From NCBI GenBank assembly GCA_003164675.1, contig PLTX01000020.1, positions 7,580 through 71,579 of the forward strand: DNA of 64,000 bases, read 5' to 3'. Of this stretch, positions 1 to 64,000 are shown one piece after another. The notes beneath the pieces are model-generated. The model saw nothing but the letters and a program-made list of their open reading frames with translations, searched no databases and had not been told where the DNA came from. The stretch comes from Verrucomicrobiota bacterium (GTDB lineage: Bacteria > Verrucomicrobiota > Verrucomicrobiia > Palsa-1439). Both the position numbers and the translations under genes were made by a program. How positions within the stretch are numbered: position 1 is the stretch's first letter; every line of letters begins with the position of its first letter.

Positions 1-690
1 GTAAGCCATTGCGCCGCCGATGAGAATTGCATCGGCCCGTGTGAGCAGATTCTCGATGACGGCAATCTTGTCGGAAACCTTGGCTCCGCCGAGGATGCAA
101 ACAAACGGTCGAGCGGGGGAACTGAGTGCCCCACCCAAATACTTCAATTCTTTTTCCATCAGGAAGCCGGCGGCGCATTTGCCGCCGCGTTTCTTGATGA
201 TCTGCGCCACGCCTTCGGTCGAAGCATGTGCGCGATGGGCGGAGCCAAAGGCGTCATTCACGTACAAATCGGCGTTTTTGGCAAGTTTCTCAGCGAATGC
301 GGGATCGTTCTTCTCTTCCGCGGCATAAAAGCGGAGGTTTTCGAGCAACAGGACGTCTCCGGGCTGCATGATGCCGATGGTTTGGTCGACCTTTTCACCG
401 ATGGAGTCATCGACGAACGCGACAGGTCGGCCGAGTATTTCCGCGAGGCGTTCGGCGACGGGCCGCAGACTCTGTTTCGGGTCGCGCTTGCCCTTCGGGC
501 GGCCCAGATGGGAGCACAGGATGACCTTGGCGCCACCTTTGACCAGATAATCGAGGGTCGGCACGGTGGCCCTGATGCGCTTGTCGTCGGTAATCGCGCC
601 GGTCTCGTCGAGCGGGACGTTGTAATCCACGCGCACCAGCGCGCGCTGGTTGCGGAAATCTTTCAAATCGGTGATAGAAAGTTTCGACAT
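1..690 (-). CDS. pgk: Phosphoglycerate kinase (3' part outside window)
   Basis: Not in ORF track; manual minus-strand translation from ATG at 690: [26 protein letters not shown]...[23 protein letters not shown]...ILIGGAMAY. Confidence 0.97.
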
Positions 691-813
691 TATCCTCAAG
701 TCTCCGCAGAACAAACTCTCACGACCCCAAAGCAGAGTAACGAATCATGGCGGTGAGTCAAACCAAAAGGCAGTGGCGGAGCGTTGTCAGCTTCGTTGCC
801 TTCCATTACACTC

Positions 814-2043
814 ATGCGCATGACGGCGAAGATTTCTCTCCAATCGATCCAGCGGGCGCGGGAGCGAATCGGTAAATTCATTGCGCGGACGCCATGCGAA
901 CTGTCGGTCGGCCTGAGTGAGATGGTCGGCGCGCGCGTGTTTGTGAAACTCGACAACCAGCAGGCGACGGGCTCGTTCAAGGAGCGTGGCGCGGCCAATA
1001 AGCTCTTGCAGCTTACGGCTGACGAGAAGAAGCGCGGGGTTGTGACCCCGAGCGCGGGCAACCACGGGCTGGGGGTTGCGTACCAAGCGAAGAAGCTCGG
1101 GATTCCCGCGACCATCGTGATGCCGAAGGGCGCGCCGCTCATCAAGCAATCGAACGTCCGCCGGTTGGGCGCGATCGTTGTGCTGTATGGCGATTACTAC
1201 GCGGATGCATTGACGAAGGCGCGCGAGATTGAAAAGGAGAAGGGGCAGGTGTTCGTGCACGGGTTTGACGACCCTGTGGTGATCGAGGGACAAGGAACGC
1301 TCGGGCTGGAAATCGTCGAGGCGGTGCCCGATGTGGATGCGGTGATTGTGCCCGTGGGTGGCGGCGGATTGATTGCCGGCGTAGGGACGGCGGTGAAGGC
1401 GTTGCGGCCACAGGCGAAGATCATCGGCGTCGAGCCGGAACGGTACGCATCCATGGCGGCGGCGTTGCGGGCGCACAAGCCCGTGACGATTGAGGCATCG
1501 CCGACGATCGCCGACGGCCTGGCGGTGAATTGTGTCGGCGGGAACGCGCTGGAGATTGCGGCGAAGGTGATCGACCAAATGCTGACGGTCACGGAAGACG
1601 AGATTGCGAAGGCGATCCTGGTGTTGCTGGAGGTGGAGAAAACCGTTGTCGAAGGCGCCGGCGCGGCGCCTCTGGCGGCCATGTTCACAGGCAAGGCGGA
1701 TTTGCGCGGGAAGACCGTTGTGCTGCCGCTGTGCGGCGGCAATATCGATGTGAACATGATGGCCAATATCATCGAGCGCGGGTTGGTGAAAGACGGGCGG
1801 CTGGCGTGGCTGCGGACGTTTGTCAGCGACAAGCCGGGGCAACTCGCGGCCATCGCGCGCATTATTGCCGATGCCGGCGCCAGCGTGAAGGACGTGCACC
1901 ACAATCGCGCGTTTGGCCGGGTCGAGCCCGGGGGCGTGGAGATCGATTGGGTTCTCGAAACGCGCGGGCACGATCATCTTGCGGAGTTGGTGCTGAAGCT
2001 GCGCGAGAAGAAGATCCGCGTGCTGACGTTTGAAAATGTATAG
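814..2043 (+). CDS. ilvA: Threonine ammonia-lyase (PLP) with C-terminal ACT domain
   Basis: GSFKERGA PLP-lysine motif, SAGNH, VPVGGGGL, CGGNID, ACT domain DKPGQL; start uncertain (784/814/820). Confidence 0.92.
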   Translation: MRMTAKISLQSIQRARERIGKFIARTPCELSVGLSEMVGARVFVKLDNQQATGSFKERGAANKLLQLTADEKKRGVVTPSAGNHGLGVAYQAKKLGIPATIVMPKGAPLIKQSNVRRLGAIVVLYGDYYADALTKAREIEKEKGQVFVHGFDDPVVIEGQGTLGLEIVEAVPDVDAVIVPVGGGGLIAGVGTAVKALRPQAKIIGVEPERYASMAAALRAHKPVTIEASPTIADGLAVNCVGGNALEIAAKVIDQMLTVTEDEIAKAILVLLEVEKTVVEGAGAAPLAAMFTGKADLRGKTVVLPLCGGNIDVNMMANIIERGLVKDGRLAWLRTFVSDKPGQLAAIARIIADAGASVKDVHHNRAFGRVEPGGVEIDWVLETRGHDHLAELVLKLREKKIRVLTFENV

Positions 2044-2092
2044 CCCCTGGCGCACAATCAGTTCCCAATCCGGCGCGACGCCAGGGCGCACA

Positions 2093-2120
2093 CGCCGCGT
2101 GAGGGCACGCGGCCCACAAC
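2093..2120. repeat. REP-like palindrome between convergent genes
   Basis: CGCCGCGTGAGGGCACGCGGCCCACAAC hairpin; related copy at 28552-28579. Confidence 0.6.
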
Positions 2121-2123
2121 AAT

Positions 2124-3395
2124 TCAGGACAGGATCTTCGCCTTCCTAAGCAGGGAGCGGATGCGGTCGTCGAGGGCTTTTTGGTCGGTGGCGAAGGAGT
2201 AGAGCGCGCTGAGGTTCATGAGGGCGTCGAGTCCGACTTTGCCGGAGGCGAGTCGGTCCTTCCAGGTCGCATACACGGGGATCTTGCCGTCCTTGATCGC
2301 GGTCTGAATATCGGCGGCGGACCAACGCGGCAGGAAATCGCCGAATCCGGCTTTCTCGAAATGTGTCTGGAGATCGCCGGGTTTGAGGGTGTCAAGGTTC
2401 TTGCGAAGCAGGTCTTCGACCGCATCCTTGAACTTCTGCGGGACGGTCCAGAGTGTTTCCCCGTTGAACTGTGCGAGCGTGACCCCGGGCGCCAGTGGCA
2501 CATCGGGGTCGTTGGCGACCTGGGAGGTGACCTTCGCGCGCGGGTTGGCGCGGTATTCGGCGGCAGCCTTGGTCGGTATCGTGTGGACGTCAACCCCGGC
2601 GAGATCGGCAATTTGCGGGCCGGAGCGGATACTGGCGGCGATGAGTTTTGTTTTCGTGCGGCCCGATTTGCGCAAGTCGAGCAATGCGCGTTGCGTGGCC
2701 AGCGTGGCCTTCTCGCCGACATTGCGGCCGTCGCCCAGCTTGTTGTCGGCCACGACAGAGTTCAGGCGGCCGAGGAACACGTTTACAAAGTCGGGCTTGG
2801 TCAGCAACGACGCGACGTAGTTATGTCGAGCGGAGAATCCGAGCGTGAAATTGAGCGGGACGCCGGCCTGCGCCAGCTTGCGCGCGCTCAGATAACCGGC
2901 GGGTGTCAGCGGCACCTTGACGTAGAAGCGTTCGGGACAAATCGCGAAGTAGCGTTTGCCGTAGGCGATTGTGCGTTCGACGTCGGCGGCCAGATCGGTG
3001 TGCAATTCGACGCTGACGTTGGCGTCGAACCGGTCGACGAGGCGCAGGGCGTGATGGGCGTTGAGGATGAACGCGATTTCGAGGATGAGATCCTGTTCGC
3101 CGATCCCGGGCGCGGCATCGAGAACAACGCGGGCGGCTTTCGCGACGAGATCGTCGTAGATGCCTTTTTGGATTTCCTTATTGAGCAGGGTGTTGTTGGT
3201 CGTCAACGCATCGAACGAAGAGTTCCACAACTTGCCGGCTTCGTCGATGTCGCCGGTATCGAGCCAGAGGCGGGTGCCGGTGTCGCGCACCTTGCGCCAT
3301 TCCGGATCGTCCTTGACCGCGACGGCCGGTTTGCCGAACTGGTGGACAAACCCCTCGCAGGCGAATGCGTGCACGCTGGATTCCAAATTCATCAT
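2124..3395 (-). CDS. tal: Transaldolase family protein (long form)
   Basis: LWLDTGD, TTNNTLL, Schiff-base YVKVPLT, NFTLGFS, VFLGRL, LIAASIR; GGAGG upstream. Confidence 0.85.
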   Translation of the reverse strand: MMNLESSVHAFACEGFVHQFGKPAVAVKDDPEWRKVRDTGTRLWLDTGDIDEAGKLWNSSFDALTTNNTLLNKEIQKGIYDDLVAKAARVVLDAAPGIGEQDLILEIAFILNAHHALRLVDRFDANVSVELHTDLAADVERTIAYGKRYFAICPERFYVKVPLTPAGYLSARKLAQAGVPLNFTLGFSARHNYVASLLTKPDFVNVFLGRLNSVVADNKLGDGRNVGEKATLATQRALLDLRKSGRTKTKLIAASIRSGPQIADLAGVDVHTIPTKAAAEYRANPRAKVTSQVANDPDVPLAPGVTLAQFNGETLWTVPQKFKDAVEDLLRKNLDTLKPGDLQTHFEKAGFGDFLPRWSAADIQTAIKDGKIPVYATWKDRLASGKVGLDALMNLSALYSFATDQKALDDRIRSLLRKAKILS

Positions 3396-3642
3396 GGCCA
3401 ATGCCTCCGTAAAACCGAGAATGTTCTGTGACCTTCGAGAACGCCACTCGGTATTTGTCGCCGGAATTCACCCGCGCGTCAAGCTGCGAGGAGTCGATGG
3501 GGATCGGACGGCGCGACCGACAGGTGCGCGCGATCGATCAACAGCGCAGCCTCAAACGTCCGAGCCGACGGTATCCAGCGTCAGCAGGTGAAGCCGTCGC
3601 GGCGAGTGATTCGTCAACGGGCTTCCCTTTCGAATCCAGCCC

Positions 3643-5073
3643 CTACCACACGCCGGTGCGGAGATACTCATCAATCGCGGCTGCGGCCTTGCGGCCGGCG
3701 CCCATGGCCAGGATCACGGTGGCGGCGCCGGTGACAATGTCGCCCGCGCCGAACACGCCCACCTTTGAGGTTTTGAGCGTTTCGGGGTCGGCTTCGATAT
3801 AGCCTCCCTTGCGCGTCTTGAGATCGGGTGTGGTGGATTGCACGAGCGGGTTGCTGCTGGTGCCGACGGCGATGATCACCACGTCCAGCGGCAACTCGTA
3901 TTCCGAACCTCGAATCGGCACGGGCCGACGACGGCCGGACTCGTCGGCGAGGCCAAGCTCCATCTTGATGCACCGCGCAGCTCGCAGCCAGCCCTTGTCG
4001 TTGCCGAGGAATTCGACGGGATTGTTCAGCAACAGAAACTGGATGCCTTCTTCCCGGGCGTGCTTGACTTCCTCGGCGCGGGCCGGCATTTCGGCTTCGG
4101 AACGGCGATAAATGACGTAGGCGTTCTTCGCGCCGAGCCGCAACGCGCTGCGGATGGCGTCCATCGCCGTGTTGCCGCCGCCGACCACGGCCACGTTCCT
4201 GCCGCGGCAATCGTATATCGGCTCATCGTACTCGGGGAATTTGTAGGCCTTCATCAGGTTGACGCGCGTCAGGAACTCATTGGCCGAATAGACCCCGCAC
4301 AGGTTTTCGCCGGGCACGCCGAGGAACTGCGGCAATCCCGCGCCGGTGGCGACGAGCACCGCGTGGTAGCCCTCTTCGCCAAGCAGTTCGTCCACCGTGA
4401 CCGTTTTGCCGACGACGATGTTGGTCTGAAATTCGACGCCCATCCGCTTCATGTTCTCGACTTCCTGTCGCACGATCTCTTTCGGAAGCCGAAACTCGGG
4501 AATGCCGTAGATCAGCACGCCGCCGATCTCGTGCAGCGCTTCAAATACCGTGACCTGATGCCCTTTCTGGATAAGATCGCCCGCCGCGCTCAAGCCCGCC
4601 GGGCCGCTGCCGACAATGGCGACTTTCTTACCCGTGGGCGGCGCGATGGGTGGCAGGCCGATCTGGCCGGTCTCGCGTTCGTAATCCGCCACGAACCTCT
4701 CGAGATACCCGATGCCCACCGCCCCGAACTTCTTGTTCATGATGCACGTGCCTTCGCACTGGTCTTCTTGCGGGCAGACCCGGCCGGTGATCGCGGGCAG
4801 AATGTCGTCCTCGCGAATCTTGGCGGCCGCCGCGAGATAATCGCCCGCGAGCACCAACGCGATGAAGTCCTTGACCTTTACGCCGACGGGGCAGCCGTCG
4901 ACGCACTTCGGGTGGGCGCATTCGAGGCAGCGCATCGCCTCTTGCGTGGCCAGATGAAAATTGAGGCCAAGGTTGACCTCCGCAAAATTCTGCCGTCGAT
5001 GCTCCGGTTCCTGCTCGGGCATTTTCTGGCGGGGAATCTTGGTCCGATCTTTGGGTGTCAGGGGGTTGGCCAT
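3643..5073 (-). CDS. nfnB: NfnB/SudA-like NADPH-dependent Fe-S flavoprotein (GltD-like)
   Basis: RCLECxxxxCxxGCP, TGRVCPQEDQCE, VGSGPAG, YGIPEFRLPK, VGGGNTAMD, GDIVTGAATVILAMGAG. Confidence 0.9.
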   Translation of the reverse strand: MANPLTPKDRTKIPRQKMPEQEPEHRRQNFAEVNLGLNFHLATQEAMRCLECAHPKCVDGCPVGVKVKDFIALVLAGDYLAAAAKIREDDILPAITGRVCPQEDQCEGTCIMNKKFGAVGIGYLERFVADYERETGQIGLPPIAPPTGKKVAIVGSGPAGLSAAGDLIQKGHQVTVFEALHEIGGVLIYGIPEFRLPKEIVRQEVENMKRMGVEFQTNIVVGKTVTVDELLGEEGYHAVLVATGAGLPQFLGVPGENLCGVYSANEFLTRVNLMKAYKFPEYDEPIYDCRGRNVAVVGGGNTAMDAIRSALRLGAKNAYVIYRRSEAEMPARAEEVKHAREEGIQFLLLNNPVEFLGNDKGWLRAARCIKMELGLADESGRRRPVPIRGSEYELPLDVVIIAVGTSSNPLVQSTTPDLKTRKGGYIEADPETLKTSKVGVFGAGDIVTGAATVILAMGAGRKAAAAIDEYLRTGVW

Positions 5074-5080
5074 AACAAAG

Positions 5081-5977
5081 TCAACGCGGCGTGACATCCT
5101 CGAGTTTGCATCGGTGGCGTATCAGATCCAGGTCAGGTTTCGGGTCGCTGACAAACCGCTCCAGCGCCTGGCGCTCGGCTTCGCGGTACATGGCGTTGCG
5201 TTTGGCCAGGCCGTCGAAGTCCACCTCGTGCGCATCGAATTCCGGGCCGTCCACGCAGGCAAACTGGCTGCGGCCCGCCACCTGCACGCGACAACCGCCG
5301 CACATGCCGGTGCCGTCCACCATGATCGGGTTGAGGCTGACGAGCGTTTTGATACCGTGTGGACGAGTCGTCTCGGCGACGGCGCGCATCATCGGGATCG
5401 GGCCAATGGCCAGCACCAGATCGATCTTCCTCTCGCCGGCGATCAACGCCTTCAGCTTGTCCGTGACCAACCCTTTCTCGCCGTAGCTGCCGTCGTCCGT
5501 GGTCACAAACACCTCGTCGCTGATGGCACGAGCCTCGTTCTCCAGGACGAGGAGGTCTTTGGTGCGGGCGCCGAGGACGGTGATGACGTGGTTGCCGGCC
5601 CCTCGAAGCGCCTTGGCGGTCGGATAGGCGATCGCGGTCCCCACGCCGCCGCCGATGACCACCACCGTCCCGAATAAACGAATGTCCGACGGGCGACCGA
5701 GCGGCCCGACCACGTCAGGGATGATATCGCCCGCGTCGAATCGGTTCAGCAACTTGGTCGTCTTGCCAATGCCTTGGACGATGAGCGTAATCGTGCCGTC
5801 CGTCGGATTGGACTCCGCGACGGTCAACGGGATGCGTTCGCCGTGCTCGTGAATGCGAACGATGACGAACTGCCCGGGCTGCTGTTTTCGCGCAATGCGC
5901 GGAGCCACGATACGGAACAATTTGACGTCCGGTGCCAGGAAGCGCGCTTCCGCGATGCTAAATCCGTCGGTTCCCAT
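5081..5977 (-). CDS. nfnA: NfnA/SudB-like ferredoxin-NADP reductase small subunit (FAD, 2Fe-2S)
   Basis: GERIPLT, GGGVG, IGPIPMM, NPIMVDGTGMCGGCRV...ACVDGPEF; immediately upstream of nfnB. Confidence 0.9.
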   Translation of the reverse strand: MGTDGFSIAEARFLAPDVKLFRIVAPRIARKQQPGQFVIVRIHEHGERIPLTVAESNPTDGTITLIVQGIGKTTKLLNRFDAGDIIPDVVGPLGRPSDIRLFGTVVVIGGGVGTAIAYPTAKALRGAGNHVITVLGARTKDLLVLENEARAISDEVFVTTDDGSYGEKGLVTDKLKALIAGERKIDLVLAIGPIPMMRAVAETTRPHGIKTLVSLNPIMVDGTGMCGGCRVQVAGRSQFACVDGPEFDAHEVDFDGLAKRNAMYREAERQALERFVSDPKPDLDLIRHRCKLEDVTPR

Positions 5978-6211
5978 GATACAACCCAGGTACTTGTAAT
6001 GCTCCAACAGGTTCCCCGCAAGCGCAGACGTTCACGTACTGCTACGCGTCCAGGGGGAGATCGGTGGTGGCAGGTATGGCAGGAACCGGCTTCGCAGGAA
6101 TAATCCGGTGGATTCAGGCAGGTGAATTTCCGATCCCGCACCGCGACCTCGCGGGTGCCTCATCTCACGGTCTCTGTCCGGTGTTGATCGGTCTCGGACT
6201 GCGTCAATGCG

Positions 6212-8953
6212 TCAAAACGGGTTTTTCAGTCCCTTGGGAAGATGGGATTTCTTCGTGCTGATCTTGATTTTGTCCTGGCCCTCGAACGTGCTTCCATCAA
6301 CGAAAGTCCCGTTCACGGTCAGTACCCGGACCTTGCCATTCTTGACGGTTCCCAAGCTGGCGATCAGATCATTCACGTTGAACTCGACAACCAGATCCGG
6401 AATTCCATCCTTCTTTTTCTTGGGGCAACCGCGCGTGTACACGAACGGAGCCGCCACGTCTTCAATCACGGAGTTGGTGTTCGCCAACACGCCGTTCAAC
6501 GTCACGCTGGCGGGGACGATGTTGGTTACGTGCATCGACTCGGTTCCCACGATGGCCACCTGGATCACGCCACCGGCATTGGTGTTGACCACGACCGGGC
6601 AGAAACCCGGGGCGATGTCCACAATGACCTGCTGTGGGGCCGTGACCGTGACGCTAAACGTGCACGAGGTGGTGTTCCCGGCGGGGTCGACGGCGGTGCA
6701 GACCACCGGTGTTGTTCCCAGCGGGAAGATCGAGCCCGAGGCCGGCACGCAGGTAACGGTCGCTGTAACCGAGCAATTATCGACGGCCGTCGGCGTGGAA
6801 AATGTCACCACCGCCGATGACTGCGATATGCTCACGTTGTTGGTGATGTTGGACTGGCAGGTGATCTGCGGCAGCATGGTATCCGCGACGATGAAGCTGG
6901 TCGTGCAGTTGGTGGTGTTGCCCGCCTGGTCCGCGACGGTGATCGTCACCGTGTTCGTCCCCGCAAACGCGATGGTTCCATTGGTGGGTGACTGGGTGAT
7001 GACCAGATCGTTGGAGGGCGTGCAATTGTCGGTTGCGACCACCGCGCCGGTGAAATCCGGCACGACGGCCTCGCAATTGGTATTGGCCGAAGCAACGATC
7101 GAGGTGGCGCACTGCGAGATGGTCGGCGGTTGATTGGCAACGACCGGGACGCACTCGGAAAACTCGGAGGTGTTGGAACTGCTGTCGCTGGCCGTGGCTG
7201 TGATGAACTCGCCCACGAGATCGGAGTTTGTAAAGGCGGCGCTGAATGAGGCCCCACCACTCAGGTCGGAGGTGACATCGGCGGACCCAAGGAATACCTG
7301 GCCTTGCCCAAAGCCGGACGGATCACAGTTGACGTTGGCAAAGAACTCGAGATGCGCGGTCGTGGCGCTGCCGGAATTGGCGATGGAGCCTTGGATCAGC
7401 ACGCCGCTGTTGGAGCAAACGGCGGAGGTGAGCACGGGGAAGTTCTGGAAATTGTTCGGACCCGAGGGGAAGACGCCGAAGGCATGGTTTGAAGTGACGC
7501 CATCGGCGCCCAGGTCGATGCCCAGCACGGCGTTGGAGAAAATCGAATTCCCAAAGATCGCGTTGTCAACGGCGTTGCTGACCACGGTCACGCCGTTGCT
7601 GCCATTGAACGCGATGATGTTGCCCTCACCGGACGATGTTCCTCCGATCAGATTGGTCGAGGCCTCCGCGAGGGTCCCGTCGATCAGAACGCCCGATTGG
7701 CTGTTGCCCAAATTGTTCGTGCCCGTGGCATCCGTTCCGATGAAGTTCCCCTGTACGACGTTGGCGTCGGCCGGGAAGAAGCTCGGCCCATTAGAGCCCG
7801 CGACAGCGATCCCGTTGCCCGTATTCTGAATGATGACGTTACCGGCGCCCGAGGCCGCGCCGACGATGTTGGCCGTCCCGGAAACAATCACTCCGTCGCC
7901 TGTGTTGCTGGATATTGTGCTGGCGACGAGACGGTTGGTGCTGCCGTCCAGAATCAACCCGCCGGTGCCATTGGCCGACAGGGTGACGCTGGAGAGAATG
8001 TTGTTGTTGTTCGTGCTTCCCGCGAAGGCGCCGACGTTCACCCCGACGTGGAGATTGGCGGATATCGTGCTGTTGACCAGGTCGTTACTGGACCCCCCGA
8101 TATCCACGCCGTCTGCGCCGTTGGCGTATATGGTGTCGTTGGAGAAGTTGTTGTTGTCGCCATCCATCAGCACACCGGCTTGGCTGTTGGACGAGATAAT
8201 GGTGCTCACGAAGCTATTGGTGCCGCCGGCGAGGTCCACCCCGACGCCGTTGTTGGACGATATCAGGCTGCCGATGACGCTGTTGTTTCCGCCAAGGATG
8301 GCGACCCCGTCCCCGTTATTGTTCGTGACCACATTTGCTGTCAATGTGTTGAAGGAACCCAGAAGCTGGATCGCCGTACTGTTGAGAACGAAGACGTTGC
8401 CGGTAAAGGAATTGGTGTCGCCGCTGCATTCGACACCAACGAGGTTGTTGCTAATCGCGTTTTCCGAGAGCGTCACGCCGTTCGTGACGGACATGCCGAC
8501 CCCGTTGAAGTTCTGGACGGTCAGGCCTTGAACCGACCCGGCAACAGTAAACGTCAACCCGGTGGCGACCCCTGCGCCGAGGAGGCTCCCATCCAACGCG
8601 ATCAGCAGCACGGGGTTGTTCGTCAGCGTACCCGGATTCTCGCCAAGGCTGGAACCAGACTGGCTGAACCCATTGATGGTGAAAGAGTTCGAGATCGTCG
8701 GCAAAGTCGACTGGGGAGCGATTGTTTTCACCGTGCCATCGAAGGGCTGAATGGCGAAATTGATGGTGACGGGCGGAGAGCTGGTGTTGCCGTCGATGAT
8801 GGCCTGGCGCAGGGACCCGGCGCCGCTGTCAGCAGTGTTGACCACCGTGATTATTGTGGTGGCGAGCGCGCTGGAACGATCAGACCCGGAGTCGAAAACA
8901 ATCAACGCGGTGGTCAGTAGTACGCCGCAACAGAATCGCACAGGGGTTTTCAT
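6212..8953 (-). CDS. Secreted parallel beta-helix protein with two HYR-like domains
   Basis: Signal peptide; NTADSGAGSLRQAI start; Asn/Gly beta-helix repeats; NTSEFS motif; HYR motifs (ATDNC...ADQAGNTTNC; GSIFPLGTTPVVCTAVDPAGN). Confidence 0.85.
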   Translation of the reverse strand: MKTPVRFCCGVLLTTALIVFDSGSDRSSALATTIITVVNTADSGAGSLRQAIIDGNTSSPPVTINFAIQPFDGTVKTIAPQSTLPTISNSFTINGFSQSGSSLGENPGTLTNNPVLLIALDGSLLGAGVATGLTFTVAGSVQGLTVQNFNGVGMSVTNGVTLSENAISNNLVGVECSGDTNSFTGNVFVLNSTAIQLLGSFNTLTANVVTNNNGDGVAILGGNNSVIGSLISSNNGVGVDLAGGTNSFVSTIISSNSQAGVLMDGDNNNFSNDTIYANGADGVDIGGSSNDLVNSTISANLHVGVNVGAFAGSTNNNNILSSVTLSANGTGGLILDGSTNRLVASTISSNTGDGVIVSGTANIVGAASGAGNVIIQNTGNGIAVAGSNGPSFFPADANVVQGNFIGTDATGTNNLGNSQSGVLIDGTLAEASTNLIGGTSSGEGNIIAFNGSNGVTVVSNAVDNAIFGNSIFSNAVLGIDLGADGVTSNHAFGVFPSGPNNFQNFPVLTSAVCSNSGVLIQGSIANSGSATTAHLEFFANVNCDPSGFGQGQVFLGSADVTSDLSGGASFSAAFTNSDLVGEFITATASDSSSNTSEFSECVPVVANQPPTISQCATSIVASANTNCEAVVPDFTGAVVATDNCTPSNDLVITQSPTNGTIAFAGTNTVTITVADQAGNTTNCTTSFIVADTMLPQITCQSNITNNVSISQSSAVVTFSTPTAVDNCSVTATVTCVPASGSIFPLGTTPVVCTAVDPAGNTTSCTFSVTVTAPQQVIVDIAPGFCPVVVNTNAGGVIQVAIVGTESMHVTNIVPASVTLNGVLANTNSVIEDVAAPFVYTRGCPKKKKDGIPDLVVEFNVNDLIASLGTVKNGKVRVLTVNGTFVDGSTFEGQDKIKISTKKSHLPKGLKNPF

Positions 8954-9269
8954 GGCGCTCTTTTCCGTAATTCCCAGTCTTCTCCAAATCCATTCCGCAA
9001 CCAGCTCGACCCTTGACGATCAAACACCGCCGGCATCGAAAGTGAATCGTAACCGAACGACGGGATCAAACGCCAGAGGAATCGCGCCAGCGAAAATGGC
9101 GCGGGTCGATCACCAACTCGGTTCACCGCTTCTTCCCGAAAACCGCACCACGTGGTTTCCGGCAAAAAACAAATGCCCCGGTGATTGTCAAACGACTTTC
9201 GGGTGGTTTAGTGTTGACTCCGCAACCCAGCTATAATAGCAACGGGGTTGAGGACTCGAGACCCACTGC

Positions 9270-10172
9270 ATGAATCGATGGCGAGGCTCGTTTTTTTTGG
9301 TTGGCGCCCTGATCACCTTCCCGCTGCTGCCCGCGGCGAATGGATCTCCGACTGCTTTGGAGAGCGCCACCGTCAGCGAGATCAAGAACGAGGTGAGCTA
9401 TCAGGCCGCCGACGGGTCGGAACACGCCGCCAAGGTGGAGGATGTAGTCCAGGGGCGGGACGTGGTCAAGACCGGCAGCAATTCCATGGCCGAGTTGGAA
9501 TTTCCGGACGGGACATTGACCCGCCTGGGGTCGCATAGCGCCTTCACATTTGCCGCCGAGAGCCGCGAGGTGCAGACGCACGGTGGTCTGAGCGTGTTTT
9601 TCATCCCGAAGGGCATGGGGGGTCTCCGCGTCGTGTCCCACGCCGTGGTGGGCACGGTCGAAGGCTGCACGGTGGTTGTGGAGGAGATCGAGCGACGCCA
9701 GGGAGGTACGACCCAGCATTGGACGAAGTTTCTTCTGGTGGAAGGCTCGCGGGCCAGCGTGTCGCTCCCAAACGGGAAGCAAACGTCGTCCTTGCGTGCC
9801 GGCCGGGGAATTTTTCAACGCGAGGGGGCGTCGACACTCAGTCCGCCGTTCGATTTCGATGTCAAGGCGCTCACGGAGAACGCCACCATCTTAACGAAGT
9901 TCCAGCGCTCGTGGCCGGGCCTGGACGACATCAACGCCGTCATTGAAAAGCAATTCAGGCAGTTGAAAAGCGGGAGGATGGTGCATACTTCCTTCTACTG
10001 GACCGGCCGGGGCACGCAACAAGGGACGCTGCCCGCCCAATTTCCCGTTCCCGAGATTCCCGGTATGCAAACGCCGCCATACAACGACTCGGGATCGCGG
10101 GACGGCTTGTTGCTTTACGAGTTCGACAACATCGCCGGAGCCAACCAGCCGACACCGAGTTCAATCAAGTGA
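9270..10172 (+). CDS. Exported FecR-domain protein
   Basis: Signal peptide; VKTGSNSMAELEFPDGTLTRLGSHS FecR-type motif; LLVEGS. Confidence 0.8.
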   Translation: MNRWRGSFFLVGALITFPLLPAANGSPTALESATVSEIKNEVSYQAADGSEHAAKVEDVVQGRDVVKTGSNSMAELEFPDGTLTRLGSHSAFTFAAESREVQTHGGLSVFFIPKGMGGLRVVSHAVVGTVEGCTVVVEEIERRQGGTTQHWTKFLLVEGSRASVSLPNGKQTSSLRAGRGIFQREGASTLSPPFDFDVKALTENATILTKFQRSWPGLDDINAVIEKQFRQLKSGRMVHTSFYWTGRGTQQGTLPAQFPVPEIPGMQTPPYNDSGSRDGLLLYEFDNIAGANQPTPSSIK

Positions 10173-11167
10173 GAGCTGCTAAAGGAAATCCATGGTCTCG
10201 CGGACTAAGCGGCAGCGTGAAACTTTTCTGGTGTTCGCTTTTCTTCGCAGCGTCGATGGCGCCTGCGCAAGAGCCGCAGTTGTTCCTGACCGACCAGCGT
10301 GCGTTTGGTAATCTGGGTCCCGCGCCATCCACTGAGTCGCAGCCGCAGGAGGAGGAATATCGGGACGAGTTGGGCCCGCTCCACCCCTTGTTGAGTTTGC
10401 GGTATACCGCGTTTCAGGCCTATAGCGACACGTCGTACCTCTACGACTCCAACATCTTGCTGACGTTTCACAAACCGGTCGAGGACATGGTGCTCGACCA
10501 GGTTTTCGGGGCGTCTTATGCGCCGAGGGTTTTCGATGATCTGAAGACCGTGGTTTACTACCAGCATTACATCGATCGTTACGATTCCAACGGCGCATTC
10601 GATTTTGACGGCGACCAAGCCGGCGTGGACCTGGCGTACACCCTCGTAAAACCCGCGATTCCCCATCATGAAGAACAGACCTCATCGGTTTGGACCCTGT
10701 ACGGCGACGGCTCGTACGAGCGGCTCACGTCGACGCCGGATGACGTGCGGATCTTCGAGATGGTGGATACGAGGATTGGCCTGCGTTGCGACTACCATGA
10801 TGTGTTGCCCTGGTGGGGAGGATCTGTAAAGCATATCGCGCCGTTTTACGGTTATCAGTTTGACTGGCGGGTTTCGGACCCGGCCGTTCTGACCCGGGCC
10901 GACAACACGTTTTTCCTGGGGGTGAGTCTGGACCTGATGCGGAATGTGTACGTGCAATTCCTTGGGCAGGCGCAGTGGCAGGATTACCTCAACGAAAACC
11001 GCAGCGACGTTACCGAGACGCTCTCGGCGTCGTTGATCTGGCGCATCAACAAGTATGCATCGTTGAACGCCAGCGCACTGTTTGCCAACAACAACTCCAG
11101 CATGAATGCGTTGTCTTATAGAGTTATTAGTGCCGGCCCGAACGTGACGCTGCAAATCCGCTTCTGA
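10169..11167 (+). CDS. Outer-membrane beta-barrel protein
   Basis: Signal peptide, YDSNI motif, amphipathic aromatic strands, C-terminal Phe (LQIRF); GTGA overlap with the FecR gene. Confidence 0.75.
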   Translation: MRAAKGNPWSRGLSGSVKLFWCSLFFAASMAPAQEPQLFLTDQRAFGNLGPAPSTESQPQEEEYRDELGPLHPLLSLRYTAFQAYSDTSYLYDSNILLTFHKPVEDMVLDQVFGASYAPRVFDDLKTVVYYQHYIDRYDSNGAFDFDGDQAGVDLAYTLVKPAIPHHEEQTSSVWTLYGDGSYERLTSTPDDVRIFEMVDTRIGLRCDYHDVLPWWGGSVKHIAPFYGYQFDWRVSDPAVLTRADNTFFLGVSLDLMRNVYVQFLGQAQWQDYLNENRSDVTETLSASLIWRINKYASLNASALFANNNSSMNALSYRVISAGPNVTLQIRF

Positions 11168-11182
11168 TGTCCGCCTGTTCTC

Positions 11183-11917
11183 TCAGATGACAAAACGCTC
11201 ACCGTCGCGGGCGATGTGGAGTCGAACCCTGGCGCGGTTCCTGAGCAGATCGTCACCGACGTGCGTGAGCACGATCCGTTTCGCGCCGATCTCCGCCTGA
11301 TGCTCCCGGAGTTGTGTGTAACTCAAATGTACCGGCGTACGCTGGTCAAAATCGGTGCATTCGGTCAACAGCAGATTGGCGCCTCGTGACATCGCGGGAA
11401 TGGAATCGCACCAGGTTGTGTCACCGGTGAAGGCCACGGCGTTGCGGCGGTGTTCGATGCGATAGCCGAGGCAGGGAAACCGGTCCGTGTGCTGCATGCG
11501 GTACGCGTGGATGCGCATTCCGCGAATGGAAATCGGACGGCCGGGGCGGATGATCTTGTATACGACCGGGAAGCGGCGGCGATCCTTTGCCAGTTCGCCG
11601 TACATTAGATTCGTCAGCGCTTCGAGTCGCTCGGCACACAATGCGGAGCCGATCACCACGAGCGGACGGGTTCGCCGTGAGCGGTACTGGTAATCCAGAA
11701 GCAACATCGGCACGCCGCCGATGTGATCGCCATGCAGGTGGGTGACCAAGATGAGATCGATTTCGTCCGCGGCGATTTTCGACCGATGCAACGCTTGCAG
11801 GATGGTCGGGCCGCAATCTATCAGTGCCGTGGTGTTGCCAGCCTGCATGACGATAGCCGAATGAAACTGGCCCGCCGCGCCGAATGCATCTCCAGTCCCA
11901 AGAGTGGTCACGCGCAT
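11183..11917 (-). CDS. MBL-fold metallo-hydrolase (RNase Z-like)
   Basis: LGTGDAF, IDCG, THLHGDH, FTGDT, LTH. Confidence 0.9.
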   Translation of the reverse strand: MRVTTLGTGDAFGAAGQFHSAIVMQAGNTTALIDCGPTILQALHRSKIAADEIDLILVTHLHGDHIGGVPMLLLDYQYRSRRTRPLVVIGSALCAERLEALTNLMYGELAKDRRRFPVVYKIIRPGRPISIRGMRIHAYRMQHTDRFPCLGYRIEHRRNAVAFTGDTTWCDSIPAMSRGANLLLTECTDFDQRTPVHLSYTQLREHQAEIGAKRIVLTHVGDDLLRNRARVRLHIARDGERFVI

Positions 11918-11928
11918 GGGATACGTGA

Positions 11929-12090
11929 GACAACTGTTATTCGAGTTACACCGCGGATGTCAACAGGCACGTTTGGGCCAACTTGGGAGGTCAGATTGCA
12001 GGCACCGGCGGCTCGAATACGGTGTTCGACCCGTTTGGGGGCAGCCCGAACAAATTCTACCAGGTCTTGCAGGTGCCATGGGCAGGATGA
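11929..12090 (+). pseudogene. Orphan 3' fragment of a secreted-protein gene
   Basis: Startless frame reading YTADVNRHVWANLGGQIAGTGGSNTVFDPFGGSPNKFYQVLQVP, resembling Verrucomicrobial C-terminal domains. Confidence 0.45.
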
Positions 12091-12282
12091 GGGTCGAGAA
12101 TCAGGTGGTCCTGCTGGCTGAAGAAGAGCTCCGGCCCGTTCTCAGGCTTACTTGACGGTCATTTCTGCCCGTGCTGACTCAAAACATTCTCTTGTGATCG
12201 CAATTGCGAGCCTGACCATGTTCTCCATCGAATTCTTTTGGAAATTCGCAAAACGCTACAAGTTCAAGCATGGGATCCACCT

Positions 12283-14544
12283 TTAAAGCGAAGGCCCTGC
12301 CAACAGCGAAGCTGAGAATTGCTCGCTGTGACCCCAAATGGGCACGAGCAGATCTCGTTTTGTCGCACGCACCTGCCGCACGCCCCAAGCCGTGTACCAC
12401 GCCGCCGACGCAACAAACGCTCCGCCGCAGTCCGTCCACTCCAGCGGCGCCGCGAAGCCATGACGAGCGTGCAGTTCGGTTTCCAAGTGCTCCCACAACG
12501 TACCCGTGGCGGTCCGGCAGACATTACGGACACCGGGGAACTGCGCGAACAAATCTTCCGCTGCCGCTCGCGCCTGGACCTTGCTGTGGTGGGTAAGACC
12601 CTCGGCCAACGCGACAATCCGCACCGGATCGCCGGCGCGCGCCCGCCGCAGCACCACCGCTCCCGCTCCTTCGGCGGGAACAAACGCTCCACCACGCCGC
12701 AGCCAGCGGACGGCGGCATAGGCGTCGAGCGCCATCGGATCCAACTCCTCTCCGCTGACGACCAGCACATTTTCGACCAGCCCGTTGGCCAACCAGGTAG
12801 CCGCAACATTGAGCGCGCTGACCCACGCCGTGTCGTCGGCAACAACCGTGTAGCTCGGTCCCACGACGCCAAGTACGGCCGCAAGGTGGCTCGTCGGTGA
12901 GTTGAAAACGGTTTCTGGAAAGACATTCGGACTGGCGAACCGCTGCCCGTGTTTCACAACGCCTTGATAAAACCTGCCCGTTGGCACCAGCACCCCGGTA
13001 TGGAACGCGGCCACAATGCCAAGCGTCGCGGGATTCACACCACCGGCGGCGCCCACCGCCTGTTGAGCGGCGGCCAGCATGAAGACCGTCAACCCGCTGG
13101 CCCGACGTAACCGCGGCTCGTTCTGCCAGCGCGCCAACTCCGGTCGGTTCAAGTCCACGCGCCGTACCGGCCACTCGCGGCCGGCGAGACTCGCCATCCC
13201 GCGCGGCTCGCGCTCGGGAACCACCATGCCGACTCCGCAAACCGCCATGGGCGGCGGCTTTCGTCCTTCCGAGCTATGCCGATGGGCCGGTGGTCGCTTG
13301 GACGCGTAATCTTCGTACCGGGTCAAGATCAACGCTGTGTTGGAGCCGCCAAAACCGAGATTCACGCTGATTGTCGCCTGCAGCGAGTGACCGCGTTCGC
13401 CGCGGGTCACAAGCCGAGCCGCAACTGCAGGCTCCGCTTGACGGACGTTCAAGTTCGGCGGCAGTTCTCCCGTGCGCAAGACTTGCAGCGCAAACACCGC
13501 CTCTGCGGCCCCCGCCGCACCGAGCGTGTGGCCGATGGCGGCTTTTGTCGAACTGAGCCGTAGTGGCGCGCTGTTACCGAAGACCTCGGCGAACGCTGCG
13601 CACTCGCTGGCGTCGTTGAGCAATGTGCCTGTGCCGTGGGCGTTCAGGTAACCGATGTCGCCCGGCGTGAGTTGCGCCTGATCGAGTGCCCGCCGAATCG
13701 CGGCGACCAAAGGCGCGCCCCCTGGATGGGGCTGGGTCAGGTGATGCACGTCCGTGCTGTGGCCGTAGCCCGCGACCACACCGAGAATGTTCGCGCCGCG
13801 TTCGCGGGCGTGGTGCTCCGATTCCAACACCAGAAAGGCTGCGGCCTCGCCGAGCATGAGACCCGTCCGCGCCGTATCGAACGGCCGGCACTTGTCGGCA
13901 CTCATCGCCTGCAGACAATCGAAACCGACGTAAATCAACTCGGTCAACGGTTCGTAGCCGCCGGTAACTACCAATTCAGCGCGGCCGGAGCGAATCAGGT
14001 CGGCGCCATGACCGATGGCGTTGGCGCCACTTGCACACGCATTGGCAATGATAGCGATGGGGCCGCGAAAGCCGAACTGATCTTGCAGGTCGAGGATTTG
14101 ACGGTGCGCCTGGTAGTGCGCCACCTCAAAGACGCGCCCCGGTCCCCGTCGCCCCGCCAGCAACCCACGAACGTAACGCTCCCCCAGCGCCATCGCGCCG
14201 CCGGTGGTGCTGACCGAAAGTGTAAGCTGCGGGAACCGTGAGCGACCGTCGGCGTCCAGCAACCCTGCCGTGGCCAACGCCTCGCGGAAGGCCGGAACTG
14301 CAAGCCGCGTCGCCCGCGACCATCGCCGCAGGCGGCGCGCGTTGACTTCAGCGAAATCGGGCAACTCGGCCTGCGCGCCGCTCTGGCAGCGGCAACCGGA
14401 GACGTCAAAGAGGGTAATCGGAGCTTGCGCCTCGGCTCCCGCAACGAGGTGTTGCCAGGTGCTCATCACGTCCATGCCGAGCGGCGTGAGAGCGCCGATT
14501 CCGGTGACGACGACGGTGGTGGTGCCCGAGTTACTCATTTCCAT
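12283..14544 (-). CDS. Beta-ketoacyl-ACP synthase fused to a non-catalytic KS/chain-length-factor-like domain
   Basis: ANACASG, NAHGTGT, IGHTLGAAG triad and NLGFGGSN; second domain ASPNVFPETVFNS lacks the catalytic Cys. Confidence 0.88.
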   Translation of the reverse strand: MEMSNSGTTTVVVTGIGALTPLGMDVMSTWQHLVAGAEAQAPITLFDVSGCRCQSGAQAELPDFAEVNARRLRRWSRATRLAVPAFREALATAGLLDADGRSRFPQLTLSVSTTGGAMALGERYVRGLLAGRRGPGRVFEVAHYQAHRQILDLQDQFGFRGPIAIIANACASGANAIGHGADLIRSGRAELVVTGGYEPLTELIYVGFDCLQAMSADKCRPFDTARTGLMLGEAAAFLVLESEHHARERGANILGVVAGYGHSTDVHHLTQPHPGGAPLVAAIRRALDQAQLTPGDIGYLNAHGTGTLLNDASECAAFAEVFGNSAPLRLSSTKAAIGHTLGAAGAAEAVFALQVLRTGELPPNLNVRQAEPAVAARLVTRGERGHSLQATISVNLGFGGSNTALILTRYEDYASKRPPAHRHSSEGRKPPPMAVCGVGMVVPEREPRGMASLAGREWPVRRVDLNRPELARWQNEPRLRRASGLTVFMLAAAQQAVGAAGGVNPATLGIVAAFHTGVLVPTGRFYQGVVKHGQRFASPNVFPETVFNSPTSHLAAVLGVVGPSYTVVADDTAWVSALNVAATWLANGLVENVLVVSGEELDPMALDAYAAVRWLRRGGAFVPAEGAGAVVLRRARAGDPVRIVALAEGLTHHSKVQARAAAEDLFAQFPGVRNVCRTATGTLWEHLETELHARHGFAAPLEWTDCGGAFVASAAWYTAWGVRQVRATKRDLLVPIWGHSEQFSASLLAGPSL

Positions 14545-14547
14545 GAC

Positions 14548-15927
14548 TCAACGCATCCGCCACAGCGTCCCGAAATATTCCCACAACGGACCGACGATGC
14601 CACGTTGGCGCAGCCGCTCCGCAATGCGAGAGAAGTTCGCCGGCAAGGGACCGGTGATCCAGTTTGGGGCGCGCTCGCCGAATTCGGCCAGTTGTTGCAG
14701 CAGTTCCTCTTCGCGTAGCGACGGCGAGATATAGTAAACCGGATCGAGCAGATCAGTGTCAGCGGACAGCATCCCTTCGCGTTGGGCGCGGACGAACAAC
14801 GCTGTACCGGGATAAACGCGCATGCCCGCGAAAGCGAAGATGACCGTGCCGGTCAGACGCTGCGAGTTGGCGAAGCCGGTCCGCAACGTCTCCGTCGTCT
14901 CGCCCGGCCCGCCGCAGATGACGAAGTGGCTGTAATGGACGCGCGCGGCGCGGGCCAGTTCGGACGAGTGGAGGATGTCGGCAAAGGTGAACGTCTTGCC
15001 GTACTCGGCGAGCACTTCGTCGCAGAAACTGTCCGTGCCAAACTCGATGTGCGTTAGCCCGGCCCGCGCCATCAGCGTCATCAGCCCGGCGGTCAGGTTT
15101 TTCGGGCGAAGGAAGCAACTCCACGTGAGATTAACGCGGCGGCGGAGGATGGCGTCGCAGATGTCGGAGACATGGTCGTTGGTGAGATTGAACACCGCGT
15201 CGACAATGAACACATGCTTCGCTCCCTGCCGTTGGATGGCCGCCAATTCTTCGGCGACCGCTTCGGGCGGGCGGCGGTGGTTCTCGCGGCCTTCGATCAG
15301 CGGATACGTGCAGAAACAACACGGCAGGCCGCAACCGCGTTGGGTCGAGATGTTCAACATCGAACTGTGGCGGAGATAATATTCCACCAAGTGCGGTGGG
15401 CGTTCCGCCGGGTCCAAAAACGTTGAGCCGTTCGTGTCGCGCGGATTGATGACAATTTGTTCGCCGCGCCGGTACACCAGTCCGGGAATCCCGGCGGGAT
15501 CGGCACCCGCGGCAAGTGCAGCGATCAGGCGTTTGAACGCGACTTCGCCCGGGCCGTGGATGCCGTAGTCGGCGCCCGTCAAAGCAAGCAGCCGGTCGGG
15601 GAAAATGGAAAATGCAGAACCACCGAGGACGATCGGGCGGTTCCACACTTGACGGACCGCCTGGCAAACGTTGACGGCATCGCCGAAATACGTTTGTCGG
15701 CTCACGAGTTGGACATCATCTACGTTACGCAGTGAGACCCCGACGACGTCCGGCCGGAATTCAACGAGAATGTCTTCAATTGGTTCATCCGGGACCTGAC
15801 AATCCAGCAGGCGGGTGGCGTGGCCGGCGCGGCGCAGAGCCGTGTCGAGGTGGGCCAATCCGAGTGGAAAGACCGGGTACGGCTGGTCGCAGCAGTTGTT
15901 GCTGATTAACAATACCCGGCTCGACAT
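14548..15927 (-). CDS. B12-binding radical SAM protein, lipid-biosynthesis type
   Basis: QPYPVFPLGL, GVSLRNVD, VLGGSAFS B12 domain; RGCGLPCCFCTYPLIEG (CxxxCxxC); 3 bp upstream of the KS gene. Confidence 0.88.
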   Translation of the reverse strand: MSSRVLLISNNCCDQPYPVFPLGLAHLDTALRRAGHATRLLDCQVPDEPIEDILVEFRPDVVGVSLRNVDDVQLVSRQTYFGDAVNVCQAVRQVWNRPIVLGGSAFSIFPDRLLALTGADYGIHGPGEVAFKRLIAALAAGADPAGIPGLVYRRGEQIVINPRDTNGSTFLDPAERPPHLVEYYLRHSSMLNISTQRGCGLPCCFCTYPLIEGRENHRRPPEAVAEELAAIQRQGAKHVFIVDAVFNLTNDHVSDICDAILRRRVNLTWSCFLRPKNLTAGLMTLMARAGLTHIEFGTDSFCDEVLAEYGKTFTFADILHSSELARAARVHYSHFVICGGPGETTETLRTGFANSQRLTGTVIFAFAGMRVYPGTALFVRAQREGMLSADTDLLDPVYYISPSLREEELLQQLAEFGERAPNWITGPLPANFSRIAERLRQRGIVGPLWEYFGTLWRMR

Positions 15928-16067
15928 GCGCCTTCTTCCTCCCTCACCATCGCATTTTAGAAACTGAACAATAGAAAGCAACACCGAACCCATGGCAGCC
16001 GGTGTTCGATAATCCGATTGCCTCGATTTTGAGCGCGCCCTAGTCTGCAAACCGAGTAAGGTGAGTC

Positions 16068-17105
16068 ATGCGTGCCCTGCTGGTATCACCGCAGTTTCCT
16101 AAAAACATGTGGACTTACGAACGGGCGCTGGCGTTGATCAAACGCAAGTCGGCGCTGCCGCCGCTGAGTCTGGTCACCGTAGCCGCGCTCTTGCCCGAGG
16201 ACTGGGAATTCAAGCTGATCGATCGCAACGTGCGTCCGGCGACGGAGGCGGAATGGGACTGGGCAGAAATCGTATTAATCAGTGCGATGACCACGCAGAA
16301 ACAGCATGGGTATCCATTCTGCTTTCAAACCGAGGCGTCGGTGGATTTGGCCGACGACCCGGAACTCCTTGATCTGATGTCCGTTTGCAACTTCAACAGC
16401 GTGTTCCTCGGCGTGGAGACGCCCGACCAGGCCAGTCTTACGGCGGCCCACAAGACTCAGAACACACGCCGATCGCTTGACGAAGCGGTCGAAAAGATCA
16501 CACGCGCCGGGCTCTGTGTCATGGGCGGATTCATCATCGGTTTCGACGGCGAACAACCCGGCACGGGCGAACGCATCTACGATTTTGTCGAGCGAAACTC
16601 AATCCCGACCACGCTGTTTTCCATGCTGCAAGCGCTGCCACACACGGCGTTGTGGCACCGGCTGCGGCGGGAAGGTCGGCTAATCGGGGAAGACGGGCGG
16701 CTGAACCAGGACACGCTCATGAATTTCATTCCCACCCGGCCAATCCAGGAAGTCGCCAGCGAATACGTCGAAACCACGTGGAAGCTTTACGATCCGTGTC
16801 GCTTTATGGACCGCACATACCGGCACTTCTTGATGTTGGGTCTCCCACGCTGGCACCCCTCAGAACGGATCAAGGTCAAGCACAGTTGGAGCGACATTCG
16901 CGCGTTATTGACGATGTGTTGGAGGCAGGGCGTGAAACGCAAGACCCGCTGGAAGTATTGGCACCACCTTTTCAGTCTTCTGCGGCGAAATCCCCGCGTG
17001 GCGGGCCATTACATCTGCGTCTCCGCTCACATCGAGCACTTCCTCTGGTATCGGCAGCAAACGCGTCATAAAATCGGGGCGCTGGTCGCGGCCGGCCCCG
17101 TGTGA
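16068..17105 (+). pseudogene. DUF4070-type B12-binding radical SAM gene with in-frame internal deletion
   Basis: N-terminus (PPLSLVTVAALLP...SAMTTQKQ) joins directly to HGYPFCFQTEASVDLADD; no GGP or CxxxCxxC motif. Confidence 0.75.
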
Positions 17106-17162
17106 TCAAAAAACTCGTCCTTGCTGAGTTTCCTCAGGCAGTATCGCGGCGAAGAACATCCC

Positions 17163-17261
17163 ATGCCCTGGAAGCGAATGCCGGCCTACATCACCGGCAG
17201 CGTCAACGTAGACCGGTTACGGAGAATCGAGTACCCGCTCGAGAAGAACCGCGTCCTGCAT
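17163..17261 (+). pseudogene. Remnant of the N-terminus of an integrase-core (IS-type) transposase
   Basis: MPWKRMPAYITGSVNVDRLRRIEYPLEKNRVL resembles the leading helix of PVC-type integrase-core proteins (recalled, unverified). Confidence 0.45.
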
Positions 17262-17640
17262 AGCGATGAGATTGTGCCAGCCGCGTCAATAGCAGCAGGT
17301 TCCCGAACTGCCAGAGGAAAAGGTCAGGCAACATGATGTGACTGACGTCTGAGTTGTCAGGGTTTCCCGCAAAAAACATCTTGCCTTCCACGACTGCGCA
17401 GACGTATAAGCCAAATGTTACCCCGTTTGTGGGGCTCACGTCTTGGCCCCTACATGGCGTTCCGTCTGCGCGAGGCTAGGAATTCGTTGCAAAGCGGAAT
17501 GCGAGGCACCGCGTAATGGAGGCGTTCAAATCTCGGAAATGGCCTAACCATCATGGCAGATGTCACTTTTTGGGCTTCTGTTGCTGGCCGTGGCATTATC
17601 CGGCCGGGCAGCACCCGCCACATCTTTCGCGGCTTCGTCT

Positions 17641-17766
17641 ATCGCCGTAATTGCCAGCGAAGGGACCCACACTCTCGCATTGAAATTGGACGGCACGGTT
17701 TGGGCGTAGGGATACAATTACCACGGTCAATTGGGCGATGGAACGCATATCGAGCGCAAAACTTCA
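17641..17766 (+). pseudogene. RCC1-repeat gene remnant with internal stop
   Basis: IAVIASEGTHTLALKLDGTVWA*GYNYHGQLGDGTHIERK; TAG at 17707 where Trp is expected. Confidence 0.75.
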
Positions 17767-17907
17767 GGTGAGTGCTCGTCCGAATGAATGGTCCGCGATG
17801 GTCGCGGGGCCCAAGTCATATGGGAAATGTCGGTTGAAGACCCGAACACGGTGTGAATGGCAACTGATTAAGGACGAAGCGACAGCACCGGACCAGAGAG
17901 AGAAAAC

Positions 17908-19425
17908 ATGAACCCACTGATTTATTCCGCACTGATCGTTTTGTATGTCGTGGCGATGTTGGCCGTTGGGTATTGGTGCATGAAACGCACCAAGAACGTC
18001 GGCGACTTCTTTCTGGGGGGGCGCACGCTCGGACCCTGGATGAGCGCGTTCGCTTATGGCACCACCTATTTCTCGGCAGTGCTCTTCATCGGCTACGCCG
18101 GCCGGCTGGGCTGGGGTTTCGGCATCCAGACGATGTGGATCGTGCTCGGCAACACGTTCGTCGGCACGCTGTTGGCGTGGTTCGTCCTCGCCGGGCGCAC
18201 CCGTGACATGACCGTCCGGCTCAAAGCGCTGACCATGCCCGAATTCCTCCGGGCGCGGTACCAGAGCATGCCGCTGCAGATCATGGGTGCGCTTGTGGTC
18301 TTTGTGTTTCTGGTACCGTATTCGGCATCGGTGTACATGGGCCTGAGTTATCTTTTCCAGAAAACGCTCGGGCTACAGTACAATCAGGCGCTCGTCTTTC
18401 TTGCCGCATTGACGGGCGTTTACCTCGTCATGGGCGGCTATTTTGCCGTCGCGGTCAGCGACTTTATCCGGGGCATCGTCGAGTTCCTGGGTGTTGCCAT
18501 CATGGTCTTTTTGCTGGTGGGAATGAAGGGGGGACTCGGGGCCAGCTTTGCCGCATTGCTGGATCCGAAATACATGCCCGCCCTCCACGCGCCGCCGCCG
18601 CCCACGGGACCTCCCTTCCCCGGCTGGGTGACGCTGTGGTCGCTCGTGTTGATCACCAGCTTCGGCCCGTGGGCGCTGCCGCAGATGGTGCAGAAGTTCT
18701 ATTCCATCCGGAGCAAGGCGGACGTAAAACGCGCCATGCTCATTGCCACGATCTTTGCGCTGTTCATGTCCTTTGGCGCCTACTACAGCGGCGCGCTGAC
18801 GCATCTGTTCTTCACCAACCCCAAGACCGACCTGGCGCCGATTGTCGATGCCGCCACCAAGAAGCCGAACCTCGACCTGCTGATGCCATTCTTCATCACG
18901 ACCTACGTCCCGTCATGGCTCGTGCTGGTCATCCTGTTGATGGTGTTTTCGGCGTCGATGTCGAGCCTGTCGTCGCTGGTGCTGGTGAGCAGTTCGGCCA
19001 TCGCCATCGATATCTACGGCGCCTTCGGCAAGCGCGATGAGAAGCAAAGGCAGACCATGCTGCTGCTGCGCGCGCTCTGCGCCGTGTTCGTGATCCTGTC
19101 GCTTCTCATTGCGCTGAGCAGGGTGGATGTGATCGTGAACCTGATGGTGATCGCCTGGGGCGCATTGAGCGGTGCGTTTCTGGCGCCGTATCTGTACGGC
19201 CTTTTCTGGCGGCGCGCGACCAAAGCCGGCGCCTATGCCGGCATGATTTCGGGAGTCGGCACGGCTGTCGGTTTGTTCTGCTATTGGGGCAAGCCTCACA
19301 TTCCCGTGTCGGCCGCGATTGCGATGCTTGTGCCGCTGCTGGTAATGCCTGTTGTCAGCCTTCTCACATCGCCGCCCGACGGGGCACATCTGGCGAAGTG
19401 TTTTCCCGCTGTGAAAGGGAAGTAA
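17908..19425 (+). CDS. Sodium:solute symporter (SSS family)
   Basis: FFLGGR, multiple TM helices, LPQMVQKFY, FSASMSSLSS, GLFWRRAT. Confidence 0.92.
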   Translation: MNPLIYSALIVLYVVAMLAVGYWCMKRTKNVGDFFLGGRTLGPWMSAFAYGTTYFSAVLFIGYAGRLGWGFGIQTMWIVLGNTFVGTLLAWFVLAGRTRDMTVRLKALTMPEFLRARYQSMPLQIMGALVVFVFLVPYSASVYMGLSYLFQKTLGLQYNQALVFLAALTGVYLVMGGYFAVAVSDFIRGIVEFLGVAIMVFLLVGMKGGLGASFAALLDPKYMPALHAPPPPTGPPFPGWVTLWSLVLITSFGPWALPQMVQKFYSIRSKADVKRAMLIATIFALFMSFGAYYSGALTHLFFTNPKTDLAPIVDAATKKPNLDLLMPFFITTYVPSWLVLVILLMVFSASMSSLSSLVLVSSSAIAIDIYGAFGKRDEKQRQTMLLLRALCAVFVILSLLIALSRVDVIVNLMVIAWGALSGAFLAPYLYGLFWRRATKAGAYAGMISGVGTAVGLFCYWGKPHIPVSAAIAMLVPLLVMPVVSLLTSPPDGAHLAKCFPAVKGK

Positions 19426-19482
19426 TCAACCAACCCGGAACCCTGAAGCAAAGTTTCAAACCAACGAAAGGATGAACCTGCG

Positions 19483-21021
19483 ATGAGAACCACAACACTC
19501 CCGTTAGCGGCGGCTTTGCTGGCGTTCGCGTTTGTCGCGACCACCGCGCCGGCCCAAACAACGGCTGCAATAAAGGCGCCGGACACGTCCAGCACGGGGC
19601 CGGCGGCGGCGAAGCCCGGCACGTTTGATGACATCGTCAAACAGATCAAGAACCCCACCGACTGGCTATCTTGGGGCGGCGATATCCGCGTCCGCAACGA
19701 GTACTACAACAACATCGTCAGTCTGAGCTCAGCCAGTGCGATTAGTGAACAAGACGTCGTCCGGTATCGCGGACGGGTTTGGACTTCCCTCACTCCGGTG
19801 ACGAACGTCACCTTCAACAGTCGGGTTACGGCGGAACCATGGTTGTCGATCAAGCCATCCTTTACCACAGCCGACACCGGGAATAGCGGGATGGAATGGC
19901 GCTATGGCATCGTGGACAACCTGAACATGAAGTTGAACAACATGTTCAACCTGCCGCTGACACTCATCGCCGGGCGCCAGGACATCATGCTGGGTGATTA
20001 CTACGACTGGTGGCTGGTGTCGGACGGCACCCCGGGCGATGGGTCCAAGACGTTCTTTCTGGACAGTATCCGTCTGAGCGGCGAGGCCAAGGGGATCAAG
20101 ACCAAGTTCGACCTGATCTACATCTACCAGAACGCCAAACCGGACGGTATGCTGCCGATCATCGGCAGTTCCAGTTATGTGCACCCTGACCTCAATGTCC
20201 GCACCGACTACCAACTGACCGAGCAGAACGAGCAGGGCGTCGTTGCTTATGTTTCTAACACCTCGATCAAGAACACCCAGCTCGACGGCTACTTTATTTA
20301 CAAGCGGGATGACCGGCAAACCTTCGAGAGATTGGGCGCCGATAGGGTCTACGGCGACAACGCCAACATCTACACGCTCGGCGGCAAGGTCACCGGCACG
20401 CCAGAGGAGCACTGGCAGTATTCGGCCGAAGGCGCCTACCAGCTCGGCAACAAACAGGACACCATCCTCGGAACCTTCGCCGACCGCGACATTGAGGCCT
20501 ATGCCGGCAAAGGCAAACTCACCTATCTGTTCAAGGATCAGTTCAATTGCCAACTCGCCTTGAACGGCGAGTATCTTTCCGGTGACAATCCCAAGACCAC
20601 CGGCCACGACGAGATGTTCGATATCCTCTGGGGACGCTGGCCCCGCTGGAGCGAACTCTACATCTACTCTTACATCGAGGAAACCGGCGGCAAGATCGCC
20701 CAGATGAACAACCTGATCCGTTTCGGACCAAGCTGGACTTGCACCCCGATCAAGGGTCTGACCGCGAGCCTCATGTACAACGCGCTGTTTGCTCCCGAGG
20801 ACACGCCGACGCGCGACATAACCGGCACCAGCAGCTCGAACCCCGAAGAGTTCAGCAAGGATGGCAATTTCCGCGGTCACTATCTGCAAGCCGTGTTGAA
20901 GCATAAATTCAACGACCACGTCAGTGCTCACCTGTGGGGTGAGTGGATCTGGGAAGGCAATTATTACGCGCAACGCAATTTGATGACTTTTCTGCGTGCG
21001 GAAGTGATGTTCACCTTCTAA
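19483..21021 (+). CDS. Outer-membrane porin, alginate-export-like family
   Basis: Signal peptide, WGGDIRVRNEY, AGRQDIMLG, EGAYQLG, YLSGD, C-terminal MFTF. Confidence 0.8.
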   Translation: MRTTTLPLAAALLAFAFVATTAPAQTTAAIKAPDTSSTGPAAAKPGTFDDIVKQIKNPTDWLSWGGDIRVRNEYYNNIVSLSSASAISEQDVVRYRGRVWTSLTPVTNVTFNSRVTAEPWLSIKPSFTTADTGNSGMEWRYGIVDNLNMKLNNMFNLPLTLIAGRQDIMLGDYYDWWLVSDGTPGDGSKTFFLDSIRLSGEAKGIKTKFDLIYIYQNAKPDGMLPIIGSSSYVHPDLNVRTDYQLTEQNEQGVVAYVSNTSIKNTQLDGYFIYKRDDRQTFERLGADRVYGDNANIYTLGGKVTGTPEEHWQYSAEGAYQLGNKQDTILGTFADRDIEAYAGKGKLTYLFKDQFNCQLALNGEYLSGDNPKTTGHDEMFDILWGRWPRWSELYIYSYIEETGGKIAQMNNLIRFGPSWTCTPIKGLTASLMYNALFAPEDTPTRDITGTSSSNPEEFSKDGNFRGHYLQAVLKHKFNDHVSAHLWGEWIWEGNYYAQRNLMTFLRAEVMFTF

Positions 21022-21036
21022 AGTCGTCCCGACACA

Positions 21037-22332
21037 ATGACGTACTGGGATCAGAAAACCGAAACCATCGAACGCGCCGCCCTGGAGGCGCTTCAGTTGA
21101 AGCGCCTCCAGGCGATCGTGCGCCGCGTGGCCCGCAAGGTGCCGTTCTATCAGCGGAAACTTGCTGATTGCGGCGTCCAGCCGCGCGACATCCGTTCGCT
21201 GGCCGACTTGCGGCGGCTGCCGTTCACCACCAACACCGACTTGCGGGACACCTATCCCACCGGCTTGCTGGCCATCCCGTCCGAGGACGTGTTGCGGCTG
21301 CACACGTCCAGCGGCACCACGGGCAAACCGAAGGCGCTGTTTTTCTCGCGCCGGGACGTGGACAACGCCGCCGAGTTGATGGCGCGCTGCCTGGTCATGA
21401 CCGGCGTGACCCATCGAGACGTGCTCCAAAACATGATGACCTACGGCCTGTTTACCGGCGCATTGGTCATGCACTACGGCGCGGAAAAAGTCGGTTGCCT
21501 GGTGATTCCGGCCGGACCGGGCAACTCCGAGAAACAACTGCTATTGATGCAGGATTTCCGCACGACGGTCATTCACGTTACGCCGAGCTACGCGCTGTAC
21601 CTCGCCGACTTCATGGAGAAGAAAGGCGTCGATCCGCGCCGCGACCTGGCGTTGCGCAAGGCATTTGTCGGCGCGGAATCGTACACGGAGGAAACGCGGC
21701 GCAAAATCGAACAGGCGCTGGGGATCGACGTATATAATTCCTACGGGCTGTCGGAGATGAACGGTCCCGGCATCGCCTTCGAGTGCGAACACAAGTGCGG
21801 GATGCACATTTGGGAAGACAATTTCCTCATCGAGATTATTGACCCGCGGACCGGCGAACCGCTGCCGGACGGACAAACGGGGGAGTTGGTGCTGACCGCC
21901 CTGTGCCGGGAAGCGATGCCGTTGTTGCGGTACCGCACACGCGACATCACGTCGATCATTCCCGGACCCTGTTCGTGCGGCCGCACTCACCGGCGCCTCC
22001 ACCGCATGACGGGCCGCTCCGACGACATGCTGATCGTGCGCGGCGTGAACATCTACCCGCAACAGATTGAACGCGTGTTGATGAGCCTGCCCAGCGTGGG
22101 ACGAAACTATCAGATCGTGCTCGAAGGGCTGGACGAAATGACAATCAATGTCGAACTGGCCGAAGCCGGGTTCGATGGCCACGTCGAACACCTGACCCGC
22201 CTCCAATCTGAGATTGTGGATCGGTTGCGGGCGGAGATTTTGACCAAACCCAAAGTGCATCTTGTGCCACCGGGCACGTTGCCGGTCAGCGAAGGCAAGG
22301 CCAAACGGGTCATCGACAACCGGTCGCTCTAG
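21037..22332 (+). CDS. paaK: Phenylacetate-CoA ligase family protein (copy 1)
   Basis: [43 protein letters not shown]. Confidence 0.92.
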   Translation: MTYWDQKTETIERAALEALQLKRLQAIVRRVARKVPFYQRKLADCGVQPRDIRSLADLRRLPFTTNTDLRDTYPTGLLAIPSEDVLRLHTSSGTTGKPKALFFSRRDVDNAAELMARCLVMTGVTHRDVLQNMMTYGLFTGALVMHYGAEKVGCLVIPAGPGNSEKQLLLMQDFRTTVIHVTPSYALYLADFMEKKGVDPRRDLALRKAFVGAESYTEETRRKIEQALGIDVYNSYGLSEMNGPGIAFECEHKCGMHIWEDNFLIEIIDPRTGEPLPDGQTGELVLTALCREAMPLLRYRTRDITSIIPGPCSCGRTHRRLHRMTGRSDDMLIVRGVNIYPQQIERVLMSLPSVGRNYQIVLEGLDEMTINVELAEAGFDGHVEHLTRLQSEIVDRLRAEILTKPKVHLVPPGTLPVSEGKAKRVIDNRSL

Positions 22333-22353
22333 CACCGGAAAGGAAACCACACC

Positions 22354-22782
22354 ATGAGCGCCGTCAATCTCATCGCCGTGTTTGCCGAGAACCAACTGGG
22401 GCAGATGGGGCGCATTACCCAGGTGCTGGCCGACGCGGGCGTCAACATCCGCTGGGTGACCATCGCCACCAACGAGAGGCTGGGCGTCATCAAGTTCCTG
22501 GTGGACAAGTGCGACCTCGCCTACGAAAGCCTGCATCAGAAGGGCTGGACGGCATCGCTCGTCGAGGTGCTGGCCATCGAAGTGGAAGATAAACCCGGCG
22601 GGCTGCACACCGTCGCGGACTGCCTTGCCCGCAACAAGATCAACGTCGAGAACTCTTCCGGTTTCGTTTCCAACAACCGTGCCGTGTTGCTCATCGAGGT
22701 CCAGGACGTTGCCGCTGCCCGCCAGATTCTGACCAAACAAACCCTGCGGTTGCTGTCGCAAGAGGAGATATTGACGCTGTAG
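22354..22782 (+). CDS. Tandem ACT-domain protein
   Basis: VFAENQLGQM and EVEDKPGGL ACT motifs. Confidence 0.88.
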   Translation: MSAVNLIAVFAENQLGQMGRITQVLADAGVNIRWVTIATNERLGVIKFLVDKCDLAYESLHQKGWTASLVEVLAIEVEDKPGGLHTVADCLARNKINVENSSGFVSNNRAVLLIEVQDVAAARQILTKQTLRLLSQEEILTL

Positions 22783-22853
22783 ACGGTGCGGCGCTACTGT
22801 TGTTTTTTATCAAACGGTCAGGAATTGTTACAAACCGGGGTATGTTGTTGGAT

Positions 22854-24476
22854 ATGAGCGATTCGAAGCGGGTATTATTGAGCGGCGATGAAGCGGTGGC
22901 GCTGGCGGCGTTGCACGCCGGCGTGGCGCTGGGCACGGGGTATCCCGGCACGCCGTCCACGGAAATCCTCGAGAGTTTCTCGGAGATCGGCGGCCGGGCG
23001 CAATGGGCGCCCAACGAGAAGGTCGCCCTCGAAGTGGCACTGGGCGTGGCGTTCGCGGGGGCGCGGGCCATGGCCACGATGAAACACGTCGGCCTGAACG
23101 TCGCGGCCGACCCGTTGTTCACCGCGGCGTACACGGGCGTGACGGGCGCCTTGATCGTGGTGTCGGCGGACGATCCCGGCATGGCATCCAGCCAGAACGA
23201 GCAGGACAACCGCCATTACGCCGTGGCCGCCGGCGTGCCGATGCTCGAGCCGTCGGATTCGCAGGAGGCTTACGACTTCGCTCTCCGGGCGGTGGAGATT
23301 TCGGAACGCTGGAGAATTCCGGTTTTGCTCCGGCTGACCACGCGGGTCTGCCACAGCCGCACCGTCGTCCATCCACGCCCGGCCAATCCGCCGCCGCGGA
23401 CCCCGTTTTTCGAGCGGGATATTCGGGGGCGGGTGATGATTCCGGCCTATGCGCGACTGGCGGGCCGCCGGCTGCGGCAGAAGTTGTCGGAGATCCAGGC
23501 GTGGAACGAGACGTGTCCGCTGAACCGGGTCGTGGCCGGGAACGGGTCTCTCGGCATCATTACTTCCGGCATTGCCTACATGCACGTCCGCGAGGCCGCG
23601 CCCGAAGCGAGTGTCCTCAAGCTGGGGATGACCTATCCGCTGCCAGTGGAGAAAATCCGGGCGTTCGCCGCGGGGGTGAATCGCTGTCTCGTGATCGAGG
23701 AAGGCGATCCGTATCTGGCCGACGCGATCCGTGCCGCCGGCATAAAGGTCGAGAGCCAGCCGGAGATGTACCGGTTCGGCGAACTCAGCGTGGCGCGCGT
23801 GCGCCGGATATTGGCGGGCGACACCTCGCCGGAACCGTCTCCCATCCCCGGAAAACCGCCGCAGCTTTGTCCGGGCTGTTCCCATCGGAACGTGTTCGAG
23901 GCGTTGCACAAACTCGATTGCATCGTCGCGGGAGACATCGGCTGCTACACGTTGGGTGTGTTGCCTCCGTTCGAAGCGATGGACAGTTGCGTCTGCATGG
24001 GGGCGAGCATCGGTGTCGGTCTGGGGCTGCGCCACGTTTTGCCGCCCGAACAGGCGCGCCGGGTCGTCAGCGTGATCGGCGACAGCACGTTCGTGCACAG
24101 CGGCATTACCGGTCTCGTGGAGATGGTGTATAACCCGCCGCCGACCGGCCACGTCATCCTCATTCTCGACAACAGCACCACGGCCATGACCGGCCACCAG
24201 GAACATCCCGGCACGGGCCGGACCCTGGAACACGAGCCGACGGGCAAGGTGTCGTTCGAGGAACTGGGGCGGTCACTCGGCCTCGAGAACGTGTTCGTCT
24301 CCGATCCGTCGGCCGACCCCGGCAAGTTCGAACGACTGCTACAGGATTGCCTGGCGAACAACCAACTCAATCTCATCATTGCCCGGCGGCCGTGCCTGCT
24401 CATTGCCGGTAAGATCAAGGAATACGAACGCGCCGCCAACCAGACATGTACGGCGGCATTGGGCGAGCCAGAATGA
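22854..24476 (+). CDS. iorA: Indolepyruvate ferredoxin oxidoreductase alpha subunit
   Basis: GYPGTPSTEI, NEKVALE, MKHVGLNVAAD, SSQNEQD, LCPGCSH, GDIGCY, IGDSTF, DNSTTAMTGHQ. Confidence 0.94.
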   Translation: MSDSKRVLLSGDEAVALAALHAGVALGTGYPGTPSTEILESFSEIGGRAQWAPNEKVALEVALGVAFAGARAMATMKHVGLNVAADPLFTAAYTGVTGALIVVSADDPGMASSQNEQDNRHYAVAAGVPMLEPSDSQEAYDFALRAVEISERWRIPVLLRLTTRVCHSRTVVHPRPANPPPRTPFFERDIRGRVMIPAYARLAGRRLRQKLSEIQAWNETCPLNRVVAGNGSLGIITSGIAYMHVREAAPEASVLKLGMTYPLPVEKIRAFAAGVNRCLVIEEGDPYLADAIRAAGIKVESQPEMYRFGELSVARVRRILAGDTSPEPSPIPGKPPQLCPGCSHRNVFEALHKLDCIVAGDIGCYTLGVLPPFEAMDSCVCMGASIGVGLGLRHVLPPEQARRVVSVIGDSTFVHSGITGLVEMVYNPPPTGHVILILDNSTTAMTGHQEHPGTGRTLEHEPTGKVSFEELGRSLGLENVFVSDPSADPGKFERLLQDCLANNQLNLIIARRPCLLIAGKIKEYERAANQTCTAALGEPE

Positions 24477-24949
24477 ACGACGGCGTCATCAACATCGTCA
24501 CCGCCGGCCTCGGTGGGCAGGGGGTGCTCAAGGCATCGGACATCGTCGCGGACGTGGCGTTCCGGAGCGGGCTGGACGTGAAACAGAGCGAACTGCACGG
24601 GATGAGCCAGCGCGGCGGTTCGGTCAGCAGCGACGTGCGGTTCGGCCGCGAGGTATTCAGTCCGATGGTGCCGAGCGGCGTCGCGGATTACCTCGTGGTG
24701 ATCGCACCCGACCAGATCGAGGTCAACCGTCATCAACTGCGACCCGGAGGCATGTTGATCGCGCCCGACGCCGTGGACCCGGCGAAGCTGACCAACAAAA
24801 AGAGTTTCAACGTCGCCTTGCTCGGCGTTTTGAGCCGGCATCTTGACTTCCCAGAAGCGGTCTGGCTGGAGGCCATCCGCGCGGCCTTTCCCGACAAGCT
24901 GCGCGCCGCCAATGTCCAGGCGTTTGCGCTGGGGCGAAAGGCAGTGTGA
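24473..24949 (+). CDS. iorB: Indolepyruvate ferredoxin oxidoreductase beta subunit (short)
   Basis: GLGGQG, HGMSQRGGSV; ATGA overlap with iorA. Confidence 0.92.
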   Translation: MNDGVINIVTAGLGGQGVLKASDIVADVAFRSGLDVKQSELHGMSQRGGSVSSDVRFGREVFSPMVPSGVADYLVVIAPDQIEVNRHQLRPGGMLIAPDAVDPAKLTNKKSFNVALLGVLSRHLDFPEAVWLEAIRAAFPDKLRAANVQAFALGRKAV

Positions 24950-24952
24950 TCC

Positions 24953-26266
24953 ATGAACATGACCGAACATCATCCAATCAGCGCGCCCGATTTCATGCCG
25001 GTCAACGAGTTGCGCGCCACGCAACTGTCCCGGCTCCAGCGGACGGTCCAACAGGCCTACGACCACGTGCCTCTGTTCCATCGGCGGCTGGACGAGCGCG
25101 GCTTGAAGCCCGCCGACGTGCGGTCGCTGGAGGACGTGCGGCGGTTGCCGTTCACCGTGAAAGCCGATTTGCGCGATACGTACCCGTACGGGTTGTTTGC
25201 CGCGCCGATGAAAGAGATCGTGCGACTGCACGCCTCGAGCGGCACGACCGGCAAGCCGATTGTCGTCGCCTATACGCAGGACGATATTCGGGTGTGGACG
25301 GAGACGATAATGCGCAGTCTTGTCTCGTGCGGACTGCACGCCGGCGACATTGTGCAGAACGCCTACGGCTACGGCCTGTTTACCGGCGGCCTCGGCGCGC
25401 ATTACGGGGCGGAAGCGCTGGGCGCGACCGTGATTCCGATTTCGGGCGGCAACACCGAGCGGCAGTTGATGGTGATGAAGGATTTCGGGGTGACGGCGAT
25501 CTGTTGCACCCCGAGCTACTTCCTGCATCTGATCGATCAATCGCAGCAGATGGGCGTCGACCTCAAGAAACTGCCGTTGCGCGCGGGCGTGTTCGGCGCC
25601 GAGCCGTGGACGGAGAACATGCGCGAGCGGATCGAAGCCCAGAGCAACATCAAAGCGTACGACATTTACGGCCTGACGGAGATCATCGGTCCCGGCGTCG
25701 GGATCGAGTGCGCGCATCAGGCCGGGCTGCACATTTTCGAAGACCATTTTCTGGCCGAGATCATCGATCCGGAGACATTGGAACCTCTTCCGATCGGCAG
25801 CGAAGGCGAACTGGTGTTGACGACGCTCAGCAAGCAGGCGATGCCGATGATTCGCTATCGGACGCGGGACATCACGGCGTTCTACACCGAGCCGTGCGCT
25901 TGCGGCCGGAGCATCCGGCGCATCCGCCGCATCGGCCGCCGCAGCGACGACATGCTCATCATTCGCGGGATCAACGTTTTCCCGTCGCAAATTGAGGCGG
26001 GTCTGTTGCGCATCGAGGGAACCCTGCCGCATTACCAGATTGTGCTGACACGCGAAAAGGATCTCGACCAGATGGAAGTGCAGGTCGAGGTGACGCCGGA
26101 AGTGTTCAGCGACGAGGTGCGCGGGCTGGAGGAGCTGCGAAAGAAGATCGTTCGTTCCATTGAAACGATTACCGGTATCCGCGTCGCCTTGCGGCTGGTG
26201 GAACCCCACACCATCCAACGCAGCGAAGGCAAGGCCAAACGCGTCATCGACAAACGCAACATGTGA
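24953..26266 (+). CDS. paaK: Phenylacetate-CoA ligase (copy 2)
   Basis: [38 protein letters not shown]. Confidence 0.94.
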
Positions 26267-26280
26267 TGAGGAACAGTGCC

Positions 26281-26715
26281 ATGAAAATCCACCAACTTTC
26301 AGTATTTCTGGAAAACAAGCCCGGCCAGTTGCGGACGGCCTGCGAGGTGTTGGCCAAGGCGCGGATCAACCTGGTGACGTTGTCCCTGGCCGATACCGTG
26401 CAGTTCGGCATACTCCGGCTGGTCATTGAGGACTGGCAGAAGGCGAAGACCGTGCTGGAGACGGCTGGCTGCGTGGTGAAAGTCACCGAAGTGCTCGCCA
26501 TCGAGGTGGCGGACCAGCCCGGCGGTCTGGCGCAAATCCTCGAGATCGTCGATCACGCGGGCTTGAACATCGAGTACATGTACGCCTTCACCGAAAAGCG
26601 CGGCGGCAAGGCCGCGTTGGTGTTCCGGTTTGAAAACGCCGACACGGCGGAACAAGCCCTGAAGGCCAACGGCATCAATATGCTGGGAGACGTTGAGCTG
26701 TTCCGTCGTGCGTAA
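26281..26715 (+). CDS. Tandem ACT-domain protein
   Basis: QLSVFLENKPG, DQPGGL, NIEYMYAF. Confidence 0.92.
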   Translation: MKIHQLSVFLENKPGQLRTACEVLAKARINLVTLSLADTVQFGILRLVIEDWQKAKTVLETAGCVVKVTEVLAIEVADQPGGLAQILEIVDHAGLNIEYMYAFTEKRGGKAALVFRFENADTAEQALKANGINMLGDVELFRRA

Positions 26716-26720
26716 GAAAA

Positions 26721-26884
26721 CAGAATCCAGAATCCAGAATTCGGGAGTCAGAATTCTCTCACGCAGCCCCGACCTCGGAATCGGGGTAAAAGGCGCTGGG
26801 AACACAGAGGTTAGAATCTCTGTGTTGCATCGTTGAGGGGGACGATGCGACACGAGGGCACCCCGATCTCGAAATCGGGGTAAA
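26721..26884. repeat. Heptamer repeats plus a cluster of hairpins
   Basis: CAGAAT(C/T) repeats; CCCCGAYCTCGRAATCGGGGTAAA at 26767 and 26861 flanking two other hairpins. Confidence 0.6.
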
Positions 26885-27069
26885 TTGCAACCTGGGATAC
26901 TACGTGGTTGCGTCTCGATGACTCGGCTCCAGAGCGAAAGGGGTGTGACGGCGATCCTATGTGGCCATGGCGAGACCGGAACCCGGGTACACTCCGGCGG
27001 CCTGCTCGGCCAAAATGTACTTGTTTCAACCATGAGCCATTGTTACCGTTCCGATCGAGAGGCGAAGTT

Positions 27070-28284
27070 ATGATCGATTTCGTGTGCCCATCCTGCAATC
27101 GGTCTTTGGAGGTTGAAGACGATGCCGCCGGTTCAACTGCGCCGTGTCCCGCCTGCAATACTTCGCTCGCCATTCCAGCCAAACCCGCTCCCAAACTGAT
27201 TAATGACACTCCTACGCGTGTGACACCGCGATTCTTGCGCGATGAACCTCAGGGCAAAGTTAATGCGAAGGCCGGACCCACCGGCCCGCAAGCGCAAAAC
27301 ACCTATTCATTGAGTGCGCGACAGAAAAGAGCAGTTGAGCGTCAGAAGAAGAATATTGCTCTCTTTTGGTTCTTCGCTTCACTCACAATTCTATTTCTCG
27401 GAATGGTAAGTGGCAACAGTTCGGCGGCGGTCTTCGGCTTCATCAGCCTAGTCGCAGCTGGGATTTATATCGCCCCGGAAATTAGAAGATATGCAGCCAA
27501 CGCAGCCAAAGAGGCGGCGGAGCGACAAAGGCAACTGCAAGCTGAGGTGGATGCACTCATACAGAAACACGCTGACGCTCTTCGTATCAAGCGATTGCAA
27601 AAAAGGAGACCCGACGGCTATGGCAATGTAGTTGACGAGGAGTGGAATCGCGAAATGGAGTATTTCTGTCAAAAGGTGTTGCGTCCAGCTTTTCCGCAAA
27701 TTTGCGATTGGTCACTCCTCGACCGCTTCCCCCGCGCAGCCAAACAACCGCTCAACGCACGCGCCCCCGGCGTGCTCGACGCAGTATTTCTCTCAGACCG
27801 ACAACTCAAGAAAGCCCGGATGCAAGCAGACACCGCCAGAGCCGCACTCAACGCCGATAATATTCGGCAGGCCCTCTTCCGAAGAATTGACGCACAGGTT
27901 GACGCACACTCGGAGAGCAAGCCCATCGAAGCACTAGATGTGTCTACACTCTCTCCTGCGGGCTATGAAGCCTACTGCGCGCAAGTCCTTATGGACGACG
28001 GTTGGGACGCCACAACGACACAAACATCCGGTGACCAGGGTGTAGACATCCTCGCGACACGAAATGGCAAGAAGGCTGTTTTTCAGTGTAAGTTCTACAC
28101 ATCACTTGTGGGCAATGCAGCCGTGCAGGAAGCCATTGCTGGCAGAGCATGGGCATCCGCAGACTATGCCTTTGTAGTTTCTAACGCAGACTTCACACCA
28201 TCAGCCAGGGCTCTCGCTGCAAAAGCGGGCGTACACCTCATTCATCACTCCAGCCTCAGCAACCTTGATCCTTATCTGAACTGA
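27070..28284 (+). CDS. Membrane-anchored Mrr-like restriction endonuclease domain protein with N-terminal zinc ribbon
   Basis: CPSC/CPAC, two TM helices, YEAYCA...SGDQGVDI...QCKFY...VQEA...FTPSARALA. Confidence 0.85.
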   Translation: MIDFVCPSCNRSLEVEDDAAGSTAPCPACNTSLAIPAKPAPKLINDTPTRVTPRFLRDEPQGKVNAKAGPTGPQAQNTYSLSARQKRAVERQKKNIALFWFFASLTILFLGMVSGNSSAAVFGFISLVAAGIYIAPEIRRYAANAAKEAAERQRQLQAEVDALIQKHADALRIKRLQKRRPDGYGNVVDEEWNREMEYFCQKVLRPAFPQICDWSLLDRFPRAAKQPLNARAPGVLDAVFLSDRQLKKARMQADTARAALNADNIRQALFRRIDAQVDAHSESKPIEALDVSTLSPAGYEAYCAQVLMDDGWDATTTQTSGDQGVDILATRNGKKAVFQCKFYTSLVGNAAVQEAIAGRAWASADYAFVVSNADFTPSARALAAKAGVHLIHHSSLSNLDPYLN

Positions 28285-28319
28285 GCGCGAATTGTTCACG
28301 AAGTGCCAACAATAAGAGA

Positions 28320-29280
28320 TTGTTCGCGCGGCTACTGCTGGCTGGCGCGCAAAAATGATCGGTTTACACCCTCACCTTGGTCCTCTCCTCTTCCTCTCAG
28401 GGGTGAGGGAGACAGGAGGCGGAAGGCGGGGGCACCGCTAGAGCCAACGGTCGTGCGGGAGCCCGACCCTCCGAGCGGAAGCGGCGGCAAGCAGGGAGGA
28501 GACGGCACGGGGATGCGGCTCGCCGGGAGGCTCGCCCTCCCATGCAGAAAGCGCCGCGTCGGGGGGCGCGGCCTACAACAGCAAAGGCGGCGGGACCGCG
28601 CTTTGCCGCCAAGGCACAACGAGGCGGCGGGTTGGCGGGGTCTACAATCACGCGCAAGAGAACGTGAGATTTAGGACGAGGCACGGCGACAGAGCGCCGT
28701 GGCTACAGTACGGCGGCGGGTCCGCGCTTATCAAGCGCGGCCACAGGTGACCCCGCCACAACATCGCGCCCACCGCTCACCCCTGCTGCGTGACGCGCGA
28801 CACCACTTTCTGTTTTTCTGACCGGCCATCAGAAAGGACTGGACAGTCTGTATGCGATGGTGTATGGTCGGCACGGTTGTATTTTGATCTTTGATATAGG
28901 GGTTTGGGGACTGCTGGAAAACCCCTCACCTTGATCCTTTGCCGCCTCAGCACTGCCAGCGGCTTCTCGTCTGACTCGATTCCCCCCGAGGGGCGAGGAA
29001 ACGGGAAGGGTGGCGGGTTTGGCCGCCGGGTGCGGCTGGAGGGGAACCCCTTCGACCAGCCTTCGCTAAAGCTACGGCTGGCAGGCTGGCTCAGGGTAGA
29101 CAGGGGAAAGGGGGCAGCGCGAAAACACGCTTTCTGCCAAACGAAGCCAATTGTTTGAGGTGCTAGCGGTTGTGGATTGGCTTGATGGATAAGGCGTTAG
29201 AAGCCCAAGTGCGCCATTTTGTCACATGGCTTCGTTTTGCCGGAAATGGCTTCGTTTGGGGGTGTTTGATGGGCGCCGGA
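28320..29280. repeat. Gene-free field of REP-like palindromes, some nested
   Basis: CTAC/CCAC-ended hairpins at 28552, 28681, 28721; CCCTCACCTTG...GAGG elements at 28369 and 28922; nested hairpin 29048-29100; GGCTTCGTTT three times. Confidence 0.6.
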
Positions 29281-29302
29281 AGCAGGTTTTGGGGCCGAAA
29301 CC

Positions 29303-29713
29303 TCATCCTTTGGCGGCCCACGGGAGCGTTTGTTCCTTGCGATAGACCAGACCTTGGAAGACGGCGATCAGCGTGTTGTGTTCGTCGGTGATGTTCACGG
29401 TATAGCTGCCGAGCTTGGGATTTGTTGAGAGCTCTCGGGCTTCGGCCCGTAACGTGCCGGAACTTGCGGCCTTCATGTAGGTGATGCTGACGTTGATCGC
29501 CACGGCCACCTTGCCGTGAGCGTTGGAGGCGGCGGCGAACGCGAGGTCCGCCAGCGTGAAAATGGCACCTCCCTGCACGCTGCCCACCGCGTTCAGGTGG
29601 TGGGGCTGGATCGGCATCTGCGCGACGGCATGGCCCGGCGAGACGGACACCAGCTCGATGCCGGAGAGTTTCGCGTAACGGTCCTGGGTGAAGAATTGTT
29701 TGATGTTGTTCAT
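29303..29713 (-). CDS. PaaI-family thioesterase (hot-dog fold)
   Basis: HLNAVGSVQGGAIFTLADLAFAAASN. Confidence 0.9.
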   Translation of the reverse strand: MNNIKQFFTQDRYAKLSGIELVSVSPGHAVAQMPIQPHHLNAVGSVQGGAIFTLADLAFAAASNAHGKVAVAINVSITYMKAASSGTLRAEARELSTNPKLGSYTVNITDEHNTLIAVFQGLVYRKEQTLPWAAKG

Positions 29714-29979
29714 GGAAGCTCCTTCGATGGGCGGCGCTTGCGACAACGCTTCTGCCGTCGAATCGCTCGGTTGGTTGAAATTACGCGACTCGTCCGAAGA
29801 TACGCAAGAGAATTGACAGGGTCCGGCGGCCGTGGCGCAAAAGCCGTATCGCCTGATACAATCACTTGCTATTCCTGTGATTGGGCTTACGGTGCTGTGG
29901 AGAGTCGAAGTTGCAGGGGACCTGGCTTCACTTTCTGTCGTTCCGAATTGACCATCGTCAACGCAATGGAGATGAATCT

Positions 29980-30207
29980 ATGAACAAGCAAGCCGCAGAG
30001 ATGGCCGGCCGCATCCAGCGTGCCGTCAAATCAGGCAAGCTGACAGTCGAGGGAAGCTACACAATTCCCGCACTGGCGGCCGCCATCGGCATGACGCGGG
30101 CGCAATTGCGTCAGGCGGTCAATCGGGAGTTTGGATCGGTCGCAAGCTTCTGCGCGGACCTTGGATTCGGTCATATGATCACCGAGGCAGTCGCAGCGGT
30201 CCAATAG
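29980..30207 (+). CDS. Small hypothetical protein, possibly HTH
   Basis: TIPALAAAIGMTRAQL; GGAG upstream; followed by a hairpin. Confidence 0.55.
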   Translation: MNKQAAEMAGRIQRAVKSGKLTVEGSYTIPALAAAIGMTRAQLRQAVNREFGSVASFCADLGFGHMITEAVAAVQ

Positions 30208-30241
30208 CGGGGGCCGCGCCTCGACATTTCTCGACTCAAAA

Positions 30242-30277
30242 GAAACAGCGATAGCTAAGTTCGGCTATCGCTGTTTC
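30242..30277. terminator. 14-bp-stem hairpin, probable terminator
   Basis: GAAACAGCGATAGC-N8-GCTATCGCTGTTTC. Confidence 0.55.
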
Positions 30278-30602
30278 CCGCTTCGGCATCCCTGGTTCTG
30301 ATGAACATCTTGGCAGAGCCATACGAGCGATGCTTCAGCAATATAAGCCTGATTTGGGAATAACCTAATTATTCCGTGAAGTAAGTTTCCGATGAAAATA
30401 GACAAGGTCTTCTTTTGACACGAGGATGCATTGATTATCGGACCCATTAGACTCAACTCTCACTGAGCGATACCTCCGTCGTCCCGTCCCGCATGTGGAT
30501 TGACTCCTGATCATCATCCACGCACGCCACCGCCTGAGCATATTTGTCCCAAAGATTGGTTATGACAAACAAACCAGTCCTGGTTGCGGCGAGGCTCGCG
30601 AA

Positions 30603-30995
30603 TCAGTAGGCGAGCTTCAACTCGTAGCGCAAGACGTTGTGGCAATGGATCGTGTCGATCGTGGTCTTGTTTTGCCAGCCCTGGCAGGACAGTTCGCCGC
30701 TGACAGTGGTGCGCTTTTGGGCGACCGCGCTGGCGAGTTCCTTGGTCAGATCAAAATCGCCGCGGATGCATTCATCGTTGGGACATCGGAAACGGAACAC
30801 AGACTTGGCGTTCTCGAGGTTGACGACGTATTTGAGCTGACCGTTCTGGGCAACACCTTTTGGGTTGTAGTACCCCACCTTCACGATCAGAGACTTCAAC
30901 TTTTGGAATTTGTCCGCAAGACTGGGTGAGGCTTTCACCCGCTCGCCTTCCTGATCGCGGTATTCCGCTCGTAGACCTATTTTTTGTCGATACAT
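30603..30995 (-). CDS. Hypothetical four-Cys protein
   Basis: FRCPNDECIRGDFDL...SCQGW...HCHN; coding-like bias; promoter upstream. Confidence 0.7.
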   Translation of the reverse strand: MYRQKIGLRAEYRDQEGERVKASPSLADKFQKLKSLIVKVGYYNPKGVAQNGQLKYVVNLENAKSVFRFRCPNDECIRGDFDLTKELASAVAQKRTTVSGELSCQGWQNKTTIDTIHCHNVLRYELKLAY

Positions 30996-31024
30996 AATGG
31001 CAACTTTCCAGACTGAGTATTGGT

Positions 31025-31040
31025 GGCAACTGAAGTTCCA
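31025..31040 (-). promoter_or_regulatory. Putative sigma-54 promoter
   Basis: Minus strand TGGAACTTCAGTTGCC (GG-N10-GC), about 30 bp before ATG 30995. Confidence 0.5.
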
Positions 31041-31278
31041 CAGCTAAACGGAGAGTCGAGGAACAAACACGGCAACGCCGCCGCATTCCACATTAGGCAC
31101 TAGCTTACGCCCAATCGGTAGAATAGCAATCTATTCCTGCCTATCAGAGCATGGGGTGTTCACCCCATTGCGGTTGTTGCCGAACAGGGCATATGTTGCT
31201 GCAGCTTCACAAGATATGGATTTTCACTACGGTTTGGCTGGCCATATGTGGCGATGCCGAAGTCTGGATGAACGACAC

Positions 31279-31587
31279 ATGGCGCTTAATAACATAGGCA
31301 GTATTACCAGCAAGAGAGACCTGGCAATTTTGGGGGTGTTCGCCTGCTCGTTCGCGGCATTGCTCCTGTTTCGCATGAATGTTTGGGGCATTCTTGTCAT
31401 TTCGGCGTTGTTTGTAGGCTACCTATCCTGGGCTGCCACCCAGTTTCTCGTAAGGCAGCACACCTTTAACAGCAGAAGCATTACGGCGTGGGCCTTGCCG
31501 GTGGGCATGGCGGTTTTTAAAGTCCTCTTCTGCCTGGGCTTGGTTTGGCTGGTCGTGTGGCTCGCGCGCCGCTTGTTTGGATTTTAA
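31279..31587 (+). CDS. Small membrane protein
   Basis: About three hydrophobic helices; start uncertain. Confidence 0.55.
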   Translation: MALNNIGSITSKRDLAILGVFACSFAALLLFRMNVWGILVISALFVGYLSWAATQFLVRQHTFNSRSITAWALPVGMAVFKVLFCLGLVWLVVWLARRLFGF

Positions 31588-31620
31588 CTTTCGGGGTAGG
31601 CGGGAACCCGTACAACCTCA

Positions 31621-32028
31621 ATGAGGCACGGTCGAAATGGGGCGGACCGCCTTTGGCGCGGCTTGGGAGATCTTACTACGAAAACGGAAAACACTCTCAC
31701 AGTCAACGAACTCCGCATTCTTCAGGCTGTGGCGGGGCAAGCTCACAGGAATCTGAGGATTCAGGGGCCTAATTCGCCCCCCGCGGGAATGCATGAGACT
31801 GCGTTGGTTGAAAAAACAGGGATACCGCTCGACGAACTTATGACGCTTCGTCGCGACGAGTATGACAGAATCAGGCGAAGCGGCATTGTCCAAAATGTTA
31901 TGCGCGAAGCTACTGGTTGGTTTGACCGATGGCGATCGAAAGGACCGCTTCGGCTATGTGTGGATCACGCCTGCGGGATTGCAGGCATCCCACCCGGTGC
32001 AGTAATCCAAACGGGGCAAGAAACCTAA
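31621..32028 (+). CDS. Hypothetical protein, possibly winged helix
   Basis: LTVNELRILQAV...LVEKTGIPLDEL. Confidence 0.4.
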   Translation: MRHGRNGADRLWRGLGDLTTKTENTLTVNELRILQAVAGQAHRNLRIQGPNSPPAGMHETALVEKTGIPLDELMTLRRDEYDRIRRSGIVQNVMREATGWFDRWRSKGPLRLCVDHACGIAGIPPGAVIQTGQET

Positions 32029-32057
32029 AAACGCCGCGGATGTACGAAACAAACGTG

Positions 32058-32366
32058 ATGATCAAGAGCATATCGAAGGTAGAAATGGGCCAGTTTCTTC
32101 CACGTCGATTTTACATCGATCGATTCATTGGGGCGGAAGCGGAATGGTTCTCGGATGCGGTGGGAAACATCATCGGCACCATCGCCAAGGGAACGACGAA
32201 CCTGCCCTGGGGTTACGTCATATTGAGACGCGATGACGGGGGCCGGTATCAATTCTGGGACATGGAGACGAGGATCGAAAGTTGCGATGCCGCGCGGATC
32301 CAGATTGTCCGGACCATGGAAGCAACCCAGAAGGACGGCCAGAACTGTTCCCCTGTGGTGGGCTGA
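32058..32366 (+). CDS. Unknown small protein, tandem paralog 1
   Basis: EAEWFSDAVGNIIGTIA...WGYVILRRD...DAAR. Confidence 0.8.
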   Translation: MIKSISKVEMGQFLPRRFYIDRFIGAEAEWFSDAVGNIIGTIAKGTTNLPWGYVILRRDDGGRYQFWDMETRIESCDAARIQIVRTMEATQKDGQNCSPVVG

Positions 32367-32385
32367 GACTCCGGTGTAAGGACCT

Positions 32386-32700
32386 ATGCGAATCAAGAAC
32401 ATATGCCGACCGAAATTTGAACGGTTCCTGCAGTTTCATGCCATTCTGGAGACGGCCATCGGCAAGGAGGTCGAATGGTTTAGTGATCCCGTGGAGAATA
32501 CGATTGGCACGATCGCCTTCTGTCAGGGCCAACGGGGCTGGAACTATGCCGTTCTGAGGCGGGATTGGACGGGTGACTTTCAAGTCTGCGACCTGGGAGC
32601 GAACCTGTATAGCCTTGACGCTGCCAGAGTTGACTTTCGACGAGCGATGGCAGGGGCGGAAAACACCGAACCTTCAATCTTTCCACGCAACTCGGAATAA
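32386..32700 (+). CDS. Unknown small protein, tandem paralog 2
   Basis: EVEWFSDPVENTIGTIA...WNYAVLRRD...DAAR. Confidence 0.8.
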   Translation: MRIKNICRPKFERFLQFHAILETAIGKEVEWFSDPVENTIGTIAFCQGQRGWNYAVLRRDWTGDFQVCDLGANLYSLDAARVDFRRAMAGAENTEPSIFPRNSE

Positions 32701-32880
32701 GGGGTCATCGGTTGAACGATTGCCGAATATACTTTGCGAAACAACTCGCTATTCGCGGAATGAGGCTTACGCTGAACCCGGGTCTCAGCGAGCTGTCACA
32801 CTCCGACCACATTCTACAGCGACACGATGCAGCCAGACGGCGCAACCCAACCTCAACCGTCGCTGCTGAGAAAGGCACTT

Positions 32881-33216
32881 ATGCCATTTGAAAGCATCAG
32901 CCGGCAAAGATTCGATGCGTTCCAACCGCCCCATCTGATTTTGCAAAGACTAACGGTGGAACAGGTCGAATGGTTCACCAACACGGTGGGAAATATCATC
33001 GGCACCATTGCCGGGAAGGTGGACAACGGCTGGAGTTACGCCGTCTTGAAAGGCGACCGAAACGGCAATTATCGAGTCTGCACTCTGGGAGGAGACACCT
33101 TCAGTTTGAGGGCCGCGCGCTCTCGGTTCCTGCTGGATATGGAAGCGGCTGAGAAAGCTGAGGAGGAACTGGCGCGCCTGGAGAGAAGAAAGACGGTGGC
33201 GAACCCACGACCATGA
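32881..33216 (+). CDS. Unknown small protein, tandem paralog 3
   Basis: QVEWFTNTVGNIIGTIA...WSYAVLKGD...RAAR. Confidence 0.8.
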   Translation: MPFESISRQRFDAFQPPHLILQRLTVEQVEWFTNTVGNIIGTIAGKVDNGWSYAVLKGDRNGNYRVCTLGGDTFSLRAARSRFLLDMEAAEKAEEELARLERRKTVANPRP

Positions 33217-33440
33217 AGCAAAAAACAGAACAGGTGAAACCGCTCAGCGAACGAGAAGTTCAAGCGTTCCTCAATGATGACCGTGAGTTGTCGGAGCAAG
33301 GCAGTATCCAGTGGCGGAGAGACGGCATATGGCGTTGGGTCAGTTCCGACGGGTTGGCGTTCGCTGCTTCAGACGGCAGAACCGTCGACATCAGCCGAAC
33401 CGCCAATGCGGAAACGGTAACGGTTTTGCTCCCCCATTGA
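33213..33440 (+). CDS. Small hypothetical protein
   Basis: ATGA overlap with paralog 3. Confidence 0.55.
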   Translation: MKQKTEQVKPLSEREVQAFLNDDRELSEQGSIQWRRDGIWRWVSSDGLAFAASDGRTVDISRTANAETVTVLLPH

Positions 33441-33594
33441 ACATGACGGACAGACAGCTGTCAAAGACGACCGGGTACGGCACGACCGCGCTTCGAATCG
33501 AATCCAGCCCGGTTGCATCCAAAATACGTGACGGGTCGCGGACGCCGTTTTCCCAATTGACGTGGGTCTGACTCAGGCTCCGAAGGAACATTTT

Positions 33595-34449
33595 ATGGTT
33601 ACGGATCGATACAACGAAAGCAGCGATACCATCCAGCTCTACATGCGGGAGATTGGAAGGACGCCGTTGTTGACGCGCGCGGAGGAGATGAAACTGGCTT
33701 CGCGAGTCCGTCGAGGCGACAAGCAGGCGCGCGAACGGATGATCAAAGCCAATCTGCGCCTCGTCGTAAAAATCTCCTATGACTACGCCAATTTCGGAAT
33801 GCCGCTGCTCGACTTGATCAACGAAGGCAACATCGGCCTGATGAAAGCCGTCGAGCGATTTAATCCAAAGAAAGGCGCCAAGCTTTCCACGTATGCCGCG
33901 TTGTGGATCAAGCAGTCCATCCGCCGCGCCCTGTCGAACCAGTCCAAGACGATCCGCCTGCCCGTTCACGTTGTGGATAAGGTTCACAAATTGCATCGCG
34001 CGAGTGTCGAACTCACCGAGACGCTTGGCCGCGAGCCAAGCGATGCCGAGTTGGCCAAGCGGCTGGGCCTGTCGCCGGCCAAGGTGGCCCAGCTTCGCGC
34101 GTGCGGCGTAAGCCCCGTTAGCCTCGATGCTGCGATCGGGGATGAGGACGACAATCGATTCAGCGACATTGTCGAGGACGAGGGCGCGATGACTCCGTAC
34201 GAGCTGCTTCGGGTCAAGACGATGCGGCAGGAAATCCGCCAGCACGTCAAGTACCTGACGCCGCGCGAGGCAGAAATCATCACCATGCGTTTCGGACTGG
34301 ACGGGAAGGAATCGCGTACACTGGACGAAGTGGGGAGGAAATTCAAGGTGACCCGCGAACGCATCCGCCAGATCCAGGGAATCGCGCTTGGCAAACTTCG
34401 CCGCCGGGTTGAGGCACTCGACAAGGGCGACCTCATTGGCAAATCGTGA
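33595..34449 (+). CDS. Sigma-70 family factor, RpoD/RpoS-like, lacking region 1.1
   Basis: LYMREIGRTPLL, ANLRLVV, DLINEGNIGLMKAVERF, IRLPVH, TLDEVG...TRERIRQI. Confidence 0.95.
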   Translation: MVTDRYNESSDTIQLYMREIGRTPLLTRAEEMKLASRVRRGDKQARERMIKANLRLVVKISYDYANFGMPLLDLINEGNIGLMKAVERFNPKKGAKLSTYAALWIKQSIRRALSNQSKTIRLPVHVVDKVHKLHRASVELTETLGREPSDAELAKRLGLSPAKVAQLRACGVSPVSLDAAIGDEDDNRFSDIVEDEGAMTPYELLRVKTMRQEIRQHVKYLTPREAEIITMRFGLDGKESRTLDEVGRKFKVTRERIRQIQGIALGKLRRRVEALDKGDLIGKS

Positions 34450-34767
34450 CCGCCTTGGCCGGGCGCAGTGATTCCGAAGCCGGGGTCAAACGCGATTCAT
34501 ACTCCCACGATGCTCGTCTCCTGGTTGCGGCAAACCTTGCCATAGAGTGAACCGGTTGCTTCCTTCGCCATGTCGGGAGCGTAGTCAGTCAGTGCCGCTT
34601 CGACGAGCGCGGCATCTCATGCGAGGAATCAAAGCTGGACATCACTCTTCTCCGACGGGCGGGCAGAAGAGATTGTTTGAGAAATCGCTAGGTTATTCCG
34701 TCGTTGGGGGTATGGTGGATCAGTTTCAGCGAGCTGCTTCACTCCGACCAGACCTCGCAGCACTGCG

Positions 34768-35220
34768 GTGCAGGAAGGCAGCACGGCGCAACAACAAACA
34801 TCGCTGCCAGAGGAGATTCTTGTGGCCATCAGCCAGATCAGCAGAGAGGACTTTAATCGGTTCTTCAACGAGAAGTATACGCTCGCATGTGGATTACTGG
34901 ATTGCGAGGCATTCAAATCGTGGCACACGCCGTCCAGGAGCGAGTGGCGTGATGTGTTGACCACGATCACCAAGATGCTCAAAAAGTGCGACTGGCCGTT
35001 GTACGAAGTCAGACGCGAGGGCGATGACGCGTCGTCCATGTATGTCACGAACACCGGCTTGATGATGAACGCCGTCCACAACCTGCTGGATGCATTGAAC
35101 GGTTACAATGTGGCATCCGTGCCGTCGCCGGGACAGTGGGGTGACATCATGCGGGTGGTGGATGAAACCACCGAGCGTCGCGACGTGATTGACCGGGCGG
35201 GATCGGAAGGAATGAAATGA
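34768..35220 (+). CDS. Hypothetical protein with internal two-fold repeat
   Basis: LLD...PSRSEWRDVL and LLD...PSPGQWGDIM; ATGA-coupled to next ORF. Confidence 0.5.
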   Translation: MQEGSTAQQQTSLPEEILVAISQISREDFNRFFNEKYTLACGLLDCEAFKSWHTPSRSEWRDVLTTITKMLKKCDWPLYEVRREGDDASSMYVTNTGLMMNAVHNLLDALNGYNVASVPSPGQWGDIMRVVDETTERRDVIDRAGSEGMK

Positions 35221-35438
35221 CCAACGAAACCAATGTCAGCGTCAGTGAACCAGTTGTCCGTGAAACGGTCTTCCGCTTTACGGCCACCGGTGGCGGCCTG
35301 CTGATTCATCGAATTGCGGAGATTGAAAAGCTGGCACTGAGCAATCTGCAAGGCGGGAAATCGCTCGACCGTGTCGTCACCGGGGCGTTGGCGTCGTTGC
35401 AAGATGCTTGTCGGGACGCGCGGGCTGCTATCTCGTAG
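35217..35438 (+). CDS. Small hypothetical protein
   Basis: Coupled to upstream ORF. Confidence 0.45.
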   Translation: MTNETNVSVSEPVVRETVFRFTATGGGLLIHRIAEIEKLALSNLQGGKSLDRVVTGALASLQDACRDARAAIS

Positions 35439-35655
35439 GCAAGGGGAGCCCGAGCCGAAACGTCTTGAACGCAGAAGCATTATGATCGAGCGCGCGCTTT
35501 GCCGATTGCGTCTTACTGTGCCAGTCCACGCCACCCTCAACAGCCGAGGTGGGAGTTCTGAAGAATGCTATTTCTTTTGGGTCTTGAGTTTGATCATAGA
35601 GGGAAACTCGTAGACGATCCCCATCGCCCAACTGCACAACCTGTTTCTGTGCCAT
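35428..35655 (-). CDS. Small hypothetical protein
   Basis: AAGGAGG 4 nt before ATG 35655. Confidence 0.4.
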   Translation of the reverse strand: MAQKQVVQLGDGDRLRVSLYDQTQDPKEIAFFRTPTSAVEGGVDWHSKTQSAKRALDHNASAFKTFRLGLPLPTR

Positions 35656-35712
35656 ACAACCTCCTTGGTCGTCGCCAGAGTGCCTCACTTCACTCTTGCA
35701 TTCAAGTTTGAC

Positions 35713-35969
35713 GGACTACTAGTGTACGACGAAACAAAGGTCGTCAGCGCGATCAACGCAACGTTGTGCACATTCGACTACCTTGATATCGACCGACTAT
35801 ATTTCAGTTCGTATGGGGGTCAAGCCGTCGGATTTGGCCAAGGTGGTGGTGGTGGGGATTCGTCATGGACGATTTCATGTTCGAATTCATTCCCGAGCCA
35901 TCGTCGCTGCTGCTCACTACCCTCGGCGTGGTGACCCTCTGGGCCTCCGTCAAGCGCAAGCGAACGTAA
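35713..35969 (+). pseudogene. Truncated, frameshifted PEP-CTERM protein gene
   Basis: ...TFDYLDIDRLYFSSYGG..., frameshift near 35851-35858, then FVMDDFMFEFIPEPSSLLLTTLGVVTLWASVKRKRT*. Confidence 0.8.
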
Positions 35970-36155
35970 CCTGATCTATGGTTGCCAGTGCTGCCCCACC
36001 GCCTCCGCACACATTGATCAGGCCAGCAGACTGATAAGCAAAGCTCGACGGGCTGGGCCTGCACATTCATAGAAGGGCCGCCCCTTGACTCTTGACAGCG
36101 AAGCGGCATCGCGGAAACGGGGCCGGGTCTCAACCTCAAACATGCCGCCTGCGAC

Positions 36156-37721
36156 TCACTCGGGCTTGCGCGCGTAGATGGCGGTAACGTCATCGGCATA
36201 GGCCAGGGTCCAATCCTTCCGTAACGAGAACAGCACATTCAGCGGATGCGCGCGCGGAAGAATCGTCCAGCCGACATCGTATTTGTGCAGGACCGTTTCC
36301 CAATTGGTTCCAACCGTGTTCACGCTGCTGAACTCGCGGACGAGATCGGGGCCGTAGAAGTCGTTGCGACCATCCACGAAAACCCGGTGGGCCGGCATCG
36401 TCAGCATGAGGTAGCCTCCCCAACCGTAGTCGTTGAACATTTCGCCACGGACGGCTTGAGGATGGGCCGTCACGAACTGGACTGCGGCGACGGGGAAGCG
36501 GTTGGAAAGCACGTCGGTGGTGATCGCGGGCTTGCCGCCAACCAGATTTGGTTTGGCCAGGACCGCCACGAGCGCAAGGAGTGCCACCGCGACCGTCGCC
36601 CGGCCATCTGCGGTGCGATTCCGCGTGGTCACGTTCTCCGAGAGTCGGCGATAGAAATTGAGCAAGCGGCCGGGCCTGGCGTTTGCGAGGCCGTCCTGCC
36701 ATTGCTTTGCGAGGATGGGGGTGACGACCAGCGCGAAGATCGGTATATTGCGCGCAGCCAAAAGGGCCAGCAATCCCCACGTGCCCATGACAACGACGTC
36801 GGTTGGGCGCATCACCGGCCGCAGAAACACCAACGTCAGCCCGATCACCGCGAACTCGATCAGGAGTCCGTGCGCGGCAGCGGAGTGGAAATCCGGGGAG
36901 CGAAACTCGTTCGTGTAGTGGGCGAGCACGGGGTTTAGGAGGAATTCGACAACATGCGCCGGGAGCTGCCAACCGTTCGGATTGAGAAGTGTGACCAGCG
37001 CGCAACAGATCAGCAGTAACCCGAGGCCAATGAGCTTGCTTCGGATTGCGGGCCGGGCATCGGCCCGGGCTGTGATCAATGTGATGGCATTGCCGACAAC
37101 GAACGTGGTGGTGATGACGAAACCCGTGAAGAACGCGCCGTGCAGATTCACCCACAACGCCATCAGCGGCACGAGCCGCCAAAGCAACGAGCGCGTTCCC
37201 AGTTGTCCCCGGTCAAAACGCCGCAGATAGCCGGAGAAAATGACGGTGAGCAAGAGCGTAAACAGGTGCGGTCGGGCCAACCAATGCACCGTGCCGGCCA
37301 TTGCCGCGACCAATGTCAGCGCGGTGGCGGGCAAGAGGCCAATTCCTTCTGATAGTAGTTGTCGGTGCAAGAGCCACAGACAGGTTGCGATCAGCACCGC
37401 GGCCAACAGCGCAATGCCGTTCCACCCCAACGCGTCACCGGCGGCGGCAAACAACACCTCGCTCAACCACTCTTTGGAGATCAGTGGCGCGTTGGCCCGC
37501 GTATGGGAAAACACGTCGGCGCGAATCACGGCGTGGTGTTCGATCATCCAGTTGCCAATGCGCCAATGCAGGCACGCGTCGCCATCGGAGTTGATCATCA
37601 CCACGCGCCACTGTGACAACATCAGCCCCAGCACGAAGATCAGCCACAACGACAACCCGATGGTTGGCAGCCACCGAGAGCGTGGCGGGGACGATTGATC
37701 CTGGAGGGGGGCGTCGGTCAT
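36156..37721 (-). CDS. Polytopic membrane protein, GT-C-like (paralog C)
   Basis: DGDACLHWRIG, DVFSHT, KEWLSE, RPHLF, WVNLHGAF, FNDYGWGGYL, FVDGRNDFYG; ATGA overlap. Confidence 0.8.
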   Translation of the reverse strand: MTDAPLQDQSSPPRSRWLPTIGLSLWLIFVLGLMLSQWRVVMINSDGDACLHWRIGNWMIEHHAVIRADVFSHTRANAPLISKEWLSEVLFAAAGDALGWNGIALLAAVLIATCLWLLHRQLLSEGIGLLPATALTLVAAMAGTVHWLARPHLFTLLLTVIFSGYLRRFDRGQLGTRSLLWRLVPLMALWVNLHGAFFTGFVITTTFVVGNAITLITARADARPAIRSKLIGLGLLLICCALVTLLNPNGWQLPAHVVEFLLNPVLAHYTNEFRSPDFHSAAAHGLLIEFAVIGLTLVFLRPVMRPTDVVVMGTWGLLALLAARNIPIFALVVTPILAKQWQDGLANARPGRLLNFYRRLSENVTTRNRTADGRATVAVALLALVAVLAKPNLVGGKPAITTDVLSNRFPVAAVQFVTAHPQAVRGEMFNDYGWGGYLMLTMPAHRVFVDGRNDFYGPDLVREFSSVNTVGTNWETVLHKYDVGWTILPRAHPLNVLFSLRKDWTLAYADDVTAIYARKPE

Positions 37722-39253
37722 GACACACGCGAGAAAACGAGCGTCAATTGGTTCGAGTACACCAGCGTCCATTGCGGGCTGAATTCCAGAATTCGATTCA
37801 GCGGATGTTGCACGGGCAGGATCGTCCAGCCGACGTCATACTTCCCGAACACGGCTTCCCATCCCAGCTTCGGCTCGTCAGCGGTGCGAAATTCGTGGAA
37901 CAGATCAATGCCGTAGGAATAGTTGCGGCTGTCGATGAAGGGTTTTCGTTGCGGAAGGGCGAACTCGATGTAGCCACCCCAAAGGAAGTAGTTGAACATT
38001 TCTCCGCGGACCACGTCGGGGTGCATGCGCACGTAATCAAGGGCGGCAACCGGGTAACGGTCGGGCGGAAAACCAGTCGGAAACAGGGGCGCGCCACCGG
38101 CGATCCCGGGTTTGGCCAGCACCAACAGCACACCAACTGCAGCAATCGCGATGACGGTGGCATCGGCCTTGTGGCCGGTATTGGGTATCCCAACGGTCCA
38201 ATCACGGTATCGTCGAACCCACGCGGAGTCCTGATTGGCCCGCGTGAACTCCGTAAACCATTGTGCGAGTATCGGGGTCACGACCAGTGCGAAAATGGGC
38301 ACGTTGCGCGCCGAGAGCAGGGCAAAATAACCCCACCCGCCAATGACCAGGACATCCGTCGCATTCAGTTTCGGACGACTAATGATCAACCCGGTTGCCA
38401 GCAATAACAGCAATAGCAGAAACCCGTGCATGCCCGTGGTGTGGAAGTTGGGCGAACCAAATTCAGTGGTCACGGTTGAAAGCTCGCGCGATCCCAGGAA
38501 GCTCACAATCTGCGCAGGCAACCTCCAACCGACCGGGTTTATCAAACAAGCGGCGCCGCAAATCGCAAACAGTGCGGCAAGCTGTTTGAGTTTGGCCTGC
38601 GAAGCAGATTGACGCCATGCATCAATCGCGCTGCCGACCGCGTACATGGCGATCAACACCAGACCCGTCGGAAACGCACCATGCAAGTTCGCCCACAGCA
38701 CCATCAGCGGCGGAAGAAGCACGAACAATCGACGCGCGGGAATGCGCCCCTGCTGAAACCATCGCAATTGCCAGGCGAATACCAGGGTCAGGAGATGCGT
38801 GAACAAGAGCGGTCGCGCCAGCCAGTGCATCGAGCAGGCGAACATCGCCGCCAATACCAGGACAGTTGCGAGCGCCGCGCGGCAGCCTTCCGCCAGCAGT
38901 TGGCGATGGAGCAACCAGAAGCAGGTGGCGATGAGCGATGCCGCCAGCAACACGACACCGTTCCAGCCGAACCATTGGCCGGCAGCGGCCACGAGCACCT
39001 CACTGAGCCATTCCTTGGCCATGGATGGCCCGTGGTACGTGTGCAGCAGATTGTCTTCGCGTACGATGGCGTGGTGTTGGATCATCCAGTCGCCGAGCCG
39101 TTGATGCAGCGCGGGGTCGCTGTCCCCGCTGATGAGCACGATTCGGGCGCTGGTGAAATTCAGACCCAGAAACAGAATCACCCAGAGCAAAGCGCTGAGG
39201 GAAGGAAGCCACCAGCGCCGTTGCGCATCGGGATGGGGTGAAGCTGGGTTCAC
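37718..39253 (-). CDS. Polytopic membrane protein, GT-C-like (paralog B)
   Basis: DSDPALHQRLG, KEWLSE, WANLHGAF, FNYFLWGGYI; GTGA overlap. Confidence 0.8.
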   Translation of the reverse strand: MNPASPHPDAQRRWWLPSLSALLWVILFLGLNFTSARIVLISGDSDPALHQRLGDWMIQHHAIVREDNLLHTYHGPSMAKEWLSEVLVAAAGQWFGWNGVVLLAASLIATCFWLLHRQLLAEGCRAALATVLVLAAMFACSMHWLARPLLFTHLLTLVFAWQLRWFQQGRIPARRLFVLLPPLMVLWANLHGAFPTGLVLIAMYAVGSAIDAWRQSASQAKLKQLAALFAICGAACLINPVGWRLPAQIVSFLGSRELSTVTTEFGSPNFHTTGMHGFLLLLLLLATGLIISRPKLNATDVLVIGGWGYFALLSARNVPIFALVVTPILAQWFTEFTRANQDSAWVRRYRDWTVGIPNTGHKADATVIAIAAVGVLLVLAKPGIAGGAPLFPTGFPPDRYPVAALDYVRMHPDVVRGEMFNYFLWGGYIEFALPQRKPFIDSRNYSYGIDLFHEFRTADEPKLGWEAVFGKYDVGWTILPVQHPLNRILEFSPQWTLVYSNQLTLVFSRVS

Positions 39254-40800
39254 GGTTGTTTGTGAAACACGGCGGCCACTTCGTTGGAATATGCGCAATG
39301 CCAGCCGGGCAACAGCGCCAGCGCGAGGTTGAGGCGATGATCGGCGGGCATCAGCGTCCAATCCACGTGGTACTGTTCGAGGGCCTGCTGCCAATTCGTG
39401 TGCAGAAGGGACGTATCGTCGTACTGGCGAATCAGCGATTCGCCGTAGAAATCAGTGCGGCCATCCACAAACACGCGGTGTTCGGGTAACGCGTACATCA
39501 GATAGCCGCCCCACACGTAGTAGTTGAACATGTTTCCCGTGAACAGGTCGGGGTGTTGGTGGATGTAGGCCACCGCGTCGACCGGCCATTTCTTCGCGGG
39601 GATTTCCGTCGGGTGACGAAACACCACGATCGCCACGATGGCCACCACGCCGACCAGCAACCATGCCCGTGACATCTCGTAAATGTCACGCAGCCGTCCC
39701 GACATTCCCCGCACCCACAAGGGCGCGGCGTCGGCGAGTGCGGTCGCGAGGACCGGGGCCACAAAGATGACCGCCAGCGGAATATTGCGCACGGAATAGA
39801 GAGCAAGATACGTCCACGCAATCAACAGCACCGCCGACGTCGGTGACAGGCGCGGTCGTGCCAACGCCAGCGTCAGAAACGTCAGCGCCAGCCAGGCGAG
39901 GAACCCGTGCGAATCGAACGCGTGAAAATCCGACGAGGCGTACTCAGCCAGCCAGTTCGTCAGGTAGTCCGAGCGAAGGAAGTGAAGGTTGTGGACGTGG
40001 AGATGATAGCCGCTCGGATTGAGGAGCGAGACGACTCCGCAAAGTGCGATGGCGCCGGTGAACACCTTCAGCTTTTGTCGCACGGCGCCCGATCGAGTTT
40101 GGTCGGCGCGAGCCAATACCAATTCGATCACTGAGCCGAGCCAGTAGATGCCCAGCGTGATGAAACCAGCCAGATAGCCACCATGTAGATTGACCCACAG
40201 AAGTGTCAACACCCCCAGAGTGATGAGCAGACGACGGGCGGATTCACCGTGTTCGAAGCGGCGGAGCGCGTCCGACCACAACACCGCCAACAGGAAACTG
40301 AATGCGTGTGGGCGCGCCAACCAATGCGTGCAGGCTGCCCACGCGGCGATGAATGCAACCAGGATCGCGACTGCGTGATTGCCGGTTTCCCGCGCCAAGT
40401 GACGGTGTAACAGGGCGAACGTCGTGGCGATCAACAGCGCGGTCACGACGCACAAGCCGTAGAGTCCCCACATCCGGCCCGCCAGCGCAAAGATGATTTC
40501 CGAAAGCCATTCCTTGGAGATGATCGGCTCGCCGAGGCGCGTATGTGAAAACACGTCGGCGCGGATGATGTGGCCGGTTTGCAGCATGTATTTCCCGACG
40601 CGCCAATGCATGCAGGTATCGCCATCGCTGGAGGCCATCATCGTGCGCCACGGTTGCGCGAGAAGGATTAGTAAGATAACGAGCCACAACCATTGCGTGA
40701 GTGACGGCATCAGCCACGGCAGGATGCCGCCATACGACACCGGGCCGGAGTTTGGTTGTGGACGGGTCCCTGTCTCGGGAGCATTTGCGTTCGCCGCCAT
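39250..40800 (-). CDS. Polytopic membrane protein, GT-C-like (paralog A)
   Basis: DGDTCMHWRVG, DVFSHT, KEWLSE, WVNLHGGY, FNYYVWGGYL, FVDGRTDFYG. Confidence 0.8.
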   Translation of the reverse strand: MAANANAPETGTRPQPNSGPVSYGGILPWLMPSLTQWLWLVILLILLAQPWRTMMASSDGDTCMHWRVGKYMLQTGHIIRADVFSHTRLGEPIISKEWLSEIIFALAGRMWGLYGLCVVTALLIATTFALLHRHLARETGNHAVAILVAFIAAWAACTHWLARPHAFSFLLAVLWSDALRRFEHGESARRLLITLGVLTLLWVNLHGGYLAGFITLGIYWLGSVIELVLARADQTRSGAVRQKLKVFTGAIALCGVVSLLNPSGYHLHVHNLHFLRSDYLTNWLAEYASSDFHAFDSHGFLAWLALTFLTLALARPRLSPTSAVLLIAWTYLALYSVRNIPLAVIFVAPVLATALADAAPLWVRGMSGRLRDIYEMSRAWLLVGVVAIVAIVVFRHPTEIPAKKWPVDAVAYIHQHPDLFTGNMFNYYVWGGYLMYALPEHRVFVDGRTDFYGESLIRQYDDTSLLHTNWQQALEQYHVDWTLMPADHRLNLALALLPGWHCAYSNEVAAVFHKQP

Positions 40801-40846
40801 TTGCGGCAGCTTACGGAGCCACGCCGCAATGTTCAACGTCGAACTG
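40744..40846. repeat. 103-bp direct repeat, copy 1 (promoter plus first codons)
   Basis: 9 mismatches versus 42960-43062 by manual alignment. Confidence 0.95.
40808..40836 (-). promoter_or_regulatory. Sigma-70-type promoter, probably leaderless
   Basis: TTGAAC-N17-TAAGCT, 7 nt before ATG 40800; no SD. Confidence 0.65.
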
Positions 40847-43016
40847 CGGCCGGCCGACGCAGAATCGCAATCAAGTAGAAAGCCCCGACGAGAATGACGA
40901 GCGCGCGGATCCCGGTCACAAACGACAACGATTCCAGCAATCCGCCAGCCAGTGCCCCGATGAGGTTCGAGCCGAGCGCACGGGCTTTATCCGCACACAC
41001 AGCGAAGGAGCGAATAAAGATCAGGCCCGCGAAGAACGCCGGTGCGGTCAGGAACCCGCTGGCGGCGATCAGCTTGGTCGCGCCCGTTAACGAGTTGAAC
41101 GAGTCGAGTGGCACGAGCGCCAGTACCATGACAGTGGCAGCCAGTCCGGTGATAACCACCCACTGCGGCAGGCGTGGCCAGCGCCAAGCGACGAGATTAG
41201 CCAGCAAAATTATCACCAACACGGCGGAGATGACGATGGCGTTGACCACCCATGTCATGCCGAATAACAGCGTCGCACGGCTGACGGTCTGTACTTCCAG
41301 CAATAGGAACGCCGCGCCCAGCGCGAAGAAATGCCAATCGGCTCGCGTGTTCCTTTGCAGCGCGCGACGCCCCGCCGTCATCACTGCCAAGAGAATGCAT
41401 CCCGAGACGATCAGATGCAGTTTGGGGATTTCTGCCCGCTTGAGATACAAGTACGGCCAATCATCGGTCGTGGGTCGGGTCGTGCCAGGCGGATGCAACT
41501 GGCAGGCGGTAACAAACTCGCGCAAGGCGGGGTCCTGAATCACCGTCGGTGTCACCGGGTGTTCACCGGTGACCAGGGTGACCGTTGGCAGGTGTTTCGA
41601 CGTTCCGGAAGCCAATTCTTCGGAGTAGACAAATGGATCGTGTCCGAACGCTTGCCGGAGCACGGTGAACAAACGGTCGGCGATCCACGCTCGCTGGGCC
41701 CCGAAGTCGACGACCAGCAAACCATCCGGTGCCAGCAGCCTTCTGGCTTCAGCGAAACTCTCCAACGTGTACACGTAGTGGTCGAGGCGCATGTTGTTAT
41801 ACGATGACCCAATGGTGTGGGAGTCAAGCAAGCCGAACCAAATCAGGTCATACGGTCCGGTGGATTGCTTGAGGAATGCGCGCGCGTCATTCACAATCAT
41901 GCGCACCGACGGAGAGCTGTACGGTCGCTCGGGGTGGATTCGCTGGCCGAGGGCGTAGATTTGGGGATCAATTTCGACACAGTCCACCTGGCGAGCACCG
42001 TGACGAAGAGCCGCGGCCGCATTGTTGCCGGCGCCGGCGCCGACAATCAGTATGCGGCGCGCATCCGGTTTGAAGCTGAAGGGGACATTATAGTGGTTGC
42101 GATCCAGTGGCTCCTTGGAGAACAATTCCGGGTGCGCCGCCACGAAACGGTCTGACAAATCGAGCGCGGCCTGGTAGGTGGTCCCGTTAACCTGCACGAG
42201 ATAGCCCCGCTGCACCCGATTGGTTCCAAACGTCGAGATGAGCGGTGAAATGGAAAGCTTCTGATAGGGCGACCAAATCGTGACACTGGATGAGCGTCCG
42301 CCCGCCCACATCGCCGCTGCTCCCGCGAGCGTGAGGATGACGGGTAGCCAGGGTCGCACTCGCCCCGCCAGGAGGGTCATGGTCAGCAGCGCCGTCACAA
42401 CCAGCATCCAGGCCGTCGGCGGAGTGGACGCCCAACTCAGGCCGTTAAACAGCCATGCTCCGGCGAGACTGCCTCCGATATTGATTGAGTAGGCCCGGAT
42501 CACCTGCGGGGCGTCCTGCATGGATCGCCCAAGAATCTGCCCCAACGGCACGAATATCAAGGCAAGCAGATACAAGAGAATCCCGATCAGGATGATGCCC
42601 GCCACGAAATCCAAGCCGCCCGCGCCCGCCATTTCCTGCCAGATCGGGGCGTCTTCGGAACCGCTAAACAAGTACGTCACGAACCTGAATTCGAGCGGTT
42701 CCCAATGCAGCGGGTTGGCGACAAGCGTGACCAACAGGAAGAGGTTCAATCCCATCCGCCCGAAAGACGCTGGTCGGCTGGACCAATAACACCCGAGGCC
42801 GACTCCGAAGAAGCAAACGACCAGAACCAGGTTGCCAAGGTAGGCGAAGATACGGATCTCCGTGCCGATCCAGCGGATCATGACCAGTTCCAGAAACAGA
42901 ATCAGAGCGCTGACGATGAGGATCGTCGCGTCACATCGAACAAGGGAACTGTGGAGCGCGCCGGGGTTTGGTTGTGGACGAGACTCCGTCTCGGGAACAT
43001 TTCCGTTCGCCACCAT
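40833..43016 (-). CDS. Membrane-fused spermidine-synthase-like SAM-binding protein
   Basis: N- and C-terminal TM bundles; WSPYQK, IVGAGAGNN, VEIDP, NDARAFL, YVYTLES, TDDWPYLY. Confidence 0.85.
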   Translation of the reverse strand: MVANGNVPETESRPQPNPGALHSSLVRCDATILIVSALILFLELVMIRWIGTEIRIFAYLGNLVLVVCFFGVGLGCYWSSRPASFGRMGLNLFLLVTLVANPLHWEPLEFRFVTYLFSGSEDAPIWQEMAGAGGLDFVAGIILIGILLYLLALIFVPLGQILGRSMQDAPQVIRAYSINIGGSLAGAWLFNGLSWASTPPTAWMLVVTALLTMTLLAGRVRPWLPVILTLAGAAAMWAGGRSSSVTIWSPYQKLSISPLISTFGTNRVQRGYLVQVNGTTYQAALDLSDRFVAAHPELFSKEPLDRNHYNVPFSFKPDARRILIVGAGAGNNAAAALRHGARQVDCVEIDPQIYALGQRIHPERPYSSPSVRMIVNDARAFLKQSTGPYDLIWFGLLDSHTIGSSYNNMRLDHYVYTLESFAEARRLLAPDGLLVVDFGAQRAWIADRLFTVLRQAFGHDPFVYSEELASGTSKHLPTVTLVTGEHPVTPTVIQDPALREFVTACQLHPPGTTRPTTDDWPYLYLKRAEIPKLHLIVSGCILLAVMTAGRRALQRNTRADWHFFALGAAFLLLEVQTVSRATLLFGMTWVVNAIVISAVLVIILLANLVAWRWPRLPQWVVITGLAATVMVLALVPLDSFNSLTGATKLIAASGFLTAPAFFAGLIFIRSFAVCADKARALGSNLIGALAGGLLESLSFVTGIRALVILVGAFYLIAILRRPAAVRR

Positions 43017-43062
43017 TTGCGGGAGCTTACGGAGCCACGCCGCAATGTTCAACGTCGAACTG
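42960..43062. repeat. 103-bp direct repeat, copy 2
   Basis: Same TTGAAC-N17-TAAGCT promoter (43024-43052) 7 nt before ATG 43016. Confidence 0.95.
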
Positions 43063-43104
43063 GACGGGGAGATGTGCTAATGGGGACAGCATGCGGAGCG
43101 GACG

Positions 43105-44370
43105 ATGAACTGGTGGCGGCGGCTGGCGACGTACCGAATACTCGATGTCGGGGCCGTTGCGCTTACGGTGTCGGTTCTTGTCTGGTGGTCCGTGGTACTT
43201 CCGCCGCGCTGGAATGATTACGATTTCAATCATTATTACGTCAGCGGCCGGATGCTATTGAACGGGCAGAATCCGTATACGACGTCGTTGGAGGCGGTCA
43301 GCCATGCATTGGGTTTCCACTTTGCGGCGGACCTGCCGATCGCCACCTATCCCCCGTTGTTTCTCTGGATGTTCGCAGCGTTGGCCGCGCTACCGCCTAA
43401 GGTGACGTTCGCCGCATGGGTGGCGTTGGAAATCATTTGCCTTGTGATCATCCTCTGGCTGATCCGCCGGGTGCTCGGAGAAAGATTGCCGACACGGGGT
43501 TGGCTGTTCGTGGTGGCGCTGACGATCATTTCGCGACCACTAAGCTACAACCTGTATTACTCGCAGCCACAACTACTGTTGGCGGCTTTGGTCCTGGGCG
43601 GCTACGCCGCGCACCTCACTGGTCGGCATGGATGGGCATGCGTCGCGGTGTCGGTGGCGGGAATGCTCAAACTTTATCCGTTCATCTTGCTGCCATGGTT
43701 CATATGGTCTGGCAGCGGGGGTGTGCGTGGTCGATGCCGTCGGCTGGTCGGTGTTCTGGGGCTTATCGTGGCCGTGGTCGCCGCCACTGGACCCGGCCTC
43801 TGGCGGGATTTTTTCCAGTATGGAATGCCGGCGATTACCGTGTGGGAACAGGCCGGGCGAACGTTTCACTTTTCTCTGCCGGCCTTGGTCACCGACCTGG
43901 GATACATCCATGACAATTTCAATCCGTCTGCGGTAGCCAGACAATGCTGGTGGCTTGCGGGGACCCTGACGGGTTTTGGGGTCTTCGTTGCCGCCTACCG
44001 TATGTGTGCGACATCACGGCCCGATCCGGAAGCGCAATTCTGCCTGTTATGCACCGCGATGTTGATCGGGACGGTCACGGTGCAAGGCCATTATTTTGTG
44101 TTCTTGGCATTTCCACTAACGGTCGCGGCGCTTCGCATTGCGGCAAGGCCGACCGGGGGGCAGGTCATTTACTTGATCCTGTTGCTGCTGGCTTTCAATT
44201 GTGTTGATCCGCCAAATTCGCCGTTCTTCGAAAGGCATGTGCTCTTGTATCTGCTGGCTGGCAATGTGCCACTCTATGGGCTTTTCGCATTGGCGATTTT
44301 TTTCTGGTTGGAACTGCGCGGTCATCAAGCGGCGACCCCCAGCTCAGCCATCGGATGCAACCAACGGTAG
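43105..44370 (+). CDS. GT87 (DUF2029)-like membrane glycosyltransferase 1
   Basis: DFNHYY, GQNPY, TYPP, Q, KLYP motifs; polytopic. Confidence 0.82.
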   Translation: MNWWRRLATYRILDVGAVALTVSVLVWWSVVLPPRWNDYDFNHYYVSGRMLLNGQNPYTTSLEAVSHALGFHFAADLPIATYPPLFLWMFAALAALPPKVTFAAWVALEIICLVIILWLIRRVLGERLPTRGWLFVVALTIISRPLSYNLYYSQPQLLLAALVLGGYAAHLTGRHGWACVAVSVAGMLKLYPFILLPWFIWSGSGGVRGRCRRLVGVLGLIVAVVAATGPGLWRDFFQYGMPAITVWEQAGRTFHFSLPALVTDLGYIHDNFNPSAVARQCWWLAGTLTGFGVFVAAYRMCATSRPDPEAQFCLLCTAMLIGTVTVQGHYFVFLAFPLTVAALRIAARPTGGQVIYLILLLLAFNCVDPPNSPFFERHVLLYLLAGNVPLYGLFALAIFFWLELRGHQAATPSSAIGCNQR

Positions 44371-44460
44371 CGCGGCTGTCTTCCGGTGCCGGGCTGGCGA
44401 TGTTTGGGCTGGAGGCTTCGGACAAATTCTGCTAGTGGACGGAACCGTGTGACAAAAGAG

Positions 44461-45702
44461 ATGAACAAGTTGCGGCGGCTGGCTCGGAACCGCCTGCTGG
44501 ATGCGGGGGCAGCCGTGCTCATACCATTGTTCCTCTACAAGTGGGCCGTGATTCTTCCGTCACGCTGGTCGGGCTTCGATTTCAATCACTTCTACGTAAG
44601 TGGCTGGATGTTGCTGAAGGGACAAAATCCTTACACGACCTCGGTTGAGGCGCTGAGCCATGCGATGGGGTTCGAATTTGCTACGTACCTGCCAATCGCC
44701 ACGTATCCACCAGCGTTTCTTTGGATATTTGCGGCACTGGCGGCGCTACCGCCGCGCGCGGCATTTGCCATCTGGGTGGCGCTGGAACTGATTAGTCTGG
44801 CTGCTGTCTTGTGGTTGACGTGTTGGTTGCTGGGAGAACGATTGTCGTCGCGGGGCCGGCTATTTGTGGTGGCGCTGACGGTTATGTCGCAGTGTGTGAT
44901 GTATCATCTTCTGTTCTCACAGGCACAACTGTTATTGGCCGCGCTGGTCTTGGCTGGGTACGCTGCGCAACGTGCCGGACGGCATGGTTGGGCGTGCATG
45001 GCGGTTGCCACGGCCGGGATTCTCAAATGTTATCCATTCGTCTTGCTGCCATGGTTCGTGTGGTCCGGCAACGGTGGTGCGCGCGGTCGATGTCGTCGGT
45101 TGATCGGAGTAACCGTGTTTGTCCTGGCGGGGGTTGCCTTGACGGGCTCTGCCCTCTGGCGAGATTTTCTTCGGTACGGGCTACCTCTTGCTCTTCAGGA
45201 CGAAGCCGGGAGAACATTTCACTTTTCGCTGCCGGCGCTGGTGATCAATCTCGGCTATTTGCAGTACAACCTACACCCCCCTGAGCAAGCCAGACACTGG
45301 TGGTGGATCGCCGGCACCCTGGTGAGCGTTGGAGTTCTTGCGTTTGGATATGCCGTGTGTGTGGCGTCGCGGCGTGATCCGGAAGCGCAATTCTGCCTGC
45401 TGTGCACCATGATGTTAATCGGGACGGTCGCCGTGCAAGGGCACTACTTTGTCTTTCTCGTGTTTCCACTGACGGTAATGGCAGTGCGCATCGCAGCGAA
45501 ACCCTCCCCGTCAGGGGTGATCAGTTTGATGCTGCTGGTACTGGCCTTCAATTGTCTCCAACCACCCGGTTCGGCCTTTTTCGGGGGGCATCAATTCTTG
45601 TATCTACTGGTTAGCGATCTGCCATTGTATGGGCTTCTGGCGTTGGCTGCATTCTTCTGGCGGGAGCTCGGCAACATCCAAACTGAGGCAGGCGTAGCTT
45701 GA
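44461..45702 (+). CDS. GT87 (DUF2029)-like membrane glycosyltransferase 2
   Basis: DFNHFY, GQNPY, TYPP, KCYP; close paralog of upstream gene. Confidence 0.82.
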   Translation: MNKLRRLARNRLLDAGAAVLIPLFLYKWAVILPSRWSGFDFNHFYVSGWMLLKGQNPYTTSVEALSHAMGFEFATYLPIATYPPAFLWIFAALAALPPRAAFAIWVALELISLAAVLWLTCWLLGERLSSRGRLFVVALTVMSQCVMYHLLFSQAQLLLAALVLAGYAAQRAGRHGWACMAVATAGILKCYPFVLLPWFVWSGNGGARGRCRRLIGVTVFVLAGVALTGSALWRDFLRYGLPLALQDEAGRTFHFSLPALVINLGYLQYNLHPPEQARHWWWIAGTLVSVGVLAFGYAVCVASRRDPEAQFCLLCTMMLIGTVAVQGHYFVFLVFPLTVMAVRIAAKPSPSGVISLMLLVLAFNCLQPPGSAFFGGHQFLYLLVSDLPLYGLLALAAFFWRELGNIQTEAGVA

Positions 45703-45758
45703 GTAGATTCGTAAAGAAAACCGTAATTCCAGTATAGCCTTAACGCGGTAGCTTTGTT

Positions 45759-47261
45759 ATGCGGCAGCCTGTGGAACAAGCACGAGGGACGGTTTCGCTT
45801 GGGAGTATGCAGAGGTGGATTGGCATCCTGCTGGTTGTGTTGCTGGTGTTGACCGTGTTGCGGCAGGGGCAATTGATCGTGCAGATTTGGTTCGACGGAG
45901 AGAATTCACCGACCGAAAGTGAATCATTGTTTGCCTTGAGCCGCGTGTGCGCGGGCGAGACATTGTATTTGGATTACTCACACCCGCCGCATGCGATTAC
46001 CGCGTACATGCCGTTGTTCTACTGGACGGCGGAAGCGATTGCCAAGACAGCGAGAACGTGGCGGGAAATGGTGGTCCTGGCACGGTGGAGCGTCTATGTC
46101 CATTGGCTTGGGATTGGCCTGTTGATCTTCGCCGCAGCGCGACAGATGGACTGCACAAGGCGCGTCGCGCTGCTGGCGGCGCTACTGTGGGGGAGCACCG
46201 AATTGGGATGCGAATGGGCGAATTCGTTTCGACCGGACGCCGCCGCTCTGTCTTTCTCGCTGGCGGCGTTGTGGGTTTACCAGCGCCGGCACGCGGCGCC
46301 GAACCTCACGGCCAGCATCGCGCTACTGGTGGTGGCAGCGTTGTTCAAACATACGGCACTGGCCCCATTAGTGATCATTCTGTGGGAAGAAGTCATGGAG
46401 CGACGGCTGCGACGGGCTGTGATGGCGGCAGTGGCGTGGGGCGCGTCGCTGGGGGCGGTCGTGATCGCAGCGCAGGTGATGACGGGGGGCCGGTTTGCGC
46501 TCAACGTATTCAGTGGTCTGGCTGAAGCCGGACCATGGTCATGGACGTGGGCGTTGCTGGTGACGGCGCTGGCGATGGGGGTCGCCGCGTTTTGGGGGGC
46601 AATCCTGACGTGCGTTGGGATGGCTCGGCAGCCTGGGGTCACCTTCTGGAAGCGCTACTTTATCATTAGCCTGGCGCTGGCAGTAACACGGTCGCGAATC
46701 TTTGGCGCATCAACCAATCACTATCTTGAACCGTTTGCCGCAGCATGTGTGTTAACGGGAGCGCTGGTTCAAAACCTGTTGGCGCAAGCCCCGGAAGACA
46801 TTCTGCGGTGCGCACATGTCTGCTGGCTGGCAACGGTGTTGGGACTCTCGGTCGCGCTTTCGTCCGAGCAAGGATGGAGCATATTCCAATCGCTGCGTGA
46901 TGACACGCCGTGGCAGCAATTTGTGGCGCGCCTCGGGGAATTTAATGACCCGGTGTTGTCCGAGGACCCGTACGTGACGGTGCGATCCGGACGCACACCT
47001 TACATGGTCGATGCGAACAAGTTCGCCCATATGCAGCACGATGGAAAGTTTAATGACACCGAGTTGTTGCGCAGAATCGAGAACGGCGAATTTGCCGCCA
47101 TCATCACCCGGTTCCCGATCGACGCTGATTTGCGGCCCGTGTGGGCGTTTCCCGCGCGCTGGCTGATGCCGATGCGCCACCAGTACTATCTGGATGCCAA
47201 GTATGTGGTACCGGAACGGCGCACAACCATCTATGTGTATCGACCGGAGCCGAAATTGTGA
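45759..47261 (+). CDS. GT-C (ArnT/PMT-like) membrane protein
   Basis: Acidic first loop (PTESE), YMPLFY, RPD, FKH, GASTNHYLE; start may be 45807. Confidence 0.65.
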   Translation: MRQPVEQARGTVSLGSMQRWIGILLVVLLVLTVLRQGQLIVQIWFDGENSPTESESLFALSRVCAGETLYLDYSHPPHAITAYMPLFYWTAEAIAKTARTWREMVVLARWSVYVHWLGIGLLIFAAARQMDCTRRVALLAALLWGSTELGCEWANSFRPDAAALSFSLAALWVYQRRHAAPNLTASIALLVVAALFKHTALAPLVIILWEEVMERRLRRAVMAAVAWGASLGAVVIAAQVMTGGRFALNVFSGLAEAGPWSWTWALLVTALAMGVAAFWGAILTCVGMARQPGVTFWKRYFIISLALAVTRSRIFGASTNHYLEPFAAACVLTGALVQNLLAQAPEDILRCAHVCWLATVLGLSVALSSEQGWSIFQSLRDDTPWQQFVARLGEFNDPVLSEDPYVTVRSGRTPYMVDANKFAHMQHDGKFNDTELLRRIENGEFAAIITRFPIDADLRPVWAFPARWLMPMRHQYYLDAKYVVPERRTTIYVYRPEPKL

Positions 47262-48862
47262 ACCAGAACTGCGAGAACCACCACATCGATGGAATGACCA
47301 GCGAGAGTTGGGACGTGCGGCGGCTTGCGTCGCGAGATTGGGGGATTGTAGTTGTTCTGTTTCTCATCGCGCTGGCGATGCGGCTCCCATTTCGCAGCCA
47401 CTTTGCGTACCACTGGGACAGTGCCCAGTTCGCGTTGGCGGTCCGGGAATTCGATATCCGGCTGAGCCAGCCGCACGCGCCGGGCTATTTCCTGTACGTG
47501 ATGTTGGGACGGCTCGTGAACCATTTTGTGGGCGACCCGCATGCGAGTCTGGTATGGATTAGTGTCATGTTTGGCAGCGCGTTACCATCGTTGCTTTATC
47601 TGCTGGGAACGATGATGTTCGGACGCAGGGCCGGCGCGGCCGCGGCTGCGATGGCCTTGACGAGTCCGCAAATCTGGTTTCATAGCTGCGTGGCATTGAC
47701 GTACATCGTGGACAGTTTTTTGGTCTGCGCCGTCGTGCTGGTATTGTGGTTGGCCATACAGCGTGGGGGCCGGTGGTGGGACGCTGTTGCGGTCGGGGCA
47801 CTGTTGGCGGTATTGGGCGGTGTCCGGCAACAGAGCGTGCTGGAATTGGCGCCGCTCGTTCTGTTCGGGTTTTGGCGGTTCCAACGCGCGCGGGCGGTCA
47901 AGCTGGCAATGACAGCAATTGTCGCCGGTGGGCTGGGGCTCTTGTGGTTCATGCCGATGGTACGCATGTCCGGCGGCCTGAAGGCATATCTCTCGATTGC
48001 GCGTCTCCACGCGTCGTTTAACGCGTCGGCGACCGTTTGGGGGAATGGTTGGGATGCGCTCCTGCAGAATGTGGCGAATATGACGGGATTCTGCCTAAAC
48101 GGTCTGATGTTCGCCACGGTGGTATTGGTAGCGGCGCTTCTTCATCGCGCGATTCGAATGACTGACGAACAGAAGCGCGCATGGGACAGCCAGAACGCGC
48201 TAGCGCTGCAAGTGTTGGCGATATGGATTGTCCCCATGATGGTCTTCGGGACGGTGGTCGGGTTCACGAAGCAGCCGGGCTACGTGTTGAGCTATCTGCC
48301 GGCAATGTTTTTATTGACAGCAGTCGTGGTCGCCAGTCTGAAGAAGCCCAGACACAGGTCGGCAACGATCATGGCCATTTGCATCGTGAACGTGGTTTCA
48401 TTTGTCGCCTGGCCGGCACTGTGGGACCGGGTCTTCTTCGAAATGGCGCGAACTGCTCATGAGATTGCCACCCATGACGCCGACATCTCGCGCATTGATG
48501 CGGCAATCCGAAAATCGTACCCTCCCAGCGAAATCGTCATTGGCCATGCACAGGAGTTCTATCTATACGGCATCAGAATATTCCAGCTTCACCTGCCCGA
48601 GTATGAGCAATACCAGATGGCGACGGATTCCACAGTTTTCACCCCACCAGACAAACGAATGTGGCGCGTGCGGGATGGTCGGCTCGATTTCGTGGAGAAG
48701 CCGGATCTGAAGGGTAAGAAGGGGATGCTCCTCCTTGTGCCACCTGCTGAGAAGGTCGAGATCTTCGCCCCGTACCTTTCTGCAAAAAGCATGAAAGCCG
48801 CGATAGGTGGTGAGTGTGGCCTTTATTTCATTCCATCAGCAGAAGTCGAGATCCGACGCTAA
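47258..48862 (+). CDS. GT-C (DUF2723/PMT-like) membrane protein
   Basis: WDSAQFA, QPHAPGYFLY, GGVRQ, GYVLSYLP; start 47258 or 47294. Confidence 0.75.
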   Translation: MNQNCENHHIDGMTSESWDVRRLASRDWGIVVVLFLIALAMRLPFRSHFAYHWDSAQFALAVREFDIRLSQPHAPGYFLYVMLGRLVNHFVGDPHASLVWISVMFGSALPSLLYLLGTMMFGRRAGAAAAAMALTSPQIWFHSCVALTYIVDSFLVCAVVLVLWLAIQRGGRWWDAVAVGALLAVLGGVRQQSVLELAPLVLFGFWRFQRARAVKLAMTAIVAGGLGLLWFMPMVRMSGGLKAYLSIARLHASFNASATVWGNGWDALLQNVANMTGFCLNGLMFATVVLVAALLHRAIRMTDEQKRAWDSQNALALQVLAIWIVPMMVFGTVVGFTKQPGYVLSYLPAMFLLTAVVVASLKKPRHRSATIMAICIVNVVSFVAWPALWDRVFFEMARTAHEIATHDADISRIDAAIRKSYPPSEIVIGHAQEFYLYGIRIFQLHLPEYEQYQMATDSTVFTPPDKRMWRVRDGRLDFVEKPDLKGKKGMLLLVPPAEKVEIFAPYLSAKSMKAAIGGECGLYFIPSAEVEIRR

Positions 48863-48935
48863 CCTACAGCTGTTTGCGCGGGAGGGACGTGAATTCGCGT
48901 GTGTGAGAACGAGGAGACAAGACGTTTAAGAAAAA

Positions 48936-48983
48936 TGTCCAGAAACTGAACACTCTGTCGTGACATGTTCAGACCATTGGTCA
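48936..48983. promoter_or_regulatory. Putative enhancer sites for a sigma-54 activator
   Basis: TGTCCAG-AAA-CTGAACA inverted repeat plus a second TGTTCAG half-site, about 150-190 bp upstream of the sigma-54 site. Confidence 0.45.
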
Positions 48984-49126
48984 GGAATGCGAATTCACCA
49001 GAATATCCATTTAGTTTGCACCTGATGGATGGTAATTACCACGTGTATCTTAACATATTGACGAACAAGATATTGCATAAATATCCACGCGCATCTCTTC
49101 TGCGCAGTCTCGCGCTACCAAGTCCG

Positions 49127-49142
49127 TGGCACGCATGCTGCT
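49127..49142 (+). promoter_or_regulatory. Putative sigma-54 promoter of flp
   Basis: TGGCACGCATGCTGCT (GG-N10-GC). Confidence 0.65.
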
Positions 49143-49217
49143 GGCATAAATGGGCGTAAACGCAAGTCTGTCGGGTCGGTAGATGAAGAAGAGAATCAGA
49201 TGAAGGAGGTGAATGTG

Positions 49218-49391
49218 ATGAAGAATACTCTCCGAAAACTGTACGTCGGTTTGAAGTCGCGCAAGGGCCAGAGCTTGGTTGAATACGCGCTGATTCTGGC
49301 GCTCATTGCTGTCGTGGCGGTGTTGGTGCTGAGGGGCCTCGGTGCCCACATCAATAACACGCTGTCAACTGTGAATGCGAACTTGCCGTAA
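49218..49391 (+). CDS. flp: Flp family type IVb pilin
   Basis: KG|QSLVEYALILALIA; AAGGAGGT SD. Confidence 0.95.
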   Translation: MKNTLRKLYVGLKSRKGQSLVEYALILALIAVVAVLVLRGLGAHINNTLSTVNANLP

Positions 49392-49417
49392 CTTGGCAAC
49401 TAAAACATGCCCAAGAT

Positions 49418-49449
49418 GGGGGTGAAGAGGCAGCAACCTCTTCACCCCC
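49418..49449 (+). terminator. Hairpin after flp
   Basis: GGGGGTGAAGAGG-CAGCAA-CCTCTTCACCCCC followed by a T-rich stretch. Confidence 0.75.
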
Positions 49450-49773
49450 GTTGGCTTTTCTATCCCTCTCTTGTTGCCTTCTGACTTGGCACATCCATGA
49501 GCCTGAAGTGGTGATCCAATCCGCGCATCGCGTTGACTCTCTGGACCGTTCTCTTTGCACTGACTACCATGGCCACATGGGGTTCAATTTCTGCAAGGTG
49601 CATAACACGCTCGGCACGACACCGGCTCATGGGACTGGTATCGCTGACGGGTCGTGGACAATCGAGAAACTGATTGAGGGGGCAACAACTTGTGGACACT
49701 AGCAACAATCTGTTAGCCCACGACCCACGCTCTCTCTCGTTTCTCAATTTTGATATTGCATTTTGTTCATTAA

Positions 49774-49789
49774 AGGCACAGCATTTGCT
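49774..49789 (+). promoter_or_regulatory. Putative sigma-54 promoter of cpaB operon
   Basis: AGGCACAGCATTTGCT (GG-N10-GC), AT-rich upstream. Confidence 0.6.
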
Positions 49790-49835
49790 TGCCTTAGCTC
49801 AATTAAAGTCGAACACGTCGAACAAGGAGGACTCA

Positions 49836-50669
49836 ATGGCTAAGAAACCAGGTGCTGGCGGTATTATACTGGCGGCAGTGATCCTAGGACTCATCGCGGC
49901 CTACATGATCTACCGGCTCGAAAGCAATCGAGAAAAACAGGCCAAAGAGCACTGGATTCCGATCGTGGTTGCTCGTGAGGACATCCCCGCGCGCACCAAG
50001 GTCACCAGCGACATGGTTACATTGATGCCCTACCCCAAAGACCTTCTCACGTCTGGAGCCGTGCAGGACCGCAAGGAAGTGGAGGGGCGCGTTACCCTGG
50101 TGCGACTCAAGGCCAAAGAGCAGATTCGATCCTCAGATCTTCTGGCGGAGGGCCAGACACCGAGTCTCTCCTATGACATCCCGGACGGCATGAGGGCCAT
50201 CGCCATTGCGGCCAGCGAAATCAGCGCGGCCGGCAACGCCGTCAAGCCCGGTGACCACGTAGACATTTTAGCGACATACTCTGAACCCAACACGCATCAA
50301 GAGACAACACGGCTGGTGCTGCAGAATGTTCCCGTACTGGCAGTCAACCAGGCCGAAACGAATACCCAGGGGCCAACGGGCGCCAAGAGCTCGATGACGC
50401 TTGCGGTCAAGCCCGAAGAAGCCGAGCTCCTGATGGCAGCTGACCGCGCGGGCGTGTTGCGCGTGATGCTTCGCGCTCCTACGGACAAGAAGACCATTGA
50501 CAGCCAGGGTGTGACTGTCCGTGACATTCAGGGATCGAAGACATTTGAAGTGGCCCCACGCGCTCCGGATGCACAATCCACCCCGATCATTATTTCGCCG
50601 TCAAATCGTCAGCGGTCGGAAATCATAGTTTTCCGAGGCACACAAGAGCAGACGGTGGGGACACAATAG
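49836..50669 (+). CDS. cpaB: Flp pilus assembly protein CpaB/RcpC
   Basis: TM, SAF domain VVAREDIP, GMRAIAI, KPGDHVDI, LQNVPVLAV; AGGAGG SD. Confidence 0.93.
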   Translation: MAKKPGAGGIILAAVILGLIAAYMIYRLESNREKQAKEHWIPIVVAREDIPARTKVTSDMVTLMPYPKDLLTSGAVQDRKEVEGRVTLVRLKAKEQIRSSDLLAEGQTPSLSYDIPDGMRAIAIAASEISAAGNAVKPGDHVDILATYSEPNTHQETTRLVLQNVPVLAVNQAETNTQGPTGAKSSMTLAVKPEEAELLMAADRAGVLRVMLRAPTDKKTIDSQGVTVRDIQGSKTFEVAPRAPDAQSTPIIISPSNRQRSEIIVFRGTQEQTVGTQ

Positions 50670-50723
50670 GAACCGCCAGCAAGAGTTTCGAAACAAAAGG
50701 ACACATCGAAAGGACACATAAAG

Positions 50724-52190
50724 ATGAAGATGAACCAATGGAGCGCGGTAACGGGGATAATCGTGGTAGTGTTGGCTCTCGGACTGTTCTCGGCTCCGTA
50801 CGCCCATGCTCAGCAGAGCATTCAGGTCGGCGTTGGCGAGGCGGTCACGATTCCTGGCGAGAATATCGCGAAGGTCGCCATTGCCGACCCCCTGTGCGCG
50901 GATGTGGTGCCCCTTTCTGACAAGGAAATCAGCATCATCGGCAAGAAGGCCGGCGTCACCAGCTTGACGATCGTCAAAAACGACGGCTCGCCGACCCAGT
51001 TGACCCGCATCGAAGTGGTCAACGATGCCGCAGCGCTGACCATTCGTGAGATGATCGGGAACTCGAACATTACCGTGCGGGCCATTGGCGATTCGTTGGT
51101 GCTCGACGGCAAGGTGGACGACGAGCTCGTCGCGCAACGCGCTGTGCAGGTCGCCACCGCCTTCAAACCCCAGGTTGTGAATCTGCTCGAGATCGCGAAA
51201 CCCCGCCAAATCAGGGTGCGCACCCGCATTGCGGAAGTGAATACGGAAGCCATCAAGAACATCGGACTCCAGTGGTTTGGGCCTCAAGGTCAGGTGCAGT
51301 ACGCCATGCAGTACATGGGCGGTGGTTCCATTATCAGTGGTTTTATTCCCACCTCGAGCGAATTCGGAACGCCCGGAACCACGATTCAGGCCAATACCGT
51401 CACCATGGACGTGCTCCTGGATGTGTTGATTTCCAAGAGTTACGCGAGACTGCTCTCCGAGCCTACGTTGGTGACGTTCAGCGGCAAAGAAGCGAGCTTT
51501 CTTGTTGGGTCGGAGATCCCGATTGTCGAACAGTTGCCGCAATCGTTCACCGTGGAATTCAAAGAGGTCGGCGTACGGATGAAGATCAAGCCGGTGGCCG
51601 ACAGCGAAAACCGCATCAACACGACCATTCATGCGGAAGTCAGTCAGCTCTCGGGGACCAGTGTCAGTGGGCTGCCCGTCATCAGTTCCAAATCGGCGGA
51701 CACGGTCCTGCAGGTCAACAACGGACAGACGATCGTCATCGGCGGCTTGCTGGAGAACAACATCAACAAGGACGTTCTGCGGAAGTTGCCCTGGCTGGGT
51801 GACATTCCGGTGATTGGCGCGCTGTTTCGCGACAAGCAGTTCGACCAGGCCAAGCGTGAAGTTCTGTTCTTCATGACACCGGAAGTGCTGAGAGACTCCC
51901 AAGACGGTCTCGTGGCCACCGGGGTGCAGACGCCCGCAATGAGGGACTGGGTGACCACGTGGCGCAAGGGAGGTCTGATTAACCGTCGTGATGAGGCCAA
52001 GAAGGACGACTGGGGTCTGCACAACGCTGATCACCTCGGGTTTCCCTATCACGATTCATCTGACGAACCGCATGCCAAATCTAGACTGAAGAACGCAAAG
52101 CCGGCGGGCGGTGATTCGAAGGCTGCGGCGACCGCAGCTTCAGGACCGGATACATCAACGAACTTCTCTCCGGCCCGGCCGGCGGAGTAG
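50724..52190 (+). CDS. cpaC: Tad secretin CpaC/RcpA
   Basis: VAIADP, LSEPTLVTFSGKEASFLVGSEIP, GQTIVIGGLL, LPWLGDIPVIGALF. Confidence 0.93.
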   Translation: MKMNQWSAVTGIIVVVLALGLFSAPYAHAQQSIQVGVGEAVTIPGENIAKVAIADPLCADVVPLSDKEISIIGKKAGVTSLTIVKNDGSPTQLTRIEVVNDAAALTIREMIGNSNITVRAIGDSLVLDGKVDDELVAQRAVQVATAFKPQVVNLLEIAKPRQIRVRTRIAEVNTEAIKNIGLQWFGPQGQVQYAMQYMGGGSIISGFIPTSSEFGTPGTTIQANTVTMDVLLDVLISKSYARLLSEPTLVTFSGKEASFLVGSEIPIVEQLPQSFTVEFKEVGVRMKIKPVADSENRINTTIHAEVSQLSGTSVSGLPVISSKSADTVLQVNNGQTIVIGGLLENNINKDVLRKLPWLGDIPVIGALFRDKQFDQAKREVLFFMTPEVLRDSQDGLVATGVQTPAMRDWVTTWRKGGLINRRDEAKKDDWGLHNADHLGFPYHDSSDEPHAKSRLKNAKPAGGDSKAAATAASGPDTSTNFSPARPAE

Positions 52191-52273
52191 AATCAGGGAC
52201 AGTGATGAAGGAGGATTGCCGGTATCGAACGTGCTGGGTTGCCGGCAGGGGGATGTAGGCCATAGACATAGAC

Positions 52274-53491
52274 ATGGATCACATCAACGTCATCATCGCC
52301 GAAAATGAGTTGGGCGAACGGGAAAAGCTGAAGAGCCAGCTGGCTGGCGAATCGGATATTCAGGTCGTTGGTGAAGCGCGGGACGGCAAGGAGTGTTTGG
52401 ATCTCGTCAGCCGCCACCGGCCGGATGTCGTCCTCATCAAGGAGGATTTGCCGGTGGTCAACGGACTGGCAGCCGCCGAACAGATCAGCACGGATCTGCC
52501 CGACGTGGGTGTTATCCTCATTCTCACGGGTTCGGAAGGTCAGGAAGTCTGGCATAAGATGTTGCGTGCGGGCATCAAGGAATTCATTACCCGCCCGGTC
52601 ACAGCCGACCGTCTGCTCGAAGAAGTCCGCAAAGTGGCGGCCATTCAGGCCAAAGCGTTCAAGCGGGCCGGCACGACTCCCCCCACGCCAACAGCAGCAC
52701 AACCCGAAGCCCCGAAGCATCGCGTCGTCACCATCACCGGTCCGCGTGGCGGTTGTGGGAAGACCGTGATTGCCACCAATCTCGCTGTCGCCCTCGCCAG
52801 GGCCAGTGAGAAGGTGGCGCTGGTGGACCTGAACCTTTGGGGCGGCGATGTCGCCATGCTGTTGGATGTGTCACCGAAACGAACACTCGGCGACCTCCTT
52901 CCCGGCTTCGGGGGCATCGACTACGATGTCGTGGACAGTGTCATGTCGAAACACCCGACCGGCGTATCGGTCTTGGCCGCGCCATTGACCGGGACATTTG
53001 ATGGGTCGACGCTTTCCCGCTACATGGTGCAAAGCATCCTGGAAGCGCTTCGGGAACATTACGAATATATTATCGTCGATACGGGCTACGCCAATTTGGA
53101 ATCGACTCTCGCCGCAATGGATTACTCGGACCTGATCCTCGTTGTGGTGGGCATGGATTTGCCGCGACTGCGCGATGGCAAGCTGTATTTGAAGAACCTG
53201 CTGGCCGCCAACTACCCGAAAGAGAAGATCCGTGTCATTGTCAATCGGGCAACCAACTCGAAGGAAATCTCTTCGACGGAGGTCGAGACAATCCTGGAGT
53301 TTCCGGTGACGGTTCAAATCCCGAGCGATGACGCGCTCGTGGGTTCCTCGGTGAACCTGGGACAGACCTTCGTCAGCTCGAGCCCAAACAAGCCGGTGAC
53401 CAGGGCGCTGTTGGAGCTGGCAGAGGCCATGGCGCCGGGCGCCTCCCTCGAGAAGAAGCGGACCGGACGATGGTTTTCGTTCCTGCAATGA
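52274..53491 (+). CDS. cpaE: CpaE/TadZ: receiver-like plus MinD-like ATPase
   Basis: REC-like N-terminus; GPRGGCGKT, VDLNLWGGD, IVDT. Confidence 0.92.
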   Translation: MDHINVIIAENELGEREKLKSQLAGESDIQVVGEARDGKECLDLVSRHRPDVVLIKEDLPVVNGLAAAEQISTDLPDVGVILILTGSEGQEVWHKMLRAGIKEFITRPVTADRLLEEVRKVAAIQAKAFKRAGTTPPTPTAAQPEAPKHRVVTITGPRGGCGKTVIATNLAVALARASEKVALVDLNLWGGDVAMLLDVSPKRTLGDLLPGFGGIDYDVVDSVMSKHPTGVSVLAAPLTGTFDGSTLSRYMVQSILEALREHYEYIIVDTGYANLESTLAAMDYSDLILVVVGMDLPRLRDGKLYLKNLLAANYPKEKIRVIVNRATNSKEISSTEVETILEFPVTVQIPSDDALVGSSVNLGQTFVSSSPNKPVTRALLELAEAMAPGASLEKKRTGRWFSFLQ

Positions 53492-53520
53492 ATGTAAGCT
53501 AGAACAGAGCGTGGCATATT

Positions 53521-54819
53521 ATGGCGACTACCCCTGAAATCAGTGCGCAGTTATATTCGGAGTCCAAGAACGCAATTCTGGCGTATCTGGTCCAAAATAT
53601 CGACCAGAAGCTGCTCGAAAAAGGGGATGAAGCACTGTTACGCCGCCGGGTCGAAGAGCTCGTCGAGGAAAAACTTCGCTCGGAGAAATTGCCGTTCTCG
53701 CGTCAGATGCGCAACCGGCTCGTCTCGGACATGGCCGACGAAATCCTCGGCTTTGGCCCCATTGAGCCGCTTCTGCGCGATCCGACCGTCACCGAAGTCA
53801 TGGTCAACCGACCCGACCAGGTGTACTGCGAGCGTTTTGGCAAACTGGAATTGACGGACATTCAGTTTCGAGACTTCGAACATATCCGTCACGTCATCGA
53901 TAAGATCGTCACCCCGCTCGGCCGTCGCGTGGACGAGTCCAGCCCGATGGTCGACGCCCGCCTCCCCGATGGCTCCCGTGTCAACGCCATCATCTCGCCG
54001 CTCTCGCTCAACGGCCCGGTGCTGACGATCCGTAAATTCTCGGTTGACCCCTACACCGTCGAAGACCTCATCGGCTTCGGCACGATGACCCAGGGCATGG
54101 CGGCGTTTCTGGCGGCGTGTGTGAAAATCAAACTGAACATCTTGGTTTCCGGCGGTTCGGGCGCCGGCAAAACGACGCTGTTGAACGTGCTTTCCTCCTT
54201 CATTCCCGAGGGCGAGCGCGTGGTCACCGTCGAGGACGCCGCGGAATTGAAGCTGCACCAACCACACGTCGTGCGGCTGGAGGCGCGCCCGCCCAACATC
54301 GAAGGCAAAGGTGAAGTCAGGATTCGCGACCTCGTCCGCAACTGTCTGCGTATGCGCCCCGATCGTATCGTGGTTGGCGAAGTGCGTGGCGGCGAGGCGC
54401 TGGACATGTTGCAGGCCATGAACACCGGCCACGAAGGTTCCATTTCCACAATTCACGCCAACACGCCCCGCGACGCGCTGGCCCGTATCGAGACCATGGT
54501 GATGATGGCGGGGATGGAGCTGCCCTCACGCGCGATCCGCGAGCAGGTGGCCGCAGCCATTCACCTGATCGTGCAGGTGGGTCGTTTGAGCGACGGCAGC
54601 CGCAAAATCATTAGTGTGAGCGAAGTCCAGGGCATGGAAGGCAACGTCATTGTGTTGCAGGACTTGTTTACGTACCAGCAAAAGGGCATTGGCGAAGGGG
54701 GCAAGGTCTTGGGAACAATGCAGGCCACCGGCATGGTTCCGAAGTTCATTGAACGCTTCAATGCTTCCGGAATGCATTTGCCACCGGAAATTTTCAAGAG
54801 AACAAGTGAGATTCGGTAG
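53521..54819 (+). CDS. cpaF: Tad ATPase CpaF/TadA
   Basis: [43 protein letters not shown]. Confidence 0.97.
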
Positions 54820-54820
54820 T

Positions 54821-55816
54821 ATGGACAACAACCTCCTGATCATTGTGGTCCTCGCCGTGGCCGCCTGCGGGTTGCTCGGCTACGGCCTGTATTTGCGGGT
54901 GACCCGTCGCCAGGCCATCCTCCAGGAACGGTTGGAGACATACACCACAATCGAGGAAGAAGCTGCCCGAACGACCCAGACTGAGCTGCGGCATACCAAT
55001 CAGGTCCCCCGGCTGTTTCGCATGCTCCTAGGGTCGGGCTACATGACCCACCTGGAAGACGAACTCGCGCGCGCGGACATTCCGATGCGTCCATCCGAAT
55101 ATCTGTTGTTGCGGATGGTTCTGGCGGCTTTCGGGTTCTTGGTTGGTCGTTACACCTTCGGCTACCTGCACAGCGGTATCATCCTCGCGGTTGCCGGCTT
55201 TCTGGTCCCGGTGTTCGTGGTTCGCTCCCATCAAAACCGCCGGCGCGCCAAGTTCGTCAAACAACTGGCCGACGCGCTCATGCTGCTCACAAATTCCTTG
55301 CGGTCGGGCTACGGGTTTGTCAAGGGTCTGGAACTCGTTGCCAAGGAAATGAGCGATCCAATCTCGAAGGAATTGAACCGCATGTTGCGAGAGGTTAACC
55401 TCGGCGTGACTATCGATGACGCGCTCTTGAACCTCGGTCGGCGTGTGAACAGCCAGGATCTGGACATCGTCATCGGCGCGTATCTGGTTCAGAAAGATGT
55501 CGGTGGCAACCTGACCGAGATCATGGAAAAGGTCGCAGAGACGATCCGTGAGCGATTGCGCATCCAGGGGGATGTACGTGTGTTAACCACACAGGGCAAG
55601 CTCTCGGGATTAGTTGTTGGGTTGTTGCCGTTTGCGGTGGTGGGGATTCTGTTGCTGTATGCACCGGACTATTTCAGCTCCATGTTCGGTCCCCCCATTA
55701 TAGGACACCTTGGCAAATACAACATCTCGCTGGGTGAGGTGTTACTGGCCGCGGGCGTGTGCCTGCAACTCATCGGTGCCTACATCATCTACAGGGTGAT
55801 TAACATCAAGGTGTAG
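54821..55816 (+). CDS. tadB: TadB inner-membrane platform protein
   Basis: QLADAL...LRSG, VGGNLTEI, TTQGKLSG. Confidence 0.93.
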   Translation: MDNNLLIIVVLAVAACGLLGYGLYLRVTRRQAILQERLETYTTIEEEAARTTQTELRHTNQVPRLFRMLLGSGYMTHLEDELARADIPMRPSEYLLLRMVLAAFGFLVGRYTFGYLHSGIILAVAGFLVPVFVVRSHQNRRRAKFVKQLADALMLLTNSLRSGYGFVKGLELVAKEMSDPISKELNRMLREVNLGVTIDDALLNLGRRVNSQDLDIVIGAYLVQKDVGGNLTEIMEKVAETIRERLRIQGDVRVLTTQGKLSGLVVGLLPFAVVGILLLYAPDYFSSMFGPPIIGHLGKYNISLGEVLLAAGVCLQLIGAYIIYRVINIKV

Positions 55817-55819
55817 CCC

Positions 55820-56755
55820 ATGCTTATCTTTGCCATTTTCACAATCTTCGTTGCCGTCATTCTGGGCGCTGTCGGTTTTTACCGTACCTCCTCTCAGTTC
55901 GCCGTCGAGAAGCGTATCGAACGAATCATGACGGCCGATGCGGAGACGCCCGAGGAGGAACTGGCGAAGCCGTTTGTCCAGCGCGTGCTCTTGCCTCTCG
56001 GCGATTCCGTGGCGAAATTGTTCCGTGGATATACGCCGACAGAAGTGGCCGAACGCACGCAAAAGAAGCTCGTCATGGCGGGCCTGTATCCCCGCGTGAC
56101 GTCCGTGCAATTGATCGGGCTGTGCTGGTTCAGCGCGGCGGGCTGCATGATCCTGATGTTCCTGATGATTCTGGCGCTGGGCACGGCGCCTGGAGGCGAT
56201 TTCAAATATGCTGATCCGTGGAACATTGCCTACCTGTTGATTGGTGCGTTTGGCGGGTACATCCTGCCACAGTTCGTGCTCGGCCGAAAAGTGCGGCTCC
56301 GTCAGGAACAGATACTGGTGAATCTGCCCTACTCGATCGACATCCTCTCGATCAGCGTCGAGGCGGGCATGGGTTTTGACGCCGCCGTCGGATACACGAT
56401 GCGCAAAATCAAAGGGCCCCTCGCCGAGGAGTTCTCCAAGACGCTCAACGAAATCCGGCTGGGAAAACCCCGCTTGGAAGCACTGGATGACCTCGGCAAT
56501 CGTACGGGGGTCGACGACCTGAAGACGTTCATTACCGCGGTGGTGCATGCCAGCCGTTTGGGCGGCAGCATTACCAACACGCTTCGCATCCAGGCCGATT
56601 CGATCCGCACACGCCGGCGTCAGCGCGCCCAGGAACAGGCGATGAAGGCGCCCATCAAGATTGTTTTTCCGCTCGTGTTCTTCATCTTCCCATCGCTGTT
56701 TATCGTTTTGCTTGGCCCTGCATTGGTCAGCGTGTGGAACCAATTGGGGCAATAG
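55820..56755 (+). CDS. tadC: TadC inner-membrane platform protein
   Basis: SVEAGMGFDAA, AQEQAMKAPIKIVFPLVFFIFP. Confidence 0.93.
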   Translation: MLIFAIFTIFVAVILGAVGFYRTSSQFAVEKRIERIMTADAETPEEELAKPFVQRVLLPLGDSVAKLFRGYTPTEVAERTQKKLVMAGLYPRVTSVQLIGLCWFSAAGCMILMFLMILALGTAPGGDFKYADPWNIAYLLIGAFGGYILPQFVLGRKVRLRQEQILVNLPYSIDILSISVEAGMGFDAAVGYTMRKIKGPLAEEFSKTLNEIRLGKPRLEALDDLGNRTGVDDLKTFITAVVHASRLGGSITNTLRIQADSIRTRRRQRAQEQAMKAPIKIVFPLVFFIFPSLFIVLLGPALVSVWNQLGQ

Positions 56756-56776
56756 TCGGCGCAGGAACGGATTGTC

Positions 56777-57181
56777 ATGATATTGGTCAACGCCACCAAG
56801 AAAACGATGGTCTCTGACAAGTGCCATTTCGCCAATACGGTGCTCAAACGCATGGTGGGGTTGCTCAACCGCGGGCGAATTGAGAAGGGCGAAGGCTTGC
56901 TCTTGGACCGGTGCTACGGCATTCACACGATCGGGATGCGGTTCCCCATTGACGTGCTCTTTCTCGACAAGGATTTGCACGTGATTCGCGCCGTCAAGGC
57001 CCTGCCGACCTATCGCATCTGCGTGGTCAGGAAATCCGTGTACGTCCTGGAAGTCCCCGTCGGGGCGCTCGATGCCTCTTGCACCGAGGATGGCGACCAA
57101 ATCCAGATCCGCACCGCCAATAACGATACGACGACCAGCGCACGCGTCGCGGCGACGGACCAGATTCCATCCGGCTCGTAA
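56777..57181 (+). CDS. DUF192 family protein
   Basis: RMVGLL, IHTIGMRFPIDVLFLD, VLEVPVG. Confidence 0.88.
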   Translation: MILVNATKKTMVSDKCHFANTVLKRMVGLLNRGRIEKGEGLLLDRCYGIHTIGMRFPIDVLFLDKDLHVIRAVKALPTYRICVVRKSVYVLEVPVGALDASCTEDGDQIQIRTANNDTTTSARVAATDQIPSGS

Positions 57182-57189
57182 GTCGGCCG

Positions 57190-57708
57190 TCAGCGCCTGG
57201 GTCCGAGATAATTCCCCGCCACGCGGCAGTACTTCTCCGCCCAACCCTTGATCTTGGCTCGTTCCGTCGGCCCGAGCTGGCTGACCACCTTTGCGGGGGA
57301 ACCGTACACCAGCGATCCCGGCGGCACCTGCAGCCCTTCGGTCAACAACGCGGTCGCGCCAATAATACTTTGCTCGCCGACCACAACGCCATTCATCAAC
57401 ACGGCCCCCATCCCCACCAGCACCTCGTCGCCCACGGTGCATCCGTGCAGGATTGTGCGATGGCCGACCGTTACGTAATTGCCCACCACACACGCAAATT
57501 GGTCGGCCACGTGGCATACACTGTTGTCTTGGATGTTCGTGTGATGGCCGATTACGACGCGATTGATGTCTCCGCGCAGGACGCTTCCGAACCAGACGCT
57601 GGCATGCTCGCCGATCTCGGTGTCGCCGATTACCCGCGCATTGTCGGCCAGAAACACACCCACGCCGATTTGCGGTCGCTTTCCAAGATATTCCAGGACG
57701 TTGGCCAC
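57190..57708 (-). CDS. Gamma carbonic anhydrase family protein
   Basis: SVLRGD, NIQDNSVCH, TVGHRTILHGC hexapeptide repeats. Confidence 0.92.
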   Translation of the reverse strand: MANVLEYLGKRPQIGVGVFLADNARVIGDTEIGEHASVWFGSVLRGDINRVVIGHHTNIQDNSVCHVADQFACVVGNYVTVGHRTILHGCTVGDEVLVGMGAVLMNGVVVGEQSIIGATALLTEGLQVPPGSLVYGSPAKVVSQLGPTERAKIKGWAEKYCRVAGNYLGPRR

Positions 57709-57773
57709 GACGCGAATTCTGGCGATGCGCGTTGCAAAATGCAAAGCAGTTTTGGCAGAATTCCCTCAATCGT

Positions 57774-58331
57774 ATGGCAAAGGCAAAACCGACTCCACCG
57801 AACTGGATCATCGCCCGCCTTGGTGACGATGGGAACTGGTGGGTCGCGGAATCCAGCCAGGACATCTACTGGGGGGAGGGGATGCGCGGACTGCTCGATC
57901 CGCGCCAGATCGCCCATATCGCCGAGACGCTGGACGAGTATCAACCCTTTGGGTTCCGCCGTCATCTCCTTGATGGCGCCTTCCAGTACTTCCAATTGGA
58001 ATCCGAGATCGATGACGAGCGGGTGAGACTCGCCCCGGTCAATCGGGATGATTTTGGAGCCGACAGCGAGCAGATCTTTGCGCTGCCGCTGATCGAAGAC
58101 GAAGAAACGGGTGCATACTACGATCTCCTCGATGCCATCATCGTCGCCCGCATCCGCAAGCTCAACTCCACGCACCACTACGCCCGCGATTGCACCGATT
58201 TGGACATGCGCGAAGAACTCGATGCGCTCGACCGCGACCGCTACTTCGCGTCGGACAACATCCACTGTTTTGACGAGATCACCGAGATCGTTCAATGGAG
58301 CCCTGCTGAATGGGACGAGCCAGGCTCTTAA
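57774..58331 (+). CDS. Acidic hypothetical protein
   Basis: Coding-like ORF overlapping the start of the amidase gene. Confidence 0.7.
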   Translation: MAKAKPTPPNWIIARLGDDGNWWVAESSQDIYWGEGMRGLLDPRQIAHIAETLDEYQPFGFRRHLLDGAFQYFQLESEIDDERVRLAPVNRDDFGADSEQIFALPLIEDEETGAYYDLLDAIIVARIRKLNSTHHYARDCTDLDMREELDALDRDRYFASDNIHCFDEITEIVQWSPAEWDEPGS

Positions 58332-59491
58332 CCCTGCTTGCCGCAGTCACTTGTTGCACAGCCAGTTATGCGACGGATTGGTCTGCGCTGGAACGCTACC
58401 AACAGACGATTTCCCGCGCCGAATTTGAGGGACTGCTCGCTGGCGTCTATTGTCCTTCCGCCGCGCTCACGAATTACCTGACATTTGGTACAAACTCCGT
58501 CACCGTTTTTTCCAGTCCCGAAAGAACCGACGCTCTGTTCACTCTTCGCTTCTCGTCCGCTGCTTCATCCCCCATCTCCCATTCTCCATGGTCCCTTAAG
58601 CGCATTGCCCTCGACCCCGGTCACATCGGCGGCGAATGGGCGCGCATGGAGGAGCGCTTCTTCCAGCGCGGCAAAGACCGCCCCGTGCAGGAAGCCGTCC
58701 TGACTCTTACGGCAGCCAGATTACTGAAGGCACGACTCGAAGCCGCCGGGGCGGAGGTGTTTCTCACGAAGGACAACTTCCAGCCCGTCACCGACAAGCG
58801 CCCTGAAGATTTTCGCGCCCAAGCCGAGCAGGAAACCCCGCTCATCCGCTTTGACACATTCCCGCCGCTGGATCGCGAAGCCGCGCGGGCCGATGCCGTC
58901 CGCAAACGAGCCGAGATTCTCTTCTACCGCAGTTCCGAAATCGCAGCGCGCGCCAAGTTGCTCAACGAGGAGATCAAGCCCGATCTCACGATCTGCCTGC
59001 ACGTCAACGCGGTCGAATGGGACGAATGCCAGAGCCTTGTCGACGACAACCGGCTCGTTGTGTTCGTTCACGGCGATTATCTCGCATCCGAATTGAAGGA
59101 CGACGACCAGAAGCTGCGGTTGTTTTCCAAATTGCTGGATCGCTCCCATCCGGTCGAACAGGCGGTGGCCGAAGCGGTTGCGACCGCCATGGCCAGCGCC
59201 ACGAAGCTGCCGCCCGTCGAATACGGCCCAGCCGGCGGTGCGATCCACGTCGGCGATAACCCGTACGTTTTCGCCCGCAACCTCGCCGCCAACCGACTCG
59301 TCAACGGCCCGGTCGTATTCCTCGAACCGTACTACATGAACAATCGCGTCGTTTACGAGCGCATCCAGCTTGGTGATTACGAGGGGACACGCGACGTGAA
59401 CGGTACTCCGATGAAAAGCATTTTTCGCGAGTATGCCGACTCCGTGGCGGACGGGTTGGAAAAACTGATCGTCCCGCGGGGCAAACCCTAA
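58310..59491 (+). CDS. N-acetylmuramoyl-L-alanine amidase-like exported protein
   Basis: IALDPGHIGG, E, ICLHVNA, VFLEPYYMN. Confidence 0.8.
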   Translation: MGRARLLTLLAAVTCCTASYATDWSALERYQQTISRAEFEGLLAGVYCPSAALTNYLTFGTNSVTVFSSPERTDALFTLRFSSAASSPISHSPWSLKRIALDPGHIGGEWARMEERFFQRGKDRPVQEAVLTLTAARLLKARLEAAGAEVFLTKDNFQPVTDKRPEDFRAQAEQETPLIRFDTFPPLDREAARADAVRKRAEILFYRSSEIAARAKLLNEEIKPDLTICLHVNAVEWDECQSLVDDNRLVVFVHGDYLASELKDDDQKLRLFSKLLDRSHPVEQAVAEAVATAMASATKLPPVEYGPAGGAIHVGDNPYVFARNLAANRLVNGPVVFLEPYYMNNRVVYERIQLGDYEGTRDVNGTPMKSIFREYADSVADGLEKLIVPRGKP

Positions 59492-59709
59492 CGTTTCCGT
59501 CGAAACTGTTCGACGAGTCGGTCGAACCGGCTTTCATACAACATCTTGTAGAATTTGAACCGTTCTGGAAACAAACGAGCGGCCTCGGTCTTCAGGAACA
59601 GACGTTCGATAGAGATGTCGCGTTCGGAAATGTCCGTCGCCACGATAAGAAAAGCGAGGCGATCAACGCGCCGCTGAATTCGACTGTAGGCCTGTTCGCT
59701 TGGAACCAC
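59488..59709 (-). CDS. Small hypothetical protein
   Basis: RLFPERFKFYKMLYESRFDRLVEQFR. Confidence 0.6.
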   Translation of the reverse strand: MVPSEQAYSRIQRRVDRLAFLIVATDISERDISIERLFLKTEAARLFPERFKFYKMLYESRFDRLVEQFRRKR

Positions 59710-59841
59710 CCGTTACCGTAGCACAGCTCGGCCCGACACGCTAACGGTTCGCACGCAAGCAGTTGACCCTGGGTGTTTTCGAGTTGATTTTCCCGAGTGG
59801 CACTCTCAGAATCAGCACAGACTTAATCGGAGAACGCACTT

Positions 59842-60399
59842 ATGATTTTAGCGATCTTGATGGTGTTGGGGGCAGGGATATTCCGGCTGGCGGCGCATGA
59901 ATTCCACTGGTGGAACATCGCGCCGGTAGGGGCGATGGCCCTGCTCGGCGGCATGCACCTGGGACGCCGTTACGCGTTGTGGGTGCCGCTGGCGGTGCTG
60001 GCCGTGACGGACGTTCTCCTCAACGTCTGGATGGGGTATCCGATGTTTTACTGGCCGCGGGCGTTCGACTACGGCGCATTCCTGCTGATCGGCCTGCTCG
60101 GCCTGTGGATGCGTGACCGGAAACTCCGCAGCAAGATCGGCGCTGTGCTCGCCACGCCCTTCCTGTTTTTCCTTATCAGCAACTTCGCCGTGTGGCTCTT
60201 CGGCATGAGTTTGGCGAACGTACCCTATGACAAAACGTTGTCCGGTTTGATGGATTGCTATGCTGCGGGACTTCCATTCCTGCGTGGCACCGTCATTGGC
60301 GACTGGGGATTCATGGCGCTGTTTGCGTTATCGGCTCTGGCATTGCGCCGCGCGTCCGGCGAACGCACCCGCTGGTTGGTTGCCGAAGCCCGGGCGTAA
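59842..60399 (+). CDS. DUF6580-like putative transport membrane protein
   Basis: NIAPVGAMALLGG, FFLISNFAVW, CYAAGLPF. Confidence 0.75.
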   Translation: MILAILMVLGAGIFRLAAHEFHWWNIAPVGAMALLGGMHLGRRYALWVPLAVLAVTDVLLNVWMGYPMFYWPRAFDYGAFLLIGLLGLWMRDRKLRSKIGAVLATPFLFFLISNFAVWLFGMSLANVPYDKTLSGLMDCYAAGLPFLRGTVIGDWGFMALFALSALALRRASGERTRWLVAEARA

Positions 60400-60489
60400 A
60401 GTCCCGCGCTTCCATTCGCGCTGCTCACGTGCTTCCGCTTGAGCTTGATGCCGCACTGTTTCAGGTGCGGCGTCATCTTCGTTGCGATT

Positions 60490-62613
60490 CTAGTCTGTCG
60501 GGGTGATAACCGCGAAACCCGTCTCATTCGTTCCGGCAAAACAACCGGCACCGGCGTCCTGCGATTGCAGCACGGCGCCCTGGAATTTCACCGTCTTGTG
60601 TGTTGCGGGATGCAAGAAGCGGCCACTGAACAGGCCCGTCTTCGGTACGAGTTTCAGCGTCAGGTTCGTGGTGTTGCCGGACACCACGGTCACGATGTTG
60701 TTCGTGGTCACGGTTAAGGAATTCGTTGACCAAGCGGCAAGGTTCCCTCCGCCGAAGACGAGCATGGCGTTGGCGGCGCTGTTGGTGAGGTTAATCAGGA
60801 ATTCACCCGCAGCTGGCGCGACGAACGTCGATCCGATCAATGCCACATTGGTTGCGAACCCGCTGGTATAATAGCCCTTGGTGGCCGACGGCCTGATCCA
60901 GTTCACGGTGGCTTCGATTGTGTCATTGGTGAACGTCAACCATCCGGCGCACGAACCTTTGTTTCCATACAACAGGCCGTAAAGCGGCGCGGTGCCATAC
61001 TTGGAAATCGGAACCGGGCTGTTGAATTTTGTCCCGTCTCCCAGCGTGCCGGAGAGTTTCCCGACACCCGTGGTCGCGATCTTCAACGTGCCGAAACCCC
61101 ATCCTTTCGGCAACGTGGAATCAGTGTAGGAAGGCGGTTCCAACGCGATGGTGTACGTGCCCGCCAGTGGACAGGCGTTTGCTTTGCCGAATGTCGCCAA
61201 GTCTGCCAGTAACTCCGACTCGGAACCGCCATGAGATACCGAGCCTGTGATCTCGTCCGTATCGCCCGTCACATCCAGGTGCAGGGCCACCTGCCACGAA
61301 CTTGAGACTGTGTTCGTTGCGTTCCCGCTTTCGTCGAATTGTCCTATGAATGCAAGCTTCGTACCGCCCATGTTCAGAGTTGCCGTGAACGAGCCTGTCT
61401 CTGTCAGCACTAGCTTGAGAGAACCATTGCCTGCTTGTGAAACCGCATTGGTCCGCATCGCCAAGCCGTTGTACGTGCCCTGGAGAGAAACGAAGGTCTC
61501 GGCCAGCGCCAATCCTCGCCGAATCGTATCGTTGTCGGTGTCCGCGATATACAGATTGCCGCTGCTATCCGTCGCGATCCCCATCGGTGTGCGGAAGCGC
61601 GCGGAACTGCTGCTGCCGTCGGTATGGCCGCTCTTCCCGGCCCGTCCCCCAACGGTTTTTACCACCCAGTTTGTTCCCGACGGCGTGATCCTACGAATGG
61701 TGTCGTTGCCTGCATCGGCGACAAACAAATTTCCGCTGGCGTCCAACGCCAATTGCATGGGCTCGTAGAACCGCGCCACTCCGTTGGTGCCGTCCGTGGT
61801 GCCCGACTTGCCCGCCGTCCCGGCGATGGTCGTTACCACCCAGTTCGTTCCGACTGGTGTGATTTTGCGAATGGTGTTGTTGCCGTAATCGGAGACATAC
61901 ACGTTGCCATCGGTATCCACGGCTACGCCGGATGGACCGTTAAAGTGCGCCGTGCTGTTCGTGCCGTCAACGCTGCCGGATCTGCCGGCTTTTCCAGCAA
62001 TCGTGGTCGCGATCCACGATGAGTCCACGAGTGTGATTTGGCGAATCGTGTGGTTTCCGTGATCGGCGACGTAGATGTTGCCGTTGGTGTCCACTGCGAC
62101 CGCCGTAGGCGTGTAGAATAACGCATCCGAGGCAACTCCGTCGTCGCTACCGGTCGTCCCGGCCGTTCCGGCGATAGTCGTTGTCACCCAACTACCCGAA
62201 ACGGGGACGATTGCGCGGATCGTGCTGTTCCCGTAATCGGCGACGTACAAGGTGCCGCTGTCGCTGATGGCGATACCCATGGGATAATAAAACAATGCAT
62301 TGGTACCCGTGCCATCGTCGCTGCCGGTGGTTCCCGCCGTTCCCGCAATCGTGGTGACCACCCACTTCCCGGAAAGCGGGACGATCTTGCGAATCGTGCC
62401 GTTTTGATAATCAACGACGTAGACATTGCTGCCGCCGCCGACCGCCACGCTTGAGGGGAAATCAAACAGCGCGACGGTGCCCAGCCCGTTTGAGCTGCCG
62501 GATGTGCCGGCGGTGCCTGCAATCGTCGTGAAGTTGTAAATCTGAGCGAAAGCAGAACTCAGGCATAAAACTGAAATAATTGCTGTCAACAGGAACGCCT
62601 TGCCGAGTTTCAT
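60490..62613 (-). CDS. Secreted NHL-repeat protein with C-terminal beta-rich domain
   Basis: Signal peptide; six repeats of TTIAG...DG...F..P..A.D..GN.YVAD..N.TIR. Confidence 0.9.
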   Translation of the reverse strand: MKLGKAFLLTAIISVLCLSSAFAQIYNFTTIAGTAGTSGSSNGLGTVALFDFPSSVAVGGGSNVYVVDYQNGTIRKIVPLSGKWVVTTIAGTAGTTGSDDGTGTNALFYYPMGIAISDSGTLYVADYGNSTIRAIVPVSGSWVTTTIAGTAGTTGSDDGVASDALFYTPTAVAVDTNGNIYVADHGNHTIRQITLVDSSWIATTIAGKAGRSGSVDGTNSTAHFNGPSGVAVDTDGNVYVSDYGNNTIRKITPVGTNWVVTTIAGTAGKSGTTDGTNGVARFYEPMQLALDASGNLFVADAGNDTIRRITPSGTNWVVKTVGGRAGKSGHTDGSSSSARFRTPMGIATDSSGNLYIADTDNDTIRRGLALAETFVSLQGTYNGLAMRTNAVSQAGNGSLKLVLTETGSFTATLNMGGTKLAFIGQFDESGNATNTVSSSWQVALHLDVTGDTDEITGSVSHGGSESELLADLATFGKANACPLAGTYTIALEPPSYTDSTLPKGWGFGTLKIATTGVGKLSGTLGDGTKFNSPVPISKYGTAPLYGLLYGNKGSCAGWLTFTNDTIEATVNWIRPSATKGYYTSGFATNVALIGSTFVAPAAGEFLINLTNSAANAMLVFGGGNLAAWSTNSLTVTTNNIVTVVSGNTTNLTLKLVPKTGLFSGRFLHPATHKTVKFQGAVLQSQDAGAGCFAGTNETGFAVITPTD

Positions 62614-62845
62614 AAAAGATCCTCTCCTTCGGATTGTGCTGTAATTATTCGGCATGGGGATGGCTTTCGTCAAGCGACATTCGCAAGAACCCTTACTGCC
62701 AGTATGCAACATTTCCATGATATTGGACGCTGCGAGAATAACAATCTTGGTGGCAACGGCATTACAAGAATGTCATCAAGAGCGCGGGAAGAACCGGAAA
62801 ACAACATGCGCCGCCATGTTGCCCGTCCAAATCAGTTGCGACGGG

Positions 62846-63262
62846 TCATTCTCCGATGATTTTGACCAGCACGCGCTTGCGACGCTTGCCGTCGAATTCG
62901 CCGTAGAAGATCTGCTCCCACGGGCCGAAGTCGAGCTTCCCGTCCGTTATCGCCACGACGACTTCCCGGCCCATGATGGTGCGTTTGAGATGGGCGTCGG
63001 CGTTGTCTTCACCCGTGTTGTGGGCGTATTGCGAATGGGGTTTTTCGGGCGCCAGTTTCTCCAGCCAGCGCTCGAAATCCTGATGCAAGCCGGACTCGTT
63101 GTCGTTGATGAACACGCTCGCCGTGATATGCATCGCGTTGCAGAGAAGGAATCCTTCCTTGACCCCGCTTTCGCGCAGACAGGTCTCCACATCCGGGGTG
63201 ATGTTGACGAATCCGCGTCGAGTGGGGAGATTGAACCACAGTTCCTTGCGATAGCTTTTCAT
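62846..63262 (-). CDS. yjbQ: YjbQ family protein
   Basis: [33 protein letters not shown]. Confidence 0.92.
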
Positions 63263-63318
63263 GGCTTCCATGATAGCGTTTATGCTAGAAAAGCAAAAGA
63301 TATGGGAGAGCATGCCTG

Positions 63319-63669
63319 ATGAAAATAGCCAGCCTGACGCAGATAGCTGCTGAGAAGGTTGAGATGGACGGCGCGAAGGATTGCCAGATCAAACTGGCCG
63401 TAACGGCACGCGATGGCGCGCCGAATTTCGCGATGCGCGTATTCGAGGTCGCGCCCGGCGGCCATACGCCGCTGCATCATCACCCCTACGAGCACGAGAT
63501 TTACGTGATGGAAGGGCAGGGAACGGTCTGGCGCGAGGGCAAGGAAGTGTTAATCAAACCCGGCGACGTGCTCTACATTCCGGCGGACGAACAACACCAG
63601 TTCAAGAACGCGGCGGAGAAGCCCTTCAAGTTCGTGTGCCTGATTCCCGCCAAATTCCAGAAATGTTAG
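63319..63669 (+). CDS. Cupin domain protein
   Basis: [16 protein letters not shown]...HQF. Confidence 0.9.
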
Positions 63670-63675
63670 ACGCAC

Positions 63676-64000
63676 ATGGCGCGGCTCACCAAAATTGTCA
63701 CCCGCACCGGCGACGACGGCACGACGGGACTTGCCGGCGGCAAGCGCGTCAGCAAGGATTCGCCGCGCATCTGGGCTGTTGGAACAGTGGATGAGCTAAA
63801 TTCGGCCATCGGACTGGCGCGGTCGTTACGAGCGGATCCCGATCTCGATGTGCGGCTGCGCGAGATCCAGAACGACCTGTTCAACCTCGGCGCCGAACTG
63901 GCCACGCCCGCGGACAAATTCCAGAAGGGGATGCCCTGCATTGAGCAGCAGCACGTTGCCGGCCTTGAAGAGTTGGTCGAAGAACTGACCAAAGAACTGG
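63676..64000 (+). CDS. PduO-type cob(I)alamin adenosyltransferase (partial)
   Basis: Manual translation: MARLTKIVTRTGDDGTTGL...GTVDELNSAIG...IQNDLFNLGAELATP. Confidence 0.93.
   Translation, partial: MARLTKIVTRTGDDGTTGLAGGKRVSKDSPRIWAVGTVDELNSAIGLARSLRADPDLDVRLREIQNDLFNLGAELATPADKFQKGMPCIEQQHVAGLEELVEELTKEL

Follow-up and report, generated by a model that had tools for sequence, protein, structure and literature searches.

Predicted GT-C membrane enzymes beside a Tad pilus locus in a Verrucomicrobium: a possible module for glycosylation of the Flp pilin

Few adhesion organelles of bacteria are as widespread as Tad/Flp pili. The locus described here places a compact run of membrane enzymes beside the genes for such a pilus. 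In the window (the whole 64,000-nucleotide stretch of DNA that was analysed, from a soil-type Verrucomicrobium), positions 36156-48862 encode eight polytopic membrane proteins and no other genes, as judged from the list of open reading frames and from hydropathy. On the 3′ side of this block lie, in order, flp, cpaB, cpaC, cpaE, cpaF, tadB, tadC and a DUF192 gene. The original prediction had described exactly this, a run of exclusively polytopic membrane genes and then a tad operon, and open reading frame coordinates, hydropathy and Pfam all agree with it. The block comprises three paralogs (M1-M3), M4, two GT87 proteins (M5 and M6) and two PMT_2-like GT-C proteins (M7 and M8), and seven of its eight products are probably sugar-transferases that act outside the cytoplasm, as predicted from sequences and structure models. 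Our analysis favours the view that the block forms a module for periplasmic glycosylation, fed by lipid-linked sugars and tied to the Tad pilus, whose likeliest acceptor would be the Flp pilin; we give this reading a probability of about 55%. The two halves of the block, M1-M4 and M5-M8, are divergent, and its genes are as follows.

36156..37772, minus strand: M1, paralog of an unnamed GT-C family; real start probably at residue 18, giving 521 aa
37718..39394, minus strand: M2, second paralog, 47% identical to M1; included in the family alignment
39250..40836, minus strand: M3, third paralog, 43% identical to M1
40833..43052, minus strand: M4, MFS-fold membrane protein whose central loop carries a spermidine-synthase-fold domain; real start probably at residue 13
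43105..44370, plus strand: M5, GT87 GT-C enzyme (PF09594, 82.5 bits, cut-off 25)
44386..45702, plus strand: M6, GT87, paralog of M5 (PF09594, 78.9 bits, cut-off 25)
45759..47261, plus strand: M7, polytopic protein with no annotation, a probable PMT_2/ArnT-like GT-C
47141..48862, plus strand: M8, PMT_2/TMEM260-like GT-C

The M1-M3 proteins, with mutual identities of 43-47%, gave no Pfam match, and none of 43 members of their family (the M family) matched any Pfam model in its core at E ≤ 1, the STT3 family model included. A profile of the family searched against PDB sequences likewise returned no GT-C match at E ≤ 10, only spurious kinase matches. The GT-C fold of M1 emerged from a structure model and a fold search, which revealed the conserved GT-C transmembrane module. 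The best structural matches of the family are STT3, PglB and AglB (GT66), with which it has its architecture in common, namely a GT-C membrane domain followed by a C-terminal globular domain that is predicted to be periplasmic, whereas a sequence match and a conserved acceptor sequon are absent. Just after the first helix, D48 and H52 are invariant and D46 nearly so in the 43 aligned sequences; judging from the fold, this Asp/His loop should be the first periplasmic loop. The C-terminal domain carries a conserved MFNxYxWGGY-type motif, which bears no more than a loose likeness to the WWDYG motif of the OST C-terminal domain. That the STT3/AglB-like architecture could be a remnant of an archaeal pilin N-glycosylation machinery, inherited from an Epd-like ancestor of Tad, strikes us as a long shot.

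The other GT-C assignments were reached by different routes. M5 and M6, about 72% identical in DNA, are identified by Pfam directly. None of five close members of the M7 family has a Pfam match, while 13 of 54 distant relatives match PMT_2, eight of them above the cut-off, and the ESM Atlas neighbours of M7 are PMT_2/ArnT-like (TM 0.85-0.87); M7 is thus probably a PMT_2/ArnT-like GT-C, an assignment that comes through these intermediates. M8 itself falls just below the PMT_2 cut-off (PF13231, 25.1 against 26.1 bits) and its profile found no match in the PDB, but 12 of its 13 relatives match PMT_2 at E ≤ 0.01 (best 1.3e-9) and 10 of the 13 are TMEM260-like. The predicted GT-C character of the block is thus borne out for M1 by its structure model and the fold search, for M5 and M6 by Pfam and for M8 at the family level, and for M7 it has transitive support. 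Alignment by hhalign gave a probability of 0.3% for M8 against the M family and 5.7% for M7 against M8; these weak values, together with the empty PDB profile searches, indicate that the four GT-C families of the block are joined by fold or by intermediates and not by sequence.

The presence of four different GT-C families, GT87 among them, fits another explanation, in which the block serves a general envelope glycoconjugate (a lipoglycan, an LPS-like glycan or an exopolysaccharide) or many periplasmic and surface proteins, its proximity to tad reflecting co-inherited and co-regulated adhesion traits with no specific role for the pilin as acceptor. Mycobacterial GT87 enzymes act on lipoglycans, which suggests that some of the enzymes in the block have acceptors other than proteins. 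GT87 mannosyltransferases of the PimE type use phosphatidylinositol mannosides and lipomannan, whereas nothing in the present data indicates such lipids here. On all the evidence, including that from other genomes discussed below, we consider the general-glycan explanation rather unlikely.

M4 matches Spermine_synth in Pfam (37.1 bits, cut-off 22.9), and the SpeE fold was also found. A true spermidine synthase was considered and rejected: for two NCBIfam equivalogs it reaches 42 bits where the cut-off is 472 and 39 where it is 260, and the invariant glycine-rich loop reads G-A-G-x-G-N, with no Asp. It is the acidic residue of this loop that selects decarboxylated SAM in aminopropyltransferases. 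The membrane part of M4 has a two-lobe MFS fold with a cytoplasmic central loop. A periplasmic location of the SAM-fold domain, derived from a hydropathy count of seven helices, was dropped because in the MFS fold the insert falls within the central loop, which is normally cytoplasmic. The same transporter fold makes doubtful the earlier statement that the block has no flippase. Neither GT2 nor GtrA-like genes were found within it; 19 GT2-like matches lie elsewhere in the genome and none on this contig. Proteins of the M4 type, which combine an MFS transporter and an inserted SAM-fold domain, have more than 3500 relatives and are uncharacterised, and the literature searched held nothing relevant on membrane-bound spermidine-synthase-like proteins.

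The genes that follow the block encode a Flp prepilin with the G/XXXXEY motif, CpaB, a secretin, TadZ/CpaE, TadA/CpaF, TadB and TadC, as expected of a Tad/Flp locus.

49218..49391, plus strand: flp prepilin, 57 aa, mature form 40 aa, G/QSLVEY cleavage motif
49415..49452, plus strand: terminator-like hairpin after flp, a 16-pair stem and then a T-run
49674..50669, plus strand: cpaB/rcpC (TIGR03177, 187 bits, cut-off 71)
50724..52190, plus strand: cpaC/rcpA secretin (Secretin, 137.5 bits; T2SS-T3SS_pil_N)
52274..53491, plus strand: CpaE/TadZ-type ATPase with a receiver domain (Response_reg and CbiA/AAA_31)
53521..54819, plus strand: cpaF/tadA ATPase (T2SSE, 220.7 bits)
54650..55816, plus strand: tadB platform protein (T2SSF)
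55820..56755, plus strand: tadC platform protein (T2SSF)
56777..57181, plus strand: DUF192 protein at the operon end (PF02643, 53.2 bits)

The true start of cpaB is probably further downstream, with relatives aligning from about residue 22-48 onward. The source genome has one tad machine, with a single cpaF match. Neither a prepilin peptidase gene (TadV/CpaA) nor pseudopilin genes were found in the window; the sole A24 peptidase match of the genome is on contig C72, and TadE-like genes are on C56 and C19. M8, the nearest GT-C gene, ends 356 bp before flp, a gap that means that co-transcription of flp with M5-M8 is not required.

The pilin, 82% identical to the Flp of the relative G004, has a mature tail that reads ...INNTLSTVNANLP. 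The 40 residues originally ascribed to the tail are in fact the length of the whole mature pilin. Its NNT sequon had also been given importance, which it loses on comparison: of 15 aligned Flp pilins whose genes adjoin M-family genes, just 6 have an N-X-S/T sequon. A rule of N-glycosylation like that of STT3 therefore fails, and N-glycosylation via NNT was rejected as the general mode. The want of a conserved glycosylation motif in the linked pilins also speaks for a general glycan as the product of the block. An uncontrolled complex prediction for M3 (residues 36-528) with the Flp prepilin scored 0.03 and 0.28, below the mark of 0.32, and counts neither for nor against the proposed pairing.

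More was learned from the gene neighbourhoods of other genomes. Among 41 relatives examined, 29 carry M genes, and in 18 of these cpaB is on the same contig as the M array, at a distance of 2-15 kb; since the relatives are kin, counts made within the family overstate independence. Linkage was seen beyond the genus, in G019 and G022, which represent two further genera of the family, and in a member of another family of the order (G025). The G025 locus is reduced to GT87, M, flp and then cpaB through DUF192, and its single, flp-adjacent M copy belongs to the M3 clade of the tree (14 rows). Block content varies greatly between relatives, with 2 to 5 or more copies of M, 1-3 copies of M8, and M4 present, absent or broken; such variability is typical of surface-glycan loci and is another point for the general-glycan explanation.

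In a scan over several phyla, 37 of 79 loci had tad genes nearby, defined as at least two kinds of tad gene within 10 kb. When only fully flanked loci were counted (both flanks at least 8 kb), the linkage held in 25 of 37. Tad-linked loci made up 26 of 32 in Acidobacteriota, 3 of 4 in Gemmatimonadota, 3 of 4 in Desulfobacterota, 1 of 1 in Planctomycetota, 3 of 17 in Verrucomicrobiota and 1 of 17 in Chloroflexota, and they occur in all three main clades of the M-family tree. The expected linkage to tad in other genomes is thus strong for the M1-M3 family, and this check, like that of the GT-C fold, came out in favour of the original prediction. One might still suppose that the adjacency is meaningless, a product of chance or of a hitch-hiking genomic island, given that flp seemingly has its own promoter region and that the halves of the block diverge. 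Yet our own rough estimate of the chance expectation, for a genome of 4-6 Mb that has between one and three tad loci, each about 8 kb long, and with 10 kb of flank on either side, is only about 1%, far from the frequencies observed over several phyla and three clades, and we regard this explanation as most improbable. The adjacency of M and tad recurs over genera, families and phyla, and it is not due to chance.

The fine structure of these loci bears on what the M protein acts upon. The nearest tad gene is flp in 24 of the 37 positive loci and tadC or cpaB in the other 13; in 20 loci the distance is at most 256 bp, usually to flp. In these 20 loci M is no further than 256 bp from flp or cpaB, and it mostly precedes flp in the same orientation. 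A general glycan system does not explain why this exact position is kept across phyla or why the association outlives the loss of all other GT-C genes in G025 and in Acidobacteriota. On the other side of the balance stand the 12 of 37 fully flanked loci that lack tad, together with the whole Anaerolineae clade (12 rows); class-level Verrucomicrobia G028 and G038 also have M genes with no tad nearby. The neighbours of tad-free M loci are unrelated genes, among them glycoside hydrolases, a UbiA-type prenyltransferase and a sigma factor of the housekeeping kind. An association of the M family with a sigma-70 gene, which adjoins M in several Chloroflexota loci and lies 1.7 kb away in the window, was considered and discarded: the gene is not kept in Verrucomicrobial relatives, and in L070 it is of the housekeeping type, with region 1.1, so that its proximity is read as coincidence.

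The 13 loci with tadC or cpaB as nearest gene, and the fact that the linkage is to the whole tad locus, could also mean that the M protein modifies another Tad component (TadE/F-type pseudopilins, CpaB/RcpC or the secretin) or is a non-catalytic assembly factor with a GT-C fold. RcpC has been implicated in Flp modification (PMC12307814). Nevertheless, flp is the commonest immediate neighbour, the pseudopilin genes of the source genome are on other contigs, and the invariance of the Asp/His loop and of further polar residues argues for catalysis; we judge this alternative decidedly unlikely. The position of the M family beside the pilin gene in several phyla makes sugar addition to Tad pili probable.

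A parallel in a cultured organism is Geomobilimonas luticola, where tad, DUF192, PMT_2/TMEM260-like, PTPS_related, M-family, SAM methyltransferase and GT2 genes form a tight co-directional string that ends with a divergent MFS gene; this locus mirrors the components of the block in the window. Loci of other phyla, too, have DUF192 directly behind tadC. The same logic underlies three-component systems of a polyprenyl-phosphate GT2, a flippase and a GT-C enzyme (PMC11127046); Geomobilimonas has GT2 and MFS genes by its GT-C genes, and the window pairs its GT-C genes with an MFS-fold protein. Unlike such systems, the block in the window is without GT2 or GtrA-like genes, and its proposed acceptor is a pilin, not a polysaccharide.

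By description, the block also resembles TfpW of Pseudomonas aeruginosa group IV (pilA-tfpW-tfpX), a GT-C enzyme encoded beside the major pilin gene that uses a lipid-linked sugar to modify the pilin in the periplasm, with sugar-synthesis and flippase genes elsewhere (10.1101/2020.04.19.049825). TfpW differs in its partner, a large globular type IVa pilin as opposed to a 40-aa Flp of a Tad pilus, and it is said to resemble Emb/Aft arabinosyltransferases, whereas the M family is nearest STT3/PglB/AglB in structure. Among Flp-type pilins, Flp1 of Aggregatibacter actinomycetemcomitans is reported to be glycosylated, as proposed here for the Flp of the window (PMC6182317). The Caulobacter Tad pilus is reported to display no extra density attributable to glycosylation (PMC10710030), so Flp glycosylation is not universal. 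In the literature searched, which covered neither supplementary gene lists nor subscription journals, we found no description of a GT-C enzyme linked to Tad/Flp loci and no identified Flp-modifying enzyme, and in a survey of type IV filaments (PMC6668835) the stem 'glycosyl' occurs zero times.

Starting from the observed folds, families and gene linkage, we infer a donor, an acceptor, an order of steps and a role for M4. GT2 enzymes encoded elsewhere in the genome would load polyprenyl phosphate with sugars, and the lipid-linked sugar would cross the inner membrane, M4 being the only candidate in the block for this transport step. An M-family GT-C enzyme, with its OST-like fold, Asp/His loop and periplasmic C-terminal domain, would then glycosylate Flp on its short C-terminal tail at a stage when the pilin is still in the inner membrane. 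Lengthening or variation of the glycan may fall to the additional M paralogs and to both pairs of other GT-C enzymes, GT87 and PMT_2-like, and the modified pilin would be assembled by CpaF, TadB and TadC and leave through the CpaC secretin. Pilin glycosylation is reported to protect against pilus-specific phages (10.1101/150227); phage evasion as the role of the block is pure conjecture.

The un-annotated M family has thousands of members, and its place beside flp is fixed from Acidobacteriota to Geobacter to Verrucomicrobiota. More tentatively, at somewhat under even odds, it may supply the Tad pili of at least five phyla with a dedicated glycosyltransferase for the Flp pilin, and the Verrucomicrobia would have expanded it with GT87, PMT_2-like and MFS-SAM fusion proteins into a variable multi-sugar coat. 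If true, the family would be a concrete candidate for the Flp-modifying enzyme, with Geomobilimonas luticola JCM 17780 and Geobacter sp. AOG1 as cultured hosts, and would represent a new route of pilin glycosylation alongside the PilO/PglL and TfpW types. It would also give a name to a large 'hypothetical protein' family in annotation pipelines and explain why Tad pili are heterogeneous among bacteria of soil and fresh water.

The genome that carries the window is a 3.6-Mb assembly of 125 contigs, 90% complete, in which the window lies on contig C113, and its closest database proteins are supplied by 'Verrucomicrobiae bacterium' MAGs. The original prediction had described a run of polytopic membrane genes next to a Flp/Tad pilus locus, and this description proved correct. 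The genes concerned are as follows:

36156-48862, M1–M4 on the minus strand and M5–M8 on the plus strand, divergent from a gap of ~50–90 bp: eight long ORFs and otherwise nothing notable in an ORF scan of the window, all eight polytopic by hydropathy, followed by a 356-bp gap before flp
49218-49391, flp: 57 aa, with a G/QSLVEY processing motif and a mature pilin of 40 aa ending ...INNTLSTVNANLP
After flp: terminator-like hairpin with a 16-pair stem
Past the hairpin, in this order (Pfam, NCBIfam): cpaB, secretin, receiver-CpaE, cpaF, tadB, tadC and a DUF192 gene (56777-57181)

A genome search found CpaF to be single-copy, its sole match being the window's own, and the only A24 prepilin peptidase of the genome, as well as TadE-like pseudopilins, are encoded on contigs other than C113. 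In loci of Verrucomicrobiota, Chloroflexota, Geobacter-type bacteria, Gemmatimonadota and Akkermansiaceae, tadC is immediately followed by a DUF192 gene, and in Acidobacteriota one occurs close to tad (L040, L041, L047, L075, L079, L082, L093, L098, L121 and L122, besides the window); it has the look of a Tad accessory gene that is conserved and unstudied. Elsewhere in the window, a 753-aa ketoacyl-synthase fusion protein adjoins two radical SAM proteins, one a B12-binding enzyme and the other of radical SAM/DUF4070 type (12283-17105), an unusual trio of lipid or polyketide type unrelated to the M block, and a lower-GC stretch (26908-28284) encodes a protein of 458 aa whose C-terminal part is an Mrr_cat restriction-endonuclease domain.

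M5 and M6 match GT87 in Pfam with 82.5 and 78.9 bits (cut-off 25), while M8 reaches 25.1 bits against PMT_2, slightly under the cut-off of 26.1. M1, M2, M3 and M7 have no Pfam or NCBIfam match; M1–M3 are paralogs, 43–47% identical. Among 13 relatives of M8, PMT_2 was matched by 12 and TMEM260-like by 10. M7 belongs to a small close family of 21 proteins, hypothetical wherever their source names them, and none of five close relatives matches Pfam. A full HMMER search gave 3946 representatives, and of 54 distant relatives scanned 13 match PMT_2, eight of them above the cut-off, with no unrelated family recurring; independently of the Pfam scan, the ESM Atlas puts M7 among PMT_2/ArnT-like clusters. 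Because of these family-level matches for M8 and M7 and the ESM Atlas neighbours of M7, the earlier count of seven GT-C-like enzymes holds, M7 being the weakest member. A distant M-family paralog in the same genome (C35:28509-29960; L004, L049), 27% identical and 751 aa long with C-terminal TPR repeats, lies away from tad and is kept in most genomes of the genus.

M4 matches Spermine_synth with 37.1 bits (Pfam, cut-off 22.9) and is an MFS-fold protein whose central loop, cytoplasmic in MFS proteins, holds a SAM-fold domain. It is no true spermidine synthase: it scores 42 against the NCBIfam equivalog cut-off of 472, and its invariant glycine loop, G-A-G-x-G-N, lacks the Asp that in spermidine synthases selects decarboxylated SAM. 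Its relatives, more than 3500, go under the names 'SAM-dependent methyltransferase' and 'membrane-bound spermidine synthase', and our literature search found no study of this type. M4, through its MFS fold, is the one protein of the block that might carry out transport or flipping, which weakens the original statement that the block contains no flippase. In one relative (G004; L046 11146-13616) the M4 homolog is split into about nine ORF fragments with its neighbours intact, and M4 therefore seems dispensable there. A 106-nt segment occurs twice in the window (40741-40846 and 42957-43062, minus strand; 91% identical) and nowhere else in the genome, forming the 5′ ends of M3 and M4, which are otherwise unrelated; paralogs around it are just ~70% identical. 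Visual inspection shows in it a promoter-like TTGAAC-N17-TAAGCT and, after this, an in-frame ATG 36 nt into the ORF, where database gene calls place the start of M4; the segment may represent a promoter-leader cassette that was duplicated.

Linkage to tad was surveyed in 41 related genomes, the window's own included. M1 was matched in 29 (all 24 of the same family), CpaB in 27 and M8 in 23. Of the 29 M-positive genomes, 18 have the M array and cpaB on a shared contig, 2–15 kb apart, with M8 homologs, where present, between them. Six others, in which the two lie on separate contigs of ~250–490-contig assemblies, are uninformative; in two class-level relatives (G028, G038) the long stretch around the M gene contains no tad genes, and three have fragments or distant paralogs only and no CpaB match. 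Most telling are the reduced loci: GT87 | M-flp-cpaB...DUF192 in a genome from another family of the order (G025), and tad-flp-flp-M-M in G019. Block content differs among relatives, with two to five or more copies of M, one to three of M8, M7 present or absent and M4 in many pieces in G004. This variability fits a fast-evolving surface-glycan locus; phage evasion as the reason for it is conjecture.

A wider scan, taking one genome per species, covered 79 loci, drawn from the best 80 of at least 593 matches, with flanks of up to 10 kb; a locus counted as positive when two or more of the gene kinds flp, cpaB, cpaC, cpaF, tadB and tadC had ORF matches within the flanks (blastp, E ≤ 1e-4).

Tad-positive loci by phylum, among the best 80 of at least 593 matches; phyla are taken from record titles
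Acidobacteriota: 26 of 32
Gemmatimonadota: 3 of 4
Desulfobacterota, including two Geobacter-type isolates: 3 of 4
Planctomycetota (anammox MAG): 1 of 1
Verrucomicrobiota: 3 of 17
Chloroflexota: 1 of 17
Myxococcota: 0 of 2
'Deltaproteobacteria' MAGs: 0 of 2

The Verrucomicrobiota count is lowered because in the window's own genus tad lies beyond the 10-kb flank. Within this set (best 80 of at least 593 matches), 37 of 79 loci were positive, 22 of the 42 negative loci had a flank below 5 kb, and 25 of the 37 loci with both flanks of at least 8 kb were positive; among the positives the nearest tad gene was flp in 24 of 37, and the gap to the nearest tad gene, whichever it was, was at most 256 bp in 20. 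The usual order, on one strand, is M, flp (one to three copies), cpaB, cpaC, cpaE, cpaF, tadB, tadC. A FastTree of 97 of 114 M-family rows (17 rows from the redundant loci L051, L052, L053, L060 and L062 left out) places tad-linked members in each of its three main clades, and one 12-row Anaerolineae subclade is without tad. Against a chance adjacency that we roughly estimate at ~1%, these rates mean that the link is real; it is not obligatory, and in tad-less loci the neighbours of the M gene are unrelated. One of these loci, in a Chloroflexia MAG (L070, 8786-13131), has M flanked on one side by a housekeeping-type sigma-70 gene and on the other by a convergent gene for a 547-aa UbiA-family prenyltransferase; UbiA-type enzymes are the source of polyprenyl-phosphate pentose donors in mycobacteria, and this neighbour may hint at the donor.

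A cultured parallel is found in Geomobilimonas luticola JCM 17780, where these genes form a single tight co-directional string: secretin, TadE/G-like, receiver-CpaE, CpaF, TadB, TadC and DUF192, then a PMT_2/TMEM260-like GT-C, a PTPS_related membrane protein, an M-family gene, a soluble SAM methyltransferase, an unknown 673-aa protein and a 273-aa GT2, with a divergent MFS gene at the end. Both loci combine the M family, a PMT_2-like GT-C, a methyltransferase fold and MFS, the last two being separate genes in G. luticola but fused as M4 in the window. The G. luticola locus also has a GT2, whereas the window's block has none; the 19 GT2-like matches in the window's genome are all off C113. GT87 matches lie 0.4–2 kb from GT2 matches at C14:12820-14526 and C121:66337-69763, and these possible GT2/GT-C pairs could also feed donors to the window's block.

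The model with the best support, which we consider somewhat better than an even bet (about 0.55), is that the block is a periplasmic glycosylation pathway serving the Tad pilus, with Flp as its likely, inferred acceptor. A parallel is TfpW, a GT-C enzyme reported to be encoded beside pilA and to modify the type IVa pilin with sugar from a lipid-linked donor whose genes lie elsewhere (10.1101/2020.04.19.049825). Aggregatibacter Flp1 is described as glycosylated (PMC6182317), and RcpC has been implicated in its modification (PMC12307814); for the Caulobacter Tad pilus, a structural account reports no extra density (PMC10710030). A simple STT3-type sequon rule does not hold for the pilins encoded beside M genes: N-X-S/T is present in just 6 of 15 in an alignment, so the NNT sequon of the window's pilin, singled out in the original prediction, is probably not key. 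Ser or Thr is present in the tail of all 15.

AglB glycosylates archaeal pilins. Given the STT3/AglB-like shape of the M family and this activity of AglB, together with the derivation of Tad systems from an archaeal Epd-like pilus reported in a survey of type IV filament systems (PMC6668835), one may speculate that the M family arrived along with the Tad ancestor. The stem 'glycosyl' is absent from that survey, and our literature search, with supplements and subscription journals outside its scope, found no paper tying a GT-C enzyme to Tad/Flp loci. Glycosylation by pilin-adjacent GT-C enzymes was known before; what would be new here is its extension to Tad pili and to a new GT-C family of oligosaccharyltransferase-like architecture.
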